In this document: positions 1 to 64,000 of the stretch, piece by piece
How positions within the stretch are numbered: the stretch's first letter is position 1
Layout: every line of letters begins with the position of its first letter
Assembly (NCBI GenBank): GCA_965232895.1
Contig: OZ247430.1
Span: forward strand, 40,934 to 104,933
DNA from: Dehalococcoidia bacterium
GTDB taxonomy: Bacteria > Chloroflexota > Dehalococcoidia > Lucifugimonadales > UBA3495
Length of the DNA stretch: 64,000 bases
Reading direction: 5' to 3'
Translations under genes and position numbers: made by a program
Notes under the pieces: generated by a model
Told to the model about the DNA's origin: nothing
Seen by the model: the letters and a program-made list of their open reading frames with translations, nothing else
Database searches by the model: none

Positions 1-154
1 CATGCCGGTGGCGTTCCGCGCTCTCCGCAGGGGAAAGGTGCCCCCGGTCATGCACAAAAACGTGGAAAACGTCGAAGCCGTGCGGAGGCTTTTCCGCCAG
101 CTGGAACCGAATCCGCCGGAGCCGCAGGTCAGCAACAACTCCCCATTTGGGTAG
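1..154 (+). CDS. 3' end of probable succinate dehydrogenase/fumarate reductase Fe-S subunit (partial)
   Basis: Open frame ...MPVAFRALRRGKVPPVMHKNVENVEAVRRLFRQLE...G-TAG at 152-154, directly upstream of a CCG-domain gene. This resembles SdhB C-termini in type E SDH operons. The identity is inferred from context. Confidence 0.55.
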   Translation, partial: MPVAFRALRRGKVPPVMHKNVENVEAVRRLFRQLEPNPPEPQVSNNSPFG

Positions 155-198
155 CGGTCGCGTCCAACGGTCACGGAACCACCGTCATCCCAAGGCCA

Positions 199-226
199 GT
201 AGGGGCGAACCGATCTTCGCCCCTAT
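199..226 (+). repeat. GTAG-type REP-like palindrome
   Basis: GTAGGGGCGAA-ccgatc-TTCGCCCCTAT; similar units at 43338 and 61053. Confidence 0.6.
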
Positions 227-259
227 ACTAGTGGCCCATTGATCCAAGAGGAGGAACTC

Positions 260-1141
260 GTGAAGTACGCTTTCTTTCCGGGCTGCGTTTCCCAGGGTGG
301 AGCGCCCGAGCTTTACCCGGCGGCGCACATGGTCTGCCAGCGGCTGGGGATCGAACTGGAGGAAATTCCCGGTTGGACGTGTACCGGGGCGGGCGTTATC
401 CAGGAAAAGAATCAGCTGTTTGGGGACACCCTGAACGCCCGGAACTTCGCCAAAGCGGAGCGGATGGGCCTCCCAATACTCACCATTTGCAGCACCTGCC
501 AGGGCGTGATGTCACAGGCAAACCACCGGATGCGCGACCCCGAATATCTGTCGGAAATCAACTCCTACCTGGCCGAGGAAGGGCTGGAGTACAGCGGCCA
601 GTCCGAGCCCAAGCACATGCTGTGGATACTGATCGAGGACTATGGACTGGACCGTTTGGGCGGCTACATAACGCGCCAACTGACGGACCTCAAGATCGCG
701 CCCTTCTACGGTTGCTACATCGTACGGCCAACTGAAGCGCTGGATATAGCCGACCACCCGGAACGGCAGCAGTCGCTGGAAATGCTGATACAGACGCTGG
801 GCGCGACGCTGGTGGATTTCGAGGGCAAGACCCGCTGCTGCGGTTTTCCGATCCTAACCATCAACCAGAAGAACTCAATGGCCATGGTGGGCAAGCACAC
901 CTCCGAGGTCAAGGACCTGGGAGCCGACGCCATGGTTACCCCGTGTCCATTGTGTCATCTCAACCTGGACGGGTTCCAACCCAAGGCAGCCTCGCAGGCC
1001 CGCCGGTCAATTGACCTGCCGATTCTGCACATGCCCCAGCTGATCGGGTTGGCGATGGGCATGTCGCCATCCGAGTTGGGCATGAAAAAGCACATCATCA
1101 GCACGGGTCCGCTGGAAGTCAAAGCCGGTCTGCGACGCTGA
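260..1141 (+). CDS. CCG-domain protein, heterodisulfide reductase subunit B-like / SdhE-type membrane anchor of succinate dehydrogenase
   Basis: [26 protein letters not shown] and [11 protein letters not shown] motifs; GTG start at 260 after a GAGGAGG RBS. Confidence 0.85.
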
Positions 1142-1169
1142 AACGGTGCGCGGGCTGTACCGAAAAATT

Positions 1170-1195
1170 GAAGGGCGGGATAACTCCCGCCCTTC
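1170..1195. terminator. Bidirectional intrinsic terminator between convergent genes
   Basis: GAAGGGCGGGA-taac-TCCCGCCCTTC, with an A-run on the left and pyrimidines on the right. Confidence 0.7.
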
Positions 1196-1221
1196 TCCGT
1201 TCTATCCGCTGCCTGCGGTTG

Positions 1222-2517
1222 TCAGCCCTTGATGGTCGGCGCGACTTCCCGAATCGCCGCGATCGTCCGGTCGATATCGGCGTCAGTGTGGGCGATAGAC
1301 GGATAGAATTTCTGCGGCCACGACTTGAGGATCCCGCGCTCCAGCAGTCCGAAGTTGAGACGCGACAGAGGTTGGCCATCCGCGGCCAGGCCGTCACGGA
1401 AGTTCCGAACCGGGTGCTCCGCAAAATAGATGTCGAAGATCGCATCCTCGCCGACGCTCTGTACGGAGAACCCCTGCTCTTCACAGGCGTCTGCCAGAGC
1501 CGAGCGGATGCGCCCTCCAACCTCATGGAGGCGATCGTAGGCGCCTTCGGTGCGCAGTTCGGCCAACGTGGCGAGACCGGCGGCGCACGCGATGGGAAAG
1601 CCGTTCAGCGTCCCAATCTGGTCAACGTAGTTATCGGCCGACACTGCGGCGCGGTCATAGACGGACATCACGTCGGCATTCCCCATCAGCGCTGCCAGGG
1701 GGTATCCGCCACCCATGATTTTGCCCACAGTGCACAGGTCGGGCGCGACTCCATAATATTCCTGTGCGCCGCCGTAGGCCAGGCGGAACCCGGTGACGAT
1801 TTCGTCAAAAATCAGCAGCAGGCCGGCATCCCGGGTGATCTTGCGGAGGCCCTGAAGAAAGCCGGGATCGGGAGCGATGGTGCGCTGCAGTGGCTCGACG
1901 ATCACGGCAGCGATCTCATCCTTGTGCGCCGCTATGATCGCGGCCGTGGTGTCGAGGTCGTTGAACTGGGACACCAGCATCAGGTCGCTCAGGGCCCCGG
2001 GGATGCCGGCGGTGTTAGCTTCGGCCTGCGGGAACTCCACGGCCGCTGAGGCGAAGACGGACATCATGGCGTAATCGCTGGTGCCGTGGTAGCCACCCTC
2101 GAACTTCAGGATCTTTTCCTTGCCCGTGTACGCGCGAGCCACGCGCATGGCCTGGAAGCAGGCGTCGGTGCCGCTGGTGGTGAAGCGCACCTGCTCGGCG
2201 CAGGGAACGGCCTTCACGAGCTCCTCGGCCAGCAGCACAGCCTGATCGTTGGTGGCGAAAAAGGTCGAGCCACGGCTCACCGCGGACAGAACGGCATCGG
2301 TGACGGCGGGGTGGGCGTGCCCCAGGATCATGGGTCCGGAACCCATCAACCAGTCGACGTACTCGTTGCCGGACACGTCCCAGATACGCCCTCCTTTTCC
2401 TTCCTTGACCAGGAACTTGAGGTCATCCGGATACGAGGTGTTGCCGGTGCCGCTACCGGGGAAATACTGTGCGGCTTTTTCCAGGAGGTCCCGTTCGAGT
2501 GGTGTCCGTTGGGTCAT
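1222..2517 (-). CDS. Class III PLP aminotransferase, glutamate-1-semialdehyde aminomutase-like
   Basis: WDVSGNEYVD, GPMILGHAHP, FEGGYHG, LIFDEIVTGFR and GKIMGGGYP (PLP Lys); likely start MTQRT at 2517. Confidence 0.85.
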   Translation of the reverse strand: MTQRTPLERDLLEKAAQYFPGSGTGNTSYPDDLKFLVKEGKGGRIWDVSGNEYVDWLMGSGPMILGHAHPAVTDAVLSAVSRGSTFFATNDQAVLLAEELVKAVPCAEQVRFTTSGTDACFQAMRVARAYTGKEKILKFEGGYHGTSDYAMMSVFASAAVEFPQAEANTAGIPGALSDLMLVSQFNDLDTTAAIIAAHKDEIAAVIVEPLQRTIAPDPGFLQGLRKITRDAGLLLIFDEIVTGFRLAYGGAQEYYGVAPDLCTVGKIMGGGYPLAALMGNADVMSVYDRAAVSADNYVDQIGTLNGFPIACAAGLATLAELRTEGAYDRLHEVGGRIRSALADACEEQGFSVQSVGEDAIFDIYFAEHPVRNFRDGLAADGQPLSRLNFGLLERGILKSWPQKFYPSIAHTDADIDRTIAAIREVAPTIKG

Positions 2518-2564
2518 GTTGGCCTCCCGCAGCGCATAAGATGGTTGCTTCATTATACATACCG

Positions 2565-2598
2565 CAAAACGAAGAAAGGGCGGGTTGGCAACCCGCCC
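2565..2598 (-). terminator. Intrinsic terminator after mdh
   Basis: GGGCGGGTT-ggc-AACCCGCCC hairpin followed on the minus strand by TTTCTTCGTTTT. Confidence 0.65.
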
Positions 2599-2636
2599 CA
2601 GTTCGACTTTGGGTGCGCCGGAATATTCCGGCCACG

Positions 2637-3581
2637 CTATGCGGCTTCCTCTCTGGCTTTTGCCATTACATCGACCAATTCCTGCACGGAAGCGGCCGAG
2701 GACTGCAAAGCGGACTTTTCTTCGTCGGTGAGACTGATCTCGATCACTTTCTCCATGCCGCCCGCGCCGATCTTGACGGGAACGCCAACGCACAGCCCGT
2801 TGATCCCGTACTCACCCTCAAGGTAGGCGCAGCCGGGCAGGATGCGCTTACGGTCCAGCAGGATCGCCTCGACCATCTCTGTGATCGCCGCCGACGGCGC
2901 GTAAAAGGCCGAGCCCTGTTTGAGCAGGGCGACGATTTCGCCGCCGCCGTCGCGGGTCCGCTGCACGATGGAGTCGATGCGGTCCTGGGACAGGAGTTCC
3001 GCAAGCGGGATGCAACCGACGGTGGTATAGCGCACCAGGGGCACCATGTCGTCGCCGTGCCCGCCCAGCACCATGGCCTGGACGTCGTCGACCGAAACGT
3101 CAAGTTCCTGGGCGATGAAGGTCCGGTAGCGGGCGGTGTCGAGAACGCCGGCCATTCCGAACACGCGGTTGCGCGGGAACCCGGAGGTCTCGAACACGTT
3201 CTGCACCATGGCATCCAGCGGGTTGGTAACCGCCAGGATGATGCAGTCGGGGGAGTACCTGACGATTTCCTCGGTAACGGATGCTGTGATCCTCATATTG
3301 GTGAGGAGCAGATCGTCCCGGCTCATTCCAGGCGTTCGAGCTCGCCCTGAAGTTATGACCACAACATCAGATCCAGCGGTTTCCTCGTAGCCGTTGGAGC
3401 CGGTGATCGTGCCATCTGAGCCGATGATGGGACCGGATTCCAGCATATCCAGGCTCTTGCCCTGTGGCATGTCCTCAATGATATCCACCAAGACGACATC
3501 GGCATAGCCGAGCTGGTGGATCCGTTGGGCGGTCGTGGCGCCGACATTGCCGGCGCCGACGACGGTTACTTTGCTTCGCAT
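2637..3581 (-). CDS. mdh: Malate dehydrogenase (LDH-like)
   Basis: [43 protein letters not shown]; start MRSK at 3581. Confidence 0.93.
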
Positions 3582-3615
3582 GTGTTGAGTGGTCCTCCGA
3601 TTGATGCAGGTTGGG

Positions 3616-5844
3616 TTAGATGGCATCCACGATGGCATTCAGCGTGGGGCTGGGTCGCATGGCTCTGGCGGACTTCTCCTGGTCAGGGCGGTAGTACCCG
3701 CCGATGTCCACGGGTTCGCCCTGACAGTCGATCAGTTCCTGAATGATCCGGTCCTCGTTTTCGGTCATCTGGCGGGCGACCTCCACGAAGTGGGCTTTCA
3801 ACTCTGGGTTTTTGTCCTGGTTCGCCAGCGCCTGCGCCCAATAGAGGGCGAGGTAGAAGTGGCTGCCCCGGGTGTCAAGCTCGTTCACCCGACGGGAGGG
3901 GTTTCTCTGATGTTCCAGATGCTCACCTATCGCCTGGTCCAGCGTCTCCGCCAGAAGCCGCGCGCCGTCGTTGTCGTACACTTCTCCGAAGTGCTCGAAC
4001 GAGGCAACCAGGGCGCAGAATTCACCCAGAGAGTCCCAGCGCAGATGTCCTTCTTCGACGAATTGCTGCACGTGCCGGGGAGCCGAACCACCGGCGCCGG
4101 TCTCAAATAGTCCGCCGCCGTTGAGCAGGGGGACCACGGAGAGCATCTTGGCGCTGGTTCCCAACTCGAGGATTGGGAACAGGTCGGTCAGGTAGTCGCG
4201 CAGTACGTTCCCGGTCACGGCGATGGTGTCCTGGCTGGCGCGGCTGCGCTCCAACGTGGCTTTCATGGCATCCAGGGGCGGCAGGATGCTGATGTCCAGC
4301 CCGGAAGTGTCGTGGTTGGGCAAATACTGGTTTACCTTCTTGATGAGCTCAGCGTCGTGGGCGCGATTCTGGTCTAGCCAGAAGATGGCGGCCTGGCCGG
4401 TTAGACGGGAGCGGGACACGCCGAGCCTGACCCAGTCCTGGATCGGGGCATCTTTGGTCTGGCACATGCGGAAGATGTCGTCTTTCTCGACGCTCTGTTG
4501 CATCAGCGTAGCGCCGTTGGCGTCGACCACGCTGATCGTCCCGTTGCCCGGGGCCTTGAAGGTCTTGTCGTGGGAACCGTACTCCTCAGCCGCCTGCGCC
4601 ATCAGACCCACGTTGGCGACGCTGCCAATTTTTGACGGGTCGAGGGCTCCGTGCTGCTGGCAGTCTTCGACAACCGCCTGGTAAATGGTGGCGTAGGAGC
4701 GGTCGGGGATCAGAGCGACGGTGTCGTGCAAATCGTTGTCCGGGCCCCAGGTGCGTCCTCCGTCGCGGATGACCACCGGCATAGAAGCGTCGATGATGGT
4801 GTCGCTGGAAACGTGCAGGTTGGTGATGCCCCGGTTCGAGTTCACCATCATCAGATCGGGGCGCTTGTCGTAGCACGCCTGAATGTCCGCCTCGATCTCG
4901 GCGCGCTTGGCCTCGGGCAAGTCCTGGATCTTGGTCAGCAGTTCGGCGACGCCATTGTCGGGGTCTACGGCCACCTGGGCCAGTGCGTCGCCGTGCTTTT
5001 CGAAGACATCCTTGAAGAATTCGGAGACCAAGTGCCCGAATATGATGGGATCGGACACGCGCATCATGGTGGTCTTTACGTGCAGGCCGAGCAGAACGTC
5101 GTCCGCTTTGGCCTTATCCATCTCTTCGGCGTAAAACCGGCGCAGAGCCCCGGCATTCATGACGGCGCAGTCGAGTATTTCGTCGGCCTGAATTGGTATG
5201 CCCGATTTGAGCTCGGTCACGCTTCCGTCGCTGCCGGTGAATACGATGGAGGCCGACCCCGCCTGCGTGGTGGTTACCGCCACCTCGCTGCTGAAAAAGT
5301 CTCCATCGTTCATGTGGCTGACGCGGGTCTTGGAGACCTCGGGCCAGTCCTGCATCATCCGGTGAGGATTGCGCAGGCCGTGCTCCTTGACCGCGTTCGA
5401 CGAGCGGCGATCGGAGTTGCCTTCCCGGATTACCGGGTTGACAGCGCTTCCGATCACGCGGGAGTAGCGGGCCTGGATCTGACGCTCTGCGTCGTTGGCG
5501 GGTTGATCGGGATAGTCGGGAATGTCATAACCCTTGCCCTGCAACTCGGCGATGGCGCCTTTCAACTGCGGAATCGAGGCGCTGATATTGGGCAGCTTGA
5601 TCAGGTTCGCCGACGGCTCCAGGCACAACTCGCCGCACATCCGCAGGTAATCCGGGATCTTCTGCTCGTCGGTCAGATTGTCCGGGAAATTGGCAATGAT
5701 GCGACCTGACAACGAGATGTCCCAGGTGTCGAGTTCAATCCCCGAACTCTTGGTGAACGCCTGTAGAATTGGCAACAGTGAGTGAGTTGCCAGGAACGGC
5801 GCTTCATCAGTTTCGGTGTAAATGATCTTGGCGGCTTCTGCCAT
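3616..5844 (-). CDS. icd: Monomeric NADP-dependent isocitrate dehydrogenase
   Basis: 742 aa; [46 protein letters not shown]; strong AAGGAGG RBS. Confidence 0.95.
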
Positions 5845-6007
5845 GATCTCCTCCTTAGCAAATAGATTTCACGGGCCGATACGGGTTGCCAAGGATTGTT
5901 GGACTACAGGCCCGAACGGAAAACCGGATGTCCAGTATCCGGCACAGGTAAAACCGTAGAGATTATACACACGAATATAGTTGAACGGTACCCGATACCG
6001 ATGAGCG

Positions 6008-6159
6008 CAGGGCAATCGCATCATAGGCCTCACGCCCGTCACTCCGGCGAAAGCCGGAGTCCAGTGGTCATAGAATGAACGAATTTGAAGCGTATTTGAC
6101 GAATTCGATCACTGGATTCCTGCTTGCGCAGGAATGACGGCGATGGTGCGATTACCCTG
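6008..6159 (+). mobile_element. 152-bp MITE/REPIN-like element, copy A
   Basis: Terminal inverted repeats CAGGGCAATCGCA / TGCGATTACCCTG enclose two inverted CGTC-tagged hairpins; four more same-length copies in the window. Confidence 0.8.
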
Positions 6160-6214
6160 CCCGATTAGCACAGGACCTTTCCAAAGTCCCGGATAGCGGC
6201 CTTTCACCTCGAAC

Positions 6215-6292
6215 TGTCATTCCGGCTTGCGCTGGAATCCAGATCATTCTGAACATAACGACCTCTGGGTTCCCGCTTGCGCGGAAATGACG
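6215..6292. repeat. Second CGTC/TGTC-type REP doublet
   Basis: TGTCATTCCGGCTTGCGCTGGAATCCAG ... CTGGGTTCCCGCTTGCGCGGAAATGACG in inverted arrangement. Confidence 0.65.
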
Positions 6293-6389
6293 TATCAACT
6301 TTGGAAAGGCCCTGCGATGAGCGAGCCCGGTCGACCCTTCAGTAGTGTGATACATTGTGGCGGTAATTCGATGCCCGACCCGATATGCA

Positions 6390-7787
6390 ATGAATGAACC
6401 TGAACGGCCGGCGACTCGATTGCCGCTGCTGAATAAACTGCTGTTCTCGTCTGACCACATCGGTCTGCAGGCCATCAGTTATTTTCGGCAGTCGTGGATA
6501 CTTTTCTTTCTGGCTCCGCCGGCCAGTGAGGGCGTGGCCCTGGTCCCCGACCCGGGCATTGCCCTGCTGGGGATCGACCTGGATGCTCGCGTGTTCGCCG
6601 GTTTCCTGCTGTCTGCCGGCCGATTCGTTGACGCATTCACCGACCCGCTCATTGGTTGGTGGAGTGATCGCACCCGTAGCCGCTGGGGACGCCGCATTCC
6701 CTTCATCCTCTTCAGCACTCCATTCTACGGCCTGTTTGCCGCCCTCGTATGGTTCCTGCCCTCTGAGGAGGCGAGCCTTTGGAACGCGCTGTACTTCGTG
6801 ATCATACTGGAGCTGTTCTTTACCGCAGCCACGATGTCCAGCGGCGCCCTGGAAGCCCTGATACCGGAAGTAACCAACACGCCCAAAGACCGGATGAACC
6901 TGGTGGGCTTGATCTTCGCCTTTGCTTATGTTGGCGCCGCCATCGGTCTGATCATTATCGGCAGAATGGTGGACGCCCTGGGCTTCCAACAGGTGGGAAT
7001 TATTCTGGCCCTAATGGGCGTGGTCTTCCGATACTTGTCGCTGTCGGCAATATGGCGACGGGCGCCCCGTCACACACCACCGGCGCAGGTTGCTTTTTGG
7101 CGTGGATTGGGCGACACCTTGCGCAACCCTCAGTTCGTTTATTACCTGCCCACCTTTGTGATGTTCACCACTGGCGTCGGCATGATGCAGAGCTGGATAC
7201 CTTTCTTCACTGTGGTGATTCTGCAGGCGGACAAGTCGGTTACCGCAAATCTGTTTATCGCCGTTTTTATTGGCGTCGCCATCGCCGGCGTAAGTATCTG
7301 GCTCGTGTTTGAATTCTTCCAGGTGAGCAAGCGGCGCATCTACGGCCTATGTCTGTTGGGCAGCGGAGCCGCGTTCCCGTTGCTGGCGTTGGTGGGCCTG
7401 ATTGAGAGCGGAGGCGTGATGCTGCAGAGTCTCATCCTGTTCTTTGCCGCCGGACTGCCCATGGCGGCGGTGTTCCTGCTGCCCAAAGCCATCACTGCGG
7501 ACGTGACCGATTACGACGAATTGTTGACCGGAGAGCGACGGGAGGCGATGTTTTACTCCACGCAGAATTTCTTCGAGAAGATCACCTTCGCGTTGCCTCC
7601 GCTTTTCCTGAGCCTGATACTGCTGTTAGGAGACTCTCCCGACAACCCCCTGGGTATCCGGCTGGCCCCCGTGTTTGCCGGAGCGCTGGCCGCCGCCGGG
7701 TTCATCCTCTGGCCGCGCTACCGCCTGCCCGACACGGTAAACCGCGAAACGGTGACCCAGGCCGGGCTGCTGCGCCAGGCGGCCTGA
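6390..7787 (+). CDS. MFS transporter, glycoside-pentoside-hexuronide (MelB-like) family
   Basis: DAFTDPLIGWWSDRTRSRWGRRIPF motif, about 12 hydrophobic segments, TGERREAMFY. Confidence 0.88.
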   Translation: MNEPERPATRLPLLNKLLFSSDHIGLQAISYFRQSWILFFLAPPASEGVALVPDPGIALLGIDLDARVFAGFLLSAGRFVDAFTDPLIGWWSDRTRSRWGRRIPFILFSTPFYGLFAALVWFLPSEEASLWNALYFVIILELFFTAATMSSGALEALIPEVTNTPKDRMNLVGLIFAFAYVGAAIGLIIIGRMVDALGFQQVGIILALMGVVFRYLSLSAIWRRAPRHTPPAQVAFWRGLGDTLRNPQFVYYLPTFVMFTTGVGMMQSWIPFFTVVILQADKSVTANLFIAVFIGVAIAGVSIWLVFEFFQVSKRRIYGLCLLGSGAAFPLLALVGLIESGGVMLQSLILFFAAGLPMAAVFLLPKAITADVTDYDELLTGERREAMFYSTQNFFEKITFALPPLFLSLILLLGDSPDNPLGIRLAPVFAGALAAAGFILWPRYRLPDTVNRETVTQAGLLRQAA

Positions 7788-7797
7788 CGGTCGCCCG

Positions 7798-9846
7798 CTA
7801 GGAATCCAGTTGCGCCGCCAACGCGGCGGCCTCGGTGACCGGAAGCTGGCACGCGTAATTTTCGCACACGTAGGCCGTGGGCCGGCCGTCTTGCATCACC
7901 CTCTGCTCCAGCAGCGGGGAGTCCTTCAGCGGCGGGTTCGTCGGATCGGCAACCCCAACCAGCACCTTGTTCGGCAGGAACCGCCGGCTCACCTCATCGA
8001 GCATATCCCCGGTACCGGGATTTTCGATTGGCCCGACGATGACGATTTCCCGGGGCAGCGAGACGTAGAAATCGAGCGCGCCCAGCCAGTGGCCGGTGGC
8101 GGAAGGCGCGCGCCCCAGCATCTGCTGCATCGCCCGGAGCGGGGTCGCTCCCTTTGCCGAATAGTCGTCGTTGCCGGTGACCACGGCCAGCCGGAGCAGA
8201 ACGTCGGCGGCGACTGAACTGCCGCAAGGCTGAGCGTTGTCGAACACGTCGCGGGGCCGGATCACCAGCGTTTCGTGATCGCTGCCAGTGTCGTAGAAGC
8301 CGCCGACAGCGTCATCCCAGAACAGGGCGTTCATGCCGCCGGCTACTGACACGGCCTCCTGGAGCCAGCGGGGTTCCAGCGTGGCCTCGTGCAGGGACAG
8401 CAGTCCGTCGGCCAGGCAGGCGTAGTCCTCGAGGTAGCCATTGAGCTTGGCCTCGCCATTGCGCCAGGTGCGGAGCACGCGACGGTTTGCGTCGCGCATG
8501 TTGCCGAGGAGGAAATCCGCATTCTTGCGCGCGGCGTCCAGGTAATCCTCGCGGCCCAGAGCGGCGCCGGCCTCCGCGAAAGAGCGGAGCATCATGCCGT
8601 TCCACGAGGTGAGGACCTTGTCATCGCGCAGGGGATGGATGCGCTGCTCGCGAACGTCGAGGAGGACGGCCCGGGCGCGAGCGACGGCGGCGAACAGATC
8701 GGACTCGGAGACGCCGCGCTGGCTCGCGTACTCTTCCGGCGGACGGGCAATGTTCAGGATATTGGCGCCTTCGAAGTTGCCGCGCTCGGTGACGCCGTAG
8801 TAGCCCATGACGAGATCGGCATCGTCCCCCAGCAGCGGACGCAGTTCGTCCGGCGTCCACACGAAGAACTTGCCCTCGACGCCCTCGCTGTCGGCGTCCT
8901 GGGCAGAGTAGAACCCTCCCGCCGGATCGGTCATCTCCCGCAGCACGTAGTCGAGGGTCTCCTCGGTGACGCGGCGGTACAGGGGGTTGCCGGTTACCTG
9001 CCAAGCGTGGAGGTACAGGCGGGCGAGCAGGGCGTTGTCGTAGAGCATCTTTTCGAAATGCGGAACGAGCCAGTAGGCGTCGGTGGAATAGCGGTGGAAT
9101 CCGCCACCCACCTGGTCGTATATGCCGCCGTAGGCCATCTTCTGCAGGGTCAGCTCGACCATCTCGAGGGCGCGGGCGTTGAAGCCGTGACGGTTGTAAC
9201 GCAGCAGGAACTCGGGGGTCATGGGCTGGGGAAACTTGGGCGCGTTGCCAAAGCCGCCGTTGAGATGGTCGAACTGGGTGGCGAGCTGGGAGTAGGCGTT
9301 GTGCATCACCTCGGTGGTCAGGGGCGTGAAACCGCGCGGCATCTGCCCGGTGCGCCCCATCTGCTCGGACAGTTGGCGGGTGACGCGGTCGATCTCGCCC
9401 TTGTTGGTGTGGTAGGCCTGGCCGGCGGCGGCCAAAAGGCGAGGAAATCCGGGCATCCCCTGGCGGTCCTCAGGCGGGAAATAGGTGCCGCCGTAGTAGG
9501 GATGGCCCGCGGGAGTGAGGAACACGGTCATGGGCCAGCCGCCGCTGCCGGTCATCATCTGCACCGCCTCCATGTAAACGGCGTCGAGGTCGGGCCGCTC
9601 CTCGCGGTCCACCTTGATGTTGACGAAATGCTCGTTCATCAGGGCGGCGATGTCCTCGTTCTCGAAGGACTCGCGCTCCATGACGTGGCACCAGTGGCAG
9701 GCGGAGTAGCCGATGCTGAGCAGGATGGGCCGGTCCTCGTCCCGGGCGCGGCCGAGGGCCTCCTCACCCCAGGCATACCAGTCCACGGGATTTTCGGCGT
9801 GCTGGAGCAGGTAGGGACTGGTCTCGTTGATCAGGCGATTTGCCAT
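7798..9846 (-). CDS. Thioredoxin-domain protein, YyaL/SPATA20 family
   Basis: [54 protein letters not shown]. Confidence 0.93.
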
Positions 9847-10371
9847 GGGGTAACACTCCTGGGCAAGGGCGGGAAGGACCGGGCGAAGGACACGGCAGGT
9901 CGGGCCGTTTTGAAGGTTTGACCGGTTTCGTTATAGAGGTGACGAATTACGTCATCTATGTCATGGGGCGATTCCGGCTGCGGGGCATGGACCGGATAAT
10001 AGCACGGGGAGGCGGTGCGCCGGTTGTCGAGGTGGTCGCGAACCATCGCTGTAGGGCGCGTGGCTGACGGATGGTGCGCTCATGGGAGGCTGAGCCCCAG
10101 GCTAGCCGGCGAGGGCAAATGGGCGGCGGCGAGCGTTTGCGCTGCAACGCGCGCGCGTTCCTAAACGAGCGGCGTGTCGGAGCAGACCTGCTACTGCTGC
10201 CGGGCTGCGGAACGCGGCCTTCGGGCCCACCAGACACGTCGTTCGACGCGGTTCGCGTGGCCCTGGCCCATAGAGATTGCAGGCGTCCCTCGTAACCGCC
10301 TGGCGGGTGCGAATGCGTGCGACTACTTCCACGTTGACCGTTCGCTCGCTGCCAGCGTGGGTCAACGGGCG

Positions 10372-13300
10372 CTATCCGAAGAGCCCGCCGGCATTCTCAA
10401 TTACGCCGTCTATCTCCGACATCTGCGTAATGGTCTCGGCGATGGCCGCCGCCATCCGACGGTAGTGCTCCACGTCGGGATAAGTTGACAAGGCGCGCCG
10501 GCGGCGATCTTTCAGCCACTTGTCCATGGGCTGGTAGCCGCCAATGCGGAAATCCCACACCGCCGGCGCAACGCCGGCAAAATATTGGCTGGTGTTGATA
10601 TAAACGCGGCCGTCATCGTCAGCATCACCGGGCGCGTACTTTGGGTAGCCGGCGGCGACCACGTTGTCGCCGGGAACCGGAAAACCCACCAGTGTAGCGC
10701 TCACGCTCTCGGAGCGCAGCAGATGGGCCTCGACCAAGCGGCGGCCCACGCCGGCCATCTCCCGGAACAAACTAGCGTCGCCCGGCGGCGGCACCCGCGG
10801 GAAGTCGGACCGGAGAAACTGGTCGTAGCGTTCCCGGTACGTCGGCGAGTGGAAGACGGCGTAGATGTAGTGGAACACATCCTCCGGGCCAAAGGTTTCC
10901 TGCAAGTTGCCGGGGCCATCGGGGATGAACGTCAATCCGGTGCGCCGTGCCAAGTCGTCGGTGAACCCCGGCGCAAGATTCGCTTCGCGCTCTCCGTCGG
11001 CATAAAGACCCGAGGCAATTTCTTGATCGGTGGGGTAGAGGTACAGCGGAGCAAATTGCATTATGCCTTTGCTGCTGTAAAAAGCGCGGTTATCGACAAT
11101 CTCTTCATACACACCAAAATGAGAATATTCGTCATTCACTGCTACTTGGCGCATAAAAGCCAAGCCAGTATTTCCGTCTGCTAGTATATGTTGCATTACA
11201 TTTCGGCGGCGTCTGGTGATGAACGAGTCACTGTAATAGGTGTACCTGATGTCAAACGGGCGGTACAGGATCGGAACCACCAAATTCTCGTCCATGTTTT
11301 CATCTGCTGGGAACTCAAAATCACGCGCCGTGTGACTCATTTCATCTGCTGACCAGCGGATGGCCACCTTATCTTGTCCGGTCACAATGCCCGCCGAGTT
11401 CACGGGCATAATATCGGTAATTTTCCGCCATTGCGCGTATTCAGTTTCAAGTTTCTTGTCCCAAGGTTTGAATCGGTAATCTGGAGATTCCGGCTCAACG
11501 GTTTGCCAGTCGGTAGTCAGTAAGTCCGATGTGGACAAGCTGGCGTACTTGGCATCACGAGTGCCCCACAAATCGGCGTGCCTCACCTTCGCCGGCCCTA
11601 GCTTGCCTGCTTCTTTAACGAAGATAGCAATAGCGACACCCTGCTGGATGTCAAAAACATTTTCGTCGACGCTGCCGTCGGGGGCGCTTTCCTTCATTCG
11701 AGAATTGCCATGCAGATCCAACAGGTAGATGTCGGTGAAAGTGTCCAGCAGTTGCTGCCGCATCCCCCGAAAAGTCGGGTTGTCCAGATAACCGTGGTTG
11801 GTGATAAACGCCAGGACACCGGCGCCGGTCTGCTGTATCCGCCACTGAGCGAAGCGGATGAACTTTACGTAATCGTCCTGCAGCCATTTGGGATTGCGCT
11901 CACCCAGCGGCTGCCCGTCAACGGTTTTGTAATCGTTGACCAGGTTGGCTATCCAATCCCCTTTGTTGGCGGAATGGCCGGAGTACGGAGGGTTGCCGAT
12001 GACAACCATGATGGGCAGGTCGCGCTTGACTGCGGCGGCAGCGTTGGCCTCGTCGGTGATGGCGCGCAGCGGACCGAACATAGTCTGCGTTTGCTGTTCC
12101 GCCTGCTCCAGCGAGTTGGTCAGGAACACACCCAGACGTTCGTCGGCGCCGAACTCGTAGGCCCAGGTCGCCTGCTGCTCCGACGGCAGATCCTGCGCCG
12201 CCAACTGCATCCCCAGCTTCAGGTGAGCCATAGCGTAGGGAGCCATCAACAGCTCAAAGCCGAACAGCCGGGGCAACAGGTGCTCTTTGACGTACCCGCT
12301 CCACATCCCGGCGTTGCCGGCATTTTTGAAATGGTCCCGGACGTGATCAATCACGGCATAGAGAAATGATCCGGTGCCACAGGCCGGGTCCAGCACCAGG
12401 ACGCGGTGGGACTTGCCGGTGATGGTCTGGCCGCCGCCGTCAAGGTATTCGTAATCGGCGGTAGCGTTATCGGCCAGCCCGTCGGCGCAGCCGAAACGCT
12501 CCTTGAGCAGACGGTCGACGGAGCGCACGATGTAGGAGATCACCGGCTCCGGGGTGTAATACACGCCGCGCCGCTCCCGCAGGGCCGGGTCATAGGCCGC
12601 CAGGAAGGTTTCGTAGAAGTGCATCACCGGGTCCTGGCGGGCGGCGCGGCTTCCGAAATTGGCGAATACGGCGGCCAGGTCGGCGCCGGCCAGCAGTTGC
12701 GTCAGGTCGTCGACGAAAGAGACGAAGGGCTCGGCGTCAAGGTCGGGGCCGGCCATCATCCCAAAAATCCGGCGGATGAAAGGATTGGCGGCAGGGATCA
12801 AATGGGCGGCGTCGTTGCGGCGAAAATCCCCGGCGCCAGCCTGGCCGGCGTGGTTGAGCCGGGCAGCGAAAAGGCCATAGGCCAAAGTTTGCGCGAACAT
12901 GTCAGCAAAAGTGTCCGTGGCCAGGTCGGGAACCAGAGCCGTCCGGGAAGCGTCGTAAAGATCGCGGATGTTGTCCGAGGCTTCACCGTTCTCAAAGGCA
13001 GCCGCCACCACGTCACGGGTGAGATGCGTCAGCCGCGCCATGCGCAGCGCAAGTTCCTCAGAATTGGCGACAGGTTCAGGTGGACGGTCGAGGAAATCGG
13101 CCAGCAGCAACCCTACGTTCTTGACGCCGTCGGGCTCGTCCAGACTAGCCACACCGCGGCATTGGCCGGCTATGTACTGGCGGAACTCGGTGTAGTTGGT
13201 CAGGATAAGGTTGGGAAGCGCGTTGCGATACCGCTTGAATTGCCGGCCGTTGTCGGTGTCGGGACGCGCCCGGGCGCTTTCCCGGTCAATATCAGCCAGG

Positions 13301-13542
13301 GAAACGCCCGTATCCTTGGCTTCTACGTAGCCAAGGATCAGAGGGTTATCCCCAGCGAGAGTAACGACAAAATCAGGGGCGCCGCATTCGATATGCCTGG
13401 GCTCGTTAACCGCAGTCACTTTGCCGTCTGCTTCCAATAACGCCTGCAGGGCGGGCCGGTGGGTATGCTCGGTGGCGTTGCCCAATTCCAGGCTGGCCTG
13501 GAGCGTCTTGCGATAAGTCGTGAAATCATTGGCGGAAGGCAT
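10372..13542 (-). CDS. Single-chain type IIG/IIL restriction-modification enzyme (PD-(D/E)xK nuclease + N6-adenine MTase + TRD, no helicase)
   Basis: N-terminal GAPDF...YVEAK; motif I VLDPACGTGSFL; motif IV GNPPY; GVYYTPEPV; C-terminal YRPFD and IGGYQPMDKWLKDR. Confidence 0.9.
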   Translation of the reverse strand: MPSANDFTTYRKTLQASLELGNATEHTHRPALQALLEADGKVTAVNEPRHIECGAPDFVVTLAGDNPLILGYVEAKDTGVSLADIDRESARARPDTDNGRQFKRYRNALPNLILTNYTEFRQYIAGQCRGVASLDEPDGVKNVGLLLADFLDRPPEPVANSEELALRMARLTHLTRDVVAAAFENGEASDNIRDLYDASRTALVPDLATDTFADMFAQTLAYGLFAARLNHAGQAGAGDFRRNDAAHLIPAANPFIRRIFGMMAGPDLDAEPFVSFVDDLTQLLAGADLAAVFANFGSRAARQDPVMHFYETFLAAYDPALRERRGVYYTPEPVISYIVRSVDRLLKERFGCADGLADNATADYEYLDGGGQTITGKSHRVLVLDPACGTGSFLYAVIDHVRDHFKNAGNAGMWSGYVKEHLLPRLFGFELLMAPYAMAHLKLGMQLAAQDLPSEQQATWAYEFGADERLGVFLTNSLEQAEQQTQTMFGPLRAITDEANAAAAVKRDLPIMVVIGNPPYSGHSANKGDWIANLVNDYKTVDGQPLGERNPKWLQDDYVKFIRFAQWRIQQTGAGVLAFITNHGYLDNPTFRGMRQQLLDTFTDIYLLDLHGNSRMKESAPDGSVDENVFDIQQGVAIAIFVKEAGKLGPAKVRHADLWGTRDAKYASLSTSDLLTTDWQTVEPESPDYRFKPWDKKLETEYAQWRKITDIMPVNSAGIVTGQDKVAIRWSADEMSHTARDFEFPADENMDENLVVPILYRPFDIRYTYYSDSFITRRRRNVMQHILADGNTGLAFMRQVAVNDEYSHFGVYEEIVDNRAFYSSKGIMQFAPLYLYPTDQEIASGLYADGEREANLAPGFTDDLARRTGLTFIPDGPGNLQETFGPEDVFHYIYAVFHSPTYRERYDQFLRSDFPRVPPPGDASLFREMAGVGRRLVEAHLLRSESVSATLVGFPVPGDNVVAAGYPKYAPGDADDDGRVYINTSQYFAGVAPAVWDFRIGGYQPMDKWLKDRRRRALSTYPDVEHYRRMAAAIAETITQMSEIDGVIENAGGLFG

Positions 13543-13754
13543 CTGTGCGTATCATCTCATCGCGACGGAGCGCGGCAGTGGATTTACATTGCTGAATGTA
13601 CGACCGGGCCGGCGGGCGGTCAATCGTGTGGGCGCCAGTATGCGCAAAACATTCGACCAACGCTCGGTTCCACCACGACGCTTGCGTTGAGAATGCCGAG
13701 CTACCAGAGTTTTCGGCATGATGCAGCACGCAGGGGTTGTTCTCGTTGATCGAG

Positions 13755-13906
13755 CAGGGCAATCGCACCATCGCCGTCATTCCTGCGCACGCAGGAATCC
13801 AGTGATCTAATTTGTTAAATACGCTACAAATTCGTTCATTCTATGACCAATGGACTCCGGCTTTCGCCGGAGTGACGGGCGTGGAGCCTATGCTGCGATT
13901 GCCCTG
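13755..13906 (-). mobile_element. 152-bp MITE/REPIN-like element, copy B (inverted)
   Basis: Reverse-complement near-copy of 6008-6159 with the same TIRs and length. Confidence 0.8.
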
Positions 13907-14006
13907 GTTGACCGAGCGGTTGGGCACGAGGGTCGCTCTCGATTCTGGTACAATCCCGGCTGATGTGCAGGGCATACCGGATGGATAACCATCGCGAGGG
14001 AATGCG

Positions 14007-14657
14007 ATGAACAAACCTTTGAAACTGTGGCTGCTGCTTTGTGCGATGGCGGTGTCAGCGCTGCTGGCGATAGCCGCCTGCGCCCCCGCATCCGATGACG
14101 GCGGGAACGGTATGGCCGGCATGGAGATGGGCTCCATGGCCGCGCCTGAAGACAGCGGCAACCTGAAGATCGGGCAAGCCAGCCCGCCTTTCACCATGAT
14201 GCTGGCGAACGGCTCCGAAGTTTCTTCGCATGACCTGGCGACAAGCGGCCGGCCGGCGCATCTGTTCTGGTTCGCCACCTGGTGACCGGAGTGTCGCGCT
14301 GAGTTGCAGACGCTGAACCCCATCGCCAGCGAGTTTCCGGAAATCGACTTCTACGTCGTTGCCTACAATGAACCCGCGGAGGCGATTGCAGCGTATATCG
14401 AAGAGAACGGTTACACCGACCTGATCGCCGCGCAACCCGTCGGAGCCATGCTGTCCGACCTGGAAATCACGCGCCAGATGGCGATGATGGCGGTGAACGC
14501 CGACGGGGTGATCTACCACCGGCAGTTGATGGGCAGCGCGGACCAGTGGTTGCCACAGTTCACCGAGCTGACCGCCGACCCACACGCCGTACCGACCAAA
14601 ACGGAAGTCAAGAAAGAGCAGGACCGGCGGCTGATGGATCTGCAGCTGCCGGCTTGA
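14007..14657 (+). CDS. Lipoprotein TlpA/redoxin-like selenoprotein 1 (UPEC), in-frame UGA at 14283-14285
   Basis: Lipobox LAIAAC; WFATW-TGA-PECRAEL. The frame stays open with redoxin-like sequence to TGA 14657. Candidate SECIS follows the UGA, and selA is in the window. Confidence 0.85.
14296..14313 (+). promoter_or_regulatory. Candidate bacterial SECIS stem-loop of selenoprotein 1
   Basis: GCG-CTG-agttg-CAG-a-CGC starting 10 nt after the UGA; loop 16 nt from the UGA with G second. Confidence 0.7.
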
Positions 14658-14700
14658 TGACAATAGGCTCCGGCGTCGTTGACGCCGCCGAAGGGAAAGA

Positions 14701-15534
14701 ATGAAAAAGGTTGCAAAATACTGGGCGGGCATCGCGGCCGCCACTCTGCTAGCGGTGGGCCTGGTGGGCTGTGCAGCTGAAGAGCCGGCGACGCCTGCCG
14801 AAGTGGTCTCCGCAGTAGCGACGGAAGCTCCGCCGGCCGCGACCCAGCCATCCGCCGGCGAACCTCAAGCAGTGACTGCGACCTCAGCGCCGCCCGCAAC
14901 TTCGGGAACGACGGCGCCCGCGGCCATCACAGCGCCGACGGAAGCAGCGACAGTTTCCGCTCCGCCGTCGCCCACTGATCCCCCGGCGGTGGCAGCGACG
15001 GCGCCGGCCGCCACCGAATCTGCCACAGCATCCGCTGCGCCTACGGATACACCGGTTTCGGCTCCGCCAACTGCCCCAACCACCACCGAGGCCCCGGCCA
15101 TTGACGTCGGAGCCCAGGTTGGGGAAACCCCGCCGGCGTTCGCAATGGATCTGTCCGACGGGTCGCGGATCGAATCGGCCGACATCGTGGGCAGCGGCAA
15201 GCCGGTGTTCATGATGTACTTCGCCACCTGGTGACCAACCTGCCGCGCCGAGTTACGGACGCTCAGCCCATTGGTAGCAGAACACGCAGGACAGGTTGAC
15301 TTTTACCTGGTCGCTTTCAGCGAGAGCGCGGCAACGCTGGACGAATACGTTGCCGATCACGGATACACCGACATGATCTCCACTCAGCCCGTGGGAACCA
15401 TGCTGGCCGATCTGAAAATCGTCAGCCAGTCGTCAATGATCGCGGTGGACGGCGCGGGCGCGATCACCTTCCGCAAGGGTTACGGAGGCCGGGGCGGCGA
15501 CTTCGGCGCGGAGTTCGCCAAGCTGATTCAGTAG
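14701..15534 (+). CDS. Lipoprotein TlpA/redoxin-like selenoprotein 2 (UPTC), in-frame UGA at 15232-15234
   Basis: Lipobox GLVGC, long Ala/Pro/Thr linker, YFATW-TGA-PTCRAEL. The frame continues to TAG 15534, and the protein is a clear paralogue of the upstream gene. Confidence 0.85.
15245..15262 (+). promoter_or_regulatory. Candidate bacterial SECIS stem-loop of selenoprotein 2
   Basis: GCG-CCG-agtta-CGG-a-CGC at the same offset as in gene 1, with a compensatory T-A to C-G pair. Confidence 0.7.
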
Positions 15535-15558
15535 TAACCCAGAGAAGGTACCGTCGCT

Positions 15559-15606
15559 CTTACGCGCAGACGAACTTACGCGCAGACGAACTTACGCGCA
15601 GACGAA
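15559..15606. repeat. 16-bp tandem repeat x3
   Basis: CTTACGCGCAGACGAA three times, exact. Confidence 0.9.
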
Positions 15607-15657
15607 ACAAGCAGCCGCTGGTACTGCCCGTTTCGCTTTCCCCGGACTGTCTCGAAG

Positions 15658-17427
15658 TCATTTGGCGGCAGGTGTTCCTTCGATATCGGCTTGCAGCATC
15701 GAAGTCACCTCGCTCAACGGCAGGGCGCCGTGGTTGTCGCCGTCGCGGGTGCGGACGGCGGCCGCGTTGGCATCGGCCTCGCGGTCACCGACGACCAGCA
15801 TGTAAGGGATCTTCTGCAACTGGGCCTGGCGGATTTTCTGGTTCATGCGCTCGCTGCGGTCGTCGACCTCCACGCGGAAGCCGGCGTCCCGTAACTGCGC
15901 TGCGACTTGCTCCGCGTACTCGTTGTGCCGGTCCGCGATGGGGATCACCGTGGCCTGCACGGGAGCGAGCCACAGCGGAAATGCCCCGGCATAGTGTTCA
16001 ACCAGTACGCCGAAGAACCGCTCCAGCGATCCGAGAATGGCGCGGTGCACCATGTAGGGCCGCGACCGGTTGCCCTGGTCATCCTGGAAAACCAGATCGA
16101 AGCGCTCGGGAAGGTTGAAGTCGAACTGTACCGTGGTGCACTGCCAGTCCCGGCCCAGCGCGTCCTTGATCTTGATATCGATCTTCGGGCCGTAGAACGC
16201 CCCGCCGCCATCGTCTATTCCGTACGGCAGGTCGCGGGATACCAACGCCTGGCGGAGCGACTCGGTCGCGTGGTCCCACATTTCCGGTTCGCCCACGTAC
16301 TTCTCGGGACGAGTGGACAGCATGATGTCGTAGTCCTCGAACCCGAAGGCGGACATGATTTCAAAAGTGAGGTCGAGTACGTCGCCCACCTCGGCCGCGA
16401 CCTGATCGGGAAGGCAGAAGATGTGGGCGTCGTCCTGGGTGAAGCCGCGGACCCGCATGAGGCCGTGGAGGACGCCGCTGCGCTCATAACGGTAAACCGT
16501 GCCCAGCTCGGCGATGCGCAGGGGCAACTCGCGGTAGCTGCGCAGGGCGGAGCGGTAAACCTGGATGTGGAACGGGCAGTTCATCGGCTTCAGGAAATAT
16601 TCCTGCTCGTCGATCTCCATGGGGGCGTACATGCTGTCCCGGTAGAAATCGAGGTGCCCGCTGGTTTGCCACAGCCGCGCTCGTCCAATGTGCGGCGAAT
16701 AGACAATGTTGTAGCCGCGCCGATAGTGGATGTCCCGCCAGTAGTCCTCGATGAGCGAGCGCATGATGCCGCCCTTGGGGTGCCACACGATCAGGCCGGG
16801 TCCGATTTCCTCGTGCACGGTGAACAGATTGAGCTGCCGACCCAGGGTGCGGTGGTCGCGGCGTTCGGCTTCCTCCAGACGCTCCAGATGCGCCTCGAGC
16901 TCCTGCTGCGACTCCCATGCGGTGCCGTAGATGCGCTGGAGCATGGGGCGGTTTTCGTCGCCACGCCAGTACGCGCCGGCCACGTTGAGCAGCTTGACCG
17001 CCGTAATCTCCCCGGTGTTTTCCACGTGAGGTCCCTGGCAGAGATCGGTGAACTCGCCGTGACGATAGATGCTAAGGGTCGTTTCGTCGGGAAGATCGTC
17101 GATGATCTCCTGCTTGTAAGGCTGGGAGTCGAACATGGCCTTGGCAGCATCTCGGCTCAACTCCTCGCGGACGAAGGGCGCGTTGGAACGGATCGTGTCC
17201 AGCATCAGCGTCTCGATGCGCTCCAGGTCTTCGGGCGTGAAGGGCTGGGCCACGTCGAAATCGTAGTAGAACCCGTCGGCAGTGGGCGGCCCGATGCCCA
17301 CCTTTGCCCCTGGAAACAATTGCAGCACCGCATCGGCCATCACGTGGGCCGCCGAATGGCGCATCCGATGCCGCAACGATTCGATAGGATCGTGCACGGC
17401 GTGTTCCGGGGTTCCGTGATCCAGCAT
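15658..17427 (-). CDS. thrS: Threonine--tRNA ligase
   Basis: RHSAAHVMA, DLCQGPH, RDHRTLG, KPMNCPFH, RVRGFTQDDAHIF, HRAILGSLERF. Confidence 0.96.
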   Translation of the reverse strand: MLDHGTPEHAVHDPIESLRHRMRHSAAHVMADAVLQLFPGAKVGIGPPTADGFYYDFDVAQPFTPEDLERIETLMLDTIRSNAPFVREELSRDAAKAMFDSQPYKQEIIDDLPDETTLSIYRHGEFTDLCQGPHVENTGEITAVKLLNVAGAYWRGDENRPMLQRIYGTAWESQQELEAHLERLEEAERRDHRTLGRQLNLFTVHEEIGPGLIVWHPKGGIMRSLIEDYWRDIHYRRGYNIVYSPHIGRARLWQTSGHLDFYRDSMYAPMEIDEQEYFLKPMNCPFHIQVYRSALRSYRELPLRIAELGTVYRYERSGVLHGLMRVRGFTQDDAHIFCLPDQVAAEVGDVLDLTFEIMSAFGFEDYDIMLSTRPEKYVGEPEMWDHATESLRQALVSRDLPYGIDDGGGAFYGPKIDIKIKDALGRDWQCTTVQFDFNLPERFDLVFQDDQGNRSRPYMVHRAILGSLERFFGVLVEHYAGAFPLWLAPVQATVIPIADRHNEYAEQVAAQLRDAGFRVEVDDRSERMNQKIRQAQLQKIPYMLVVGDREADANAAAVRTRDGDNHGALPLSEVTSMLQADIEGTPAAK

Positions 17428-17512
17428 TGTCGTACCTGCTTGGCGATGATTGCAACTTGATTATAACCCAGGGACCGGTATGACCCGGCATGACGGAAAA
17501 ACGCTGGCGCGG

Positions 17513-17905
17513 CTATATCGCAGACTGAATATCGGTTTGGGCGAAGTCATTGCCTTTGAACAGCAACGGCAGCCGGCGCGCTGACGCCAGGGAATAGGCG
17601 AACGTATCGCCAAAATTGAGTTGCGCCGGGTGGCCTTGACCTTTGCCGTATCGTCGGTAAGCTGCGGCGGCCAACCAAATATGCTCCGCATCCATTGGCA
17701 CAACGCTTACAAAGGAACGCTGTAGGAATTGGCTGGCTAATCCGTAGATGTCTTCGCCCTTTCCAATCGCCACCGTCATCAACTCAATGGCGGTTCCGAC
17801 GGACACGAGGATCTCGCCGTCCTGCTCCATAGCCGCCAGAAAATCGGGAGCGTCCGACTCGTTGGTGATTACCGACACTATTGCCGAGGTGTCGGCAACC
17901 ATCAC
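17513..17905 (-). CDS. vapC: VapC PIN-domain toxin
   Basis: MMVADTSAIV...ELMTV...YGKGQGHPAQLNFGDTFAYSLA. Confidence 0.9.
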   Translation of the reverse strand: MMVADTSAIVSVITNESDAPDFLAAMEQDGEILVSVGTAIELMTVAIGKGEDIYGLASQFLQRSFVSVVPMDAEHIWLAAAAYRRYGKGQGHPAQLNFGDTFAYSLASARRLPLLFKGNDFAQTDIQSAI

Positions 17906-18192
17906 TTTGGCAACCCCCGATCATCGTAGAGTTCCTCTTGCCAGACTCTAGACGGAGGGTTGTCGTCGTCAAAGGGGTGTTCTGCCCGCCAGCGCCGGGC
18001 AGCGGCGACGATTGGCATCATTTCAGCAGCGATTTCCGCCGGGGAGGGTTTGCCGCTCCGGGGTAATTTCGCCTCTAGCGCCTCTACCGCCACTTTGAGT
18101 GCGCGTTCCGGCCCGTCCGGGCCAGTAAAACCCATTTGATGAGCCAAATTCGCCAGCCTCGATTCCATTTCCGCTGTTAGCATGATATCCAT
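17902..18192 (-). CDS. Probable VapB antitoxin
   Basis: 96 aa, 4-bp overlap with vapC, ends ELYDDRGLPK as in Rv0623-like VapB. Confidence 0.8.
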   Translation of the reverse strand: MDIMLTAEMESRLANLAHQMGFTGPDGPERALKVAVEALEAKLPRSGKPSPAEIAAEMMPIVAAARRWRAEHPFDDDNPPSRVWQEELYDDRGLPK

Positions 18193-18271
18193 GCCTCCCC
18201 TTCGCCCGAAGATTGATGACTGCTCAATTGAGGCCCGTCGGCAGTATGCGGCCCAGTGTCTACAGCTGATC

Positions 18272-18297
18272 GCGGGGTGTTGTCTTCAACACCCCGC
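18272..18297. terminator. Perfect 11-bp hairpin between the orphan genes and vapB
   Basis: GCGGGGTGTTG-tctt-CAACACCCCGC; no clear U-tract. Confidence 0.4.
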
Positions 18298-18329
18298 AAT
18301 AACGCAACAGGTGGACGGTGGGTAGATTG

Positions 18330-18734
18330 CTAGGCTGAAGAAGCCATCAGCATTTTATCGTTGAGTTCCTGAGCACGGGTCACTTGCTGTCGGTAGTCGC
18401 GCTCAAGGTCGTACTTCGCGTTCCTTTCGCGCTCCAAATCGTTCCGCAAGGATTCCTTCTCCTGCTCCAGTTTGGCTATCACTTTCCGATGCTCCTCTTC
18501 GACATAGATGTCGATGGCTTGCCTCATAGCAGTGATATTGGCGTCCCGGTTCAGCCCGGTTCCGCCCATCGTGATGATGTTCGTAGCGAGCTTCTCCTTG
18601 TTTTTGGCCTGCTGCATTGCCGGTTCATCAGCAAACTCCCGCAAGATGTACTTGACGGTGGCGTCTGTGTCCCCGTTGTTCCTAAGTTGGAACAAACAGG
18701 CCTCAGTGCGCCGGGCTATCGAAATGTAAGCCAT
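18330..18734 (-). CDS. Hypothetical protein with C-terminal coiled coil
   Basis: AAGGAGG RBS before ATG at 18734; heptad-like EQEKESLRNDLERERNAKYDLERD. Confidence 0.7.
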   Translation of the reverse strand: MAYISIARRTEACLFQLRNNGDTDATVKYILREFADEPAMQQAKNKEKLATNIITMGGTGLNRDANITAMRQAIDIYVEEEHRKVIAKLEQEKESLRNDLERERNAKYDLERDYRQQVTRAQELNDKMLMASSA

Positions 18735-18815
18735 GTCGGCCTCCTTTTGGTTGGCGGGCACTATGCCCTCTCGGGCTATGTGCGTCCACCTGAGTTACGG
18801 GTGTATACGTCCACC

Positions 18816-19781
18816 TTACGCTACGGGATGGTTCTCCCGCACCCAGCGGATTGCGTAAGCCGCTGGGCTTATGGCGTCCTGTGCTGTGATGCGCCTGGAC
18901 ATGATCTTGACGCACTCTCGCATCAGCGATTCGTCCAGTTTCGCAATGTCTGCCAATGCAACCTGTTCGCCTTCCAAAACCGCGACGGTCTTTGCAGCGT
19001 CCAGTTCCTTGCCATTAGCCTGTTGCCGGAGAAGTTGCACGTCGGCCAACAATTTTTCGGCCCCGTCAACCGACGATGCTCCGAGAGCCTTCACCAACTC
19101 CATCCGGGGGATGTAGTCGCGCTCGGCGACATGGTATGTCTCCTCAATTACCTTGCGGATACTGTCTTTAAGCCTACCACGTTTGTCCAGGGGAATGTTC
19201 TGCACATCTAAGTCACGGACGGCCCGGTCAATAATGCCTGCCAATTGTGCGGCAGCATCGGTCATTCGAATCACGGCATCAGCTTTCAACCCGCTCCGGC
19301 GCAACATCCGTTGCCTCTCAAAAAGGTCATCCCATTCACGGGGCGGGGTGTAAATGGCAGATTCGTAACCAGCGTGCCTTTTGTGCGCCTTCTTGACCAC
19401 CTTGAAACGCAGGGTCTTGAGAGCATACACGACTGATTCTTCCGACGCGCCTACCAATGGCGCAAGGTCAGCAGCATAGCAGCGTCCAGTAACGCGCCGG
19501 GTATCGTAAAGGTCGCGGACTGCATGAGTGACCTGGCGATGACGCCTCGTCAATTCGGGCCACTTGCGAGGCGGTGCCCAGCGTGTCGGAACTTGCCGCC
19601 AAATCCTTGCACGTGCTTTGAACATCTCGAAGCCGAGTGCGCGGATTGCGCTCCGTGTCCGATGCGGCTTCTCGCCAACCGAAACGGCTATCCGGTCAAG
19701 GGGCGTAGTGCCCGCTAAAACACCTTTGTCGAAAAGGTCGGCGATTTCAATTCGTAGGTCAAGGGGGTGCTTCCCAGCCAT
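18816..19781 (-). CDS. Hypothetical protein, possibly DNA-binding (two HTH-like repeats)
   Basis: 321-aa ORF in a lower-GC islet; segments IAVSVGEKPHRTRSAIRALGF and LAPLVGASEESVVYALKTLRF resemble each other. Confidence 0.6.
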   Translation of the reverse strand: MAGKHPLDLRIEIADLFDKGVLAGTTPLDRIAVSVGEKPHRTRSAIRALGFEMFKARARIWRQVPTRWAPPRKWPELTRRHRQVTHAVRDLYDTRRVTGRCYAADLAPLVGASEESVVYALKTLRFKVVKKAHKRHAGYESAIYTPPREWDDLFERQRMLRRSGLKADAVIRMTDAAAQLAGIIDRAVRDLDVQNIPLDKRGRLKDSIRKVIEETYHVAERDYIPRMELVKALGASSVDGAEKLLADVQLLRQQANGKELDAAKTVAVLEGEQVALADIAKLDESLMRECVKIMSRRITAQDAISPAAYAIRWVRENHPVA

Positions 19782-20036
19782 CGCAAGTACACCTTACGGA
19801 CATTGTGCCGTAGCCTAGCCAGTCGCGCGGCTGGTGTCAACCAGAATCTGCCCCATGGGATCCTGGGCCGGCCGCTCCGTATCCAAGGCTGCTCCCAATG
19901 CGCCAGACCCTATTGCAATCCGTATGTATGCAAACGCTGCGCCGTTGACCGACGCAACCTGACGGGATCATTAGGATATAATAGCAGCGCTGATTACGAA
20001 TATTATACTATCTACTGATAGGAGGAATCCCCACGA

Positions 20037-21141
20037 ATGGAAGAACTGCGCCACCATCTCGAAGATATGTCCACCAAGTTGGACGCGGTCATGGAGCGTC
20101 TTTGACCTGTCAGCGTGTGCAAACTCCATTGCGGAACTGGAAAAGGAAGCCTCCGCACCTGGGTTCTGGGACGACCCCGCAGCGGCCCAGCGCAAAATGC
20201 AGGAACTCGGGCACCTGCAGCAGTCTGTGGAATTGTGGCACGGTCTGCGGTCTCAAGTGACCGACCTGCTCGAACTCACCACGCTGGCGATTGAAAGCGA
20301 CGACGAAAGCGTGGCCGACGAGCTGTCGGTGGAGACGGCCGCAACCGCCGCCACCCTCGCGAAGGCGGAGATGGAACTCACGTTGTCGGGACCCTATGAC
20401 GGTCGCCCGGCGATTTTGACGATTCACTCCGGCGCCGGGGGCACCGACTCCCACGACTGGGTCGAAATGCTGACGGGGATGTACTCCAGCTGGGCATCCA
20501 TCAGCAATCGGCCGATCCAGGTGCTGAACACTGCGTACGGCGACGAGGCCGGCCTTCGTACCAGCACGCTGGAAATCGGCGGGCAGCACGCTTTCGGCTA
20601 CCTCAATGCTGAGGTGGGCGTGCATCGTCTGGTTCGCATCTCTCCCTTCGACCCGGCGCGGCGGCGGCAGACCTCATTCGCTCGCGTGGAAGTGTTGCCG
20701 GTTGCCGTCGATGACGATACCGAGGTGGAGTTGCGCTCAGACGACCTGAAGATGGACTTCTTCCGCTCCAGCGGACCCGGAGGGCAGAACGTGCAGAAGG
20801 TTGCTTCCGCCGTCAGGCTGACCCACGTGCCGACCGGGATCGTGGTCACATGCCAGACCGAGCGGTCGCAGCACCAGAACCGCGACTACGCGATGAGGAT
20901 CCTGCGGGCCAAGATCCTGGCGCTGCGCGAAGAGGAACGGGCCCAGGAACTGTCGGCGCTTCGCGGGGAGCGGGTCTCGGCCGAATGGGGCAACCAGATA
21001 CGGAGCTACGTCCTGCATCCGTACAAGTCAGTCAAGGACCACCGCACGGACTATCAGATGGGCAACGCGGACGCCGTGCTCGGCGGCGATATCGACGGCT
21101 TTATCGAAGCCTGGCTGGTGAGCCGGCTGGGAGCCGATTAG
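20037..21141 (+). CDS. prfB: Peptide chain release factor 2 with programmed +1 frameshift
   Basis: ATG 20037 after a GGAGG RBS; 22 codons to CTT-TGA-C (20100-20106) with an internal GGAG; the +1 frame gives DLSAC...GFWDD..., SPF and GPGGQ. Confidence 0.95.
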
Positions 21142-22370
21142 GCCGGCACGTCAGGCGAACTCGGCTGGAGGGACGCCAGCAGGTGTCCCATGCTGTCCCG
21201 CTTGATTCGCATGTACTCTTCGTTGGTCTCGTTCGGCGGCACTGACAGGCTAACCCGGTCGGTTACCTGGATGCCAAGACCGCTGATGCCCGCCATCTTG
21301 TGCGGATTGTTGGTGATCAGCCGCGCATGCGTAATGTTGAGGTCGCGCATGATCTGAACGGCGAGATCATACTTGCGCTCGTCCGGCTGGAACCCCAGGG
21401 CCACGTTGGCCTCGATGGTGTCCATGCCCTCGTCCTGCAGGGAGTAAGCCTTGATCTTGTTGTGAAGGCCGATCCCCCGGCCTTCCTGGCGCAGGTAGAC
21501 CAGGGCGCCGCGTCCCTGATCGAAAATCATCCGGATGGCCAGGTCCAACTGCTCGCCGCAATCGCATTTGAGGCTGCCGAAGGCGTCGCCGGTCAGGCAT
21601 TCGCTGTGCACGCGAACCAGCACGTCGTCGCCCTCGTTCCAGTCCCCAACCACCAACGCGGCGTGTTCTCCGCTGTCGATCGTGCTGCGGTATCCGACTA
21701 TCCGCGCCACACCGTACTTGGTGGGCAGGTTCGCCTCCGCAACCCGGGAGATCAGGGACTCGCTGATCCGGCGGTGGGCGATCAGCTGGGCAATGCTGAA
21801 GATCTTGAGGTCGTGCCTGGCCGCGAATACTTCCAGTTCCGGCAGGCGTGACATGGTGCCGTCGGCGTTCATGATCTCGCACACCACTCCGGCAGGGTAC
21901 GCTCCGGCGAGATTGCAAAGATCAACGATGGCCTCGGTATGGCCGGGGCGGTTCAGGACGCCGCCGGGGTTGCTTCGCAGGGGGAACATGTGGCCCGGAT
22001 GGACGAAATCGGCGGGGAGGGCGTCGGGGTCGATCAGCGCTCGTATGGTGGCGCTGCGATCGTAGGCCGATATGCCCGTTGACGTACCCTCTTTGAAGTC
22101 TACGGACGTCGTAAACGCGGTCGGCTGCAATGTCGGAGCGTTGCGACTCCTCAGGTTGGGGATCTGCAGCTCGTCCAGACGTTCGCCCTGCATGGGGACG
22201 CATACCAATCCCCGGGCATGGGTGACCATGAAAGTAATCGCCTCAGGAGTGGCGTGCTCGGCAAACAGGAACAGGTCTCCCTCGTTCTCTCGCCCCTCGT
22301 CGTCGACCACGATGACAAACTTGCCGGCGGTCAGATCTTCGAGCGCCTCTTCAAGGCTGCATAGGGGCAT
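21138..22370 (-). CDS. ribBA: Bifunctional DHBP synthase / GTP cyclohydrolase II
   Basis: VVDDEGRENEGD, RPGHTEA, RVHSECLTGDAFGSLKCDC, LRQEGRGIGL. Confidence 0.94.
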   Translation of the reverse strand: MPLCSLEEALEDLTAGKFVIVVDDEGRENEGDLFLFAEHATPEAITFMVTHARGLVCVPMQGERLDELQIPNLRSRNAPTLQPTAFTTSVDFKEGTSTGISAYDRSATIRALIDPDALPADFVHPGHMFPLRSNPGGVLNRPGHTEAIVDLCNLAGAYPAGVVCEIMNADGTMSRLPELEVFAARHDLKIFSIAQLIAHRRISESLISRVAEANLPTKYGVARIVGYRSTIDSGEHAALVVGDWNEGDDVLVRVHSECLTGDAFGSLKCDCGEQLDLAIRMIFDQGRGALVYLRQEGRGIGLHNKIKAYSLQDEGMDTIEANVALGFQPDERKYDLAVQIMRDLNITHARLITNNPHKMAGISGLGIQVTDRVSLSVPPNETNEEYMRIKRDSMGHLLASLQPSSPDVPA

Positions 22371-22461
22371 TATTCCTCCGGGGGATGCGGAATTTGGGGA
22401 GCGCGGTCCGACCGTAAACGGTGTAGCACACGGCCGGGCCGGACATCCTTGCCTGGCCGGG

Positions 22462-23097
22462 TCAACCAGCCTCGTGCGCCGTTGGATCGTTCTCGCGGCG
22501 GTAGTCAACCAGATCGGCGATGGAGAGGATGTTCAACTCGTGACTCGCGGCCATCGTAATCAGGTCGGGCAGGCGAGCCATCGTACCGTCGTCTTTCATG
22601 ATCTCACACACGACACCGGCGGGATAAAGTCCAGCCAACCGGCAGAGATCGACGATGGCTTCGGTATGACCGGGACGAACCAGGACTCCCCCCACATGAT
22701 AGCGCAACGGGAAGAGGTGGCCGGGCTGGATGAAGTCCTCGGCACGGACGTCAGGGTCGATCAGGGCTCGGATGGTGGCCGCGCGATCCTGCGCCGAGAT
22801 CCCGGTCGTGGTGTCGATGGCATAGTCGACGGGCATCGTAAACGCCGTGGGCATCGGCGAGTCGGAATGCCGACTCGGTAACATGGGGATGTCCAGTTCG
22901 GCCAGACGGTCGGCGGTCATCGGCATGCACAGCTGACCGCGGGCGTAGGTGACCATGAAATTCACGGCCTCGGGGGTCACGAACTCGGCCGGCATGACCA
23001 GATCGCCTTCGTTCTCGCGATCCTCATCGTCCACGACGATAAGGAATCTGCCGGCTCTCAGGTCTTGCAGGCCCTGTTCGATGCTTGCCAACTGCAT
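22462..23097 (-). CDS. ribB: Stand-alone 3,4-dihydroxy-2-butanone 4-phosphate synthase
   Basis: VVDDEDRENEGD, TTGISAQDR, PGHLFPL, RPGHTEA. Confidence 0.92.
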   Translation of the reverse strand: MQLASIEQGLQDLRAGRFLIVVDDEDRENEGDLVMPAEFVTPEAVNFMVTYARGQLCMPMTADRLAELDIPMLPSRHSDSPMPTAFTMPVDYAIDTTTGISAQDRAATIRALIDPDVRAEDFIQPGHLFPLRYHVGGVLVRPGHTEAIVDLCRLAGLYPAGVVCEIMKDDGTMARLPDLITMAASHELNILSIADLVDYRRENDPTAHEAG

Positions 23098-23133
23098 CTG
23101 AATTCTGGATCCAATGGTATGGATATCTGCTGG

Positions 23134-23718
23134 TCAGGCGAACCTGGCCGCCAGCAGACTTTCCACGTATTTTGCCAAGATGTCCGCTTCAAGATTTACC
23201 TTGTCGCCGACCTCCCGCTCGCGCAGGTTTGTGTGCTGCATGGTGAACGGAATGACCGAAATTGTGAAGCGGGGCTCCGAACTTTGTACCACCGTAAGGC
23301 TGATTCCGTCAACTGCGATGAACCCTTTCTCCACGATATACGGGGTCAGAGATGTCGGTGTTTCAATCTCCAGTATGAAGCAGTCGGCTTCCGGCGTAAT
23401 ACCCGTGATGTCGCCGGTGCCATCCACGTGGCCCTGCACAATGTGCCCGCCCATCCGATCATGCGCGGCCAGCGCGCGCTCCAGGTTGACCGCGCTGCCG
23501 GGGCCGACCTGACCCAGGGACGTGCGGCGGAGCGTTTCGGGCGCCAGATCCACCGCAAACGAGCCGGCGCCGAACTCAACAACCGTCAGGCAAGCGCCAT
23601 TGACGGAGATGCTGTCCCCCTCGTGAACATCTTCCAGGACAGTCTCCGCCTGGATGACCAGGCGGTATTCGGACAGCGAGGCGACTCGCCCCACTTCTTC
23701 CACGATGCCGGTGAACAT
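23134..23718 (-). CDS. ribE: Riboflavin synthase
   Basis: MFTGIVEE, GDSISVNGACLTV, GGHIVQGHVDG, VNLEADI. Confidence 0.95.
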   Translation of the reverse strand: MFTGIVEEVGRVASLSEYRLVIQAETVLEDVHEGDSISVNGACLTVVEFGAGSFAVDLAPETLRRTSLGQVGPGSAVNLERALAAHDRMGGHIVQGHVDGTGDITGITPEADCFILEIETPTSLTPYIVEKGFIAVDGISLTVVQSSEPRFTISVIPFTMQHTNLREREVGDKVNLEADILAKYVESLLAARFA

Positions 23719-24834
23719 TCAGTCGCCTCCTGAAGCTGGATAGCCGGTGATCAACCAGTCGGGTCCGATAGTTTCTATGGTCGTGCGTTCGAGTCGCAAG
23801 ACGTCGGCCATGGTGGTAGCGCCGTTGCCTTCAACCGGCGAACGCGCGCCCGCGCCCCCGATCAACATCGGCCCCAGGAACACGGCGAACTTGTCGATCA
23901 ACCGCGCGTCAAGCATGGCGCCAAGCACGCCGCCTCCGCCTTCCACCATGACGCTGACCACTCCCCGTTCACCCAGGTACGCCAGCAGCCCCGACAGATT
24001 CACGCGGCCGTCCGTCCCGGGGAACGACATCACTTCGGCGCCGGCATCCTGCAGAGCAACGGAACGAGATACGTTGGGATCCGCCGCCGTTGCGATCAGG
24101 GTTCGTCCGGGCTGGCGGAGCATACGGGCATTGGGCAATGTCCGGGCGTCGCTGTCGATGACGACGCGCCAGGGCTGCAAATTGGCTGGGAGCGGACCGC
24201 CGCTTTCGTCGCGGGCGGTCAATTGCGGATCATCCGCCAGAGCCGTGCCGATGCCGACCACGATGCCGTCCAGCTCCTTCCGCATCTGCTGGACGCGGGA
24301 ACGGGCGTCGGGTCCGGTGATCCACTGGGAGTCCCCGGTGCGGGTGGCGATTTTGCCGTCCAGGCTCATGGCGAATTTGGCCACCACGAAGGGCAGTCCG
24401 GTGGTGACGTGCTTGGCAAAGGCTTCGTACAGCAGTTCAGCGTTGGAGTTCGAGCGCTGGTCAACCTCGATGCCGGCCGATCGAAGCGCTGCGGCTCCCC
24501 CTCCGGATACGCGCGGGTTGGGATCAGTCACCGCGTAAACGACACGCGCTATTCCGGCGCCAATGATCGCATCGGTGCACGGAGGCGTGCGACCGTGATG
24601 GCAACAGGGCTCCAGCGTGCAGTACAGCGTCGCGCCGGCAGCGGCTTGGCCGGCCTGTGTCAGCGCGCCAATCTCCGCGTGGGCCTGACCAGGAGGAAGC
24701 GTGAAGCCCTCGCCGACAACGCCCGTTTCGTCGACGATCACCGCCCCTACGGCCGGGTTGGGACTGGTGGACCCCAGGGCAGACCGGGCCAGGGCAACCG
24801 CCAGAGCCATGTGATCGTCAGGCCCGGCCGCCAT
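23719..24834 (-). CDS. ribD: Riboflavin biosynthesis deaminase/reductase
   Basis: SPNPAVGAVI, HAE, TLEPCCHHGRTPPC, KFAMSLDGKIA; start MAAGP at 24834. Confidence 0.94.
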   Translation of the reverse strand: MAAGPDDHMALAVALARSALGSTSPNPAVGAVIVDETGVVGEGFTLPPGQAHAEIGALTQAGQAAAGATLYCTLEPCCHHGRTPPCTDAIIGAGIARVVYAVTDPNPRVSGGGAAALRSAGIEVDQRSNSNAELLYEAFAKHVTTGLPFVVAKFAMSLDGKIATRTGDSQWITGPDARSRVQQMRKELDGIVVGIGTALADDPQLTARDESGGPLPANLQPWRVVIDSDARTLPNARMLRQPGRTLIATAADPNVSRSVALQDAGAEVMSFPGTDGRVNLSGLLAYLGERGVVSVMVEGGGGVLGAMLDARLIDKFAVFLGPMLIGGAGARSPVEGNGATTMADVLRLERTTIETIGPDWLITGYPASGGD

Positions 24835-24836
24835 GC

Positions 24837-25424
24837 TCACGGGTTTCCTGGTCCCGAGAAATCCTGGTGAAAACGGCTGGCCGTGGGGCCGGATTGACCC
24901 TGGTAACGGCTCCCGAGTTCCGGGGATCCATACAGCCGTTCGGCCGGGGAGGTCAATTGGAGGAACGAGATCTGGCCGATTTTCATCCCGCAGTACAGGG
25001 CAATCGGCAACCGCGCCACGTTGCTCAATTCCAGCGTCAGGCGCCCGCGCCAACCGGGGTCCACAAAACCGGCGGTGCTGTGAATCAGCAGGCCGAGGCG
25101 GCCCAGGCTGCTCTTGCCTTCGAGCCGGGCGACGAGATCGTCGGGCAGTTCGATGTGCTCCAGGGTGCTACCCAGCACGAATTCCCCGGGATGCAGCATG
25201 AACGGTTCGCTTTCGGGAATGTTGACCTCTTCCGTGAGGTTGTCCAAAGGCTCCCGCACGTCGATGTAGGGTTGCCTTGAATTGGAAAAAACCAGGAACC
25301 TACTGTCCAGATGCAGGTCGATGCTGGCCGGCTGAATGTCGGCCTGGTCGACGGGCTCAACCACGATCCGGCCTTCCGCAATCTGCCGGCGGATGCTGCG
25401 GTCGCTGAGAACCATCAGGGTCAC
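24837..25424 (-). CDS. dcd: dCTP deaminase
   Basis: [43 protein letters not shown]. Confidence 0.94.
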
Positions 25425-26203
25425 TTCAGCTCGTACACGCCAGAGATGCTGACCGTGACCGCGACTTCTCCAGACGAGATCGGCGTGTCCAGATCGGCCG
25501 ACTCCGAACGGGCCAGAGCCGCAGGGAATGGAACCGCAGGCCCGCCAAAGTCACCTTCGGAGACCGCCTTGAGGTCTCCGAGTTCGCGGTCGGAGAACTC
25601 GGCCAACTGGCTTGCCTTCTCTTGCATGTCGTCGACGGCGGCTTCACGGGCAGATTTTTCCAGCTCGGTCGTGTCGGACAGCCCGAAACTGAGGTTGTTG
25701 AACACCAAGTGGTCACCGCCGGCTGCTATGGCGTCGTCGATCACGGAAGCCGCCTTGTCGATATCCCGGACGGTGACGGACAACCCGTTGCTGACGGTGT
25801 AACCAACTTGCTCACGGCCTTCCGGCCCGTACTCGTACTCGGGATGAATGCGGAAATGGCTGGTGGCGATGTCAGAGTTGAGGATGCGGTGGCGCTTGAT
25901 GGAGGCGAGGACATCGGTCATCGCCTCAGCCGCAGTTTTCCGCGCGTCGGCCACGGTGTCGTCGGTCACCGAAACCGCCAGCGACAGCCTGGCGAGATCC
26001 GGCGTCGCGCTGGCGCTGCCAAATCCGGTCACGACAATGGCGTCATACGGGTACACCGCGACCTGAGAGACCGGATCGGACGCTCCGATGACTGGCCCGC
26101 CGGACAAAGACGCCGCGGGTGGCTGGAAGCTGCACGCTGCGCCCAGGATCGCGAATGACGCGACCACACAAAATATGACGGCGCGGATCGATATTCCTCT
26201 CAT
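25421..26203 (-). CDS. SIMPL/DUF541 family lipoprotein
   Basis: Signal with ILGAAC; [52 protein letters not shown]. Confidence 0.88.
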
Positions 26204-26221
26204 GGAAAGTCCTTCACCATT

Positions 26222-27460
26222 TTATCCCTGGAAGTTAACACGCCCGCCAAGCAGCGCGCGCGCCATGACGAATTTATGAATCTCTGACGTGCCACCGCCG
26301 ATGCGGGCGTGGCGGAGCATGTGATACCAATGGGCGATGGGCAGGTCCAGGGTTTCGCCCATGCCGCCGAATACCTGCATTACCTTATCAATGCTGCGCC
26401 AACCCCACTCACCCGCAGCGTATTTGACCATCGACGCCTCCACACGCACATCCTCGCCCGCGTCGGCGCGAGCCGCGGTTTCGCGCGCGACCGAACGGAG
26501 TGCGATGATGTCCATGTATACGTCGGTGAGCATCCACTGGATGGCCTGGCGGTCTGCGATCGGGCGGCCGTAGGTCACGCGCTGCTGCGACCACTCGATG
26601 GCCATCTCCAGCGCACGAGTGAGGATGCCCAGCGCCATCGCGCCACGCAGCAGACGGTCATGGTGGACCAGCCATTGCTGTCCCAGGGTGAAACCGCCGC
26701 CAACCTCGCCAAGGACCTGCGTCTGCGGCACCCGGACGTTGTCGAGATGGATGTAGTGCTGTTGCGCCTTGGTCGGGACGATCCAGACCCGAATGGGCTC
26801 GAAGGTCACGCCGGGCGTGGGATTGTCGATGATGAACATCGTGATGCCGCCGCGCTGCATCTTGTCCGGGTCGGTAACGGCCTGGACCAGTAGGAAGTCG
26901 GCGGAAGCGGCCCCGGAGATGAACATCTTGGTGCCGTTGAGAATCCAGTCGTCACCGTCCCGCACGGCGCGGGTCTGCATCATGCCGCCGGGATCAGAGC
27001 CAGCCTGTGGTTCGGTCTGCCCGAAGGAGTAGTACAGATCGCCATTGATAGCGGGATACAGATATTTCTCCTCCTGCTCCGGGGTGCACGCCCCGATCAT
27101 GAACATGGGGACCGGGGAGGTGGGCAGGTGAACGATGCTGCGGTGCACTTCCTCTTCCAGGACCAGGTGTCCCAGGGCGCCCATGCCTCCGCCGCCGTAC
27201 TCCTCCGGGACAAACGAAGTGTAGATCCCCGTTTGCTTCGAGACATTGTTCAGGCGACCCCACTGGTCCGCGGAGAGGGTACCGAGGACTCCGGGCACGG
27301 TCTCAAGAACGCCGCGTGGAGCGCCGTTTTCCGGTTCGCCTTCCTGTGGCGGGTGCGCCAGATAATCCGGCTCCAGTGGCATGCATTCGTCGCGGATGAT
27401 CTGGCGAACGGTGTTTTTGAGAGCGTCCAGCTCTGGCGGCAAACCGATATCCGGGGTCAT
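26222..27460 (-). CDS. Acyl-CoA dehydrogenase family protein
   Basis: FGQTEPQAGSD, WILNGTKMFISGA, RPIADRQAIQW, QVFGGMG, RIGGGTSEI. Confidence 0.9.
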   Translation of the reverse strand: MTPDIGLPPELDALKNTVRQIIRDECMPLEPDYLAHPPQEGEPENGAPRGVLETVPGVLGTLSADQWGRLNNVSKQTGIYTSFVPEEYGGGGMGALGHLVLEEEVHRSIVHLPTSPVPMFMIGACTPEQEEKYLYPAINGDLYYSFGQTEPQAGSDPGGMMQTRAVRDGDDWILNGTKMFISGAASADFLLVQAVTDPDKMQRGGITMFIIDNPTPGVTFEPIRVWIVPTKAQQHYIHLDNVRVPQTQVLGEVGGGFTLGQQWLVHHDRLLRGAMALGILTRALEMAIEWSQQRVTYGRPIADRQAIQWMLTDVYMDIIALRSVARETAARADAGEDVRVEASMVKYAAGEWGWRSIDKVMQVFGGMGETLDLPIAHWYHMLRHARIGGGTSEIHKFVMARALLGGRVNFQG

Positions 27461-27568
27461 GTTTTCTCCTGGGTGTCGGGATCGGGACGCGAACTAGGGA
27501 CTGGTTGTGTGTCTACAGGCGCACGGCCTTCGGCGGCGCCTGCCATCAGCCCTTGCCGGGGCCGACGG

Positions 27569-27775
27569 CTAATGGAATGGGCAGGCGTATTTCAGCGCTT
27601 CCAGGGCCGGGTTTTCGTCCGCAGACGGGGCCAGACGCGCCACATATTCGCCCTCGCCCGACGGGGCTGAAACGGAGGTGGCCGCGACCACTTCCATCAC
27701 CGAGCCGACTGTGCCAAACACGATGGCTCCTGCCAGTATGACTATGATCCCGATTCCTACTGCTTTACGTCTCAT
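27569..27775 (-). CDS. Small membrane/secreted protein ending in ACPFH
   Basis: 68 aa, N-terminal basic plus hydrophobic segment; divergent from selA. Confidence 0.6.
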   Translation of the reverse strand: MRRKAVGIGIIVILAGAIVFGTVGSVMEVVAATSVSAPSGEGEYVARLAPSADENPALEALKYACPFH

Positions 27776-28014
27776 AGGTCCTGCCCCAACTGTAGTCGAG
27801 CGCACGGTTTGAACGGCGTCTATGATAGCGCATCGGCGGGGTTGCAGGCACCCGGCGCCGCGGCTGCTATCAGCGTAGATTCGCCGGAGAACCCCGTTTG
27901 ACGGCCGTGTTTTCGGGCGCCGACGGGGACAGGCGCGGGTACGGCGGGATGGTAGAATACCAGCCTATACCAAGGTACGCCGCCAGAGTCGGCGCCAATC
28001 AACCCGGGCGACAG

Positions 28015-29397
28015 ATGACAATCGGTTCCGAACTTCGCAACCTCCCCAGCGTCGAGCGCGTGGTGAACGGTGATGCGCTCTCCTGCGCCGTGGCCGCGCA
28101 CGGACGTGAGATGGTGGTGGAACTGACCCGGGAAGTGCTGGACGGAGCCCGGAAGCGCGTATTGTCCGGCGGGGCCGCGCCGGCCGGGGACGAGATCGCC
28201 GAGGCCGTTCTTTCCCTGGTGGCCGAGCTGACCGAGCCGTCGCCTCGCCCGGTTATCAACGCGACCGGGGTCGTCATTCACACCAATCTGGGTCGTGCGC
28301 CTTTGAGCGACGCCGCTCTGGCCGCAGCCGATGCCGTGGCCCGGGGATACTCCGACCTGGAAATCGACCTCGGAACCGGACGACGCGGGTCGCGCCAGGC
28401 ACACCTGCAATCGCTGTTGCAGCGTATCACCGGAGCCGAAGCGGCACTGGCCGTGAACAACAACGCGTCGGCCCTGTTGCTGGGCTTGTCGGCTCTGGCG
28501 TCCGGCCGCGAGGTAATTGTTTCCAGGGGCGAAGCGGTCGAGATTGGCGGTGGGTTCCGCATACCCGACGTCTTGCGGCAAAGCGGTTGCACGCTCGTTG
28601 ACGTGGGAACCACAAACCGGACCTACGCGCGGGACTACGCCGAGGCCATGAGTGAGCAGACCGGAGCCTTTCTCAAAGCTCACGCCAGCAACTTCAGGGT
28701 GGAGGGTTTCACCGCGTTCGTCGCAGAGCGTGACCTCGTGGCGCTGGGCGAGACCTCCGGTGTCCCCGTGTTGCATGACGTCGGGAGCGGAGCGTTGCTG
28801 CCTACCGAGCGGTACGGATTGGCCCACGAGCCAACTCCACAGGAAAGCGTCGCCGCGGGTGTCGGGCTGGTGTTTTTCTCGGGTGACAAGCTGTTGGGCG
28901 GCCCGCAAGCCGGGATCGTAGTCGGCAAACGGGACCTGGTAACACAGTTGGAGCGACATCCGCTGGCGCGGGCGGTCCGGATCGACAAGATGAGCCTCGC
29001 CAGTTTGACGGCAACGTTGGCGCATTATGTGACGGGCGAAGCGGAAACCAGGGTGCCCGTGTGGCGAATGATTTCGGCGACCGCCGATGACGTGCGGTCT
29101 CGGGCGCAACAATGGCGCGCCATCTTGAGCGACAACCTGGTGGAAGCTTGTGTCGAGCCGGCTCGGTCAGCGATCGGAGGCGGGAGCCTGCCCGGCGAAA
29201 CATTGCCGTCGTGGACGCTGACGATCAATGCCCCGCCGGATCGGTCGCCGGAAGCGGTATTATCCGCGCTCCGCGGGCAATCGACCCCGGTGATCGCCAG
29301 GATCGAAGAGGCCGCGGTTCGCCTGGATCCCAGGACCGTGCTGCCGGAGCAGGACGACGCCGTGATTCAGGCCCTCACGGCGGTGATGGCCAGGTAA
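28015..29397 (+). CDS. selA: L-seryl-tRNA(Sec) selenium transferase
   Basis: VINATGVVIHTNLGRAPL, GYSDLEIDL, SRGEAVEIGGGFRIPDV, FSGDKLLGGPQAG. Confidence 0.96.
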   Translation: MTIGSELRNLPSVERVVNGDALSCAVAAHGREMVVELTREVLDGARKRVLSGGAAPAGDEIAEAVLSLVAELTEPSPRPVINATGVVIHTNLGRAPLSDAALAAADAVARGYSDLEIDLGTGRRGSRQAHLQSLLQRITGAEAALAVNNNASALLLGLSALASGREVIVSRGEAVEIGGGFRIPDVLRQSGCTLVDVGTTNRTYARDYAEAMSEQTGAFLKAHASNFRVEGFTAFVAERDLVALGETSGVPVLHDVGSGALLPTERYGLAHEPTPQESVAAGVGLVFFSGDKLLGGPQAGIVVGKRDLVTQLERHPLARAVRIDKMSLASLTATLAHYVTGEAETRVPVWRMISATADDVRSRAQQWRAILSDNLVEACVEPARSAIGGGSLPGETLPSWTLTINAPPDRSPEAVLSALRGQSTPVIARIEEAAVRLDPRTVLPEQDDAVIQALTAVMAR

Positions 29398-29431
29398 TCT
29401 CCACACAGGAAGCGACGGACCAACGACGCAG

Positions 29432-30196
29432 GTGCAGAGCGTGTCGGATTTTCTTTTAGTTCACGGAGCCGGACAGGGAGCGAAGAGTTGGGGCAAGGTT
29501 TGGGGCCACATGACAGCCCCGGCACAGCACCCGCCACCGCTTCATCGGGCGCGGCAGGCAGTCCGCGTGCGGGCGGTTGACTTGCCCGGACACGGAGCGG
29601 ACGCAGCGCGCGACGCCGGCATGATCGACCTGGCGGAGGCGGTGAAGTCGGTCGTACGGGTCGCTGAACAGGAAAACTTTTCGGACTATACGCTGGTTGG
29701 TCATGAGCTGGGCGGGACGGTGGCGCTGCAGGCAATCAGTGAGCTGCCCCACGCTCCACGACGTCTCGTGCTGGTGTGCGGCATCGTCCCGGCCTCGGGC
29801 CAATCCGCGGTTTCCACATACCCTACACCCGTCCGGTTGCTGGTTCGCGTGTGCAAGGCGCTCGGAGCAATTTCCGGCAGAGACATCCCGGCGCCGTTGG
29901 AGGCGATCAACCGTTACCGCTGCGGTGGTTTGGACCCGATGGACCGAGTCCAAACCATCGGGCATTTCGGGCCGTTGCCTCTCAAGATGCTAACGGAGCC
30001 GGTTGCTTTCAGTCTGGACTCTCTCCCCTGCCCGGTGACCTACGTGGTGCTCACCAACGACCGGTTGATCAGCCCGAGTCGGCAGCAGGCGATGGCATCC
30101 CGCATACCCGGAGCTACCGTAGTGCAATTGGACTCGGGACACCAGGTAACCGTGCAAAGGCCGCAAGAACTGGCCGAAGCCATTTTGGCAGCGTGA
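29432..30196 (+). CDS. Alpha/beta fold hydrolase-like protein (nucleophile elbow GHELGG)
   Basis: LLVHGAG, RAVDLPGHG, VGHELGG, LTNDRLISP, DSGH. Confidence 0.8.
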   Translation: MQSVSDFLLVHGAGQGAKSWGKVWGHMTAPAQHPPPLHRARQAVRVRAVDLPGHGADAARDAGMIDLAEAVKSVVRVAEQENFSDYTLVGHELGGTVALQAISELPHAPRRLVLVCGIVPASGQSAVSTYPTPVRLLVRVCKALGAISGRDIPAPLEAINRYRCGGLDPMDRVQTIGHFGPLPLKMLTEPVAFSLDSLPCPVTYVVLTNDRLISPSRQQAMASRIPGATVVQLDSGHQVTVQRPQELAEAILAA

Positions 30197-30209
30197 GGTT
30201 GCCGCCGCC

Positions 30210-31433
30210 GTGGTGGGTTCATTCGTCGCCGATCTGCATATTCATTCCCCGTACGCGTTTGCCTGTAGCAAGAACCTGACGCTGGACAACCTGGCGGCCG
30301 GGGCTCGGCGCAAGGGGATCGACCTCCTGGCGACGGGCGATTTTACGCACCCGGTCTGGGCAGACAATCTGGCTTCGCGGTTGACCGAATCCGGGGACGG
30401 TCTCTACGAGTACGGAGGGATCAGGTTCGTGCCCGGCACCGAGATCAGCTGCGTTTACCGACAGGGAGGACGCACGCGCCGCATTCACGTCCTGGTGCTC
30501 GTGCCCACCCTGGAAGTTGCGGCCGCGCTTACCGACCGGTTGGATAAATACGGAAAACTCGCCAGCGACGGCCGTCCCACCGTCAGCCTGTCCGCGCGCC
30601 AATTGCTGGAAACGGCGCTGGATTGCTCTCCGGAATCACTGGTCATTCCCGCCCATGCCTGGACGCCGTGGTATGGCGTGTACGGCTCGAAAGCGGGGTT
30701 CGACAGCCTGGAAGAATGCTTCGGCGATCTGGCCCCGATGATCCGCGCCGTGGAAAGTGGGCTGTCGTCGGATCCGGCGATGAACCGCGCCGTGCCGGAG
30801 CTGGCGCACCGGGCGGTGGTCTCCTTTTCGGACGCCCACTCGCCGGGGAACCTGGGACGGGAAGTGACCGCGTTTTCAGGGCCCTTGACCTGGGACGGGT
30901 TGGCGACTGCGGTCAGTCGAGGAGGCGTGGCATACACTGTGGAGTTTTACCCGGAGGAAGGCAAGTACCATTACAGCGGACACCGCAAGTGCGGCGTGGC
31001 ATACGGTACCGCCGACCTGGAACGATACGGCCCGGCCTGTCCGGTGTGCGGCCGGCAATTGACTCTGGGGGTGTTGCACCGGGTCAATGAGGTTTCCGGC
31101 CGCGCGAGCGTTGACGCAAGCGACCCGGACGACGACGGGTTCGTTCGGGGAGACGAAGGTGGGCCACCGTATGCCCGGTTGATCCCGCTGCGGGAGATAA
31201 TCGCAGCGGTGAAAGGCGTTGGAATCAACACCCGAACCGTCGCGCGGGAATATTCGTTCATCACGGATGCCGTGGGGAGCGAACTGGATGCGCTGTTGTG
31301 GGCTTCGTCCGGCGACCTGGAAGCGGTGACCGACGAAACGGTGGCGCGGGCAATCATGCAGGCCCGAATCGGTCAGGTGCGCGTAACCCCCGGGTTCGAT
31401 GGCCAATATGGTTCAATTTCGTTGCCCGGCTGA
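30210..31433 (+). CDS. PHP-domain endonuclease Q family protein
   Basis: DLHIHSPY, ATGDFTHP, IPAHAWTPW, SFSDAHS, YPEEGKYHYSGHRKC, CPVCG, PGFDGQYG. Confidence 0.88.
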   Translation: MVGSFVADLHIHSPYAFACSKNLTLDNLAAGARRKGIDLLATGDFTHPVWADNLASRLTESGDGLYEYGGIRFVPGTEISCVYRQGGRTRRIHVLVLVPTLEVAAALTDRLDKYGKLASDGRPTVSLSARQLLETALDCSPESLVIPAHAWTPWYGVYGSKAGFDSLEECFGDLAPMIRAVESGLSSDPAMNRAVPELAHRAVVSFSDAHSPGNLGREVTAFSGPLTWDGLATAVSRGGVAYTVEFYPEEGKYHYSGHRKCGVAYGTADLERYGPACPVCGRQLTLGVLHRVNEVSGRASVDASDPDDDGFVRGDEGGPPYARLIPLREIIAAVKGVGINTRTVAREYSFITDAVGSELDALLWASSGDLEAVTDETVARAIMQARIGQVRVTPGFDGQYGSISLPG

Positions 31434-31505
31434 TATCCGGCTCCGAGCGCTGGGGCGATGTCCGTACCGCGTGAGCGCGCGAGGCCGACATAACTGTTTG
31501 ATAGA

Positions 31506-32192
31506 ATGGCGCAATCTATCCGGGAAGCGTCGGTCATGGATATTGCTCTGCGCCGGATGCGGGCCGAAGATATCCCGCAGGTGATCGAGATCGAACAGGA
31601 GGCGTTCAACCCCGGCTGGGTGGGTACGCCATTTCGCCGCGAACTGAACAGCCGCTACACACGATTCCTGGTGGCGTACCGCGCCGCAGACTCTGCGGAC
31701 GACGAGCCCGGCGGCAGCGAAAATCGACACAGAACCCGAGCGGCCGATGAATCGCTCTGGGGGCGAATGCTTACCGGAGTCAGGTCTGCGTTCGGCATCG
31801 GTCAACACGTCGTCGGGGACGACCTGGCTGGATACGTGGGCATCTGGCTGCAGGGCGATCAGGCGCACATCACGGAAGTGGCCGTGCGGGAAGAACTTCG
31901 GGGGCGCGGAATCGGAGAACTCCTGATCATCGGCACGCTCCGGGTGGCCTACGAGCAAGCGCTGGCAGAGGTGACGCTGGAAGCGAGGGTGTCGAATTTC
32001 GTGGCCCAACGCCTTTACGACAAATACGGTTTCAACGAAGCGGGGATACGCAAGAACTACTACGCCGACAACCGGGAAGACGCGGTGATAATGACCACCG
32101 ATCCCATTCACACCGCCGCCTACCGGGCCAAGTTCGCGACCCTGCAGGAGAACTTCCTCGCTCGATACGGCGAGACCCGCATCGATATCTAG
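31506..32192 (+). CDS. rimI: Ribosomal protein S18-alanine N-acetyltransferase
   Basis: HITEVAVREELRGRGIG, LEARVSN, RKNYYADNREDA. Confidence 0.85.
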   Translation: MAQSIREASVMDIALRRMRAEDIPQVIEIEQEAFNPGWVGTPFRRELNSRYTRFLVAYRAADSADDEPGGSENRHRTRAADESLWGRMLTGVRSAFGIGQHVVGDDLAGYVGIWLQGDQAHITEVAVREELRGRGIGELLIIGTLRVAYEQALAEVTLEARVSNFVAQRLYDKYGFNEAGIRKNYYADNREDAVIMTTDPIHTAAYRAKFATLQENFLARYGETRIDI

Positions 32193-32504
32193 CCCAATCC
32201 GCCTGTGGGGCCGGTATTTGCGGGCGGCTGGGGGTTGCCAACGGGCGGCTGGAACGGGCTCGTTCCGCGCCCGCGCGTCGAGTCCAGGCCGGCCATCCCG
32301 TGACATAACGAACACCCGCGCGCTGAGTTGGGATCGGTCATTTGGCGCAACCGCGGGCGTTGGTGGTCAACCGGGCGTTGGCTGCCAACCGCGCCCCGCC
32401 AACGGCACAAGCGGGATCGTTGCCCGGCCCGGGCACGAATGTTAGAATTCCCGCCGTTGTGCATATTTGAGCATGTAGTCAACATAATCAACAAGGATTG
32501 ACCT

Positions 32505-33395
32505 ATGGCCTCTTTCGACGACTACGTACTGGTGAGCCAGTTTCCGGATCAGCCGGTAGAGCGCATGATCGCCGCTTTTCGCGGGTGGCCTGACGCCGGA
32601 GACGCGGCCACGGCCACCCTGAATTACATGCTCTCCGCATTGGGAGCGCAGAAATTCGCGGAAATCGATCCCGAAGAATTCTTCAATTTCGCCCAGGAAC
32701 GGCCGCGTTCGACCCGGAGCAAGGATGGCATCAGGCATCTGCAGTGGCCAGCCAATGAGTTTTACCTGTGGCCTGGATCAAATGACGCGCCTCCGGTGGT
32801 TTTCTACCTGGGGACGGAACCGCACCTCAAGTGGCGCACGTTCGCTTCGCTGGTCGGCGATCTGGCTCGTCAGTGCGGCGTCAAATCGGTGGTCCACATC
32901 GGAGCATTGCTGGACGCGGTCCCTCACACGCGGGTCACCAAGTTCAGCGGCACATCAACCAACCAACGCATCCAGGCGGCCTTTGACCGGGCGAACGTCC
33001 GCACTTCCAACTATCAAGGGCCATCCGGAATCACATTGCCGGTTTCGGAATCACTGGCAGCTCGAGGGATCAGCTACACCTCGCTGTGGGGGCACGTCTC
33101 ACATTACCTGCACGCGACGCCGAATTTCAGGGTCGGCCTGGGTCTGGCGCAGAACCTTTCGGACATGCTGGGGTTGCCGGTTGAACTGGGCAGGCTCACC
33201 GTGATGGCCGAGGCATTCGACCGCGAGGTCGAAAAGGTGATCGCCGATGACGATCAACTCGGCAAATACATCCATACCCTGGAAGAAAAGTACGACCTGG
33301 CCGTCGACAGCGCCGAAATGCCCGACCCCGCAGACCTGGTTCGCGATCTGGAGCGATTCTTGAGGGTAGAAAGAATGGGGGGCGGCGAGAGCTGA
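32505..33395 (+). CDS. PAC2 family (proteasome assembly chaperone-like) protein
   Basis: AFRGWPDAGDAA, IDPEEFFNF, GTEPHLKW, GALLDAVPHTR, YQGPSGI, LWGHVSHY. Confidence 0.88.
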   Translation: MASFDDYVLVSQFPDQPVERMIAAFRGWPDAGDAATATLNYMLSALGAQKFAEIDPEEFFNFAQERPRSTRSKDGIRHLQWPANEFYLWPGSNDAPPVVFYLGTEPHLKWRTFASLVGDLARQCGVKSVVHIGALLDAVPHTRVTKFSGTSTNQRIQAAFDRANVRTSNYQGPSGITLPVSESLAARGISYTSLWGHVSHYLHATPNFRVGLGLAQNLSDMLGLPVELGRLTVMAEAFDREVEKVIADDDQLGKYIHTLEEKYDLAVDSAEMPDPADLVRDLERFLRVERMGGGES

Positions 33396-33568
33396 CCGAC
33401 CCGCCAAAGCCGATGTCAGGCAGCCGGGCCCGGGCAGCCGGGCCGGGTGGGGTGCGCTTCCGCCCCCAAGCGATACGCCGTCCGGGGCGACCCTGGTCGG
33501 GTTGCCCGGACTGGGGACGGGGCGTATAGTCTGGCTGTCGCCAAACACGGCGCCGCGAGGACTTAAGT

Positions 33569-34240
33569 ATGATATTCGACTGGCCGACCCGTATGCAGCA
33601 GATGGCCGACTTCATGGGTTTCTCCGAGGAAGACCTCGCGTTGGTCAGGGCGAGCGGGCCGATCCTGCTGGACCGGGCAGAGGAATTGACCACAGCAGTC
33701 TATGACCATTTCCTGCAGTTCCCCCAGACAGCGCGGTTCTTCCTGACCCCGGAGGGTGAAATCGACCAGACTCGCCTGGACCGGCGCAAGCACAGCCTGG
33801 CGCGGTGGCTGAGGCACAGCATAGATTTCCGGCTGGACGAGCAGTTTCCCGTGTTTCTCCTGGCGATGGGTGTCGTTCACAGCAACCCTTCGCTGGAGCG
33901 CGGTTACCTCGGCTCAGTGCCGGCCAGGTTCATGATCGGCACGATGTCCTTCGCGCAGACGGCAATCGCCAGCGTGTTGCTGGAGGAGATGTCGGATCCG
34001 GCGCAAGCGCTGCGTACGTCCGGCGCCTGGAACAAGCTGCTCATGTTGCAGTTGGACGTGCTGCTGGCGGGCTATGTCACCGAAACCCCCATTCCCGCAA
34101 CGGCGCCGCCGGCGCCCGACGATGACCAATCGGACGACGAACCGGAAGGCATGCGGCGAGTGCTCACTAACATCCTGGATGGCAATCGGAGCAACGGGAA
34201 CGCCAATGGCGCTTCCGATCAACCTCAAGGAGACGGATAA
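33569..34240 (+). CDS. Stand-alone protoglobin / globin-sensor domain protein
   Basis: DFMGFSEEDLALV, VYDHFLQFP, LARWL, GVVH (proximal His), AWNKLLMLQL. Confidence 0.8.
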   Translation: MIFDWPTRMQQMADFMGFSEEDLALVRASGPILLDRAEELTTAVYDHFLQFPQTARFFLTPEGEIDQTRLDRRKHSLARWLRHSIDFRLDEQFPVFLLAMGVVHSNPSLERGYLGSVPARFMIGTMSFAQTAIASVLLEEMSDPAQALRTSGAWNKLLMLQLDVLLAGYVTETPIPATAPPAPDDDQSDDEPEGMRRVLTNILDGNRSNGNANGASDQPQGDG

Positions 34241-34668
34241 TGACCAAGGTGCTGGTGATCCAGGGCGCGGGTATGAACATGCGCGGCAAGGTGCAGGTGG
34301 AGGTCTTCGGCCCGAACACCCTGGACCAGATGAATGAGCAGATCCGCGGCTACGGCGAAAGCCTGGGCATCGACGTGAAAATCGTGCACTCCAACGTGGA
34401 GGGCGAGGTTGTGAACGCCCTGTACGACGCGTGGGAGGAGGGCTACGACGCCTGCCTGATCAATCCGGCCGGCTACACTACGGTGAACGGCCCGCTACGG
34501 GGCGCGATCCAGCAGGTGCCCATGCCGGTGATTGAAGTACACGCCAGCAACCCGACCGCTCGCGGCACAGTGTCGGCCGTCCTGCCGGTCAGCAAGGGAT
34601 GCGTCTATGGTTTCGGCGTGTACGGCTATTACCTGGCGATGGAGGCGGTCAAACACACCGCCGAATAG
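34240..34668 (+). CDS. Type II 3-dehydroquinate dehydratase-like protein, catalytically divergent
   Basis: HSNVEGEVV, INPAGYT and IEVHASN match the AroQ fold, but the lid reads GKVQVEVFG instead of G-x-R-E-P-x-x-Y-G. Confidence 0.75.
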   Translation: MTKVLVIQGAGMNMRGKVQVEVFGPNTLDQMNEQIRGYGESLGIDVKIVHSNVEGEVVNALYDAWEEGYDACLINPAGYTTVNGPLRGAIQQVPMPVIEVHASNPTARGTVSAVLPVSKGCVYGFGVYGYYLAMEAVKHTAE

Positions 34669-34686
34669 TCCCCGGGTCTGGCCCCG

Positions 34687-34878
34687 CTACTCGCAGCGGA
34701 GGCAGCGCACGTCCTTGAAAACCCGGTCGTGAATGTCCGGGTTCACGAGGATGTAGTCCATAACGATGCGGAGCACTTTGCCGTCGTCCGCGATGTTGTA
34801 CTTTTCCTTGGAAGTGTTGATGAGACCGATGTGCTCGGCGTTGACGTCCACGGTGAGTGCAGTTTTGGTGCCGGCCAT
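34687..34878 (-). CDS. Small hypothetical protein with C-terminal CxxC
   Basis: 63 aa, protein-like composition and codon usage, ends RCLRCE. Confidence 0.7.
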   Translation of the reverse strand: MAGTKTALTVDVNAEHIGLINTSKEKYNIADDGKVLRIVMDYILVNPDIHDRVFKDVRCLRCE

Positions 34879-35254
34879 AGTTCAAAGCTCCTGATGGAAG
34901 GGGATGGGATCCGCAGCCAGCCGGGTTGCCGGCGCGTCGACATAGGATAGCCGCACGCAATGGCAAAGTTCAACCGCCGATTGGCGTTGGGTGTTGGTCG
35001 TCCGGCGCGTCGCCGGCATCCATCTGGCGGTCGCCGGACCCGGATCAGTTCCCGGGTTAACAAGCTATGGACACTTAATCCGCCCGAGTCAACGCCACAG
35101 ATCGGGCCAGGGCTCGCGCCCGTTCGACCCCGGTGTTGCCGATGCCGCCGAATGTGCCGATCAATCCGAATCATGAACAGCCGCGTAACGAATTAAGCGG
35201 GCCCACAGGTTTACACTTGGCGGTCAACAAACCAACGAAGCCCGGAGATTAGCC

Positions 35255-35473
35255 ATGGCAATCAAAACCGCGACCTATGTATGTGCGAAGTGCCAGCACA
35301 CCGAGTGCGAAACGGACGAATTCCGCGCCACCGGCGGCAATTTCGCAAAGATTTTCGACGTCCAGAACAAAAAGTTCACCACGCTGTCATGCAAGCGATG
35401 CGGGTACACCGAAATTTACAAGGGCAGCACGTCAACATTGGGCAACGTGTTCGATTTCTTCGCCGGCGGCTAG
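35255..35473 (+). CDS. Zinc-ribbon protein (DUF2082-like)
   Basis: CAKC...RATGG...FDVQNKKF...SCKRCGYTEIY. Confidence 0.85.
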   Translation: MAIKTATYVCAKCQHTECETDEFRATGGNFAKIFDVQNKKFTTLSCKRCGYTEIYKGSTSTLGNVFDFFAGG

Positions 35474-35499
35474 TCTGGCTGCACTCGAGCGTGGCAAGA

Positions 35500-35535
35500 A
35501 ATAAGCCCTCCGCCTGAAGCGGAGGGCGTTTTCAT
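35500..35535. terminator. Bidirectional terminator downstream of the tRNA and zinc-ribbon gene
   Basis: AAATAA-GCCCTCCGC-ctgaa-GCGGAGGGC-GTTTTCATTT. Confidence 0.75.
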
Positions 35536-35539
35536 TTGC

Positions 35540-35618
35540 TGGTACCCCGGATGGGCTTCGATCCCATGATCTCCACCTTGAAAGGGTGGCGTCCTTGACC
35601 AGGCTAGACGACCGGGGC
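35540..35618 (-). tRNA. tRNA-Glu (TTC)
   Basis: GCCCCGG acceptor stem, CCACC/GGTGG anticodon stem with loop CTTTCAA, T-arm ATGGG-ATCGAAG-CCCAT, encoded CCA. Confidence 0.93.
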
Positions 35619-35667
35619 GTTTTGCGTTGCTATTGCGACGCCCAACCAGTGTACCACAGGGGCCGTT

Positions 35668-36696
35668 TTACGGGTAAACGGCGAGGGCTTCCAGGGACAT
35701 CTCCTCGGGGAAGCCGCACATGAGGTTCATGTTCTGGACAGCCTGCCCGGCCGCGCCTTTGACCAGGTTGTCCAGGCAACTGATCACGATGAGCCGGTTG
35801 GTGCGCGCATCGACCACCGGGTAAACCAGGCAATGGTTGTTGCCCAGGGTCTGCTTCGTTTGGGGTGGCGCGCTGGTCACCTGCACGAAAGCGTCATCGG
35901 CGTAGAATTCCTGGTAGATCCCGCGGATACGCGCGTTGGCGTCCGGGTCTTGGGCGATGTCGTCCTGGAGCGGCGCGTAGCAGGAACTGAGGATGCCGCG
36001 GGTCATGGGAATCAGGTGCGTCAGGAAGGTGAGGTTGACCGGGTCACCGGCCATGCCATCAAGCTCCTGGCTGATTTCGGGCAGGTGGCGATGGCCGTTG
36101 ACGGAGTAGGCCATCACGTTCTCGTTGACCTCAGAGAAGTGGGTGGTCATGCTGAGGGTCCGACCGGCGCCGGAAACGCCGGACTTGCTGTCCACGATGA
36201 TGTCGCCGCCGATCAGCCCGTGTTCGATGGCTGGCGCCAAGGCCAGTATGGCGCTGCTGGGATAGCAGCCGGGGTTGGCCACCAGACGCGCGCCAGCCAC
36301 CGCATCGCGGTTCAGCTCGGTGAGGCCGTAGACCGCCTCCTCCAGGTACGTGGGGTCCGGGTGCTCCACGCCGTACCACTGGCTGTAGACGTCGGCCTGC
36401 TTGAGGCGGAAATCAGCGGAGATGTCGACGACCTTGACGCCCTGCTCGAGCAGCGGGATGCAGGCTTCGGCGCTGGCCTTGTGGGGCAACGCCGAAAAGA
36501 CGAGATCGAGGTCTTCGCACAGGTCCGCGGTGATACCGAGGCCCATATTGTCCAGGTGAGGGAAAACCTCGCCCAGGGCTTGACCTGCGGCGCTGCGCCC
36601 GGTAACCGAGGCGATTTCGACTTCGGGGTGATGGCGCAGGATGCGGACGAGTTCGCAGCCGGCGTATCCGGTGACGTTGATGATTCCGACTTTCAC
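35668..36696 (-). CDS. argC: N-acetyl-gamma-glutamyl-phosphate reductase
   Basis: GIINVTGYAG, FSALPH, VDISADFRL, VANPGCYP, KSGVSGAGR, DNLVKGAAGQAVQNMN; GTG start overlaps the nth stop. Confidence 0.95.
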   Translation of the reverse strand: MKVGIINVTGYAGCELVRILRHHPEVEIASVTGRSAAGQALGEVFPHLDNMGLGITADLCEDLDLVFSALPHKASAEACIPLLEQGVKVVDISADFRLKQADVYSQWYGVEHPDPTYLEEAVYGLTELNRDAVAGARLVANPGCYPSSAILALAPAIEHGLIGGDIIVDSKSGVSGAGRTLSMTTHFSEVNENVMAYSVNGHRHLPEISQELDGMAGDPVNLTFLTHLIPMTRGILSSCYAPLQDDIAQDPDANARIRGIYQEFYADDAFVQVTSAPPQTKQTLGNNHCLVYPVVDARTNRLIVISCLDNLVKGAAGQAVQNMNLMCGFPEEMSLEALAVYP

Positions 36697-37568
36697 GGTT
36701 GGAGCTCCTTGACGACCTGGGTGTGCGGGACGGGGGTGGGCGGTTCCGGGCTTCGTCGCCTCCGTCCGGGCGCCTGGCCGTCGGGCCGGTCGGAATCGGC
36801 AGTATCGTGAGTGGGCGCGTCGGGCTCCGTGGCTGCGGACGTGGCCGCCGCCCGCCGGATCGCCTCCTCGTCGCGGGAAGGACAACCGTAGTTCACCACG
36901 CAGTCGCCGCAAAGAGGTCTCTGAGCCTTGCACACCTGACGACCGTGCGTGATGAAAGCGGCGTGGAAGGGGTACACGTCCTCGGGGGGCATGGCCGCCT
37001 CGAGCACCTCGTGGGCCTTTTCGGCGTTGACTTTGGGGCCGATGATTCCGAGGCGCTGACTGACCCTGAAGATGTGGGTGTCGACGGCCATGGCCGGCAT
37101 CCCGAGGGAGAAACTCAGGATTATGCCCGCCGATTTGGGGCCGATACCGGGCAGCTGGCGCAGCCATGCCCGGGCTTCGTCCATGGGCATTTCGGCGAGG
37201 AAGTGGAGATCCAGGGACCCGTCGTTCAGGTCCAAAATCATCCCCAACACATCCTTGATGCGAGGCGCTTTGACACGGGCCAATCCACCACCCGAGATCG
37301 CAGCTTCGATGTCCGCTACGTCGGCTTCCGCGACGGCTTCCAGAGTGCTGAACGTGTGCATCAGGTTCCGGAACGCGCGCTCCGAGTTCCGGTCCGACGT
37401 GTGCTGGGAAAGGATGGTAAAGACCAGCTCGTGGGCCGGGTCCAGGCGCGGCTCGTTTTCAAACGGGCCGTACTGTTCCGTGAGCAGCCGGATGGCGTCA
37501 GAAATGGTGACGCCGGGCTTTTTGGAACGGCGCGAACGGCGGGTTTTGGTGGCGGCTTTGGGAGGCAT
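36693..37568 (-). CDS. nth: Endonuclease III
   Basis: TILSQHTSD, LPGIGPKSA, AVDTHIFRV, HGRQVCKAQRPLCGDC...C (4Fe-4S). Confidence 0.92.
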   Translation of the reverse strand: MPPKAATKTRRSRRSKKPGVTISDAIRLLTEQYGPFENEPRLDPAHELVFTILSQHTSDRNSERAFRNLMHTFSTLEAVAEADVADIEAAISGGGLARVKAPRIKDVLGMILDLNDGSLDLHFLAEMPMDEARAWLRQLPGIGPKSAGIILSFSLGMPAMAVDTHIFRVSQRLGIIGPKVNAEKAHEVLEAAMPPEDVYPFHAAFITHGRQVCKAQRPLCGDCVVNYGCPSRDEEAIRRAAATSAATEPDAPTHDTADSDRPDGQAPGRRRRSPEPPTPVPHTQVVKELQP

Positions 37569-37643
37569 CGTCGGTCACCGCAAGTGCAGCACCGGGATTT
37601 TAGCACAGGGCACACACGACAAGGGGAACCCGGGGTCTTCGCG

Positions 37644-37795
37644 CAGGGCGATCGCACTGTCGCCGTCTTTCCTGCGCAAGCAGGAATCCAGTGATCTAAT
37701 TCGTTAAATACGCTTCAAATTCGTTCATTCTATGACCAATGGACTCCGGCTTTCGCCGGAGTGGCGGGCGTAGAGCCTATGATGCGATTGCTCTG
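37644..37795 (-). mobile_element. 152-bp MITE/REPIN-like element, copy C (inverted, slightly degenerate)
   Basis: Same length and architecture; TIRs CAGGGCGATCGCA / TGCGATTGCTCTG. Confidence 0.78.
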
Positions 37796-37850
37796 GGTCT
37801 TCGCGCTCAGCGTTGCAGCCGACGGCGAGGTTGTTCGTCGGGCGTCGGCG

Positions 37851-39146
37851 TCAGGCGGGACGGGGCTGCGGCCGAGTTTCGGGAGGCGGCTGCGAAGGCC
37901 GGGTCACCAATGGGGTCAAGAACAGGGCCGGCAAAGATATGGCGATGCAGGCCAGGGCGTTGAACGTAACGGACCACTGGATACCGATGACGTCGCCCAA
38001 CCAGCCCATGAGCAGCACTCCCGGCGGGGTTCCGAGCCCGATGCACAGGCTCATCAGGCCCACCATGCGCCCGCGCATTTCGGGCGGCGAAGAGCGCATG
38101 GTGATCGTGCTCTGCATGGTGCCGAAACAGGAGAGGCCAATGCCGCTGATCACCAGGATGGCAAAGGTGGCCTCATACCAGGGCAGCCACACGAATATGA
38201 CCGACGTAACCATCACGGCGAATGCTCCGGCGGCGAAATACCGACCGTGGTAGCTGATGGCGCCCATGGACGCGATGACGCCGGCGGTGACAAGTTGTCC
38301 AATTGACTCGGCGGCGGCGAGGACCCCCACCAGCGCCTCTCCGACCATTAGGTGGTCGCGGCCGATGGCGGGCACGAATTGACGGGCGGGGAAGGCGAGG
38401 CCATTGATCACCATGGTGATGAACAACATCCCCAACAGTTGACGGTGGCCGAAAGCGGCACGGACCACGTCGCCGAGGCTGTCCCAGATTGGTTCGACGC
38501 GCCACTCGCGTTCTACTTTGGGAATGCGGACACGGAAGGCGAGCAGCACCGCGGCCAGGTGCATGGTGGCAATGCCCAGGAAGGCCCAGGTGTAGCCGGG
38601 GTAGTGCGGCCAGAAGAGACCAACGTGCTGGATCAGCAGACCGCCGATGGGCTGACCGGCCATTCGGCCGATGGTCATGCTGATGGAATCGATGGACAGG
38701 GCGTTGACGATGCGACGCTCGCCGACGATGTCGAACACGGCGGTGCGCCGGGCGGGATCTTCCAGGGCGCGGCTCACCCCCTGCAGCAGCATGGCGGCGA
38801 AAACGTGCCACGCGGCGATTTGACCGGTGACCAGCAACAAGAACAGGGCGACGGCAGCGCCGAGTTTGATGGCCAGGGAGATGATCCAGATCTTTTTGCG
38901 GTCGAACCGGTCAGCGATGATGCCCGTGAACGGTGACAGGAAGGGCCGCGGAAGGTTTTCAAAGCCAAGCACCAGACCCAGCATGAGGGCGGAGTCGGTC
39001 AGGGAATAGACGAGCACGCTGGCAACAAACAGCTCCATCCAGCGGGTCAACTCGGCGACGTTGACGACATACCAGATCGACCGAAAACCCGGGTTGCCAA
39101 GAACCTCAAGCATTGGGGATGTGGGACGGACGCCAAAGCGTGCCAT
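37851..39146 (-). CDS. MFS transporter
   Basis: GIIADRFDRKK motif, about 12 TM segments; start uncertain (39146 or 39113). Confidence 0.85.
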   Translation of the reverse strand: MARFGVRPTSPMLEVLGNPGFRSIWYVVNVAELTRWMELFVASVLVYSLTDSALMLGLVLGFENLPRPFLSPFTGIIADRFDRKKIWIISLAIKLGAAVALFLLLVTGQIAAWHVFAAMLLQGVSRALEDPARRTAVFDIVGERRIVNALSIDSISMTIGRMAGQPIGGLLIQHVGLFWPHYPGYTWAFLGIATMHLAAVLLAFRVRIPKVEREWRVEPIWDSLGDVVRAAFGHRQLLGMLFITMVINGLAFPARQFVPAIGRDHLMVGEALVGVLAAAESIGQLVTAGVIASMGAISYHGRYFAAGAFAVMVTSVIFVWLPWYEATFAILVISGIGLSCFGTMQSTITMRSSPPEMRGRMVGLMSLCIGLGTPPGVLLMGWLGDVIGIQWSVTFNALACIAISLPALFLTPLVTRPSQPPPETRPQPRPA

Positions 39147-39427
39147 GCAAAACACTCCGCGCCGGCGGAGTGGAAACCGCAAGCGCGGGGAAATTCTACA
39201 CGTCCCGTGTCGCAATGACGTGCGTGGGTGCTGACAAAGGCGGGGTAAAATCGCCGAGGCGGGCGGAGTCCAGGTTCGCCAAACCAGGCGTCCAGCCCGG
39301 AATATCCCGGGGACGTGTCCACATCACACGCAGCGGGACCCACGCAACTGTGTTGCCAGCGCGCCGTGCTGACGAGGCAAAATCCCGTCGGCCCACTCCA
39401 GGGCTCAACGCGGTATATGCACGGGGT

Positions 39428-39455
39428 TTGACATCCGCGCCGCGGCCGATATCAT
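39428..39455 (+). promoter_or_regulatory. Sigma70-like promoter for the sulfotransferase
   Basis: TTGACA-N16-TATCAT, 54 nt upstream of the ATG. Confidence 0.5.
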
Positions 39456-39508
39456 CGCTCCACCGGATAGCCGGTTGAACGCTGAACACGACGGCAGGAA
39501 ACAGGGAG

Positions 39509-40717
39509 ATGGCTAGCCCAAGACTGACGGAAACGGGATCCAGTTCGAGCCGGTCGTGGCGGGTTGGCTATCGTCCCGGCGAGCCCGGCAGGTCGGCCAC
39601 GTTCGCATCCGGGTTCAACAGCTTCCTGACAACGGGCAGCGTATCGTTGGCGCTGCGTCTGGCGCGGACCCACGGCGTAGACCGGGAATTCGGCCCCCGG
39701 TTTTTGGGGTTGCTGTTTTGCAATGCCCTGTTTACTCCCATGAGGTTCTGGCAGAGCCTGAGATACGGCGGACGCATTGCGCGGGAGGAACTGCACCCGG
39801 AGCCGCTGTTCCTGCTGGGATTCTGGCGCTCGGGCACCACGCTGTTGCACAACCTGATGTCGATGGATGCGAGATGGGGGTTTGTGAACACGTACCAGGC
39901 GGCGATGCCGGACGTGTTCCTGGCGGGCCAGAACCGCGTGCGCCGGCTGATCGAAAGAAGCCTGCCGCCTGACCGCGGGGTGGACAACATCCCGGTGGAC
40001 TTCGCGATGCCGCAGGAAGAAGAGATCGCGATGATGTGCACCTCCGGCCTCAGTCCCTACACTTTCCTGCACTTTCCGCGCACGGCGGAGCGGGCGCTTG
40101 ACTACCTCTTCGTGGAGGAAAGGCTGGGCGAGCGGCAACGGGCCGAGTGGAAGCGTGAATTCACCAAGCTGCTCCAGGCCGCCAGCTACAACATGGGCGG
40201 CAAACCGTTGCTGCTGAAATCGCCGTCCAACACCAGTCGGATCACCGCGCTGCTTGACCTGTTCCCTGACGCCAGGTTCGTTTACATCCAGCGGGACCCT
40301 TACGACACACTGCGGTCCTACGTGCACCTGATTCGCCTGATGAACGAATGGCACGCCCTGCAGCGCGTGGACTTTGACGAACTCCTGCGCAAGCAGATCG
40401 CGGTGTATCGGGACATGGCGCAGGCCTATCTCAGGCAGCGGGATCAGATACCCGCCGACCGCCTGGTTGAAATCCGATACGAAGAACTGGAACAGGACAA
40501 GGTGGGACAGATACGGCACATCTACGATGCGCTGGGATTGGAAGGCTACGCCGAATTCGAGCCTCGACTCACCGAGTACGTGGCGTCGATAGAGGGCTTC
40601 CAGAAAAACCCGTCCGACGTGAGCGACCAGGTGATTGACGCCGTGAACCAGTACGTCCCATTCCTGGTTTCCGAGTACGGTTACGACTTCAGAGAAGCAT
40701 CGGCCGGCAACTTGTGA
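39509..40717 (+). CDS. PAPS-dependent sulfotransferase (Stf3-like family)
   Basis: LLGFWRSGTTLLHNL, PQEEE, LLKSPSNT, YIQRDP, IRYEELEQD. Confidence 0.88.
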   Translation: MASPRLTETGSSSSRSWRVGYRPGEPGRSATFASGFNSFLTTGSVSLALRLARTHGVDREFGPRFLGLLFCNALFTPMRFWQSLRYGGRIAREELHPEPLFLLGFWRSGTTLLHNLMSMDARWGFVNTYQAAMPDVFLAGQNRVRRLIERSLPPDRGVDNIPVDFAMPQEEEIAMMCTSGLSPYTFLHFPRTAERALDYLFVEERLGERQRAEWKREFTKLLQAASYNMGGKPLLLKSPSNTSRITALLDLFPDARFVYIQRDPYDTLRSYVHLIRLMNEWHALQRVDFDELLRKQIAVYRDMAQAYLRQRDQIPADRLVEIRYEELEQDKVGQIRHIYDALGLEGYAEFEPRLTEYVASIEGFQKNPSDVSDQVIDAVNQYVPFLVSEYGYDFREASAGNL

Positions 40718-40882
40718 AGCCATCGTGATAACATTTGATCAGAGGCGAAACTTCGATGCGTGCGCACGCCGGGGCGGAACCCTCGTTGGTGCGGTGGGGC
40801 GGCCACAATCCGTGCCATGCCACCCGTTGCAGGGTCGAACCCGCGCCACCGCGCAATAAATGCCAGACAGAAGGAGCGGGAC

Positions 40883-41764
40883 ATGGACCAAGCGGTCAAC
40901 GACTTTTGGAATGCGACCCGGGCGATCCTGAACGAAACCCCGGTGGGCGCCGAACTTTCCCCCAACGCGGAACTCAGCGGGCGGGACTACGAAACCTGGA
41001 ACGTGGCCTTCCGCAGCTACGGCGGCCAGCGCCTGCGAGCGTTTTACACCGCTCCCCGTGACCTGCCGCCATCAGGCAAGTTTCCGGCGATGCTGGCGGT
41101 GCCGGGCTATGGCGGTGGCAAGGAGATTCCGTTCCACGTTGTCATGCACGGTTTCGCGGTCTTAACGCTGTTCCCCAGGGCTCAAGGCGAAAGCATCCCT
41201 GAATGGGATCTGCCTCATGGCACCAAGCTGACCTACAACGTCACCGACCGTGAGAACTATTACTATCGCGGCGCATATATGGATTGCGTCCGCGGGATTG
41301 ATCTCCTCTCCGAGCGGGAAGAGGTCGATGCCAGCCGCATCGGCATGTGGAGCCGCAGCCAGGGTGGCGGGTTCACGCTGTCGACGGCTGCCCTGGATTC
41401 GAGGCTGGCGGCAGCGGTGGCTGAAGAGCCGTTCATGTGCAACTACCCGGTGGCGATCGACATTGAAACCCGGCCGTACGACGAGCTCCAGAACTACGTC
41501 CAACAACATCCGGAGCAGCGTCAGGCGATGCTGGACACTCTTCACTACTTCGATACGATGACTCTGGCCGACGGCATCGAATGTCCAATCCTGGTGAACA
41601 TCGGAATGGCTGATACCACCTGCCCGTACGAGACCATCATGCCGGTATTCGACCGCATCACAGCGCAAAAGTCGCTGCTGGTGTATCCGGATCTGACCCA
41701 CAGTCCGTGCACCGATTTCAACGTGCACGCGATGAACTGGCTCAAGCGATACCTGGGCGCCTGA
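40883..41764 (+). CDS. Acetylxylan esterase / cephalosporin-C deacetylase family (CE7)
   Basis: VAFRSYGG, VPGYGG, YYYRGAYMDCVR, SRSQGGG, GMADTTCP, YPDLTH. Confidence 0.85.
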   Translation: MDQAVNDFWNATRAILNETPVGAELSPNAELSGRDYETWNVAFRSYGGQRLRAFYTAPRDLPPSGKFPAMLAVPGYGGGKEIPFHVVMHGFAVLTLFPRAQGESIPEWDLPHGTKLTYNVTDRENYYYRGAYMDCVRGIDLLSEREEVDASRIGMWSRSQGGGFTLSTAALDSRLAAAVAEEPFMCNYPVAIDIETRPYDELQNYVQQHPEQRQAMLDTLHYFDTMTLADGIECPILVNIGMADTTCPYETIMPVFDRITAQKSLLVYPDLTHSPCTDFNVHAMNWLKRYLGA

Positions 41765-41826
41765 CCGGTCGGCGTCCGCCGATGACATAGCGGAATACTG
41801 GATTGGGAAGTGGGAGGTACCATAAC

Positions 41827-43284
41827 ATGCCCGCGAGAACCGGGGCCGAATACCTGGCCGGCCTGAAACGGCAGGAACGCGAAATCTGGATGGACGGGCG
41901 ACGGGTGGATGACGTTACCGAGTTTCCCGGACTGGCCAATGGAGCGCGATCAATCGCGCAGCTGTACGACATGCAGCACGATGGGTCTGCCGCCTGCCCG
42001 ATGACCTACTCCTCTCCCATCACGGGCGACCCGGTGGGCCTGTCGTTCCTCACTCCGAAGACGAAGGACGACCTGGCGCGGCGACGGGAGATGATGTCGC
42101 AGTGGGCCCACGCCAGCTACGGCATGATGGGACGGACGCCTGACTTCCTGAACGTGACGATAATGTCCATGGCGGCGGCGGGTGACTTTTTCGGCGAGAA
42201 CCGTCCGGAGTTCAAGAAAAACGTGGTCAGTTACTACGAGCACGTGCGGGACAACGACCTGTGCATGACCCACACGCTGGTGAATTTGCAGCGGAACCGG
42301 GCTCCTTCGGCCACTTCGATGGACTACAGCACTGACGTCGCGCTGCACGTCGTGAAAGAAACGGACGCCGGGTTGATCGTGCGTGGCCCACGAGTGCTGG
42401 CGACCCTGGGGCCATTGTCGGACGAGATCATGGTCTATCCCACCCGTTCGTCGCTATTGGCGCGAGACGAGGACGCGCACAAGTACGCCTTCGCTTTCTC
42501 GGTGCCCTGCGGCATTGATGGCCTGAAGTTCATCTGCCGGGAGAGCTTCGACCTGGGCAGGTCGCACTTCGACCACCCGCTGGGCTCACGGTTCGAGGAG
42601 ATGGACGCCATCGTCTTTTTCGACGACGTGCTGGTGCCGTGGGAACGGGTCTTCATGTATGGGGACCGGCACAAGTGCAACAACATGTCCAACGAGACCG
42701 GGCAGTACGTGCACACCGGCCACCAGGTCGTGACCAAGAACGTCGCCAAGTGCGAATTCATCACCGGGATCGCCAGCCTCATGGTGAAAACACTGGGAAA
42801 CGGCGAGATCCCGCAGGTGCAGGGTCTCGTAGCCGAGCTGGTGGAAAACCTGGAGATCACCAAGGCGCTGCTGACCCAGTCGGAAGTCAACGCGAAGATC
42901 GACGACTGGGGAGTCATGCTGCCGGATCGGGTGCCGCTGAACGTGGCGCGCAATCTGTTCATCAAGATGTACCCGAGGATGGCGGAGATCATCCAATTGC
43001 TCGGATCCAGCAGCCTCATGGCCCTGCCATCGGAAGGCGACTTCGGCGGGCCCATGGCCGAGGTGCTGGACACCTACCTCGACACCGATACGGCCACGGC
43101 GCAGGAAAGAGTCAGGTTGTTCCGGCTGGCGTGGGACGCGGCGTGCAGCTCGTTCGCCGGCCGCCAGGTGCTCTACGAGCGCTACTTCCAGGGAGACTGG
43201 ATGCGCAACGCGGCGCTGCTGCTGGGCATTTATGACCGCGAGCCGCTGGAGCAACAGGTGCGCGAGTTCCTGGAACGCGACTGA
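41827..43284 (+). CDS. hpaB: 4-hydroxyphenylacetate 3-monooxygenase oxygenase component-like flavoprotein
   Basis: RTGAEYLAGL, MGRTPDF, LATLGPLSDE, FDHPLGSRFEEMDA, FAGRQVLYERY. Confidence 0.88.
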   Translation: MPARTGAEYLAGLKRQEREIWMDGRRVDDVTEFPGLANGARSIAQLYDMQHDGSAACPMTYSSPITGDPVGLSFLTPKTKDDLARRREMMSQWAHASYGMMGRTPDFLNVTIMSMAAAGDFFGENRPEFKKNVVSYYEHVRDNDLCMTHTLVNLQRNRAPSATSMDYSTDVALHVVKETDAGLIVRGPRVLATLGPLSDEIMVYPTRSSLLARDEDAHKYAFAFSVPCGIDGLKFICRESFDLGRSHFDHPLGSRFEEMDAIVFFDDVLVPWERVFMYGDRHKCNNMSNETGQYVHTGHQVVTKNVAKCEFITGIASLMVKTLGNGEIPQVQGLVAELVENLEITKALLTQSEVNAKIDDWGVMLPDRVPLNVARNLFIKMYPRMAEIIQLLGSSSLMALPSEGDFGGPMAEVLDTYLDTDTATAQERVRLFRLAWDAACSSFAGRQVLYERYFQGDWMRNAALLLGIYDREPLEQQVREFLERD

Positions 43285-43337
43285 TTCGGGCTGGCGTCTT
43301 CGCGGCGGTAACCCTGGAATCGACGGTCACTAAACTT

Positions 43338-43363
43338 GTAGGGGCGAATGATTATTCGCCCCT
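43338..43363 (+). repeat. GTAG-type REP-like palindrome
   Basis: GTAGGGGCGAAT-gatt-ATTCGCCCCT. Confidence 0.65.
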
Positions 43364-43424
43364 GTTTTGCCGGATATTTCCGGGATTGTCTCAGCGGCGC
43401 GCCGGCGGCTGCATGATTGCGCGG

Positions 43425-43622
43425 CTAATCGGCGGGCAGGGAGAACGTAGCCGCGCCGTCTTCTCCATGGCGATGGTTGGCGAGCGCCGCCAACACTTCG
43501 TTAGTTCGATGTTGGGCCGCGGACAATTTATTCACGCTGTTCAGCGTGAACAGCAGCAATGGGACTATGACCGCGAGGATGGCAATGCCGACGCCCATTA
43601 TGGCTATAGTTTCCTGTGTCAT
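43425..43622 (-). CDS. Small single-pass membrane protein
   Basis: GGAG RBS; 65 aa with hydrophobic IAIMGVGIAILAVIVPLLLF. Confidence 0.65.
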   Translation of the reverse strand: MTQETIAIMGVGIAILAVIVPLLLFTLNSVNKLSAAQHRTNEVLAALANHRHGEDGAATFSLPAD

Positions 43623-43815
43623 GCTCCGGATCCCGCCCTACCTGACGAATTGCATCGTGCTCCTATGCTAGCATGGGCGTTCTTGCCGGTACAAACGCAG
43701 TTTTGTCGTTCCACAGGGCCGGCGGCGCTGGGATCCAGATGTCTTGTTTTGTCTATCCATCTCGTAGAGGAGAACGGTCATTCGCCTCTACGAGATGGCC
43801 GATGGTTACTTCGGT

Positions 43816-45009
43816 TTACTTCATCAGCCCCTCGGCAACGGAGCCCTTGAAGGCGTCGTCGCCGCCGAACACGGTTCCGACGGTCCCCGAATTGAACTTG
43901 GTCAAACCAAGATCGTACACATCCTGCGGGAACGGGATGTATCCCACCGACGCCGCCAACTCCTGGCCGCTCGGGCTCAGGTAGTACCGCACGAACTCCG
44001 CTACGTGTTCCTGCTGCGCCGCGTCCGACCGCACGTAGATGAACAACGGCCGGCTCAGCGGCGCGTACGACCCGTTGTTGATCGCCTCATCCGTCGGCGC
44101 AACGCAGCCGTTGCCCCCGTCGATCGGCACCACCTTCACCTTGTCCTGGTTCTCCACGTAGTAGGCGTAGCCGAAGTAACCGATGCTGTACCTGTCGCCA
44201 GCGACTCCCTGCACCAGCACGTTGTCGTCCTCCGACGCCACAAAGTCGCCGCGCGAGACGCCGCCGTCGCCGTTGATCGCCTCGGTGAAGTAGTCGAACG
44301 TTCCGGAGTCAACGCCCGGCGCGTACATCTTGATCTCCTCCTCCGGCCACTCCGGGTTCACCTGGTTCCAGTGGGTCACCACGCCCTCAGACTCCGGACT
44401 CCAGATCTGGTTCAACTGCTCGACCGACATGCAGTCCACAAAATCGTTCTCCGGGTTCACGACCACGGACAGTCCGTCGATCGCAACCGGCAGCTCGATG
44501 TACTCCACGCCTGCGGCGGAACACAGGTCAACTTCCTTCTGCTTGATGGGGCGCGACGCGTCGGAGATCACGGTCTCGTTGTCACAGAACTTCTTGAAAC
44601 CGCCGCCCGTTCCCGAAATGCCCACTACCACGCGAACGTTGTCGTCGGTCAGGCCGCCGAACTCTTCGGCCACCGCCTCCGTGATGGGGAACACCGTGGA
44701 CGAACCGTCAATCGCGATGTCGCCCGAGAGGGTGGCGTACATGCTGGGGTCGACTGCCTTTTCCGCCTGACCAGCGCTTGAACCGGTAGATCCGGTGGTG
44801 GCGGAACTGCTCGCAGTCGTACTCCCGGAGGTTGTGCTGTCGGTCGCCGCTGAACCCGCAGCGGCGCCGGAGCCGGCCTGTGTGGCGGGCGCTTGGTCCG
44901 CGGCGCTGCAGGCGGCGCCCATCAGAACGGCGGCGCAGCCCACCGCGGCAACGGCCAACAGCAACCGAAATGGAATTTGCTTTAGAGTAGCCATCGTGGC
45001 GGAACTCAT
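43816..45009 (-). CDS. pstS: Phosphate ABC transporter substrate-binding lipoprotein
   Basis: IDGSSTVFP, SGTGGGFKKFC, ASRPIK, DSGTFDYF, YAPLSRPLFIY; CAGGAGG RBS before ATG 45009; lipobox GAAC. Confidence 0.92.
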   Translation of the reverse strand: MSSATMATLKQIPFRLLLAVAAVGCAAVLMGAACSAADQAPATQAGSGAAAGSAATDSTTSGSTTASSSATTGSTGSSAGQAEKAVDPSMYATLSGDIAIDGSSTVFPITEAVAEEFGGLTDDNVRVVVGISGTGGGFKKFCDNETVISDASRPIKQKEVDLCSAAGVEYIELPVAIDGLSVVVNPENDFVDCMSVEQLNQIWSPESEGVVTHWNQVNPEWPEEEIKMYAPGVDSGTFDYFTEAINGDGGVSRGDFVASEDDNVLVQGVAGDRYSIGYFGYAYYVENQDKVKVVPIDGGNGCVAPTDEAINNGSYAPLSRPLFIYVRSDAAQQEHVAEFVRYYLSPSGQELAASVGYIPFPQDVYDLGLTKFNSGTVGTVFGGDDAFKGSVAEGLMK

Positions 45010-45180
45010 TAATCCTCCTGTAAGTGGAAGGTGGGTCGGTTTTCCTGTGGATTGAGAAAATTGGCGCTTGCCAATCGCGGCCATCACTGGCCGAACATCG
45101 CCGTGTTCAATAGGCATACCTCCTCATGTTCTCCCCGAGAGTCCAAAGAGCTGACGGAGCCAGCTTCGCGGTTGGAACGG

Positions 45181-45211
45181 CAAAAAAAGAGCGAAATCTT
45201 TCGATTTCGCT
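45181..45211 (-). terminator. Intrinsic terminator
   Basis: Minus strand AGCGAAATC-gaaa-GATTTCGCT-C-TTTTTTT. Confidence 0.75.
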
Positions 45212-45319
45212 GGAAATTAGTGAGAGCGAATCCCGCCGCTCCCATGAGCGCGGCGGGCGCAATTGGTAGCTTGCCCCTTTCTACTGAGCGTGGCGGCTCA
45301 GCAGCCCGGACTGTGGAGG

Positions 45320-45352
45320 GCAAAAAAATAACGAGGGACGAATCCCCCGTGG
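45320..45352 (-). terminator. Intrinsic terminator after pepP
   Basis: Minus strand CGGGGGA-TTCG-TCCCTCG-TTATTTTTT. Confidence 0.65.
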
Positions 45353-45521
45353 TCCGGAACTGCGACGCATCGCATGGAACAATTGCGGCAGGGCGGATGA
45401 ACACCGATGCCGCTCCCGCCGCACCCTTAGCGGCGGACACCGGTCCTTCTTTTGGCAATTTCATCACAACCGGATCCGAAGCAACCGTCATGCCAGAGAT
45501 GCGATCAAGAGCTAACGAATA

Positions 45522-46850
45522 TCAGCGGGAGTCCGCCACGATGGATTCGAGCTCATCCGGGTCTTTGGGTATGGCGTCCGACAAGACGCGACACCCGTCT
45601 TCCGTGACCAGCACATCGTCTTCAATACGAATGCCGATCCCCCGGTAGATATCAGGGGCTTGCTTGGCCTGGGGACCAAAGTAGAGCCCGGGCTCGATGG
45701 TCAGCACCATTCCCGGGCGCAGGCGCACCTGGCCCCGGTCATCCCGGTAAGGACCGCAGTCGTGCACGTCCAGGCCCAGCCAGTGCGACGTGGCGTGCAT
45801 GTAGTAGTCCCGGTACGACTGCTGCTCCATGATGCCGTCAACGCTGCCGGACATGATACCCAGATCGATCAGGCCCTGTACCAGCGTGCGGGCAGCAGTC
45901 CGATGCACGTCGTCGAAACCGGCGCCGGGCTTCACATCCGCAATAGCCTTGCGTTGCGACTCCAGGGTCAGCTCGTAGATCGCCCGCTGCGGAGCCGTGA
46001 ACTTGCCGGACACCGGCCACGTCCGTGTGACGTCGGCAGTGTAAAAGCCATACTCGGCGCCGGCGTCGATCAGCAAAAGGTCTTCGGGGCCGAGAGCATC
46101 CCGGTTCCGGACGTAATGGAGTACGCAGGCGTTGGCTCCGCCGGCCACTATGGACGGGTAGCCGTTGCGCGGCGAACCGTGCTGCCGGAACGGGCGCTCA
46201 AGGGCGGCCTGCACCTCGTATTCGTGCACGCCCGGCGCCGCAGTCCGCATGGCCGCGTCGAACCCGTGAGCGGTGATGTCGATCGCTCGCTGGAGAAGCG
46301 CGATCTCATCGTCGGTCTTGATCTGGCGCATCAGGTCAATTGTCGGGGTGGGGTCATCAATGCGACGAATGGGCTTCGCGCCTCTCTGGGCCATACCCCG
46401 GCGACGCTTGACCAAGCCGGAAATGATCGCGTCCACCCGATCGTCGCTGCCCAGGGCGTAGTGGACCGTATCGCAATCGGCGAGCAGCTTGGGAAGCTGG
46501 CTGTCCAACTGGTCGACGGAGTAGGCGGCGTTGGCTCCCAGGGGACCGACGGCGCCTCGGACGCCAGCGCGATAACCTACCCAGATCTCGAAGGTGGGAT
46601 CGTACGGCCGTACAAAAAGCGTGTAAGGAGTGTGCGATCCGGGGCGCAGAACCGCCACGGCGTCGGGTTCGTCGAACCCGGTCAGATACCAGAAGCTGGA
46701 CGGCTGCCGGTATTCGTGGTCAACGTCGTTATTGCGGGATGCGTCATGCCCCGCGGCCAGAACGATTGCGCCGTTTGACAAGGATTCCATCAGCCGTCTG
46801 CGGCGGCTGTTGAACTCGCGGGGTTCGGTTGCCAGAACGTCGGCGCTCAT
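45522..46850 (-). CDS. pepP: Xaa-Pro aminopeptidase
   Basis: YRQPSSFWYLTG, CVLHY, LIDAGAEY, ADVTRT, HATSHWLGLDVHD, TIEPGLY, GIRIEDDV. Confidence 0.93.
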   Translation of the reverse strand: MSADVLATEPREFNSRRRRLMESLSNGAIVLAAGHDASRNNDVDHEYRQPSSFWYLTGFDEPDAVAVLRPGSHTPYTLFVRPYDPTFEIWVGYRAGVRGAVGPLGANAAYSVDQLDSQLPKLLADCDTVHYALGSDDRVDAIISGLVKRRRGMAQRGAKPIRRIDDPTPTIDLMRQIKTDDEIALLQRAIDITAHGFDAAMRTAAPGVHEYEVQAALERPFRQHGSPRNGYPSIVAGGANACVLHYVRNRDALGPEDLLLIDAGAEYGFYTADVTRTWPVSGKFTAPQRAIYELTLESQRKAIADVKPGAGFDDVHRTAARTLVQGLIDLGIMSGSVDGIMEQQSYRDYYMHATSHWLGLDVHDCGPYRDDRGQVRLRPGMVLTIEPGLYFGPQAKQAPDIYRGIGIRIEDDVLVTEDGCRVLSDAIPKDPDELESIVADSR

Positions 46851-47276
46851 TGTGAAAGAGACTCACTGCCAGTGGTCGTGATCGGTAGGTCGTTTGCGTT
46901 TTGGCCGACGGAATTGTATCAGACGTAGAATGAACGCTCAACGTCAGCCACAGATTGACGCCATGTTTTCGATCGCCATAGCGAGGCGAAAGCGAGTGGC
47001 AACCCCGTGGACCCGGCCAACCGCTACTGCCGCAGTGCAACCGCCGCGCCGATGGCGATGGTCAAACCCGCCAATTCTTGCGGGTTACAGTATGTGCGTC
47101 CAGTTGACAGCTAAGGCCGCCCATTGTTACGCTTCGCGCACAATCGATTGGTCTGTCAACGTGGTTGAAGCGCGTACTGCGCAACATACATTCAATATAC
47201 TTTTCACCCTCATGCCGGACACTGAATTAGGGCCCGATCGCAATTATCAAATAGCCGTCCGTATGCGCCCCGACTA

Positions 47277-47428
47277 CAGGGCAATCGCATCATAGGCTCC
47301 ACGCCCGTCACTCCGGCGAAAGCCGGAGTCCATTAGTCATAGCATGAAAGAATTTGAAGCGTATTTGATAAATTCGACCACTGGATTCCTGCTTGCGCAG
47401 GAATGACGGCGATGGTGCGATTGCCCTG
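47277..47428 (+). mobile_element. 152-bp MITE/REPIN-like element, copy D
   Basis: Perfect TIRs CAGGGCAATCGCA / TGCGATTGCCCTG. Confidence 0.8.
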
Positions 47429-47456
47429 GCCCCGACTAGGTTATGTTGACATTTCG

Positions 47457-47551
47457 TGTCATTCCGGCTTTCGCCGGAATCCAGGGTGCTAAAGAAGGGT
47501 AAAATCCGGCAGACTTTCCGATGGAAAAGGTCTCTGGGTTCCTGCTTTCGC
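47457..47551. repeat. Second-type REP doublet
   Basis: TGTCATTCCGGCTTTCGCCGGAATCCAG ... CTGGGTTCCTGCTTTCGCAGGAACGACG. Confidence 0.65.
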
Positions 47552-47744
47552 AGGAACGACGGATATTTTCCCAAATTTCAACAGAACCTAATCTCGTACG
47601 CGCACTGACCGATAAGTAATCGAGCCCCCGTCCCCCTGGCGATTTGGAATAGCACGTCCTGGAGCGACCCAAGCGATGATACTGAGCATCAGGCACGCAA
47701 CCAGCGTCTTCCGGCCGGCAAAGCCAACAGGTTCCGTGCGCCAC

Positions 47745-48845
47745 ATGTTGACGCTGCCGGCCTTGCTTCTTGCCCTGATGCTTGCATCCCTGGCCTGTGC
47801 CGGCGCCGCGCCCGGCGAACCGGCGGACTCCGACCCGCCGGCGGGCGCGGAAACCGGCAAGCTCACCATCGTTACCACGCTCAACATCGTCGCCGACTGG
47901 GTGGCGGCCGTGGGCGGCGACGGGGTGGTGGTCACGTCACTGTTGCCCGCTGACACTGACCCCCACAATTACAAACCCGGCGCCCAGGACGTCGCCAAGG
48001 TAGCCGAGGCCGACCTGGTGGTCACCATCGGACAGGGGCTCGAGGACAAGTGGGTCAACGACCTCGTTTCCAGGGTAGCCAAGGACACCGACGCCATCGT
48101 GTCCTTGAACCAATACATTGATCTCCTGGAGTACGAGGAGGAACAGGACGATCACGACCATGGCGATGGCAATGCCGGTCACGACCATGGCGACGCCGGT
48201 CACGACCATGGCGACGCCGGTCACGACCATGGCGACGCCGGTCACGACCATGGCGACGCCGGTCACGACCATGGCGACGCCGGTCACGACCATGGCGACG
48301 CGGACCACGACCACGGGCCACTGGACCCGCACTTCTGGTTCGACCCCCTGCGGGTCAAGGATGCGGTGGGCGGCATCGCTGAACGCCTGGCAGCCGCCGA
48401 CCCCAACCGCCGGTCTGAATACGAGGCCAACGCCGCCGCCTACGCTGCCGAGTTGGACACGCTCCACCACTGGATCGAGGTGCAGGTTGCGACGGTGCCC
48501 GAGGAGCGTCGGCTGCTCGTTTCTTCCCACGACAGCCTGAGGTACTTTGCCCACCGTTACGGTTTCAAAGTCGTGGGAGCGGTCAAACCGCCCTCCGGCC
48601 AGGAAGAACCGACCGCCCAGGAGATGACGGCATTGGTGGAACACATCAGGGAAGAACGCGTTCCAGCGATCTTCACCGAGGACATCTTCGCGCCCCGGCT
48701 GTCACAGAGGATCGCAGAAGAGACCGGCGTGCAGATAGTTTCGGCGCTGCGCACCAGCTCACTGGACGAGCCGGGCAGCCCGGCCGGCGCCTACCTGGGG
48801 TTCATGCGCTACAACGTGGGCGTCATAGTGGAGGCGCTGAAGTAG
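47745..48845 (+). CDS. Zn/Mn ABC transporter substrate-binding lipoprotein (ZnuA/AdcA-like) with His-rich loop
   Basis: Lipobox SLAC; DPHNYKP, DPHFWFDP, SHDSLRYFA; start uncertain (47676-47745). Confidence 0.9.
   Translation: MLTLPALLLALMLASLACAGAAPGEPADSDPPAGAETGKLTIVTTLNIVADWVAAVGGDGVVVTSLLPADTDPHNYKPGAQDVAKVAEADLVVTIGQGLEDKWVNDLVSRVAKDTDAIVSLNQYIDLLEYEEEQDDHDHGDGNAGHDHGDAGHDHGDAGHDHGDAGHDHGDAGHDHGDAGHDHGDADHDHGPLDPHFWFDPLRVKDAVGGIAERLAAADPNRRSEYEANAAAYAAELDTLHHWIEVQVATVPEERRLLVSSHDSLRYFAHRYGFKVVGAVKPPSGQEEPTAQEMTALVEHIREERVPAIFTEDIFAPRLSQRIAEETGVQIVSALRTSSLDEPGSPAGAYLGFMRYNVGVIVEALK
48174..48299 (+). repeat. 21-bp coding tandem repeat x6 (AGHDHGD)
   Basis: GCCGGTCACGACCATGGCGAC six times, exact. 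Confidence 0.92.
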
Positions 48846-48847
48846 TC

Positions 48848-49570
48848 ATGGACACGGAGGGATCGGCGCCCCGCTTGGCCTTCGAGGATCTGACTGTCCA
48901 CGTCAACGGGCTGCTGGTGCTGGACCGGATAAATTTTGAGATCGGCTCCGGATGCCTGGTGGGTGTGCTGGGTCCCAACGGATCGGGCAAGAGCACCCTG
49001 TTCAACACCATTGCGTCGTTGATACGTCCCACCTCCGGCCGGGTGCTGATCAACGGCCGTGCGCCCGAAGAGGAACGGGGCCAGGTGGCCTACATGACGC
49101 AGTACGAGCGGATCAACACCCGTATCCCCATGAGCGCGTGGGACGTGGTGATGCAGGGCCGCGTGCGGGAGATCGGCTGGTTCCGCTGGCCAGGCCGCTC
49201 TGACCGGGAGATCGTCCGCCGTGCCCTGGAAACGGTAGAGATGTCGCTATTCAGCAATGCCCAGATTACCGAGATGTCCGGCGGGCAGCGCAAGCGTGTC
49301 TTCATCGCCCGCGCCCTGGCCCAGGGCGCCAGCATCCTGCTGCTGGATGAGCCCTTTTCCGGGGTGGACATTCCCTCTCAGTCTGCGCTGCTGGGTGTAT
49401 TGCTCCGGCTTCGTGACGACGGCCACACCATCCTGATGTCGTCTCACGACATCATCCAGATGTTTGAGATTTGCGACGATTACCTGCCTCTGAATTGCGA
49501 GCCGGAGGCGCTGGAGCGAATCAATCTGAGCCGGCAGCAAATCCAGCCTCCTTACCCGGTTGGGACATGA
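48848..49570 (+). CDS. Metal ABC transporter ATP-binding protein
   Basis: GPNGSGKST, MSGGQ, LLLDEPFSGVD, SSHD. Confidence 0.9.
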   Translation: MDTEGSAPRLAFEDLTVHVNGLLVLDRINFEIGSGCLVGVLGPNGSGKSTLFNTIASLIRPTSGRVLINGRAPEEERGQVAYMTQYERINTRIPMSAWDVVMQGRVREIGWFRWPGRSDREIVRRALETVEMSLFSNAQITEMSGGQRKRVFIARALAQGASILLLDEPFSGVDIPSQSALLGVLLRLRDDGHTILMSSHDIIQMFEICDDYLPLNCEPEALERINLSRQQIQPPYPVGT

Positions 49571-49619
49571 CCGGGCAGGCCGCATTCTCTCCCACGTCGA
49601 TGCTCGGGCAGGGTCGGTC

Positions 49620-50483
49620 TTGGAAGCCCTAATCGAAGGGCTCTGGGGGCCCTTCGAGTACAGTTTCATGCGCCGGGCGCTGGTGGTGTCCCTGCTGGTG
49701 GGGGTGATGTGTCCGGTGCTGGGCGTGTACGTGGTGACCCGAGGCCTGGGCTTCGTTGGAGACGCCCTGGCCCACTCGGTGCTGCCAGGGATGGTGGCTG
49801 CCTTCATGCTGGGATTCAGCCCTTTCGCCGGCACCATTCCGGTGGCCGTCGGCGTGGCGCTGCTGATCGGCTACCTGGTCAAGCGGGTTGGCGTCGGCGA
49901 GGACACCTCGGTGGGCATTACCTTTGCCGGACTGTTTGCGCTGGGACTGGTCATGTTGACCGCCGCGCGCGGGCTGCCGGTGAACCTGGAGGACATTCTC
50001 CTGGGCCAGGTTCTCGGAGTGTCGCAAACCGACGTTTACATCACCCTGTCCCTGGCGGGAGTGGTACTGGCGCTGGTGTTTGTCATCCGCAAGGAGCTGC
50101 TTTTCTCTAACTTCGATCCCACCGGCGCGCTGGTCATGGGGTTGCCCACCAACCTGCTGGAGTACACGCTTCTGGTCCTGCTGGCGGTGGTAACCGTGAT
50201 CTCGCTCCAAGCCGTGGGCATCGTGCTGGTGGTGTCCATGCTCATAACGCCGGCGGCCACCGCGCTGCTGTTGGTGCGCAACTTTTACCGGGCGTTGCTG
50301 CTTGGGGTGGCATTGGGAGTTGCCGCTGCGTTCGGCGGGCTATACCTGTCCTTCTATTTCAACCTGCCTTCAGGCCCGGTGATGGCACTGCTGACCACCT
50401 TCTGTTTCATAACGGCGCTGGCCTGGAAGCAGAGCGTCACCCGGTTCGCCAGCGCCGGGCGGCGGGGCGAGCCCTCCCGCTAG
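49620..50483 (+). CDS. Metal ABC transporter permease (ZnuB/MntB family)
   Basis: FMRRAL, GDALAHSVLPG, LLITPAATA; start uncertain (49560-49620). Confidence 0.88.
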   Translation: MEALIEGLWGPFEYSFMRRALVVSLLVGVMCPVLGVYVVTRGLGFVGDALAHSVLPGMVAAFMLGFSPFAGTIPVAVGVALLIGYLVKRVGVGEDTSVGITFAGLFALGLVMLTAARGLPVNLEDILLGQVLGVSQTDVYITLSLAGVVLALVFVIRKELLFSNFDPTGALVMGLPTNLLEYTLLVLLAVVTVISLQAVGIVLVVSMLITPAATALLLVRNFYRALLLGVALGVAAAFGGLYLSFYFNLPSGPVMALLTTFCFITALAWKQSVTRFASAGRRGEPSR

Positions 50484-51334
50484 CCGGCCGAGCGGCTCCG
50501 GCGGACCCAGGACACCAGAAAGCCCCGGCGCGGCGACAGCCCGGCCACCAACAGCAGCAGTCCGACGGATACCACCACGATGGTGGGTCCTGTTGGCAGG
50601 TCAAAGTAGTAAGAGCAGTACAAACCGACCAGCACTGCGAACAGGGCACAAGCGACGCTGGCCACCATTATCGATGAGAGCCGCCGGGTCAGCAGGGTAC
50701 CGGTAACCGACGGCACCACGAGCAAAGACATGACCATCACGTTGCCCACGGTTTTGATGGCCGCTACCGTTGTCAGCGCCACCAGCAGCGGCAGCAAGTA
50801 TTCGAGGAAGCGCACCGGTACGCCGGCGGCCTCCGCGACGGTGGCGTCATAAGTGGTGAACACCAGCTCCTTGTAGAAGGCCCACACCACTCCCATAACG
50901 CCGATCGCCAGGACGCCCACGCTCAGCACGTCGAGCCACGAAGCCCCCAGGACGTTGCCGAACAGAATCCCCAGCAGGTCTCCGGCATAACTGGCCAACG
51001 AGTTGATGATGATCACTCCGACGGCGAACCCTCCCGCGAACATCACCCCGATAATTGCGTCTATCCGGATACCCGAGCGGCGCGACAGGGCGGAAATCAC
51101 CAGCGACGCCGGTACGGCCCAGCAGAGAGCCCCGAGGAACACGTTGGCGCCAAATATGAACGCAGCGGCCATACCGGTCAGCGACGAGTGAGCGATCGCG
51201 TCGCCGAGAAAAGCCATGCCGCGCAGGACTACGAACGTGCCAACGATGCCGCAGGCGGTGGCAGCCAGGGCCGATACCAAAAGGGCGCGCTGCATGAATC
51301 CGTACTGCATCGGCTCGATGATCAGGTCGAGCAC
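50480..51334 (-). CDS. Second metal ABC transporter permease, convergent
   Basis: FMQRAL, LGDAIAHSSL, DAIIGVMF, KELVFTTYD, LPTGPTIV. Confidence 0.88.
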   Translation of the reverse strand: MLDLIIEPMQYGFMQRALLVSALAATACGIVGTFVVLRGMAFLGDAIAHSSLTGMAAAFIFGANVFLGALCWAVPASLVISALSRRSGIRIDAIIGVMFAGGFAVGVIIINSLASYAGDLLGILFGNVLGASWLDVLSVGVLAIGVMGVVWAFYKELVFTTYDATVAEAAGVPVRFLEYLLPLLVALTTVAAIKTVGNVMVMSLLVVPSVTGTLLTRRLSSIMVASVACALFAVLVGLYCSYYFDLPTGPTIVVVSVGLLLLVAGLSPRRGFLVSWVRRSRSAG

Positions 51335-51418
51335 AGAGACCTCCGGCAGGCCGGTCGCACCGGCCTCATCTGGTGACCCGTGCGAAGCGGTCCCGGGTCA
51401 GGTTGCTGAATGAGTTGA

Positions 51419-52171
51419 TTACAGTTTGCCGGCGGCGCGCAGCTGATAGCGCACCTTGCCGACGCCGCCGAACTTGAGCCGAAGGAGGCCTTTGACGTCC
51501 TCCCAGGCAGTGCGGATGATGCGGACGCGGGTGTCCGGATCATCAGTCCAGTGCACCGGAATTTCCCGGATGCGAAAGCCGCATTTCTGCGCGAGGATGA
51601 GCAGCTCCGAGTCGAAAAACCAGCCGTTATCCAACACCAGTGGGCTAAGATCGTGAGCTACCCTTTTGCTGACCGCTTTGAACCCACACTGCGCGTCGCG
51701 GAAAGGAGTGAAAAACATCGACCGGAACAACAGGCTGTACCCGCGTGAGGTTATCTCGCGCTTCAGGGTGCGTCCGACCACGCGCGATTGGGGCAACAGG
51801 CGAGAGCCGATGGCGACATGGTATCCATCGTCGACAATTGCCGACACCAACGTGGGCAAATGCGCCAGGTCTGTCGAGAGGTCAACGTCCATATAGGCCA
51901 TGACATCCGCGGCGCTCTCGGTCCACGCCCGCCGCAGCGCCCGGCCGCGGCCGCGCTCTTGCAGCCGGATGAAACGCACCTCGGCGAAACGCTCCGCGAG
52001 ATCAGCAGCAGCCTCGAGGGTGCCGTCGGTCGAGCCGTTATCGGCCACCACGATGCTCCACGAGTATTCGGCCATGTTGGATGACATAAACTCATGAAGC
52101 CGACCAACGCTTTCGGGAAGCGCCCGCTCTTCGTTGAGGCAGGGTATGATCACGTCGATGCTGGCGCGCAT
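51419..52171 (-). CDS. Glycosyltransferase family 2 (polyprenyl-phosphate sugar transferase-like)
   Basis: VIIPCLNEE, DNGSTDGT, YMDVDLS, DAQCGFKA, WFFDSE. Confidence 0.9.
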   Translation of the reverse strand: MRASIDVIIPCLNEERALPESVGRLHEFMSSNMAEYSWSIVVADNGSTDGTLEAAADLAERFAEVRFIRLQERGRGRALRRAWTESAADVMAYMDVDLSTDLAHLPTLVSAIVDDGYHVAIGSRLLPQSRVVGRTLKREITSRGYSLLFRSMFFTPFRDAQCGFKAVSKRVAHDLSPLVLDNGWFFDSELLILAQKCGFRIREIPVHWTDDPDTRVRIIRTAWEDVKGLLRLKFGGVGKVRYQLRAAGKL

Positions 52172-52227
52172 AATTGAGACATTATAGCAACAAGCGTACA
52201 GGCGAATGTCCGGCAAACACTGGAAAT

Positions 52228-52379
52228 CGGGGCAATCGCATCATAAGCCTCACGCCCGTCACTCCGGCTTTCGCCGGAGTCCAGTGGTCATAGAATGAAC
52301 AAATTTGAAGCGTATTTGACGAATTCGATCACTGGATTCCTGCTTGCGCAGGAATGACAGCGATGATGCGATTACCCTG
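52228..52379 (+). mobile_element. 152-bp MITE/REPIN-like element, copy E
   Basis: Near-identical to copy A, but the first hairpin loop is TTTC. Confidence 0.8.
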
Positions 52380-52541
52380 CACCGGAAATCCGGCCTTGGC
52401 GCCTTTGCCATTATTCTGCCGGGCATGATCGGAACCGGCTCCTTTTGTGAAATATTCGTCCCGTCTTGCGCCGGCAACCCCGATTGGCGCCCACCCAACG
52501 CCGATGCCGGCGATTTCGGGAGTGCTTTTGATCATCCCAAA

Positions 52542-52571
52542 TTGACAAATATCGAGGCCCGATGCTATATT
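52542..52571 (+). promoter_or_regulatory. Sigma70 promoter of the 2-oxoacid oxidoreductase operon
   Basis: TTGACA-N18-TATATT with an extended TGn. Confidence 0.6.
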
Positions 52572-52786
52572 CCGTGCGATAAACAGACGGCGTTATCGTG
52601 TTTGCGATTAACGATGTCGAATGCGGCACGACGAGTTTGTGGCCCAAATTTCGGTGACAACCAATAGCGCCTCCCGCTGGTAAGTGGGTAGGTGTTTTTT
52701 TGACTATGCTTCGAAATGTTCATGTCCCGCAGGGATTTTGCCGGCCGTCCGCTCGCTGATTACAGCCGCTTCGGAGGAACCTCCTA

Positions 52787-54496
52787 ATGTTGATGAACGA
52801 CTTCGTCGTCAGGTTCGCCGGTGAAGGTGGACAGGGCGTCGTTACTTCGGCCGAAGGACTGGCCCAGGCGTCTACGCAGGTCGGGTATCATGCCCTGACC
52901 TACGCGACGTTCCCGTCCCAAATCCTGGGCGGCCCGACCTGGACCCAGGCCAGGATATCTACTGAACACACGCTCAGTTCAGGCGACCAGGTGGACGTCC
53001 TTGTGGCGTTTAATGAGGAAGCTTACGAGACCCATGCCGAGGAAGTGCGCGAAGGCGGCGTGATCATTTACAACGCCGACGACTTCACCATGACCGACCC
53101 ACGCTCCTTCGGCCTGGCCGTCGACACCCTGGCGCGATCGACCGGCAACAACCGCGCCGCGAACATGGTGGTCATCGGCGCGCTGGCTCAATTGGTGCAC
53201 ATGCCTCAGGAGTACCTGGAGGATTTCGTCGAGGCACGGTTCCGCCGCGGGCGGGATAACGACGACGAGATCATCTCTTCGAACATCGAGGCCATGCGGC
53301 TGGGCCGCCAGAACGCCGCGGAGAGCGGTTTCGTGCTGGGTGACCTCGCCCCGCCCAATCCGCCGGACTACCAGCAACTGATGCTCAAAGGCAACGAGGC
53401 CATCGCCCTGGGCGCAACCCACGCGGGCGTCGAGTTCTACGCCGGCTACCCGATCTCTCCGGCCACCACGATCCTGCTCTGGATGGAGCGGAACCTTGTC
53501 GGTGAGGACAAATTCGCGTACCAGGTTTCCTCGGAGATCGAAGCCATCACCGCAATCCTGGGCGCGGGGTACGCCGGCAAGAAGTCCATGACCGCCACGG
53601 CGGGACCGGGGATCTCGCTGATGAGCGAGGGACTGGGACTGGCGTGGATGGCCGAGATACCGTTGGTCGTGGTGGACGTACAGCGTGGCGGACCGGCCAC
53701 GGGACTGCCCACCAAGACCGAGCAGTCCGACCTGATGGGTTGCCTGTTCCCGGCCCACGGTGACGTCCGTATGCCGATCATTGCGCCCGGCTCGGTGGAA
53801 GAATGTTTCTACGGAGCCGTGCAGGCGATCAACTGGGCGGAACGGTACCAGGGCCCGGTGATCCTCATGAGCGAAATGTCCATGGCGGAGAGGGTGCAGA
53901 ACATCCCCCGCCCCGACCTGAGCAAGGTACCGGTGGAAGAACGGCTGACTTACGAAGGCGGGAACGGCTATCATCGCTATTCCGGAAACGAGCTGTCGCC
54001 GATGCCTTTGCCGGGTGGCCCTGGCGCCTACGTTGCCAACGGCAGCGAGCACGATGAGATGGGCGACACCACGCACCTGCCCAGCCGGCACATTCAGATG
54101 ACCGAGCGCCGCTTCAGCAAACTGAAGTTGCTTGAGGAAGATCACTACGAGAGCGACAACACCCAGGCCAAGATTGCGCTGATGCCGTGGGGCGGTTCCA
54201 AGGGACCGGTTCGAGAAGCCTACGAAGCGCTGCGGGAAGAGGGGGTCGACATCGGCTGGTATTACACGATGTTCCTGCATCCCATCCCGCCCAAACTGAG
54301 GGAAGAACTGCGGGCCAAGGAGTTGGTGATCGTCCCTGAACTCAACTATCAGGGACAATGGGCAAATATTTTGCGGTTCCACCGCGTCAACTCCACGCCC
54401 ATAACGCAATACACCGGCCTGCCTTTCAAGGTTAGCGACCTGGTGGTCCAGGTCAAACGGATCATGGCGGAACACACGGAGGAAGCACGGGCATGA
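52787..54496 (+). CDS. korA: 2-oxoacid:acceptor oxidoreductase alpha subunit
   Basis: FAGEGGQGV, GNEAIALG, YAGYPISPAT, TATAGPGISLM, QRGGPATGLPT. Confidence 0.92.
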   Translation: MLMNDFVVRFAGEGGQGVVTSAEGLAQASTQVGYHALTYATFPSQILGGPTWTQARISTEHTLSSGDQVDVLVAFNEEAYETHAEEVREGGVIIYNADDFTMTDPRSFGLAVDTLARSTGNNRAANMVVIGALAQLVHMPQEYLEDFVEARFRRGRDNDDEIISSNIEAMRLGRQNAAESGFVLGDLAPPNPPDYQQLMLKGNEAIALGATHAGVEFYAGYPISPATTILLWMERNLVGEDKFAYQVSSEIEAITAILGAGYAGKKSMTATAGPGISLMSEGLGLAWMAEIPLVVVDVQRGGPATGLPTKTEQSDLMGCLFPAHGDVRMPIIAPGSVEECFYGAVQAINWAERYQGPVILMSEMSMAERVQNIPRPDLSKVPVEERLTYEGGNGYHRYSGNELSPMPLPGGPGAYVANGSEHDEMGDTTHLPSRHIQMTERRFSKLKLLEEDHYESDNTQAKIALMPWGGSKGPVREAYEALREEGVDIGWYYTMFLHPIPPKLREELRAKELVIVPELNYQGQWANILRFHRVNSTPITQYTGLPFKVSDLVVQVKRIMAEHTEEARA

Positions 54497-55359
54497 GCAA
54501 GAAGAACCCGGAATACGACTTCAAATGGTGCCCCGGGTGCGGGGACTTCGGTGTGCGCCGCGCGCTGGAATTCGCCATGATCAACCGGCTGGAGGAAACC
54601 GGCCTGCCCATCGAAAACAACGTCGTCGTGGCCGGCATCGGCTGCAGCGGCAACCTCGTCCACCTGCTGGAAGGCGAGCAGCCCTATGGCATCCACGGCA
54701 TCCACGGCCGTACGCTGCCGGTAGCCATGGGAGTCAAGATGGCCCGGCCAGAGCTGAACGTGGTCATTGTAGCCGGAGATGGGGATTTCCTGAGTATCGG
54801 CGGCGAGCACATCGCCCCGCAGGCGGCGCGCAACGTCAACGTAACGGCCGTCATCATGGACAACGGTGTTTATGGCCTCACCAAGGGCCAGAGTTCGCCA
54901 ACCACCGAGATGGGAACCATCACCAGCAGCACGCCGTTCGGCAAGATTGAAGAAGACCTGGACCCGCTGGAGTTGTACCTCACTCTGGGCGTGTCATTTA
55001 TCGCCTCCGGTTTCTCAGGTCAACCTCGCGTACTGGCGCGTCTGATCAACGAGGGCATGAACCACGACGGAATGTCGATGATCCATGTGCAATCCCCGTG
55101 CGTCACCTATAACGATACGTTCCAGCTGATCAAAGGCAATGCGAAAGAAGGCATCGCCCCTGCGCTTTGGGACATACCGGAAGAGCACGATCCGTCCAGC
55201 AAACAGGCAGCGTATGAATTGGTGCAGCAAGGCGGCCTGCCCGTGGGCGTCATCTATAAAGATGAGACCCGCGCTTCGCTGGAAGGCAATATGGGCTCCA
55301 TACGGTCCAAGGCGCGCCAGCGGACCGTGGAACAGTTGATGGACGCCTACGCGTTCTAG
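54493..55359 (+). CDS. korB: 2-oxoacid:acceptor oxidoreductase beta subunit
   Basis: WCPGCGD, GIGCSG, HGIHGRTL, GDGD, DNGVYGLTKGQ, SPCVTYN. Confidence 0.92.
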   Translation: MSKKNPEYDFKWCPGCGDFGVRRALEFAMINRLEETGLPIENNVVVAGIGCSGNLVHLLEGEQPYGIHGIHGRTLPVAMGVKMARPELNVVIVAGDGDFLSIGGEHIAPQAARNVNVTAVIMDNGVYGLTKGQSSPTTEMGTITSSTPFGKIEEDLDPLELYLTLGVSFIASGFSGQPRVLARLINEGMNHDGMSMIHVQSPCVTYNDTFQLIKGNAKEGIAPALWDIPEEHDPSSKQAAYELVQQGGLPVGVIYKDETRASLEGNMGSIRSKARQRTVEQLMDAYAF

Positions 55360-55384
55360 GCTCTCCCGGGCCGAATTGACCCAG

Positions 55385-55422
55385 AGAAGCCGGCGTCACG
55401 CGACGCCGGCTTCTTTGCGTTT
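55385..55422 (+). terminator. Intrinsic terminator after korB
   Basis: AGAAGCCGGCGTC-acgc-GACGCCGGCTTCT-TTGCGTTT. Confidence 0.75.
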
Positions 55423-55479
55423 TGGTTGGGGCGGCGTCGCAACCCGATGTGGCGACGACCCGCCGGCGGGAACTGCTGG

Positions 55480-56034
55480 TCAGTAAGACTGCGCCGGCGC
55501 CGCGGCGCCGGGTATGAGGTCCGGGTTCTCAGACTGCATCGACTGGTATTTGGACGGGCACTTGACAAGGATATTGTCGGTCGCAAAAACCTCGTCGTGG
55601 CCGTCGTAATGGCCTTCCAGGATTATCTCCGAGTGAGGGTTGAAGAACAGGTCAGGAAGCACGCCAACGTAGGTGGCCTCCACCTGCGGGCTCCCGGGCG
55701 CGACACCCGGCACATCGATTTGCTTGTCACCCAGGCTAAACCGCGAAAGCGTTGACCCATCCTCCCTGCGGAAACTGTCCGGAGCCAGGGCCCCGGCAAC
55801 CCTGAGTGTCTGGCCGTCGCGAAGGCGGGGGTCTTCCACGAATTCGCTGACCGTGACGAAATACAGCGTGTTCCCCGGGAAGGCGGCATAGACCATGTAG
55901 GCCACCGCCAGGGCGATCACGCCGCCGAGGATCAGCAGGCGCGTGCGATGGTTGCGCCACGCGGAACGCTCGGACTCCGCCTCTGCGGCGTGTTCCGCTA
56001 CGGAAACGGGAGCGGTGTATGGATCAGTCTGCAT
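55480..56034 (-). CDS. ccmE: Cytochrome c maturation heme chaperone, CxxxY type
   Basis: TM anchor, YFVTVSE, YVGVLPDLF, NILVKCPSKY. Confidence 0.88.
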   Translation of the reverse strand: MQTDPYTAPVSVAEHAAEAESERSAWRNHRTRLLILGGVIALAVAYMVYAAFPGNTLYFVTVSEFVEDPRLRDGQTLRVAGALAPDSFRREDGSTLSRFSLGDKQIDVPGVAPGSPQVEATYVGVLPDLFFNPHSEIILEGHYDGHDEVFATDNILVKCPSKYQSMQSENPDLIPGAAAPAQSY

Positions 56035-56070
56035 GGAAGTCCCGCGTGTCGGTTTGAAAGGTCTGTACCA

Positions 56071-56265
56071 TTATACTGAGCTAATCTGTTCCGGTTGGTC
56101 CGCGTCCGGTTCGCTGCCGGACCCCGTCGTTGGCCGGAGCTCGCGCAGGTCGCGCTGCACCGACTGACGGCGCCAGGACATGTACGCGGCATAGATGAAG
56201 AACACCGCCCACACTACGGCAAAAGCGGCGAACAGGAAAGGCAGATTGTGGGGAGGTACAGTCAT
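56071..56265 (-). CDS. ccmD: CcmD-like small membrane protein
   Basis: LPFLFAAFAVVWAVFFIY...RDLREL, located between ccmC and ccmE. Confidence 0.7.
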   Translation of the reverse strand: MTVPPHNLPFLFAAFAVVWAVFFIYAAYMSWRRQSVQRDLRELRPTTGSGSEPDADQPEQISSV

Positions 56266-56266
56266 T

Positions 56267-57001
56267 CTATTCGTAGGTTCCTTGACGGCGAATGGCGGAA
56301 ACGGCGTCCTCGGCTCCCCGCAGAGCTACTCGTTCCAGCAATAGATACGTGAACAGCGCCAGTACCGTGATCAACGAAAAGACCAGGATGCGAGCCATGA
56401 CCGGCTCGAGAGCATCATCAGCAGCCTCGGGTCCGATCACCTGCACGGGATGGATGGATCGCCACCACTGGACAGAATAGTACACGATTGGCACGTCAAC
56501 GAAACCGATGATGCCGACCACCGCCGACCATGCCCGGCCCTGCTGCGGCGTGGGAGCATAGTGGCGGATCATCAGATAGGCGACGTAAATCAGCCACAGG
56601 ATCAGCGTGGTGGTCAGGCGCGGCTCCCAGGTCCACCAGACCCCCCACACCGGACGCGCCCAGATGACTCCGGTAATCAGCGCCAGCGTGACAAACACCA
56701 CGCCGACCTCGGCAGACGCATGGGCCACCCGGTCCCACATCTCGCCCCGCCTGACGAGGTATCCCACGCCGGACACGGCGCAAACCAAGAACCCCAGAAA
56801 AGACAGGATCGAGATGGGAACGTGGATGTAGAAGATGCGCTGGATGTGGCCCAGCACCTGATCGGTGGGAGCCACCACGAAGATGAGGTACCCGTCGGCG
56901 ATGGTCAATGCCGCCGTCAGTACCAGCAGCCACGCTCGGGGATCTCGGAGGGAGGATCGAATCGGGGATCCCGTTGGGCCACGGCCCGCTATTGCCGCCA
57001 A
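56267..57001 (-). CDS. ccmC: Heme exporter subunit C
   Basis: RIFYIHVP, WARPVWGVWWTWEPRLT (WWD domain), WWRSIHP. Confidence 0.92.
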   Translation of the reverse strand: MAAIAGRGPTGSPIRSSLRDPRAWLLVLTAALTIADGYLIFVVAPTDQVLGHIQRIFYIHVPISILSFLGFLVCAVSGVGYLVRRGEMWDRVAHASAEVGVVFVTLALITGVIWARPVWGVWWTWEPRLTTTLILWLIYVAYLMIRHYAPTPQQGRAWSAVVGIIGFVDVPIVYYSVQWWRSIHPVQVIGPEAADDALEPVMARILVFSLITVLALFTYLLLERVALRGAEDAVSAIRRQGTYE

Positions 57002-57007
57002 ATTACG

Positions 57008-57682
57008 CTATCCCTCGAAAACATACCCGAATATCCACGGGCATATTACCAAAAAGAGCGCGTCAAAGACTACCAGCAGAGGGAGCCAACGGGTCCAGAC
57101 CGCCAGCGTCGGACCACCCTGCAACACCAGGTCGGTCGCCTCAACCGCCGCGATGATCACGGGGACGATCACCGGGAAGAAGAGCACGGGCAGAAGGATT
57201 TCTCGCGACCGGGTTTGGGCCGCGATGGCCGCAAAGAAGGTTCCTACGGTGGCAAAGCCGATAGTCGCCAGCAGAATGATCAGTCCCAGGACCGGAGATA
57301 ACGTTGGCAGGTCGAGCATGACCGCGAACACGGGCAGCAACACGGCCTCGATAACCAGCATGAACGCCAGCGTGCCGAGCATCTTGCCCAGGAAAACGGC
57401 GTCGCGGCTCACCGGGGCAGCGAGCAGTCCATCCAGCGCTCCCTGCTCGAGCTCGCGAGCGAACGCGCGATTCATCGCCAGCACCCCGACGAAACCATAG
57501 GCCACCCAGAGCAGGCCCGGCGCCACCGGCGCGAGGCTGCCGGGGGTGCGGTTGAGACCGAAATTGAAGACCACTACGACGATCAGGCCGAAGATCAGAG
57601 CCGAAACGACGGTGTCGCGGGAACGAATCTCCAGGCGGACGTCTTTCCACGCTATGGCCAGGGTCGCGCTGAGCAGCCGCAT
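57008..57682 (-). CDS. ccmB: Heme exporter subunit B
   Basis: AWKDVRLEIRS, PGLLWVA, ELEQGALDGLL, REILLPVLFFP. Confidence 0.9.
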   Translation of the reverse strand: MRLLSATLAIAWKDVRLEIRSRDTVVSALIFGLIVVVVFNFGLNRTPGSLAPVAPGLLWVAYGFVGVLAMNRAFARELEQGALDGLLAAPVSRDAVFLGKMLGTLAFMLVIEAVLLPVFAVMLDLPTLSPVLGLIILLATIGFATVGTFFAAIAAQTRSREILLPVLFFPVIVPVIIAAVEATDLVLQGGPTLAVWTRWLPLLVVFDALFLVICPWIFGYVFEG

Positions 57683-57706
57683 GGGCGACGGTCCAATTGG
57701 GTTGTG

Positions 57707-58432
57707 TCACCCGTGAACCGGGCTCGGATTGGATTTGGCAGGCGTCGCTTCGGAGCCGCGATCAAAAGGCGTCTCGACCGCCAATCGCCCCCGGTCCAGC
57801 CTCAGAACGCAGTCGGCCCAAGCCTGCCCGATTTCGGAGCTGTGGGTCGTCAGCAACGCGGTTTTGCCGGACGACGTCCAATCGCGCAGCAGTTCGCCCA
57901 GCGATGCGACGGAATCGGCATCGAGGCCCGATTCCGGTTCGTCGAGCAGCAGGACTGCGGGTTGGTGCAGGATGGCGCGAGCTACGGACAAGCGCTTTTG
58001 CATGCCGTGGGACAGCGTGCGGACGCGCCGGTCCGCGCGGTCGGCGAGGGCCACTTGATCGAGGACGCTCTCGATGCGAGCCTGGGGATGGTTTACGCCG
58101 TACAGTTTCGCGTAGAAAGCCAGGTTTTCCCGACAGGTCAGGTCGCTGTAAAGGAGAGTCTGGTGGCCGACGAAACCGACCAGGGTTCGCGCGCGGCCGC
58201 CGGAACGCCGCATCCGCAGGCCGGCGACGTGCGACTCACCCGCGTCCGGGCGCGACAGGCCCGCCAGGATCCGGAGCAGAGTAGTCTTTCCCGCGCCGTT
58301 GGCTCCGAAGAGCACCGCGATCTGGCCCCAGGCCACGGAGACGTCAACGCCGCGCAGAACGCTCCGATCACCGTAGTCCTTGCGGAGACCAACCGCCGAG
58401 ATGGCTGAAGAACCGGCCGAGGCGTGGCTCAT
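57707..58432 (-). CDS. ccmA: Heme ABC exporter ATPase
   Basis: GANGAGKTTLL, ENLAFY, LSHGMQKRL, LLDEP; first gene of the ccm run. Confidence 0.88.
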   Translation of the reverse strand: MSHASAGSSAISAVGLRKDYGDRSVLRGVDVSVAWGQIAVLFGANGAGKTTLLRILAGLSRPDAGESHVAGLRMRRSGGRARTLVGFVGHQTLLYSDLTCRENLAFYAKLYGVNHPQARIESVLDQVALADRADRRVRTLSHGMQKRLSVARAILHQPAVLLLDEPESGLDADSVASLGELLRDWTSSGKTALLTTHSSEIGQAWADCVLRLDRGRLAVETPFDRGSEATPAKSNPSPVHG

Positions 58433-58441
58433 CGGATTGGG

Positions 58442-60055
58442 TCAGCGGTGATGTTCAAAGCGTTCCCGGAGGACCTTTTTGTCGAACTTGCCCACGCTGG
58501 TTTTGGGTATTTCGTCGATGAACACCACGTCATCCGGGAGCCACCACCGGGCGAAGTCAGGACGGATGAAGTCCAGTATCGTATCTTTGGTCAACTGGCC
58601 CGACGCTTCCGCTCGCGTCACCACGCAGGCCAACGGTCGCTCCTGCCACTGGGGATCCGGGATAGCGATGACGGCGGCCTCCAGCACGTCCGGGTGGGCC
58701 ATGATCGCTGACTCGAGGTCCACGGAGGATATCCACTCGCCACCGCTCTTCACCATGTCCTTCACCCGGTCGACGATCTGGATGTAGCCGTTGGCGTCGA
58801 TGGTGGCGATGTCGCCGCTGTGATACCAGCCGTCGATGAAGGTCTCCGCGCTGCGCTCGTCGTCCACGTACTGGTCAGCCACCCACGGGCCGCGGAACCA
58901 GAGCTCACCACGCTGTTCACCATCCCAGGCCAGGTCATCGCCGTTCTCGTCGGCCAGCTTCATGTCGATGCCGGGGGCAATCACGCCCTGGCTGGCATTG
59001 AGTTCGAGACGTTTCGCATCAGGAAGGTCATCCAGCCAGCTGCGCCGCCGGTTCACGGAGATCAGCGGCGCGGCCTCCGTCATGCCGTAGGCGTGAACGA
59101 TTTCGACGCCCAGTTGATCGCGGTAAGCCTGCAAGACGGCGAGAGGAACCGCCGAGCCGCCGCTGACCACCTGCCGCAGCGACGACAGGTCGTATTCGAC
59201 GCCGGATCGCTGGAGGTAGTCGAGAACGCCGATCCAGATGGTCGGCACGCCGGCGCTGATGGTCACCCTCTCGCGCTCGATCATCTCGCAGATGACGCGC
59301 GGGTCCGGCCGAACCCCCGGGAAGATCTGCGACGCTCCGAACATGGCGGACGCGTAGGGGAAGCCCCAGCAGTTGGCATGGAACATGGGCACGATGGCCA
59401 TGATCCGGTCGCGTTCCGAAACGGCCATCATATCGGCGGTGGCCGCCGTCATCGAATGGAGGTATACGGCCCGGTGGGAGTAGGCCACGCCCTTGGGCAA
59501 GCCGGTGGTGGCGGAGGTGTAGCAGAGGCCCATGGTGGAGTATTCGTCGACATCCGCCGGACGGTACTCGGGGGACGCCGCGGCCAGCAGGGCTTCATAG
59601 CACACGGCGTTGGGCAGCGACGTGGTCATCTCGCTGGGATCGCCGAGGATGACAAAGCGCTCGACCGAGGTCAGGCGGTCGGCGATGGCTTCAATCGCAG
59701 GAGCAAGGTCCGGATCGATCAACAACACCTTGTCGCCGGCGTGGTTGATGATGTAGGCCATGTCGTCGGGAGCCAGCCGGATGTTGATGGTGTGTGTAAC
59801 TGCGCCGATGGTCGCCGGAGCGAAATACGCTTCCAGGTGTCGGTAGGTGTTCCAGGCGAAGGTGCCGACCCGGTCCCCACGGCCAACCCCCAACTCCCGC
59901 AGCGCGTTGCCCAGCCGCGAGGCGCGCTCGAACATATCGGCGTAGGTGTAACGGTGGGTTTCCTCCCCCACGCGCGTTACGATTTCCTTGTTGGGGAAGT
60001 GGGTTGCCACGCGCTCCAAAATGCGGTTAGCCAGCAACTCATAGTGCATCGTCAT
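58442..60055 (-). CDS. Long-chain fatty acid--CoA ligase (AMP-binding, DmdB-like)
   Basis: YTSATTGLPKG, VPMFHANCWG, AYGMTE, HSGDIA, KSGGEWISS, KTSVGKFDKK. Confidence 0.9.
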   Translation of the reverse strand: MTMHYELLANRILERVATHFPNKEIVTRVGEETHRYTYADMFERASRLGNALRELGVGRGDRVGTFAWNTYRHLEAYFAPATIGAVTHTINIRLAPDDMAYIINHAGDKVLLIDPDLAPAIEAIADRLTSVERFVILGDPSEMTTSLPNAVCYEALLAAASPEYRPADVDEYSTMGLCYTSATTGLPKGVAYSHRAVYLHSMTAATADMMAVSERDRIMAIVPMFHANCWGFPYASAMFGASQIFPGVRPDPRVICEMIERERVTISAGVPTIWIGVLDYLQRSGVEYDLSSLRQVVSGGSAVPLAVLQAYRDQLGVEIVHAYGMTEAAPLISVNRRRSWLDDLPDAKRLELNASQGVIAPGIDMKLADENGDDLAWDGEQRGELWFRGPWVADQYVDDERSAETFIDGWYHSGDIATIDANGYIQIVDRVKDMVKSGGEWISSVDLESAIMAHPDVLEAAVIAIPDPQWQERPLACVVTRAEASGQLTKDTILDFIRPDFARWWLPDDVVFIDEIPKTSVGKFDKKVLRERFEHHR

Positions 60056-60184
60056 AGCGAATCTCCTGCCGTGGGTCCCGCCGTGCGCATCGCATTGATC
60101 GTGGTTTGTCTGATATTTTCTCGAACGGAACAGGTGACATTGCGGAGGTGAATGATTGAAGCCGGCGTTCGGTCGGCTCGCGGA

Positions 60185-60979
60185 TCACGGATGCTTGATG
60201 CTCACCCCGCCGTCGATCGCCCAGGTCTGGCCGGTCACATAGGAGGCGGCCGGCGAGGCAAGATAGACGGCGAGGTAGCCAACCTCGATGAGACGGCCCA
60301 CGCGAGCGAGTGGGATCGTATCGCCAGCAGATGCGTCTCGCGCCCCGAAAGCCTCCTCAGACATCTGCTCCGGATCTGGGAACGTGCCGGGCGCGATGGC
60401 GTTGCAACGGACCCCGAAGGGAGCCCACTCCTGGGCCACGCACTCGGTGAATCTCATCACGCCGGCCTTGGAGGCGTCGTACGCCGCGGACATGGGGCGT
60501 CCCCGGAACGATGCCCAGCCGCTGATGTTGATGACGTTGCCCTGACCTCGCTCCAGCATGTGGGGCCCCACGGCGCGACAACCCTGGAAAGCTTCCGTCA
60601 GGTTGATGTCGACGATGCTGTGCCATTCGGTTTCCGTCATGCCGGGGATATCGCTGCCGGGAAGCTGTGCAACCGGCTTGCGGATGGCGTCCCCCACGCA
60701 GTTGACCAGCGTGTCGATATGGCCAAACTCGGCGAGGGTGCGACCGACGATGGCATCGGTGTCCGCCGCAGTGGTCGCGTCGCCGGTGAGCGGGAGACAG
60801 GTCCCTCCCGCAGCCTTGATCTCCTCGGCAACCCGGTCCACCCCGGTGGAGGTCAATCCGGTTACGGCCACGTCTGCGCCGGCTTGCGCAAACGCCAGGG
60901 CGATGCCCTTGCCAATGCCACGACCCGCGCCAACCAGCAACACTTTCTGCCCGGTTACGTCGAAGATGTCCAAACTCAT
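60185..60979 (-). CDS. Short-chain dehydrogenase/reductase
   Basis: VGAGRGIG, YDASK, NAIAPG, YVTGQTWAIDGG. Confidence 0.9.
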   Translation of the reverse strand: MSLDIFDVTGQKVLLVGAGRGIGKGIALAFAQAGADVAVTGLTSTGVDRVAEEIKAAGGTCLPLTGDATTAADTDAIVGRTLAEFGHIDTLVNCVGDAIRKPVAQLPGSDIPGMTETEWHSIVDINLTEAFQGCRAVGPHMLERGQGNVINISGWASFRGRPMSAAYDASKAGVMRFTECVAQEWAPFGVRCNAIAPGTFPDPEQMSEEAFGARDASAGDTIPLARVGRLIEVGYLAVYLASPAASYVTGQTWAIDGGVSIKHP

Positions 60980-61052
60980 CGGTCCACTCCTATGGTGTTG
61001 CCCGCGTCCCGGCAGTCGTCCTAGCGTTATTGGAGTTCATGGTGCCACACTG

Positions 61053-61079
61053 ATAGGTGCACGGCAACCGTGCCCCTAC
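61053..61079 (-). repeat. GTAG-type REP-like palindrome
   Basis: Minus strand GTAGGGGCACGG-ttg-CCGTGCACCTAT. Confidence 0.6.
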
Positions 61080-61286
61080 GGTCGTTTGCTTTGCCACCTG
61101 CATTGCGGGCCGTCGAGCAACCCACGCGATGCGGATCTGATGGTCCATTGAGATCCCGGTCGCAACCCGGCGGTGGACAAGGCGCGGGCCGGGTTCTCGC
61201 GTTGATGCGCTCCGGCGTGGCGGATCATAATGGCAATGGGGTAAAATCGGGCAACGCTTTTCTACTTGGTTTTCGAGGTGTCGGAC

Positions 61287-61673
61287 ATGCCCAGGGACAG
61301 TAATCGGGTGGTGTACCCGCCGGACGGATGGACGAACTCGCTGGCTGCGGAATACATCGGTCCCGACCAATTTGGCAACGGCGAAGTGTATGACGTCAAC
61401 GTTGGCGAGGCTCCGCTGATTCGCCTCATTTACGACCAGCGTGACGAGGAAATCACCGTTCGGTGCCTGCGCTGCGAGCAACAATCGCAGGCCGCTGGCC
61501 GTTTCACCGCGCACCCCATGATCGGCATCGTCAGCATCAACGCCACCGCTCTGCTGGTTCCGATGAACACGCCGCGCATCATGCGGCACCTGGCAGACCG
61601 CCACGAAGAGACTCTGGACGGAATGGACGATGTCAATTTTTTCAATTGCCTGCTGGACAGTTGTGGCCTTTGA
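61287..61673 (+). CDS. Hypothetical protein with CxxC and HxxxxH
   Basis: GAGGTG RBS; 128 aa; CLRC and HLADRH. Confidence 0.65.
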   Translation: MPRDSNRVVYPPDGWTNSLAAEYIGPDQFGNGEVYDVNVGEAPLIRLIYDQRDEEITVRCLRCEQQSQAAGRFTAHPMIGIVSINATALLVPMNTPRIMRHLADRHEETLDGMDDVNFFNCLLDSCGL

Positions 61674-61718
61674 CGAAAGTCAGGGTGGACCCGGATTCGA
61701 TCATCGGGAGGTAACCCC

Positions 61719-63269
61719 TTGCAGTATGACTACATAATCGTCGGCGGAGGATCGGCCGGGTGCGCGCTGGCTTCCCGGTTGACCGAGGACCCGGACGTGT
61801 CGGTCCTGCTCCTTGAAGCCGGCCCGGACTATCCCGACTTCGAGCATTTGCCGATTGACCTGAAAGACGGCAACAACATGTGGCGTTCCGCATACGGGCC
61901 GCACAGCTGGGGCTACCTGGCCAGAGGCACGCCCCAACAGGAGGAGCCCATCATCATCCCGCGCGGCAAGGCCATGGGCGGCTCGTCCAGCATCAACGGC
62001 CAGGTGTTGTTCCGCGGGGTACCGGAGGACTACGACAACTGGGCGATTTGGGGGAACGACGAGTGGTCGTTCACCAAAGTGCTGCCGTATTTTCGCCGGC
62101 TGGAAAACGACCTGGACTTCGGCGGCGACGACTTCCACGGCAACTCCGGGCCGATTCCGGTGCGGCGGTACAAGCGCCACGAGTGGCTGCCCGTCGCTGA
62201 AGCGTTTTACGACACGTGCCGGGAACTGGGGTTTCCGGAAGACGCTGACCAGAATCATCCCGACTCATTCGGCGTCGCGGCGCGGCCGCTGAACAACATC
62301 GATGGCGTCCGGATGAGCACCTCGTTGACCTACCTGTCGCTGGCGCGCCACCGCATGAACCTCACGGTGCGGGGGAACGTGGTAACCCGGCGCGTACTCT
62401 TCGAGGACAAAACCGCCGTCGGCGTCGAAGCGGAGAGTGGCGGCGAGGTATTCGAGGTCTACGGCAACCAGGTTATCCTGAGCGCCGGGGCCATCGGATC
62501 ACCCCAGATACTCCTGCTTTCGGGCGTCGGACCGGCCGACCATCTCCAGGAGATGGGCATACCGCTGGTGCACGAGCTCACCGGCGTCGGCGAGAACCTG
62601 CGCGACCACCCGGCGGTGTTCAGCCTGTTTCGGGGGGTGGGCGACCCGCCCGATCTGGACGCGCCGAGCATCCAGGTCGCGTTGCGCTACAGTCCGGAGG
62701 GCACGGGCACGCGGGGCGACATCCAGCTTTCGCCGATCCTGATGACCAGCGAGCATCGCCCGTCCAGCGTGAACATTGAAACGGACGACTTCCACTTCGG
62801 GTTCAGCGCGGCGCTGCAGAACGCATCCACTGCCGGACGCCTGCGCCTGGCCTCCACCGACCCGCACGCGCAGCCGGACCTGTTCTACGACTACCTGTCG
62901 GACCCGGTGGACCGTCAGCGCCTGCGCGCGGCCGTGCGGCTGGGCCTGCAGATTGCCGAGCAGCCGACTTTCCGCGAGTTCGTCGTGGAGCGTCTCTCCC
63001 CTACGGACGAAGAACTGGCATCGAATGCTGCGCTGGATCAATGGATGCTGCGCAACGCCTACACCCAGCACCACTCGTCGGGCACCTGCAAAATGGGTCC
63101 CGGCTCGGACCTGGACGCGGTGGTCGACCAATACTGCCGGGTCTACGGCATGGAGAACCTGCGCGTCGTCGACGCGTCGGTTATGCCCGACGTGATCCGC
63201 GCAAACACCAACGCCACTACAATAATGATCGCGGAGCGGGTGGCAGACTTCATCAGGGAAGGCACGTAG
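61719..63269 (+). CDS. GMC family oxidoreductase (choline dehydrogenase-like)
   Basis: YDYIIVGGGSAG, RGKAMGGSSSING, LSAGAIGSPQILLLSG, HHSSGTCKMG, VVDASVMP, NTNATTIMIAER. Confidence 0.92.
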   Translation: MQYDYIIVGGGSAGCALASRLTEDPDVSVLLLEAGPDYPDFEHLPIDLKDGNNMWRSAYGPHSWGYLARGTPQQEEPIIIPRGKAMGGSSSINGQVLFRGVPEDYDNWAIWGNDEWSFTKVLPYFRRLENDLDFGGDDFHGNSGPIPVRRYKRHEWLPVAEAFYDTCRELGFPEDADQNHPDSFGVAARPLNNIDGVRMSTSLTYLSLARHRMNLTVRGNVVTRRVLFEDKTAVGVEAESGGEVFEVYGNQVILSAGAIGSPQILLLSGVGPADHLQEMGIPLVHELTGVGENLRDHPAVFSLFRGVGDPPDLDAPSIQVALRYSPEGTGTRGDIQLSPILMTSEHRPSSVNIETDDFHFGFSAALQNASTAGRLRLASTDPHAQPDLFYDYLSDPVDRQRLRAAVRLGLQIAEQPTFREFVVERLSPTDEELASNAALDQWMLRNAYTQHHSSGTCKMGPGSDLDAVVDQYCRVYGMENLRVVDASVMPDVIRANTNATTIMIAERVADFIREGT

Positions 63270-63310
63270 CGTTGTTCCCTTAACCGCTCAACGCACAAGA
63301 CATATTCCAC

Positions 63311-63348
63311 CATGGAAACCAAAGCAACACATGGAAACCAAAGCAACA
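63311..63348. repeat. 19-bp direct duplication upstream of fumC
   Basis: CATGGAAACCAAAGCAACA twice. Confidence 0.85.
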
Positions 63349-63365
63349 GAGGACGGCACCAAGCG

Positions 63366-64000
63366 ATGACTACTTCGGCAACTCGGATTGAACGCGACTC
63401 CATGGGTGAGATGGAGGTCCCGGCCGACGCCCTGTACGGAGCGTCGACCATGCGGGCGGTCCTGAACTTTCCCATCAGCGACCTGCGCTTCCCCCGTCAG
63501 TTCATACGAGCCCTTGGGCTCATAAAGCTGGCGGCGGCGCAAACCAACATGGATCTGGGCGTCCTGGACCCCACGGTCGGCAACGCCATCGTCCAGGCGG
63601 CCCAGGAGGTCGCGGACGGCAAGCACGACGATCATTTCGTACTGGACATCTTTCAGACCGGATCCGGCACCTCGACCAACACCAACGCCAATGAGGTGAT
63701 CGCCAACCGGGCTTCGCAAATCCTGGGCGGCGACCTGGGATCGCGCCTGGTGCATCCCAACGACAACGTCAACCTCGGCCAATCTTCCAACGACGTTATT
63801 CCCACGGCGATCCACCTGGCAGCGCTGCTGGGGCTGAACGAAGATCTGGCGCCGGCTTTGGAGTCACTACAGTCGGCGCTGCAGGCGAAATCCGATGAGT
63901 TCTGGCCGATCATCAAAACGGGAAGAACGCACCTGCAGGACGCGACGCCGGTCCGCCTCGGCCAGGAGTTCAGCGGTTACGCTGGCCAGGCTCAATACAG
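63366..64000 (+). CDS. fumC: Class II fumarate hydratase (5' part, runs off the window)
   Basis: [74 protein letters not shown]. Confidence 0.92.

Follow-up and report, generated by a model that had tools for sequence, protein, structure and literature searches.

How does a short non-coding element come to combine terminal inverted repeats (TIRs) with an inner pair of inverted REP-like hairpins, and which enzyme moves it? The window, by which we mean the whole 64,000-nt stretch of DNA analysed, poses this question at five dispersed intergenic sites. The initial annotation had placed a 152-bp element with 13-bp TIRs at each of them, and this is borne out at all five coordinates, with every copy exactly 152 bp long. 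We refer to this family as F1.

6008..6159, + strand: F1 MITE copy 1, 152 bp
13755..13906, - strand: F1 MITE copy 2, 152 bp
37644..37795, - strand: F1 MITE copy 3, 152 bp
47277..47428, + strand: F1 MITE copy 4, 152 bp
52228..52379, + strand: F1 MITE copy 5, 152 bp

Anatomy of the element

Divergent gene pairs enclose four of the five window copies, among them copy 1, which lies between genes for a monomeric IDH and an MFS transporter. In copy 1 the TIRs occupy element positions 1-17 and 136-152, hairpin A approximately positions 27-55 and hairpin B approximately 107-135. The 13-bp TIRs, CAGGGCAATCGCA / TGCGATTRCCCTG in every window copy, extend imperfectly to about 17 bp. Each copy also contains the two inverted CGTC...CCA units that had been described around an AT-rich spacer: hairpin A, CGTC-ACTCCGGC-GAAA-GCCGGAGT-CCA, and hairpin B, CGTC-ATTCCTGC-GCAA-GCAGGAAT-CCA, flanking 49 nt of AT-rich sequence; in copy 5 the hairpin A loop is flipped and reads TTTC instead of GAAA. 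No ORF is present in the 152-bp element (148 bp in a subfamily), and the consensus sequence adopts a single long, imperfect hairpin fold (-76.7 kcal/mol, z = -8.1).

Genome-wide copies and target-site duplication

The 4.28-Mb genome contains 62 near-full-length F1 copies of 148-153 bp with a mean pairwise identity of 90.6%, a repetition far beyond chance. Their density is about one per 69 kb, so that the value of about one per 13 kb projected from the window was too high. At least one pair of copies shows no difference over 152 aligned columns and identity reaches 97.5% or more in 29 pairs, while positions of the TIR pair CAGGGCAATCGCA / TGCGATTGCCCTG are 96-97% conserved over the 62 copies. 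Coding sequence is avoided, with 4.8% of insertions lying deep in a coding-like ORF as against 57% of random sites.

With the element boundaries set at CAGGG...CCCTG, the direct repeat in the flanks is 10 bp long, the per-position match being 0.77-0.84 at k=10 versus 0.16-0.40 at the other tested k. The initial annotation had seen no target-site duplication (TSD), but one matching at 9 or more of 10 positions borders 45 of the 62 copies; it is exact in 32 and decayed in 17. In the window, the repeats of copy 3 (GGTCTTCGCG at 37634-37643 and 37796-37805) and copy 4 (GCCCCGACTA at 47267-47276 and 47429-47438) match at 10/10 positions, and those of copy 2 (GTTGATCGAG at 13745-13754 / GTTGACCGAG at 13907-13916) and copy 5 (CACTGGAAAT / CACCGGAAAT) at 9/10. 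The TSD of copy 1 has decayed (ACCGATGAGCG / CCCGATTAGCA, 8/11).

Empty sites in sister species

Orthologous sites that lack the element bear on whether the whole unit inserts or, as had been raised as an alternative, only the inner doublet. When joined flanks were queried against 54 genomes of the genus, matches ran contiguously across the junction at four of the five sites in the window. Base-precise empty sites for copy 4 are present in two sister genomes (G004:C8 and G052:C1); they read ...GCGCCCCGACTA|ATCTCGTACGC, the 152 bp and one TSD copy both being absent. At the site of copy 5, G004 carries a single CACCGAAAAT without the element, and the TSD region of copy 2 is single-copy and MITE-free in both G004 and G052, within intergenic sequence that has diverged. 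One contiguous junction-spanning match for copy 3 in more than 20 genus genomes is consistent with absence of the MITE; the alignments inspected, those of G004 and G052, lack the element and contain diverged intergenic DNA. None of the sister species keeps the element at the tested sites, and the tested insertions are all younger than the split from sister species with 93-95% identical flanks. Judged by these alignments, the inserting unit is the entire TIR-to-TIR element and not the inner doublet alone.

An ISAs1-family partner

The element had been read as non-autonomous, with TIRs that point to a DDE transposase. This reading is upheld by an ISAs1-family insertion sequence (IS) of 1.23 kb that shares the TIR and has the same TSD length. 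The ISfinder features of the family are a length of about 1.2-1.5 kb, one ORF, TIRs that are short, and direct repeats about 8-10 bp long.

C1:3441171-3442403: partner IS, 1233 bp, ends CAGGGCAATCGCGTCTTA, intact 378-aa ORF

The resident IS and the MITE share the same 12-nt end and are identical at 16/18 terminal positions overall. Against NCBIfam NF033564, the model for ISAs1 family transposases (cut-off 70), the 378-aa ORF reaches 427 bits; it also matches Pfam PF13808 and PF01609. This is the one intact ISAs1 copy in the genome studied; sister genomes hold many, in three clades (94%, 69% and 57% amino-acid identity) that all have CAGGGCAATCGC ends. IS copies are 1230-1237 bp long with a single 378-aa ORF. 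Among ten sampled in sister genomes (L254-L263), eight are flanked by a clear direct repeat, which is an exact 10-bp TSD in seven cases, one has an ambiguous repeat and one has none. The resident transposase ORF shares 94% identity with a multi-copy IS in G052 that looks active. Because the TIR and the 10-bp TSD are common to the 152-bp element and the 1.23-kb IS, we regard the element as a MITE that a DDE transposase would move in trans, almost certainly one of the ISAs1 family.

The resident intact copy has no TSD in its own flanks, and TIR position 13 is G in this IS versus A in the MITE. The MITE end is nearer to that of the 57% clade (CGCATTTCA), which the genome retains only as a fragment (C1:678764-678983). 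Given this mismatch and the fragmentary state of the nearer clade, mobilisation by the resident copy would need some tolerance; the MITE burst may be over. Hairpin abundance and ISAs1 copy number do not correlate across the genus (rho = 0.03).

Identity of the inner hairpins

A census of the genome yields 287 hairpins. The CCA tail is present in 268 and a C precedes GTCA in 252, so that the head is CGTC, and not GTAG, in 252/287. All 287 have an 8-bp stem beginning with A (mostly AT), most have a 4-nt loop, and the doublets are without exception convergent, their spacers measuring 55-57 or about 31 nt. CGTC-1 REPs were defined by a CGTC head, an 8-bp stem starting with AT, a 4-nt loop, a CCA tail and an arrangement mainly as head-to-head dimers (Di Nocera 2013, PMC3733652), and the hairpins of this genome agree with that definition on head, stem, loop, tail and dimers. 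Chenal 2025 (PMC11893778) gives the NTS pattern as CGTCATTCCCGCGMAVGCGGGAATCYRG, to which the variant CGTCATTCCCGCGAAAGCGGGAATCCAG conforms exactly. The form GTCATTCCCGCGAAAGCGGGAAT occurs 23 times, in addition to loop-flipped copies, and other variants are one compensated stem pair away; the exact 28-mer turns up in 120 or more contigs, which belong to more than 15 phyla. By sequence, the inner hairpins are CGTC-1 REPs, the same motif as the Neisseria NTS/dRS3 repeats (Ssn-related motifs).

This identity has consequences for the proposal that the CGTC units are associated with a RAYT transposase, which is contradicted by the literature, since no associated transposase is reported for CGTC REPs (Di Nocera 2013, PMC3733652). 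Pfam Y1_Tnp (PF01797) has no match in the genome, where control genomes do match, and over the 54 genus genomes it gives one marginal match and no credible RAYT.

A core shared among MITE families

About 82% of the hairpins (235/287) have a recognised MITE end no more than 70 nt away, 133 of them in F1, 47 in F3, 35 in F2, 15 in F4 and 5 in F5. For 46 there is no recognisable TIR nearby. No TIR accompanies a small number of the doublets or 26 of the solo hairpins. The hairpin-bearing, TIR-bounded MITEs represent at least four TIR families with differing TSD lengths (10, 9, 3-4 and 2-3 bp), two of which have members that neighbour F1 copies in the window.

6171..6314, unstranded: F3 MITE, 144 bp, TIR CAGGRCCTTTYCAAAGT, neighbours copy 1
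47439..47588, unstranded: F4 MITE, about 150 bp, TIR GGTTATGTTGACATTT, abuts the TSD of copy 4 directly

Each contains an inverted CGTC hairpin pair of its own, separated in the F3 element by a short spacer. F3 numbers about 34 paired copies, with a TSD of 9 bp; the F4 element has TA or CTA as its TSD, and both G004 and G052 lack it at the orthologous site. Homology links the F1 spacer to those of F2- and F4-TIR elements (59-71% identity, z = 4.4-6.6), F3/F1 chimeras with junctions at the hairpins are present, and MITEs of three or more TIR families have the hairpin-spacer-hairpin core in common. Loop flips were also seen, as were half-hairpin stutters. The earlier designation of the element as a hybrid holds for the REP doublet within separate TIRs, with a core that recurs in MITEs with other TIRs, but not for the supposed link to RAYT.

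An Ssn-like nuclease gene bracketed by the hairpins

C1:2145161-2145445: Ssn-like single-domain GIY-YIG protein, 95 aa (PF01541, 64 bits)

Hairpins at 2145461-2145483 and 2145021-2145123 surround this gene, one just upstream of the ATG, with its CCA tail 15 nt away, and a head-to-head doublet just downstream. Residues Y7, Y18 and E65 are spaced exactly like Y6, Y17 and E64 of SsnA (Chenal 2025, PMC11893778), and the 95-aa protein has no match to a specific NCBIfam model or to a PDB structure. The protein tied to NTS hairpins is the GIY-YIG ssDNA nuclease Ssn, not an HUH transposase (Chenal 2025, PMC11893778), and the Ssn-like protein is predicted to cut the hairpins described here. At 80 homologous loci from many phyla, a hairpin lies within 400 bp in 67 and on both sides in 41. 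Within the genus, the median hairpin count of a genome is 93.5 where a close Ssn homologue is present and 26 where there is none (Mann-Whitney p = 1e-4); six genomes with at least 100 hairpins are without a close homologue. Hairpins of a second type, which likewise forms the core of other MITEs, flank a second GIY-YIG paralogue on both sides.

Origin and movement of the element

We consider it about 85% probable that the 152-bp element is an ISAs1-family MITE that carries an Ssn-type hairpin dimer as cargo. The outer 13-17 bp would provide the binding and cleavage ends for an ISAs1-family DDE transposase supplied in trans, and repair of a 10-bp staggered cut would leave the 10-bp duplication as the whole TIR-to-TIR unit moves. 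Expansion to about 62 intergenic copies would have followed the split from the nearest sampled sister species. The inner ~106 bp would constitute a passenger module, the head-to-head CGTC-1 REP hairpin dimer, predicted to be the ssDNA recognition site of the genome's small, putative Ssn-family GIY-YIG nuclease. Riding on MITEs is probably the main route by which the hairpins have spread in the genome studied, and the cargo anatomy suggests how the "orphan" hairpin repeats of many phyla spread. It had been foreseen that the element might be a described family with a known partner; the partner has been found in the ISAs1 IS, but our literature search found no description of an ISAs1-derived MITE or of this family. 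We thus have a known kind of element, a modular MITE, with a newly identified ISAs1 partner.

A wider reading, which we think unlikely, is that the hairpin dimers recognised by Ssn constitute a portable core swapped among unrelated DDE MITE chassis, and that the two systems may cooperate. The MITEs would supply the means of spreading for the otherwise transposase-less CGTC/NTS repeats, and Ssn nicking or hairpin extrusion at the cores could drive TIR swapping, loop flips and half-hairpin stutters and might affect MITE mobility. If true, this would explain the spread of CGTC REP/NTS repeats and define a non-autonomous element that needs two enzymes.

The inverted doublet with its spacer of REPIN-like size would suit a REPIN-type element whose hairpins a RAYT (HUH/Y1) moves as ssDNA, the TIRs being incidental. 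We regard this as exceedingly improbable given the PF01797 results with their positive controls, the CGTC head for which the literature names no transposase, the 10-bp TSD, and the empty sites at which the TIRs are missing along with the doublet. Quite unlikely, in our judgement, is an origin of the inner doublet as a non-autonomous derivative of a hairpin-ssn-hairpin unit, moved by Ssn and repeatedly nested into TIR-only MITEs. That proposal concerns how the composites arose and is compatible with present-day movement by ISAs1. It draws on the outward-facing hairpin pair that brackets ssn genes in many phyla, much as REPs surround RAYT genes, on the recurrence of one core within at least three TIR families, on the TIR-free doublets and solo hairpins, and on the second GIY-YIG paralogue with its own hairpin type. 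However, Ssn is reported as a nuclease only, the literature being without strand-transfer activity; naked doublets are rare next to the 82% of hairpins associated with TIRs; TIR-only, "empty chassis" F1 copies were not seen beyond short deletion derivatives; and the hairpin junctions of the F3/F1 chimeras fit recombination between existing composites.

The element could also be a fossil, a MITE that was once mobile but can no longer be mobilised in this genome, its copies persisting neutrally or through exaptation as structural elements of RNA or DNA. The 90.6% mean identity, the 17 decayed TSDs, the position-13 difference and missing TSD of the resident IS, and the location of four of the five window copies in divergent promoter regions all lean this way. 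We nevertheless consider it doubtful in view of the identical pair and the 29 closely similar ones, the insertions that post-date the split from the sisters, and the intact transposase ORF with its 94% identical multi-copy relative in G052; no sigma-70-like promoter is predicted within the element.

Comparison with known systems

REPIN/RAYT systems (Bertels and Rainey, PMC3337134) resemble the present case in that an inverted REP pair with its spacer serves as the replicating unit and that the hairpins also flank a single-copy gene on both sides. They differ in that this genome has no RAYT, the head is CGTC rather than GTAG, and F1 has TIRs and a TSD, which REPINs do not. Closer in outward form is QMITE2 of Coxiella burnetii, which is 150-190 bp long, has TIRs and 7-11-nt direct repeats and contains a REP; its truncated copies resemble plain REPs (Wachter et al. 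2018, PMC5896051). The QMITE2 REP, however, is GTAG-type and a target of IS1111, whereas the F1 REPs are CGTC-1 in head-to-head pairs, common to several TIR families and linked to an Ssn-like nuclease gene. RUP/IS630-Spn1 and Correia/NEMIS (Di Nocera 2013, PMC3733652; Delihas 2011, PMC3184786) are likewise short and non-coding with many intergenic copies, and these MITEs share with F1 TIRs in common with a full-length IS, a TSD of fixed length and a long-hairpin fold. In contrast to them, the F1 partner is an ISAs1 IS with a 10-bp TSD, and the F1 interior is a foreign hairpin-dimer module rather than an IS remnant.

For the hairpins themselves, the likeness to CGTC-1 REPs and dRS3-NTS repeats (PMC3733652; PMC11893778) extends to head, stem, loop, tail and the mostly head-to-head dimers, and the Ssn-related motif systems share with this genome an ssn-like gene bracketed by the motif. 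The host here is an uncultured Chloroflexota genus ("Dehalococcoidia bacterium"); Chloroflexota are absent from the text of Chenal 2025 (PMC11893778) and are listed for GTAG repeats only in Di Nocera 2013 (PMC3733652). CGTC-1/NTS repeats have been described without a transposase or with their expansion unexplained, and TIRs or a TSD are unreported (PMC3733652; PMC11893778), with the one exception of a 41-bp palindrome around the CGTC dimers of H. neapolitanus (PMC3733652). Unlike these published repeats, most hairpins of the genome studied lie inside MITEs that are bounded by TIRs and a TSD.

A dispersed element with 10-bp target-site duplications

The five copies reported in the window are confirmed, each of exactly 152 bp:

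6008-6159, copy 1
13755-13906, copy 2
37644-37795, copy 3
47277-47428, copy 4
52228-52379, copy 5

When the copies are aligned together with their flanks, similarity starts at CAGGG and stops at CCCTG. The window occupies C1:40934-104933 in a genome of 4.28 Mb, 62.7% G+C and two contigs. Across this whole genome, blastn recovers 62 near-full-length copies of this family (F1), all of them chromosomal, most of 152 bp with one subfamily of 148 bp; either inner hairpin alone gives many partial matches. The copies have a mean pairwise identity of 90.6% and form several subfamilies, with 29 pairs at least 97.5% identical and at least one pair identical over 152 aligned columns. The genome-wide abundance that the initial annotation extrapolated from the window was too high, as the window, with one copy per 13 kb, is about fivefold denser than the genome as a whole (one per 69 kb). 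An exact 42-mer from the left end of the element, searched in genome contigs, has no match beyond this genome, and the 152-bp subfamily is therefore lineage-specific; the related genome G004 lacks the high-identity family, its best match being 79%. The host is a member of an uncultured genus of Chloroflexota, for which at least 54 genomes at species level are available.

The F1 consensus folds into a single long imperfect hairpin (-76.7 kcal/mol, z = -8.1). At the gathering threshold, Rfam returns one tRNA from the whole window and no match at the elements. As for a promoter at the TAGAAT motif of the spacer, no sigma-70-like site is predicted in or around copy 1.

The element had been described as having no evident target-site duplication (TSD). 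With boundaries at CAGGG and CCCTG, however, the ten bases 5' of the element recur directly 3' of it. The flank match per position is 0.77-0.84 at k = 10 compared with 0.16-0.40 at the other values in the tested range of 5-12, and the duplication agrees in at least nine of ten positions in 45 of the 62 copies, exactly so in 32. There is a weak target preference: TSDs have a G+C content of 60%, and C is their first base in 60% of copies. F1 insertion sites avoid genes, and four of the five window copies occupy divergent promoter regions. With the element removed in silico, an ORF with coding-like GC3 surrounds the site to a depth of at least 150 nt for 4.8% of sites, compared with 57% of random positions; this measure of ORF depth and GC3 replaced a stop-to-stop ORF test that was too noisy at 63% GC, and gene calls in the analysis are approximate.

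Empty sites in related genomes

We used the joined flanks of the five window copies as one query against 54 genomes of the same genus, and fetched and aligned selected regions. At the copy 4 site, the relatives G004 and G052 read ...GCGCCCCGACTA|ATCTCGTACGC, with the 152 bp, one copy of GCCCCGACTA and an adjacent second MITE all precisely missing. At the copy 5 site, G004 carries a single CACCGAAAAT, and the window has CACTGGAAAT, the element and CACCGGAAAT. The TSD region of copy 2 aligns in G004 and G052 as a single copy with no element, within diverged intergenic sequence. For copy 3, the joined flanks give one contiguous match across the junction in more than 20 genomes, and the alignments to G004 and G052 contain no element, again with diverged intergenic DNA. 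These empty sites at orthologous positions imply that the whole unit inserts from TIR to TIR (terminal inverted repeat), not only the inner REP doublet. The tested insertions are younger than the split from relatives with 93-95% identical flanks.

Near copy 2, positions 10372-13542 of the window encode a 1056-aa Type ISP restriction-modification protein (Pfam Type_ISP_C and N6_Mtase). The nearest relatives do not share the sequence on the left side of the copy 2 site, and this region may therefore be a recently acquired island.

A probable ISAs1-family partner transposase

A genome scan for the F1 TIR found other short elements (163, 183, 238 bp and others) and two IS-sized pairs. One of these is intact:

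C1:3441171-3442403 (chromosome contig), ISAs1-family IS, 1233 bp, intact 378-aa ORF

This IS ends in CAGGGCAATCGCGTCTTA, compared with CAGGGCAATCGCATCATA in the MITE. The other pair, on the 164-kb contig, is a frameshifted copy, and two more end fragments occur in the genome. The 378-aa ORF, at C1:3441252-3442385, scores 427 bits on NCBIfam NF033564 and also matches Pfam PF13808 and PF01609; its product is an ISAs1-family transposase. Within the genus the IS forms three clades (80-94%, 65-70% and ~57% amino-acid identity) and is often multi-copy. All ten genus copies that we fetched with flanks start and end with CAGGGCAATCGC. Eight have a clear flanking direct repeat, of exactly 10 bp in seven (e.g. 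ATTACCGGCC, TTTTTTGGCG, TGTGCTCATG); one of the remaining two is ambiguous and the other has none. Since the ends and the TSD length are common to IS and element, we identify the 152-bp element as a MITE of this ISAs1 group. The only intact copy of the genome has no TSD and carries G at TIR position 13, where the MITE has A; the end of the 57% clade (CGCATTTCA), a clade kept in the genome only as a fragment, is closer to the MITE end. Short inverted sequences, GGCTCGT ... ACGAGCC, border the intact copy, a setting that would fit insertion into a hairpin or a rearrangement.

The most likely mechanism, to which we assign a probability of about 0.85, is that an ISAs1 transposase would bind the 13-17-bp ends, move the whole unit and leave the 10-bp duplication, with the hairpin dimer as a passenger of the MITE. 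The initial annotation had approached the inner hairpins from the premise that CGTC REPs go with RAYT (Y1/HUH) transposases. This premise is contradicted by Di Nocera et al. (2013, PMC3733652), who found transposase genes associated with GTAG repeats but not with CGTC repeats, which "apparently lack a dedicated transposase". Pfam Y1_Tnp (PF01797) has no match in this genome and one marginal match in the 54 genus genomes, and control genomes do match; the REPIN/RAYT reading was rejected on these grounds. The role of the ISAs1 transposase has its own bounds: hairpin number and ISAs1 copy number are uncorrelated across the genus (rho = 0.03), and ISAs1 accounts for family F1, not for the hairpins overall.

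The inner hairpins and Ssn-like nuclease genes

The genome contains ~287 hairpins of the form CGTC-AYTCCNGC-loop-GCNGGART-CCA, with compensated stem variants. In their CGTC head, 8-bp stem starting with AT, 4-nt loop, CCA tail and convergent dimers they agree exactly with family CGTC-1, which Di Nocera et al. (2013, PMC3733652) equate with the Neisseria dRS3 and Rickettsia RPE-6 repeats. CGTC-tagged REPs, including Neisseria dRS3/NTS and Rickettsia RPE-6, occur in many phyla. The exact 28-mer CGTCATTCCCGCGAAAGCGGGAATCCAG is present in at least 120 contigs from more than 15 phyla (loci L111-L190), among them Proteobacteria, Nitrospirota, CPR, Elusimicrobiota, Bacteroidota, Planctomycetota and Binatia, often as convergent pairs 13-53 nt apart. 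When the literature was searched with the hairpin sequence or with the spurious peptides derived from it, an incidental Neisseria primer was the only match.

In many hairpins the loop is an exact inversion, TTTC for GAAA or TTGC for GCAA, with stem and flanks unchanged (window 52258-52280 and genome-wide); among CCC-stem hairpins, 23 copies have GAAA and 12 TTTC. Such exact loop inversion is a signature of template switching or inversion at perfect palindromes. A tandem array at C1:1471572-1472472 (138-bp period, ~6-7 units) holds at least 13 hairpins of two alternating types and has no TIRs.

The Neisseria NTS is defined as CGTCATTCCCGCGMAVGCGGGAATCYRG, and one hairpin variant of this genome fits the pattern exactly. 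SsnA, a 94-aa GIY-YIG protein, binds and cuts the NTS as ssDNA, and ssn homologues across phyla are flanked by NTS-like motifs; the expansion of NTS was left unexplained (Chenal et al. 2025, PMC11893778). Two genes of this kind are present here:

C1:2145161-2145445, Ssn-like 95-aa single-domain GIY-YIG protein (PF01541, 64 bits)
C1:1729924-1730190, second GIY-YIG paralogue, 44% identical to the 95-aa protein

Residues Y7, Y18 and E65 of the 95-aa protein are spaced like Y6, Y17 and E64 of SsnA, which were mutated by Chenal et al. (2025, PMC11893778); PDB and NCBIfam gave no specific match. One hairpin stands upstream of the gene, its CCA tail 15 nt from the ATG, and a head-to-head doublet just downstream. 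Homologues 65-99% identical occur in many phyla, and the 65-86% identity across phyla suggests horizontal spread. A hairpin lies within 400 bp of 67 of 80 homologous ssn loci, and on both sides of 41; typically one begins ~40 nt 5' of the start codon and another just past the stop, heads outward. A close Ssn homologue is present in 20 of the 54 genus genomes, and these have a median of 93.5 hairpins compared with 26 in the others (p = 1e-4). It is missing from all nine genomes that have no more than five hairpins, and also from six with at least 100. At least five tandem 29-nt "half-hairpin" repeats (GGCAGGAATGACGGGTTGTGTGTGAAC) follow the 95-aa gene on its 3' side, and similar 5'-arm stutters precede many solo hairpins.

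Hairpins of a second type, GTCATTGCGAGCGMAGCGYGGCAATC (74 copies), stand on both sides of the second paralogue, with stutter repeats of their own. The second type forms the core of F5 and of some F3 MITEs. Two nuclease/hairpin pairs thus ride MITEs.

Exchangeable ends and cores

Of the 287 hairpins, 235 (82%) are at most 70 nt inward of a recognisable MITE end. The counts come from pattern matching, which misses degenerate copies.

MITE families of the genome, sorted by TIR, with hairpins near an end
F1: TIR CAGGGCAATCGCA; 152 bp; TSD 10 bp; 133 hairpins
F3: TIR CAGGGCCTTTTCAAAGT; 144-145 bp; TSD 9 bp; 47 hairpins
F2: TIR ATAGGACTTACGCAGTTGG; 165 bp; TSD 3-4 bp; 35 hairpins
F4: TIR (CTAGGYA)GTGTTGACATTT; 142 or 167 bp; TSD 2-4 bp; 15 hairpins
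F5: TIR YAACTGTTCAGA; 158 bp; TSD about 8-10 bp; 5 hairpins

No IS-sized partner was found in the genome for the TIRs of F2-F5. Two of these families also occur in the window, beside F1 copies:

6171-6314, F3 MITE, 144 bp, TIR CAGGRCCTTTYCAAAGT, with its own CGTC hairpin pair
47439-47588, F4 MITE, ~150 bp, TIR GGTTATGTTGACATTT, adjoining the TSD of copy 4

Copy 1 and the F3 element share a divergent intergenic region, 11 bp apart, and the F3 family has ~34 paired copies with a 9-bp TSD. The F4 element is missing at the orthologous site of G004 and G052. Its TSD is TA or CTA, which implies other transposition machinery, though the hairpin pair is the same as in F1.

With the hairpins excluded, the 49-nt F1 spacer is homologous to F2 spacers (59-69% identity, z = 4.4-6.2) and to that of an F4-ended element in the genus genome G013 (71%, z = 6.6); it has no homology to the short F3 spacer. 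Some elements are chimeras joined at the hairpins. In one (G008, locus L235) the left end comes from F3 and both the core and the right end from F1; in another (C1, about 2210150-2210295) F3 supplies the left end and the core, and F1 the right end. F3 and F5 ends also enclose other cores. From the shared spacers, the chimeras and these other cores it follows that ends and cores are interchangeable modules. Many F3 elements and second-type hairpins adjoin further shared sequence, ...CAYGCGTACCCAGTTTCAC... (e.g. C1:1417781-1417925 and C1:2163239), which suggests at least one further repeat family and MITEs nested in MITEs.

Implications for hairpin spread

We infer that these transposase-less hairpins would multiply in this genus mainly by hitch-hiking on MITEs. 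The hairpins themselves may also serve as sites of recombination at which families exchange ends. The loop flips (GAAA to TTTC in copy 5) and the tandem half-hairpin stutters at both ssn genes fit hairpin-mediated template switching or cleavage and repair. In practical terms, these MITEs are a source of many spurious small ORFs and assembly breakpoints in MAGs of this abundant uncultured genus.

MITEs, REP-containing MITEs (Coxiella QMITE2, PMC5896051) and the NTS/Ssn pair (PMC11893778) are known already. In the searchable literature we found no ISAs1-derived MITE, the papers only co-mentioning both terms, no CGTC/NTS dimers shown within TIR- and TSD-bounded transposons with empty sites, and no single core common to MITE families of different transposition signatures. 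Here, most CGTC hairpins of a genome reside within TIR-bounded, TSD-flanked MITEs, and for one family the partner, ISAs1, can be named and precise empty sites exist. Whether CGTC hairpins spread by hitch-hiking on DDE-mobilised MITEs thus becomes a testable question. The MITEs of this genome are built from exchangeable ends and cores, and the second hairpin type, paired with the second GIY-YIG gene, behaves likewise.

Follow-up and report, generated by a model that had tools for sequence, protein, structure and literature searches.

Tandem lipid-anchored thioredoxin-fold selenoproteins in a marine SAR202 bacterium, one with a probable C-terminal Sec-Sec tail

The closest described systems are extracytoplasmic thioredoxin-fold oxidoreductases of the TlpA, ResA, CcmG (DsbE) and Etrx type (cd02966; PDB 1su9, 2b1k, 4hqz and 1jfu). 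Two adjacent genes, A and B, of a marine SAR202 bacterium (Dehalococcoidia) were compared with them. Gene A had the fold in common with this group, with Foldseek TM values of up to 0.80. The F-x-A-T-W-C-P-x-C-R-A-E motif of E. coli CcmG was common to A and B, with selenocysteine (Sec, U) for the first Cys. The pneumococcal Etrx lipoproteins are exported, membrane- or lipid-anchored and encoded by paired genes, as are A and B. However, A and B differed from the whole group in having Sec for the first Cys and no cis-Pro loop. Their genome had no detectable CcdA/DsbD partner, and their NCBIfam scores were far under the cut-offs. In addition, gene A had an extra C-terminal helix and a probable Sec-Sec tail. 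UxxC selenoproteins of the TlpA/Redoxin/Prx-like kind have been catalogued since 2005 (PMC1088965, PMC13188914), under the names 'thiol-disulfide isomerase-like' (cd02966), 'Redoxin family' (PF08534) and 'Prx-like thiol:disulfide oxidoreductase' (PF00578) (PMC13188914, PMC1088965, PMC2398784). A and B have in common with these entries the Pfam/CDD families, the UxxC motif, a SECIS in the coding sequence and the marine metagenomic origin. In contrast, the catalogued entries (exemplars MGB1650493.1, HEU0032618.1 and WP_010940744.1) are described with one or two Sec, no adjacent U-U and no C-terminal Sec.

The end of gene A resembled other proteins by its layout. In UXX-star proteins (NF041211/NF041212), Sec is the third residue from the C-terminus, which leaves room for the hairpin only beyond the stop codon. 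A family 2 member was found in the same genome (NF041211, 112 bits, cut-off 100). It ended in U-D-F-stop, and its hairpin followed the stop, the loop G being at +23. The tail of gene A matched UXX-star by layout only, and the NCBIfam scan gave no UXX-star domain in gene A. UXX-star is an unrelated glutaredoxin-like protein, about 70 residues long, that has a single Sec, whereas gene A would add a second adjacent Sec and an internal one. Mammalian thioredoxin reductase is a cytosolic flavoprotein with a C-terminal Gly-Cys-Sec-Gly tail and a eukaryotic 3'-UTR SECIS. Both its tail and that of gene A place a flexible C-terminal pair of adjacent chalcogen residues before one residue and the stop. 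However, the mammalian pair is Cys-Sec, whereas gene A encodes an exported thioredoxin-fold protein with a probable Sec-Sec pair and a bacterial hairpin, and the analogy is one of mechanism only.

The features of the locus are listed in Table 1. Gene callers reported four fragments, which the initial annotation had read as two in-frame pairs, each split by one TGA at a UxxC motif. This was borne out by the frame arithmetic. The fragment starts were offset by 297 nt (14304 − 14007) and 570 nt (15271 − 14701), both divisible by 3, and a single TGA separated the fragments of each pair. The read-through translations were FATW-U-PEC in A and FATW-U-PTC in B. A and B are intact genes, and the only interruption in each is the TGA that stands first in W-U-P-x-C. 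The lipoprotein signals claimed for both genes were also present as lipoboxes, and Lgt and LspA were encoded in the genome. A and B are thus predicted to be exported, lipid-anchored, extracytoplasmic proteins. The selA gene had been placed at 28015, close to the position found here, inside an ORF starting at 27898. It was the sole part of the Sec machinery within the window. The Rfam scan of the window gave one tRNA only. The genome carried the remaining parts, whose presence the initial annotation had proposed to confirm: selB (353 bits), selC, the tRNA-Sec gene (C1:341096-341192), and selD (371 bits), which carried a TGA of its own.

Table 1. Features of the locus in the window, the whole stretch of 64,000 nucleotides that was analysed.
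Feature	Coordinates	Strand	Description
Gene A	14007..14666	+	predicted lipoprotein, TlpA/CcmG-like thioredoxin fold; TAG terminator 14664-14666
Signal peptide of A	14007..14081	+	lipobox L-A-I-A-A-C25, kept in all orthologues
Met-rich segment of A	14109..14138	+	GMAGMEMGSM; one subclade of the genus only
Sec codon of A	14283..14285	+	first position of U-P-E-C
Internal SECIS hairpin of A	14296..14313	+	GCGCUG-AGUUG-CAG-A-CGC; starts 10 nt past UGA; loop G at +21
Adjacent TGA pair of A	14655..14660	+	TGA (14655) and TGA (14658), in frame; probably Sec-Sec; then Gln (CAA) 14661-14663
Post-stop hairpin of A	14671..14687	+	CGGCGUC-GUU-GACGCCG; proposed SECIS for both terminal UGAs
Gene B	14701..15537	+	paralogous lipoprotein, 278 residues, U178; TAG terminator 15535-15537
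Signal peptide of B	14701..14772	+	lipobox L-V-G-C24
Linker of B	14773..15105	+	about 110 residues, Ala/Pro/Thr-rich, between lipid anchor and thioredoxin domain
Sec codon of B	15232..15234	+	first position of U-P-T-C
Internal SECIS hairpin of B	15245..15262	+	GCGCCG-AGUUA-CGG-A-CGC
selA (selenocysteine synthase)	28033..29379	+	542 bits (cut-off 268)

The internal TGA of both paralogues was kept in 37 of 37 genus genomes, each a species. It was also found in most order-level homologues and in sister genera. This conservation is far beyond chance. Homologues were sought for the kind of codon at this position, and both kinds were found: in addition to the TGA-bearing ones, P0007 and P0016 carried W-C-P-x-C with a Cys codon (TGC/TGT) and were translated by table 11. 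The diversity at third codon positions was about twice that at positions 1 and 2 before the TGA and still so after it, in agreement with the coding selection claimed for the post-UGA regions. A word-indexed protein search with gene A gave 2 matches only, since gene callers stop at TGA. A metagenome scan gave two further loci, which were near-identical. On this sequence evidence, A and B are genuine selenoproteins that belong to a known type, the TlpA/ResA/CcmG-like UxxC proteins. In A and B alike, the attacking residue of CxxC would be selenocysteine, inserted by SelB at the in-frame UGA under the direction of a short hairpin within the coding sequence.

This hairpin was examined in an alignment of the internal site from 89 distinct TGA-bearing homologues. 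The stem had 6 bp and one bulge, began after a 10-nt spacer and was capped by an AGUUR loop, whose GUU was invariant across the 89 sequences. Pairing was kept in 95.9% of cells, with compensatory changes at 4 of 6 pairs, and one pair was C-G in 56 sequences, U-A in 33 and broken in none. These values were reached by 0 of 500 shuffles. When the 63 nt downstream of each internal UGA were folded as single sequences, shuffled sequences did as well (z = −0.16 and −0.69), so that the hairpin came to light by comparative analysis alone. RNAalifold proposed an alternative on the 66-column internal alignment, which was weak (−3.39 kcal/mol) with 0 compensatory pairs and was dropped for the hairpin with 4 of 6 covarying pairs. 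In three other selenoprotein genes of the same genome, the loop was (A)GUU(G) and its G was at +21. The selD hairpin of this genome differed, with its loop near +31 and no +21 GUU layout.

The fold and family were then compared. Across the TGA, both A and B scored above the Pfam gathering thresholds for AhpC-TSA and Redoxin, and the matches in B began at residue 139. The AF2 model of A (mean pLDDT 81) gave a thioredoxin fold followed by an additional C-terminal helix (residues 174-188), and the tail was modelled at low confidence (pLDDT about 51). The best structural matches of A by Foldseek were ResA, CcmG, Etrx1/2 and TlpA. No NCBIfam model, the named equivalogs DsbE, ResA, TlpA and StoA included, reached its cut-off on A or B, the best score being 44.5 bits against 123. 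The position of CcmG Pro144 aligned with Met in A and with Ser in B and most Sec and Cys members of the family. The cis-Pro loop was replaced by Q-S-[ST]-K in the subfamily, which has both Sec and Cys members, and by Q-M-A-M in gene A. G-x-P was retained in this order by the canonical TlpA-like genes with Cys. As judged by these alignments, the subfamily of A and B has lost the otherwise near-universal thioredoxin cis-proline. The initial annotation had called the pair a possibly undescribed subfamily. This held for the missing cis-Pro and the NCBIfam cut-offs, but not for the UxxC type itself, which the catalogues cited above already contain.

The initial annotation ended gene A at 14657. However, the frame ran on through TGA-TGA-CAA to the TAG. 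This TGA-TGA tail with its post-stop hairpin was the most unusual feature of the locus and was absent from that annotation. All 37 orthologues of A ended in QLP(A/S)-TGA-TGA-(Gln/Gly)-stop. The tallies of the four successive codons were TGA 37; TGA 37; CAA 11, CAG 5, GGG 8, GGA 7, GGC 5 and TAA 1; and TAG 28, TAA 7 and TGA 2. The codon after TGA-TGA thus varied mostly synonymously, with CAA/CAG in one clade and GGA/GGC/GGG in the other, and it encoded Gly in 20 of 37 orthologues. An in-frame stop followed this codon in 37 of 37 genomes, and in the spacer past the final stop the indels were not multiples of three. The true terminator of gene B also varied (TAG 21, TAA 14 and TGA 1). The two TGAs were invariant in contrast to the variable next codon and final stop, which suggested that the two terminal TGAs are also coding. 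Orthologues of gene A in this genus have gained about 50 residues at the C-terminus, with one extra helix. Gene A probably carries three Sec residues including a C-terminal Sec-Sec tail, and its product would have 219 residues if all three TGAs were read as Sec (U93, U217 and U218).

The post-stop hairpin was recovered by RNAalifold unaided (−11.75 kcal/mol). It was paired in 99.2% of cells, with compensatory changes at 3 of 7 pairs and an invariant GUU loop. Its spacing of 10 nt from the second UGA was the same as the internal SECIS spacing, and it lay 13 nt from the first UGA. Covariation in the tail amounted to 7 cells in 3 pairs and rests on few events, since only one genus has the tail; in the order-wide search, the tail-plus-hairpin pattern was found in this genus only. 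In four other matches to the pattern, the fourth codon was TGG instead of a stop, and these loci were unrelated. In the window, at E<=10, a covariance model trained on the internal SECIS only (R1) re-found both training sites at 53 bits each but missed the post-stop hairpin. This model was dominated by conserved codons and was too sequence-specific. The likeness between the post-stop and internal hairpins was limited to the spacing, the GC-rich stem and the GUU loop. A single SECIS entirely past the stop codon would serve both adjacent UGAs of A. The second UGA would see the spacing of the internal sites, and the first a UXX-star-like spacing. Somewhat better than an even chance is given to the combined proposal that one bacterial SECIS wholly outside the coding sequence decodes both UGAs, and that the three-Sec protein, an exported lipoprotein without the cis-Pro, uses a mobile diselenide/diselenol arm like that of thioredoxin reductase to work at the cell surface with no CcdA/DsbD. 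The Sec-Sec arrangement was not found in the selenoprotein catalogues consulted, and the literature consulted documented no bacterial SECIS that serves two UGAs side by side. It also gave nothing pertinent on SAR202/Chloroflexi selenoproteomes or on bacterial adjacent Sec-Sec.

Only the two internal UGAs might encode Sec, and the TGA-TGA of A would then be a tandem terminator. The hairpin, in the 34-nt spacer that precedes gene B, would be SECIS-like but serve regulation or stabilisation. It might be a SelB-binding site that couples translation of gene B to the supply of Sec-tRNA, a role played in E. coli by the SECIS-like element upstream of selAB. The position of the hairpin was consistent with such a role, just upstream of the GAAGGGAAAG ribosome-binding region of gene B and ending 13 nt before its ATG. 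The miss by the R1 model would be compatible with it, as would the homologues, among which no Cys-Cys was found in place of the terminal TGA-TGA; the usual Sec/Cys test is therefore inapplicable to the tail. However, the true terminators of A and B turned over freely, yet both TGAs were invariant in 37 of 37. Synonymous change of the next codon within clades, the constant in-frame stop with indels only beyond it, and the hairpin spacing shared with the internal SECIS also argued against termination at TGA-TGA, which we considered unlikely.

If the three-Sec reading of gene A holds, the Sec-Sec pair would form a vicinal diselenide/diselenol and serve as a second, mobile redox centre. Its electron partners would be the UxxC centre of A or B or the substrates, much as for the Gly-Cys-Sec-Gly tail of mammalian thioredoxin reductase, and the outcome would be an oxidation-resistant redox relay on the external side of the membrane. 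We infer this role of the tail by analogy, and no electron source was found. CcdA/DsbD (PF02683 and PF13386) had no match in the genome, which is 96.6% complete. VKOR (PF07884) and DUF4395 (PF14340), the latter a neighbour of a Cys homologue, also had no match in this genome.

The missing CcdA/DsbD reductant supply would also suit a role in the binding or handling of soft metals such as Cu(I) or Hg(II) by Sec/Cys/Met ligands, in the manner of Sco-type thioredoxin-fold copper chaperones. Gene A has Met at the cis-Pro position, within an invariant R-Q-M-A-M-M-A-V-N, and one subclade has MxM-rich segments after the lipobox. A Sec-Sec tail would, in addition, be a strong soft-metal binder. However, the cis-Pro position is occupied by Ser in gene B and in most of the family, and the Met-rich segment was missing from many orthologues. 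No copper or mercury genes adjoined the pair, whose conserved neighbours were a DUF255 thioredoxin-like protein and thrS, and the nearest structures were reductases. A metal-handling function was thus judged quite unlikely. A still lower probability was assigned to peroxidases of the Prx or GPx kind, in which Sec would be peroxidatic and the second Cys or the tail resolving. The AhpC-TSA gathering score was passed and no DsbD-type partner was found. The cis-Pro is lost in peroxiredoxins also, and Sec is typical of peroxidases. However, PxxxTxxC and the conserved Arg were absent from A and B, which have F-A-T-W-U-P-x-C and Ser/Met at the Arg position, and the structural neighbours were ResA, CcmG and Etrx rather than Prx. 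That the internal TGAs are real stops (in pseudogenes or four short genes), sequencing errors or a reassigned code is already contradicted: gene callers split the genes and public protein sets keep the post-TGA fragments separate, but the TGAs recur in 37 independent assemblies and are thus not errors, coding constraint continues downstream, the position aligns with Cys codons of homologues, and long ordinary ORFs under table 11 and an RF2 gene inside the window speak against reassignment.

The initial annotation had proposed a duplicated pair of surface-anchored Sec redox proteins, and each of the checks that it named and that was run supported this. We consider A and B to be an old tandem duplicate of lipid-anchored extracytoplasmic thioredoxin-fold oxidoreductases of the TlpA/ResA/CcmG/Etrx type. 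This explanation, with the Sec-Sec tail included, is given a probability of about 0.7, as is the translation of the tail by itself.

Public annotation fragments A and B, and the post-TGA part of A appears as separate short proteins (P0004 and P0009). These surface redox proteins of SAR202, which is abundant in marine and sponge-associated settings, are therefore invisible in databases. If the tail is translated, a bacterial SelB/SECIS system reads two adjacent UGAs from one post-stop hairpin. The 17-nt hairpin with -U-U-X-stop could offer a natural model for tagging proteins with C-terminal Sec. If true, the tail would place a naturally occurring vicinal diselenide on an exported protein, which would bear on the use of Sec over Cys in oxidising compartments and on the recycling of extracytoplasmic thioredoxins without DsbD.

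ORF calling with table 11 gave four fragments on the forward strand, and these fused into two frames once TGA was read as selenocysteine (Sec). The joined products of genes A and B both scored above the Pfam gathering thresholds of AhpC-TSA and Redoxin, and the aligned regions spanned the TGA. These results bore out the initial annotation, which had described two interrupted genes in tandem with their fragments in frame. Long ORFs on the opposite strand, such as 14055-14744, were rejected as the usual shadow frames of a genome with 63% G+C. We put the probability that A and B are real selenoproteins at about 95%, in support of the earlier overall interpretation of the pair as Sec lipoproteins.

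Homologues were searched in six frames in 60 relatives. The two paralogues were adjacent, with exactly one TGA each, in every one of the 37 genus genomes, across which gene A identity was 46-91%. TGA-containing homologues were also found in sister genera of the same family, often again in tandem, and in most other families of the order. A profile search of 1.84 billion representatives showed full-length W-C-P-x-C members, such as the proteins P0005, P0007 and P0011-P0016. The motifs of P0007 and P0016 are genuine Cys codons, because translating their contigs with table 11 gives the query. Thus, the pairing of Sec and Cys homologues that had been proposed as a check was found. In the 60 codons that follow the UGA, nucleotide diversity at codon positions 1/2/3 was 0.29/0.25/0.47 for gene A and 0.20/0.15/0.43 for gene B. 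The pattern matched that of the 30 codons before the UGA in both genes, which meant that the downstream part was under coding selection, as had been suspected.

The genome of 4.28 Mb (96.6% complete) had the full Sec machinery. selB, selC and selD, left to be confirmed earlier, were all present in addition to selA in the window. An RF2 gene in the window indicated that this organism uses UGA as an ordinary stop codon. Programmed +1 frameshifting is usual in prfB, and the N-terminal part of this RF2 presumably lies in another frame in the same way. The nearest public MAGs bore the names "SAR202 cluster bacterium" or "Dehalococcoidia bacterium", and several had sponge-type isolate labels.

Positions of the features (plain coordinates, window; C1, genome coordinates)
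Feature	Position	Strand	Remarks
DUF255 thioredoxin-like gene	7798-9846
Type ISP restriction-modification gene	10372-13542	-	Type_ISP_C and N6_Mtase domains; between DUF255 gene and gene A
Gene A	14007-14666 (probable end)	+	fragments 14007-14285, 14304-14657; MNKP...FATW-U-PEC...QLPA-U-U (tail putative)
MxM-rich insert, gene A	14109-14138		alignment A4 columns 8-22
Internal TGA, gene A	14283-14285	+	single
Internal SECIS, gene A	14296-14313
Putative tail and stop, gene A	14655-14666		QLPA-U-U-Q-stop
Post-stop hairpin, probable SECIS	14671-14687
Gene B	14701-15537	+	fragments 14701-15234, 15271-15534; MKKV...FATW-U-PTC...KLIQ-stop
Internal TGA, gene B	15232-15234	+	single
Internal SECIS, gene B	15245-15262
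Tandem repeat	15559-15606		three copies
RF2 (prfB) ORF	20197-21141	+	314 residues; Pfam PCRF match begins at profile position 28
selA	28033-29379		542 bits
tRNA-Sec	C1:341096-341192		anticodon TCA
selB			353 bits, cut-off 242
selD	C1:2589083-2590003	+	371 bits; one in-frame TGA of its own
UXX-star family 2 glutaredoxin-like (seleno)protein	C1:1551294-1551596	+	NF041211, 112 bits, cut-off 100
UPYC Prx-like protein	C1:3974080-3974598	+	in-frame TGA; GUU loop at +21
UPHC ResA-like protein	C1:3887100-3887852	-	in-frame TGA; cis-Pro kept; GUU loop at +21
CRYU AhpD-like protein	C1:3626150-3626722	+	in-frame TGA; TIGR01926, 136 bits; GUU loop at +21

In an alignment of 89 distinct sequences, a spacer of 10 nt separated the internal UGA from the hairpin GCGCYG-AGUUR-CRG-(A)-CGC. 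The loop G, U and U were invariant, 95.9% of the cells counted over the named structure were paired, and both sides had changed in four of the six pairs. In 500 shuffles these values were never reached, and pairing fell to 18-49% when the 3' partner was shifted by 1-3 columns. The clearest pair was C-G in 56 sequences, U-A in 33 and broken in none; it ties the third, silent position of an Ala codon (GCC/GCU) to a change between Arg and Gln (CGG/CAG). Distant members showed further compensations, for example GCUCUG...CAGAGC and GCACCG...CGGUUGC. Three other apparent selenoprotein genes of the genome also had the (A)GUU(G) loop, with the G at +21 relative to the first base of the UGA; the selD hairpin was unlike this layout. 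The genome seems rich in redox selenoproteins.

The end of gene A was compared in the 37 orthologues. In all of them, D-x-Q-L-P-(A/S) was followed by two invariant TGA codons. The third codon was Gln (CAA 11, CAG 5), Gly (GGG 8, GGA 7, GGC 5) or, once, TAA, changing synonymously within each clade. The fourth was a stop (TAG 28, TAA 7, TGA 2) that behaves like a real terminator, since it varies as the gene B terminator does (TAG 21, TAA 14, TGA 1). The spacer beyond it was variable, with indels that were not multiples of three, and led to the hairpin CGGCGUC-GUU-GACGCCG. RNAalifold predicted this hairpin unaided (-11.75 kcal/mol); 99.2% of cells paired, the loop was invariant, and three of seven pairs had compensatory substitutions, five from U-A to C-G and two from C-G to U-A. 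The covariance model trained on the internal SECIS did not detect it. For the second tail UGA the spacer was 10 nt and the loop G lay at +21, identical to the internal sites; for the first, the spacer was 13 nt and the loop G lay at +24. Both UGAs lie within the spacing range of the candidate Sec sites of the genome. The UXX-star gene ends in GGY-TGA-GAC-TTC-TAA, and its hairpin CCCGGGGCC-GUG-GGCCCCG starts 3' of the stop (12-nt spacer, loop G at +23). Thus, a recognised (seleno)protein family is represented in the genome by a member whose hairpin lies past the stop.

The two TGAs could instead be tandem stops, with a SelB-binding or stabilising hairpin 5' of gene B, which we consider unlikely. 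The codon pattern, hairpin, spacing and UXX-star precedent suggested that gene A is read as QLPA-U-U-Q-stop with a SECIS after the stop, and this is probably its true end. The end at 14657 on the ORF track was probably premature, because the conserved TGA-TGA-(Gln/Gly)-stop continues the frame. The phylogenetic depth behind this reading is limited. The tail and a C-terminal extension of about 50 residues were absent from paralogue B, order-level homologues and sister genera, and are an innovation of the genus. No Cys-Cys homologue of the tail was found in the profile search of 1.84 billion representatives.

The nearest solved relative by sequence was E. coli CcmG/DsbE, with WATWCPTCRAE against FATWUPECRAE in gene A. 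The AF2 model of mature A (mean pLDDT 81, pTM 0.77) showed a thioredoxin fold and one additional helix (residues 174-188), and its best structural matches were ResA, CcmG, the pneumococcal surface lipoproteins Etrx1/2, DsbF and TlpA. NCBIfam equivalogs of the TlpA/ResA/CcmG type were all far below their cut-offs on A and B. The cis-Pro of CcmG (GAP144ETFLID) aligned with Met in A (RQMAMMAVN) and Ser in B (SQSSMIAVD). This position was Q-S-[ST]-K in Sec members and close Cys members, whereas the order's canonical Cys TlpA-like genes retained G-x-P, which indicated a distinct subfamily without cis-Pro. Lipoboxes were conserved at the start of A and B in all orthologues, and Lgt and LspA were encoded in the genome. 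Gene A had a short linker; the one in gene B was about 110 residues long, with a high Ala, Pro and Thr content. One gene A subclade carried an MxM-rich insert 3' of the lipobox (GMAGMEMGSM, MSMDSMDMEGM), similar to the Met motifs with which periplasmic copper proteins bind Cu(I).

The only conserved neighbours were the DUF255 gene and thrS. DUF255 directly adjoined gene A in 17 related genomes, so the restriction-modification gene is an insertion peculiar to this genome. Between gene B and the convergent thrS, the 16-nt unit CTTACGCGCAGACGAA was repeated in exact tandem copies; the other genomes examined lacked it in the orthologous spacer. Several exported thioredoxin-fold proteins were encoded in the genome, and CcdA/DsbD (PF02683, PF13386), VKOR (PF07884) and DUF4395 were not detected in it. 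The Cys homologue P0007, of the family without cis-Pro, adjoined a DUF4395 membrane protein among transposases on three contigs (L112-L114), and DUF4395 might be a partner in those organisms.

Beyond gene integrity, Sec codons, hairpins, machinery and fold, we infer the mechanism. Sec-dependent translation and lipidation would leave both proteins at the outer surface of the cytoplasmic membrane, with A held near it and B set off by a long stalk. Their UxxC centres would be highly nucleophilic thiol/selenol-disulfide exchangers resistant to over-oxidation. Peroxidase activity is a rival function. Metal handling is another rival, to which the Met in place of cis-Pro and the MxM-rich segments of some orthologues point. 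The UU tail of A would form a second, mobile redox centre. Thioredoxin reductase carries a GCUG tail, to which the proposed tail would be analogous.

Surveys from the Sargasso Sea and GOS onwards have listed UxxC selenoproteins of the Prx-like, Redoxin and thiol-disulfide-isomerase-like (cd02966) types (PMC1088965, PMC2398784), and a 2026 review lists them again (PMC13188914). Since these types are already catalogued, the basic finding belongs to known selenoprotein types. The searched parts of that review contained no U-U motif, diselenide or C-terminal Sec on a TlpA-like protein (PMC13188914). The UXX-star families are the known exception in layout. What sets A and B apart from the known types is the missing DsbD-type partner, the loss of cis-Pro and, in A, the probable Sec-Sec tail with its SECIS after the stop.

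Follow-up and report, generated by a model that had tools for sequence, protein, structure and literature searches.

The SECIS of E. coli fdhF carries a GGUC tetraloop, a bulged U on the 5' side and a lower helix that includes the UGA. Its minimal form, reportedly established in the work of Liu et al. 1998, Huttenhofer & Bock, and Fourmy et al., is a 17-nt upper stem-loop located 11 nt from the UGA. Within this stem-loop, the loop nucleotides G23/U24 and the bulged U17 are said, in the same body of work, to be contacted by SelB.

A description of bacterial elements in general is provided by the bSECIS model (Zhang & Gladyshev 2005; bSECISearch), for which PMC13188914 Fig. 2 gives a summary. 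According to this model, the apical loop comprises 3-9 nt and the upper stem 4-16 bp, with a minimum free energy (MFE) of -7.5 kcal/mol or lower (PMC13188914). A G is among the first two loop nucleotides, and the nucleotide after it is usually G or U; the distance from the UGA to the loop is 16-37 nt (PMC13188914). Thiol-disulfide isomerase-like proteins (TlpA-like, cd02966) with a UxxC motif are a listed prokaryotic selenoprotein family (PMC13188914), and BSepDB records 46 and 49 selenoproteins in MAGs of Dehalococcoidia (PMC13326102).

The mechanism considered here is therefore not new: the protein family, the machinery and the richness of Dehalococcoidia in selenoproteins have all been described before (PMC13188914, PMC13326102). 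A literature search returned no paper specifically on SAR202 SECIS elements. The hairpins described below are almost certainly a well-documented new example of the known mechanism, and this assignment is very well supported by sequence comparison.

The tandem gene pair and its hairpins

The window, i.e., the whole stretch of 64,000 nucleotides that was analysed, belongs to the genome of a marine SAR202 bacterium (the host), which has 4.28 Mb and 63% G+C. Its closest public relatives are SAR202/Dehalococcoidia MAGs from sponge and seawater. Translation of TGA as U merged split ORFs and gave two tandem genes on the + strand (Table 1). Both proteins match Pfam AhpC-TSA and Redoxin above the cut-offs, with matches that span the UGA (residues 55-175 in gene 1), and both carry the redox motif FATW-U-PxC. 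Their sequence identity within the domain is 45%. Each translation begins with a signal peptide whose end is a lipobox, LAIAAC in gene 1 and LVGC in gene 2, and gene 2 additionally encodes a long linker rich in Ala, Pro and Thr.

The pair resembles the cd02966 family in its thioredoxin-fold Redoxin/AhpC-TSA domain, in the UxxC at the CxxC position and in the existence of Cys-form homologues; the domain evidence for the pair is that of Pfam. It differs from the family as described in being an anciently duplicated tandem lipoprotein pair, present in ~45 SAR202 genomes, with the linker in gene 2. The host also resembles the Dehalococcoidia of BSepDB, as it belongs to the same class and has a large selenoproteome dominated by thiol oxidoreductases, with ~20 genes confirmed here. 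A search for homologous proteins returned four truncated fragments alone, of 118-199 aa, because gene callers stop at the UGA. Homologues were therefore collected by searches at the DNA level.

Table 1. Coordinates of the gene pair, its recoding features and selA within the window
Feature	Position	Strand	Description
Gene 1	14007..14657	+	TlpA/redoxin-like lipoprotein selenoprotein, 216 aa, FATW-U-PEC; stop TGA 14655-14657
Gene 1 in-frame UGA (Sec codon)	14283..14285	+	First Cys position of the CxxC motif
Spacer 1	14286..14295	+	10 nt between UGA and hairpin; codons Pro-Glu-Cys + 1 nt
Hairpin 1	14296..14313	+	GCGCUG 14296-14301, loop AGUUG 14302-14306, CAG 14307-14309, bulged A 14310, CGC 14311-14313
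Gene 2	14701..15534	+	Paralogous TlpA/redoxin-like lipoprotein selenoprotein, 277 aa, FATW-U-PTC
Gene 2 in-frame UGA (Sec codon)	15232..15234	+	TGA in 44/44 gene 2 orthologues
Hairpin 2	15245..15262	+	GCGCCG 15245-15250, loop AGUUA 15251-15255, CGG 15256-15258, bulged A 15259, CGC 15260-15262
selA (selenocysteine synthase)	28033..29379	+	TIGR00474, 542 bits (cut-off 268); G000:C1:68966-70312; ~13 kb downstream, in the window

The two hairpins lie exactly where a preliminary description of this DNA, made from the sequence alone, had placed them. Their common form is GCGCYG-AGUUR-CRG-A-CGC. The spacer is 10 nt long in both genes, and the apical loop begins 16 nt after the UGA. One base pair distinguishes the two stems, U14300-A14308 in gene 1 versus C15249-G15257 in gene 2. 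On the 5' side the change from GCT to GCC is synonymous, and on the 3' side the change from CAG to CGG replaces Gln with Arg. Synonymous sites of the spacer vary freely in the orthologues (CCN, GAR, TGY), and due to this lack of constraint a conserved lower helix including the UGA was ruled out.

In relation to the bSECIS model, the hairpins agree in lying within the coding sequence, directly 3' of the UGA, and in having a 5-nt loop with G at position 2 followed by U. The spacing of 16 nt, found in every homologue, is at the extreme short end of the 16-37 nt range. The stem in this clade consists of 3 bp, a 1-nt 3' bulge and a further 3 bp, which corresponds to 6 bp only if the bulge is allowed. 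The energies, -5.2 and -6.5 kcal/mol for the hairpin by itself and, when flanks are included, -6.6 and -7.9 kcal/mol, are borderline against the threshold of -7.5 kcal/mol. In the model N1 and N2 often pair, whereas loop positions 1 and 5 of the present hairpins (A and R) cannot. The similarity to the fdhF element includes the length of ~17-18 nt, the spacing of ~10-11 nt, the G-U at loop positions 2-3 and a single bulged nucleotide in the stem. However, the hairpins here have an AGUUN pentaloop, their bulge is on the 3' side, and the UGA is not surrounded by a conserved lower helix. By sequence they are not of the fdhF class, although they would work like the fdhF SECIS.

Single-sequence folding gave z-scores from -0.0 to -1.4, which is no better than chance, and consequently thermodynamics alone cannot support the hairpin. 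The minimum-energy folds of the local sequences have energies of -10.3 kcal/mol for gene 1 and -9.2 kcal/mol for gene 2. For gene 2, that fold is the hairpin itself. In gene 1, the fold is a different structure, more stable in the host genome than the hairpin, and it needs a TGT codon that is absent from most orthologues. Rfam searches at gathering and permissive thresholds returned no relevant family, with only chance-level matches in 14000-15600.

Conservation among orthologues

Two scans of a genome collection yielded an orthologue set from ~45 SAR202/Dehalococcoidia genomes, with 88 unique segments of 345 nt. The set was gathered partly with peptide patterns, including CRAEL[RQ]TL, and is consequently biased in favour of conserved peptides, though not of conservation at synonymous sites; in addition, the sequence counts given below are not counts of independent events. 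All of the ~45 SAR202 genomes contain both genes, in tandem, with TGA at the same position, and the Sec codon of gene 1 is TGA in 44/44 orthologues.

Across the 88 unique sequences, the third positions of codons +4, +6, +8 and +9, counted from the UGA, are at least 99% invariant, while the median of the third-position maximum frequency over 115 codons is 0.57. No other third position of a degenerate codon near the motif is as constant; those that reach 97% or more are -29 and the non-degenerate -1 (TGG) and 0 (TGA). Outside the hairpin, Ala -3, Pro +1 and Leu +10 are equally invariant as residues and use 3-4 codons each. The codons that are fixed within the hairpin are rare in the host genome, where GCT accounts for 8%, TTG+TTA (TTR) for 13% and ACG for 28%.

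RNAalifold applied to 76 distinct sequences returned exactly the proposed hairpin structure, with 99.6% of the alignment cells paired. At the variable pair, 45 sequences have C-G and 31 have U-A, with zero mismatches or wobbles. None of 500 shuffles reached this level of pairing, and sliding the 3' partner along the alignment destroys it. When the U-A/C-G state was mapped on a gene tree built without the hairpin columns, at least two independent switches were found. One of them splits gene 1 from gene 2; the other occurred inside the gene-1 clade and comprises 8 genomes, which also have the replacement of Gln by Arg. Taken at the level of sequence, these patterns show that the hairpin is under purifying selection as RNA.

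The preliminary description had regarded the double change between the two genes as one that preserves pairing and costs an amino-acid substitution. The pairing-preserving change with its Gln/Arg replacement is real and recurs independently. However, the notion of a cost is overstated, as Gln and Arg are both widespread at this position and a wobble intermediate would stay paired. The step from CAG to CGG would pass through a U.G pair, and the amino-acid replacement may thus have been the earlier of the two changes.

Distant homologues and cysteine forms

A class-wide six-frame search, performed without the bias of peptide patterns, retrieved homologues from other Dehalococcoidia orders that are 28-39% identical, nearly all with a single in-frame TGA. 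The UGA is kept in more than 100 sequences, and conservation of the coding type is observed on both of its sides. Every unique UGA form (107/107) has a pentaloop at +16 closed by at least 6 bp, the loop being AGUUG, AGUUA, AGUUC, AGUUU or AGGCU.

In these homologues the stem has been rebuilt in several ways. In the form GGUCYG/CRGACC, Ala is replaced by Ser, whose codon supplies a U as the pairing partner of the formerly bulged A; the result is a perfect stem of 6-7 bp. Thr is changed to Asn in GUUCCG/CGGAAC, and the bulge is absent from GCGCUG/CAGCGC. A further form, AACGCCG.../...CGG-A-CGUU, involves the change of Arg to Asn and of Leu CTN to TTA. In sister clades the stem contains 6-8 continuous bp. 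The residue changes that track the pairing are Ala/Ser, Thr/Asn/Ser, Arg/Asn and Gln/Arg. Among 98 distinct sequences, five of the six pairs have double changes and 97.8% of the cells are paired. The covariation score of 0.257 compares with 0.098 for shuffles (0/500 as high); both this score and the paired fraction come from an alignment that was fitted to a covariance model, which by itself favours the structure.

A phylum-wide search, again free of peptide-pattern bias, added three UGA forms and ~20 Cys forms with the motif W-C-xPC-R-x-E-M-P. The three UGA forms have the hairpin GAGCCG-AGUUU-CGGCUC, also with at least 6 bp and the loop at +16. The Cys forms serve as controls. When the UGA forms are aligned with ~20 Chloroflexota homologues and with the host's own Cys paralogue, W-U-PxC-R-x-E corresponds to W-C-xPC-R-x-E. 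The Cys forms have TGY at the position of the UGA, which corresponds to the catalytic Cys of those homologues, and the ones that share the RAE motif encode it with other codons. At the equivalent position, 21 of ~22 Cys forms have 0-4 bp, including L091 and the host's own Cys paralogue. The exception, L125, is a close relative of the UGA forms and retains 6 bp, and in its sister L121 the pairing has been lost by a synonymous change from CGG to CGA. Such a pattern would be expected after a recent replacement of Sec by Cys.

Together, these sequences make up a natural data set on a single bacterial SECIS that is unusually clean. The distinct sequences number more than 100; compensatory changes arose independently several times, a shift of register takes up the bulge, and the Cys forms provide matched controls. 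The set also illustrates how an RNA signal within the reading frame constrains the protein sequence beside a redox active site.

Selenocysteine machinery and other selenoprotein genes of the host

In addition to the selA gene of Table 1, the host genome encodes SelB (353 bits), with the GTPase, beta-barrel, SelB-wing_2 and SelB-wing_3 domains, and a SelD that itself contains Sec. A tRNA-Sec gene was also found. TGA is the commonest ordinary stop codon, terminating 459 of 1162 long ORFs, and it follows that the genetic code has not been reassigned.

Other selenoprotein genes were sought by a codon-usage scan for read-through ORFs combined with Pfam domains spanning the UGA. The resulting list is likely incomplete, and SelD obtains a low score in the scan owing to its N-terminal UGA. 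At least 17 additional genes for selenoproteins were obtained, with ~20 confirmed in the genome overall. They include Trx_8+NHL, GrdB-like, Peripla_BP_2 and CMD/AhpD genes, five genes of the UGSC family and two DUF3179 genes, as well as two AhpC/TSA genes, DsbA, another TlpA-like gene, a rhodanese and a deiodinase-like gene.

Similar hairpins are indeed found after the UGA of other selenoprotein genes. Of the 19 genes tabulated, 8 have a hairpin that starts exactly 10 nt after the UGA. At this spacing, the AGUUG loop is present in a TlpA-like gene (C1:3887411) and in an AhpC-like gene (C1:3974242). The deiodinase-like, Peripla_BP_2, CMD and rhodanese genes have the loops AGUCG, AGGUC, GGUUC and CGGCG, respectively. 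The UGSC genes have GUG/AGUGU loops at +18-19 and the DUF3179 genes CGUGU loops. The preliminary description had also named selD and fdh as places to look for a similar hairpin, and neither provided one. In SelD the loop is a GGC triloop at a distance of 27 nt from the UGA, and all three Fdh-alpha homologues in the genome are Cys-type and hence offer no Sec comparison. Rules for recognising hairpins in this lineage must consequently permit several loops, namely NGUNN loops between +16 and +20 and GGC loops at +17 or +27.

A further proposal was that the hairpin defines a lineage-specific SECIS that can be used to find other selenoproteins. Lineage specificity was not supported: the spacing, the loop size and the G-U in the loop belong to the general bacterial consensus (PMC13188914), and the genome uses several loop classes. 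Its use as a finder was confirmed only in part. Perfect 6-bp hairpins with an AGUYR loop occur 40 times genome-wide, and four of them have a TGA exactly 10 nt upstream, compared with 0-2 at every other UGA spacing from 6 to 15 nt. Three of these four TGAs are in-frame Sec codons of further selenoprotein genes. On the other hand, this loose descriptor misses most of the other ~14 selenoprotein genes as well as SelD. A covariance model of the hairpin does not serve to find selenoproteins in general, since over the host genome it returned significant matches for its two query genes only; the deiodinase-like gene was ranked fifth (E=0.35). Exact and loose sequence searches of the genome likewise recovered the full motif in these two genes only. 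Two candidates were discarded: a hairpin look-alike on contig C2, located outside any coding frame, and the candidate selenoprotein C2:129192, which is an IstB/IS21 gene with a stop.

Proposed mechanism and rival explanations

With high confidence, each hairpin can be regarded as the canonical bacterial-type SECIS of its gene. The suggestion of a SECIS-type hairpin in the preliminary description is thus upheld: the element fits the published bacterial model, it is conserved as RNA, it is tied to the UGA forms, and the machinery is complete. According to the proposed mechanism, the 18-nt stem-loop located 10 nt downstream of the UGA would be positioned at the mRNA entrance of the ribosome once that codon occupies the A site. 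The winged-helix domain at the C-terminus of SelB would bind the apical loop A-G-U-U-R, with its G-U at positions 2-3. Sec-tRNA(Sec) would then be delivered by SelB, and the UGA would be read as selenocysteine. The binding of SelB and the actual insertion of Sec at both UGAs are inferred. The Sec residue would occupy the first position of UxxC in two exported TlpA-like thiol-disulfide oxidoreductases. The codons of Arg-Ala-Glu-Leu-(Gln/Arg)-Thr would serve the protein and the RNA together, and because the signal is located inside the reading frame, synonymous sites would be frozen and some amino-acid changes coupled to the pairing.

The fact that gene callers split both genes, and that the search for homologous proteins gave short fragments alone, is what would be expected if the UGAs were true stops or were read in a way not involving Sec, as in split genes, pseudogenes or near-cognate readthrough. 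This explanation is extremely improbable. Pfam domains cross the UGA, the codon is aligned with the catalytic Cys of the Cys-form homologues, and over 100 sequences retain it between flanks that are conserved as coding sequence; the Sec machinery of the genome is complete. The two split gene calls are thereby confirmed as single selenoprotein genes. It is just as hard to credit that the hairpins have no RNA function and that their identity results from protein and codon constraints or from gene conversion between the tandem paralogues. The peptide CRAEL(Q/R)TL is itself highly conserved and the two genes adjoin, both of which would suit such an origin. However, equally invariant residues outside the hairpin use 3-4 codons, whereas the hairpin is frozen on rare ones. 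Changes are pairwise compensatory, up to and including the stem rebuilds in distant homologues. The Cys forms encode the same RAE motif with other codons, and gene conversion cannot produce conservation across ~45 genomes within each orthologue group.

An explanation that grants the conservation of the RNA would assign it a different function, for example in ribosome pausing, in mRNA stability or in regulating the tandem pair, with the Sec signal located elsewhere or not needed. The unusually short and bulged stem of this clade speaks in its favour. Nevertheless, it is very unlikely, if slightly less so than the two explanations above. No other segment downstream of the UGA has synonymous-site conservation, while the position, the loop size and the G-U content of the hairpin fit the SECIS model. 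Moreover, equivalent hairpins with an identical spacing are present in selenoprotein genes of the genome that are not homologous to the pair, and the hairpin is missing from 21 of ~22 Cys forms.

A possible compact class of SECIS

Beyond the assignment of the hairpins as SECIS elements, it is possible, although doubtful, that SelB of SAR202/Dehalococcoidia prefers a compact SECIS, with an AGUUN pentaloop, a fixed distance of 16 nt, a stem as short as 6 bp and no need for the bulge. If such a class exists, the peptide R-A/S-E-L/F-Q/R-T that follows UxxC would partly be an imprint of the RNA signal, and the pairing would steer the replacements Ala/Ser, Thr/Asn/Ser, Arg/Asn and Gln/Arg. A descriptor of this compact class could sharpen the prediction of selenoproteins in Chloroflexota, for which general bSECIS models are noisy.

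The 3' bulge is probably not a recognition element; its dispensability is suggested by the sister clades, in which it is turned into a base pair. Among the orthologues, the bulged base is A or U and rarely C. In one orthologue (L079), pair 2 of the stem is flipped from C-G to G-C.

Selenocysteine machinery and further selenoproteins

The gene for selenocysteine synthase, selA, is found within the same window as both selenoprotein genes, approximately 13 kb downstream of the pair. SelD, which is encoded outside the window, itself contains selenocysteine, in the sequence LSHCAG-U-AAKLS. Its putative SECIS consists of a GGC triloop on an 8-bp stem, 27 nt past the UGA, and belongs to a class separate from the hairpins of genes 1 and 2.

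At least 17 additional selenoprotein genes, in which the UGA is spanned by Pfam domains, are located elsewhere in the genome, outside the window. These comprise UGSC-family (n = 5), DUF3179 (n = 2), and AhpC/TSA (n = 2) genes, as well as one each of Trx_8+NHL, GrdB-like, Peripla_BP_2, CMD/AhpD, DsbA, TlpA-like, rhodanese, and deiodinase-like genes. Compared with the remaining families, DUF3179 and Peripla_BP_2 may be less familiar in a Sec form. All three Fdh-alpha homologues of the genome are Cys-type.

Naive read-through scans are inflated by a repeated element present in about 15 copies on C1, among which the context of the in-frame TGA is identical (ADTGFHRAKSPPLA before it, TGGDPANVKICRRG after it). 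Rather than a selenoprotein gene, it probably represents a multi-copy IS whose ORFs adjoin or overlap.

Features of the window and of genome contig C1
Feature	Numbering	Position	Strand	Match
Large ORF	window	10372-13541	-	
16-nt repeat, three copies	window	15549-15596		
Threonyl-tRNA synthetase ORF	window	~15660-17427	-	
Two small ORFs	window	17513-18192	-	
selA	window	28033-29379	+	TIGR00474, 542 bits
SelD	C1	2589113		
Further selenoprotein genes (UGA)	C1	891923, 2900757, 836558, 3626345, 3302446, 3625436, 1804496, 4082813, 2320926, 3257625, 2297157, 3974242, 3677170, 3887411, 1934089, 929467, 2943586		
Repeated element (examples)	C1	399619, 719337, 1390350, 1720956		

Cys-form relatives

Two loci from other Chloroflexota classes, L125 and L121, are Cys forms related to the UGA-form genes and share the motif FATW-C-TxC-RAEFRLL. 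In L125, the hairpin is intact despite the Cys (6 bp, AGUUU loop), while in L121 the pairing has been lost through a synonymous change, CGG to CGA. The two loci look like snapshots of a SECIS decaying once Sec has been replaced by Cys.

Neighbouring features

Directly upstream of the gene pair lies an ORF of about 1050 aa with an NPPY-type motif (VIGNPPYSGHS), which, judged by eye, looks like a candidate N6-adenine DNA methyltransferase or type IIG restriction-modification enzyme. Gene 2 and the threonyl-tRNA synthetase gene converge on a short intergenic region, in which the 16-nt unit CTTACGCGCAGACGAA is repeated head-to-tail. Two overlapping ORFs of 130 and 104 aa resemble, in their arrangement, a candidate PIN-toxin/antitoxin pair.
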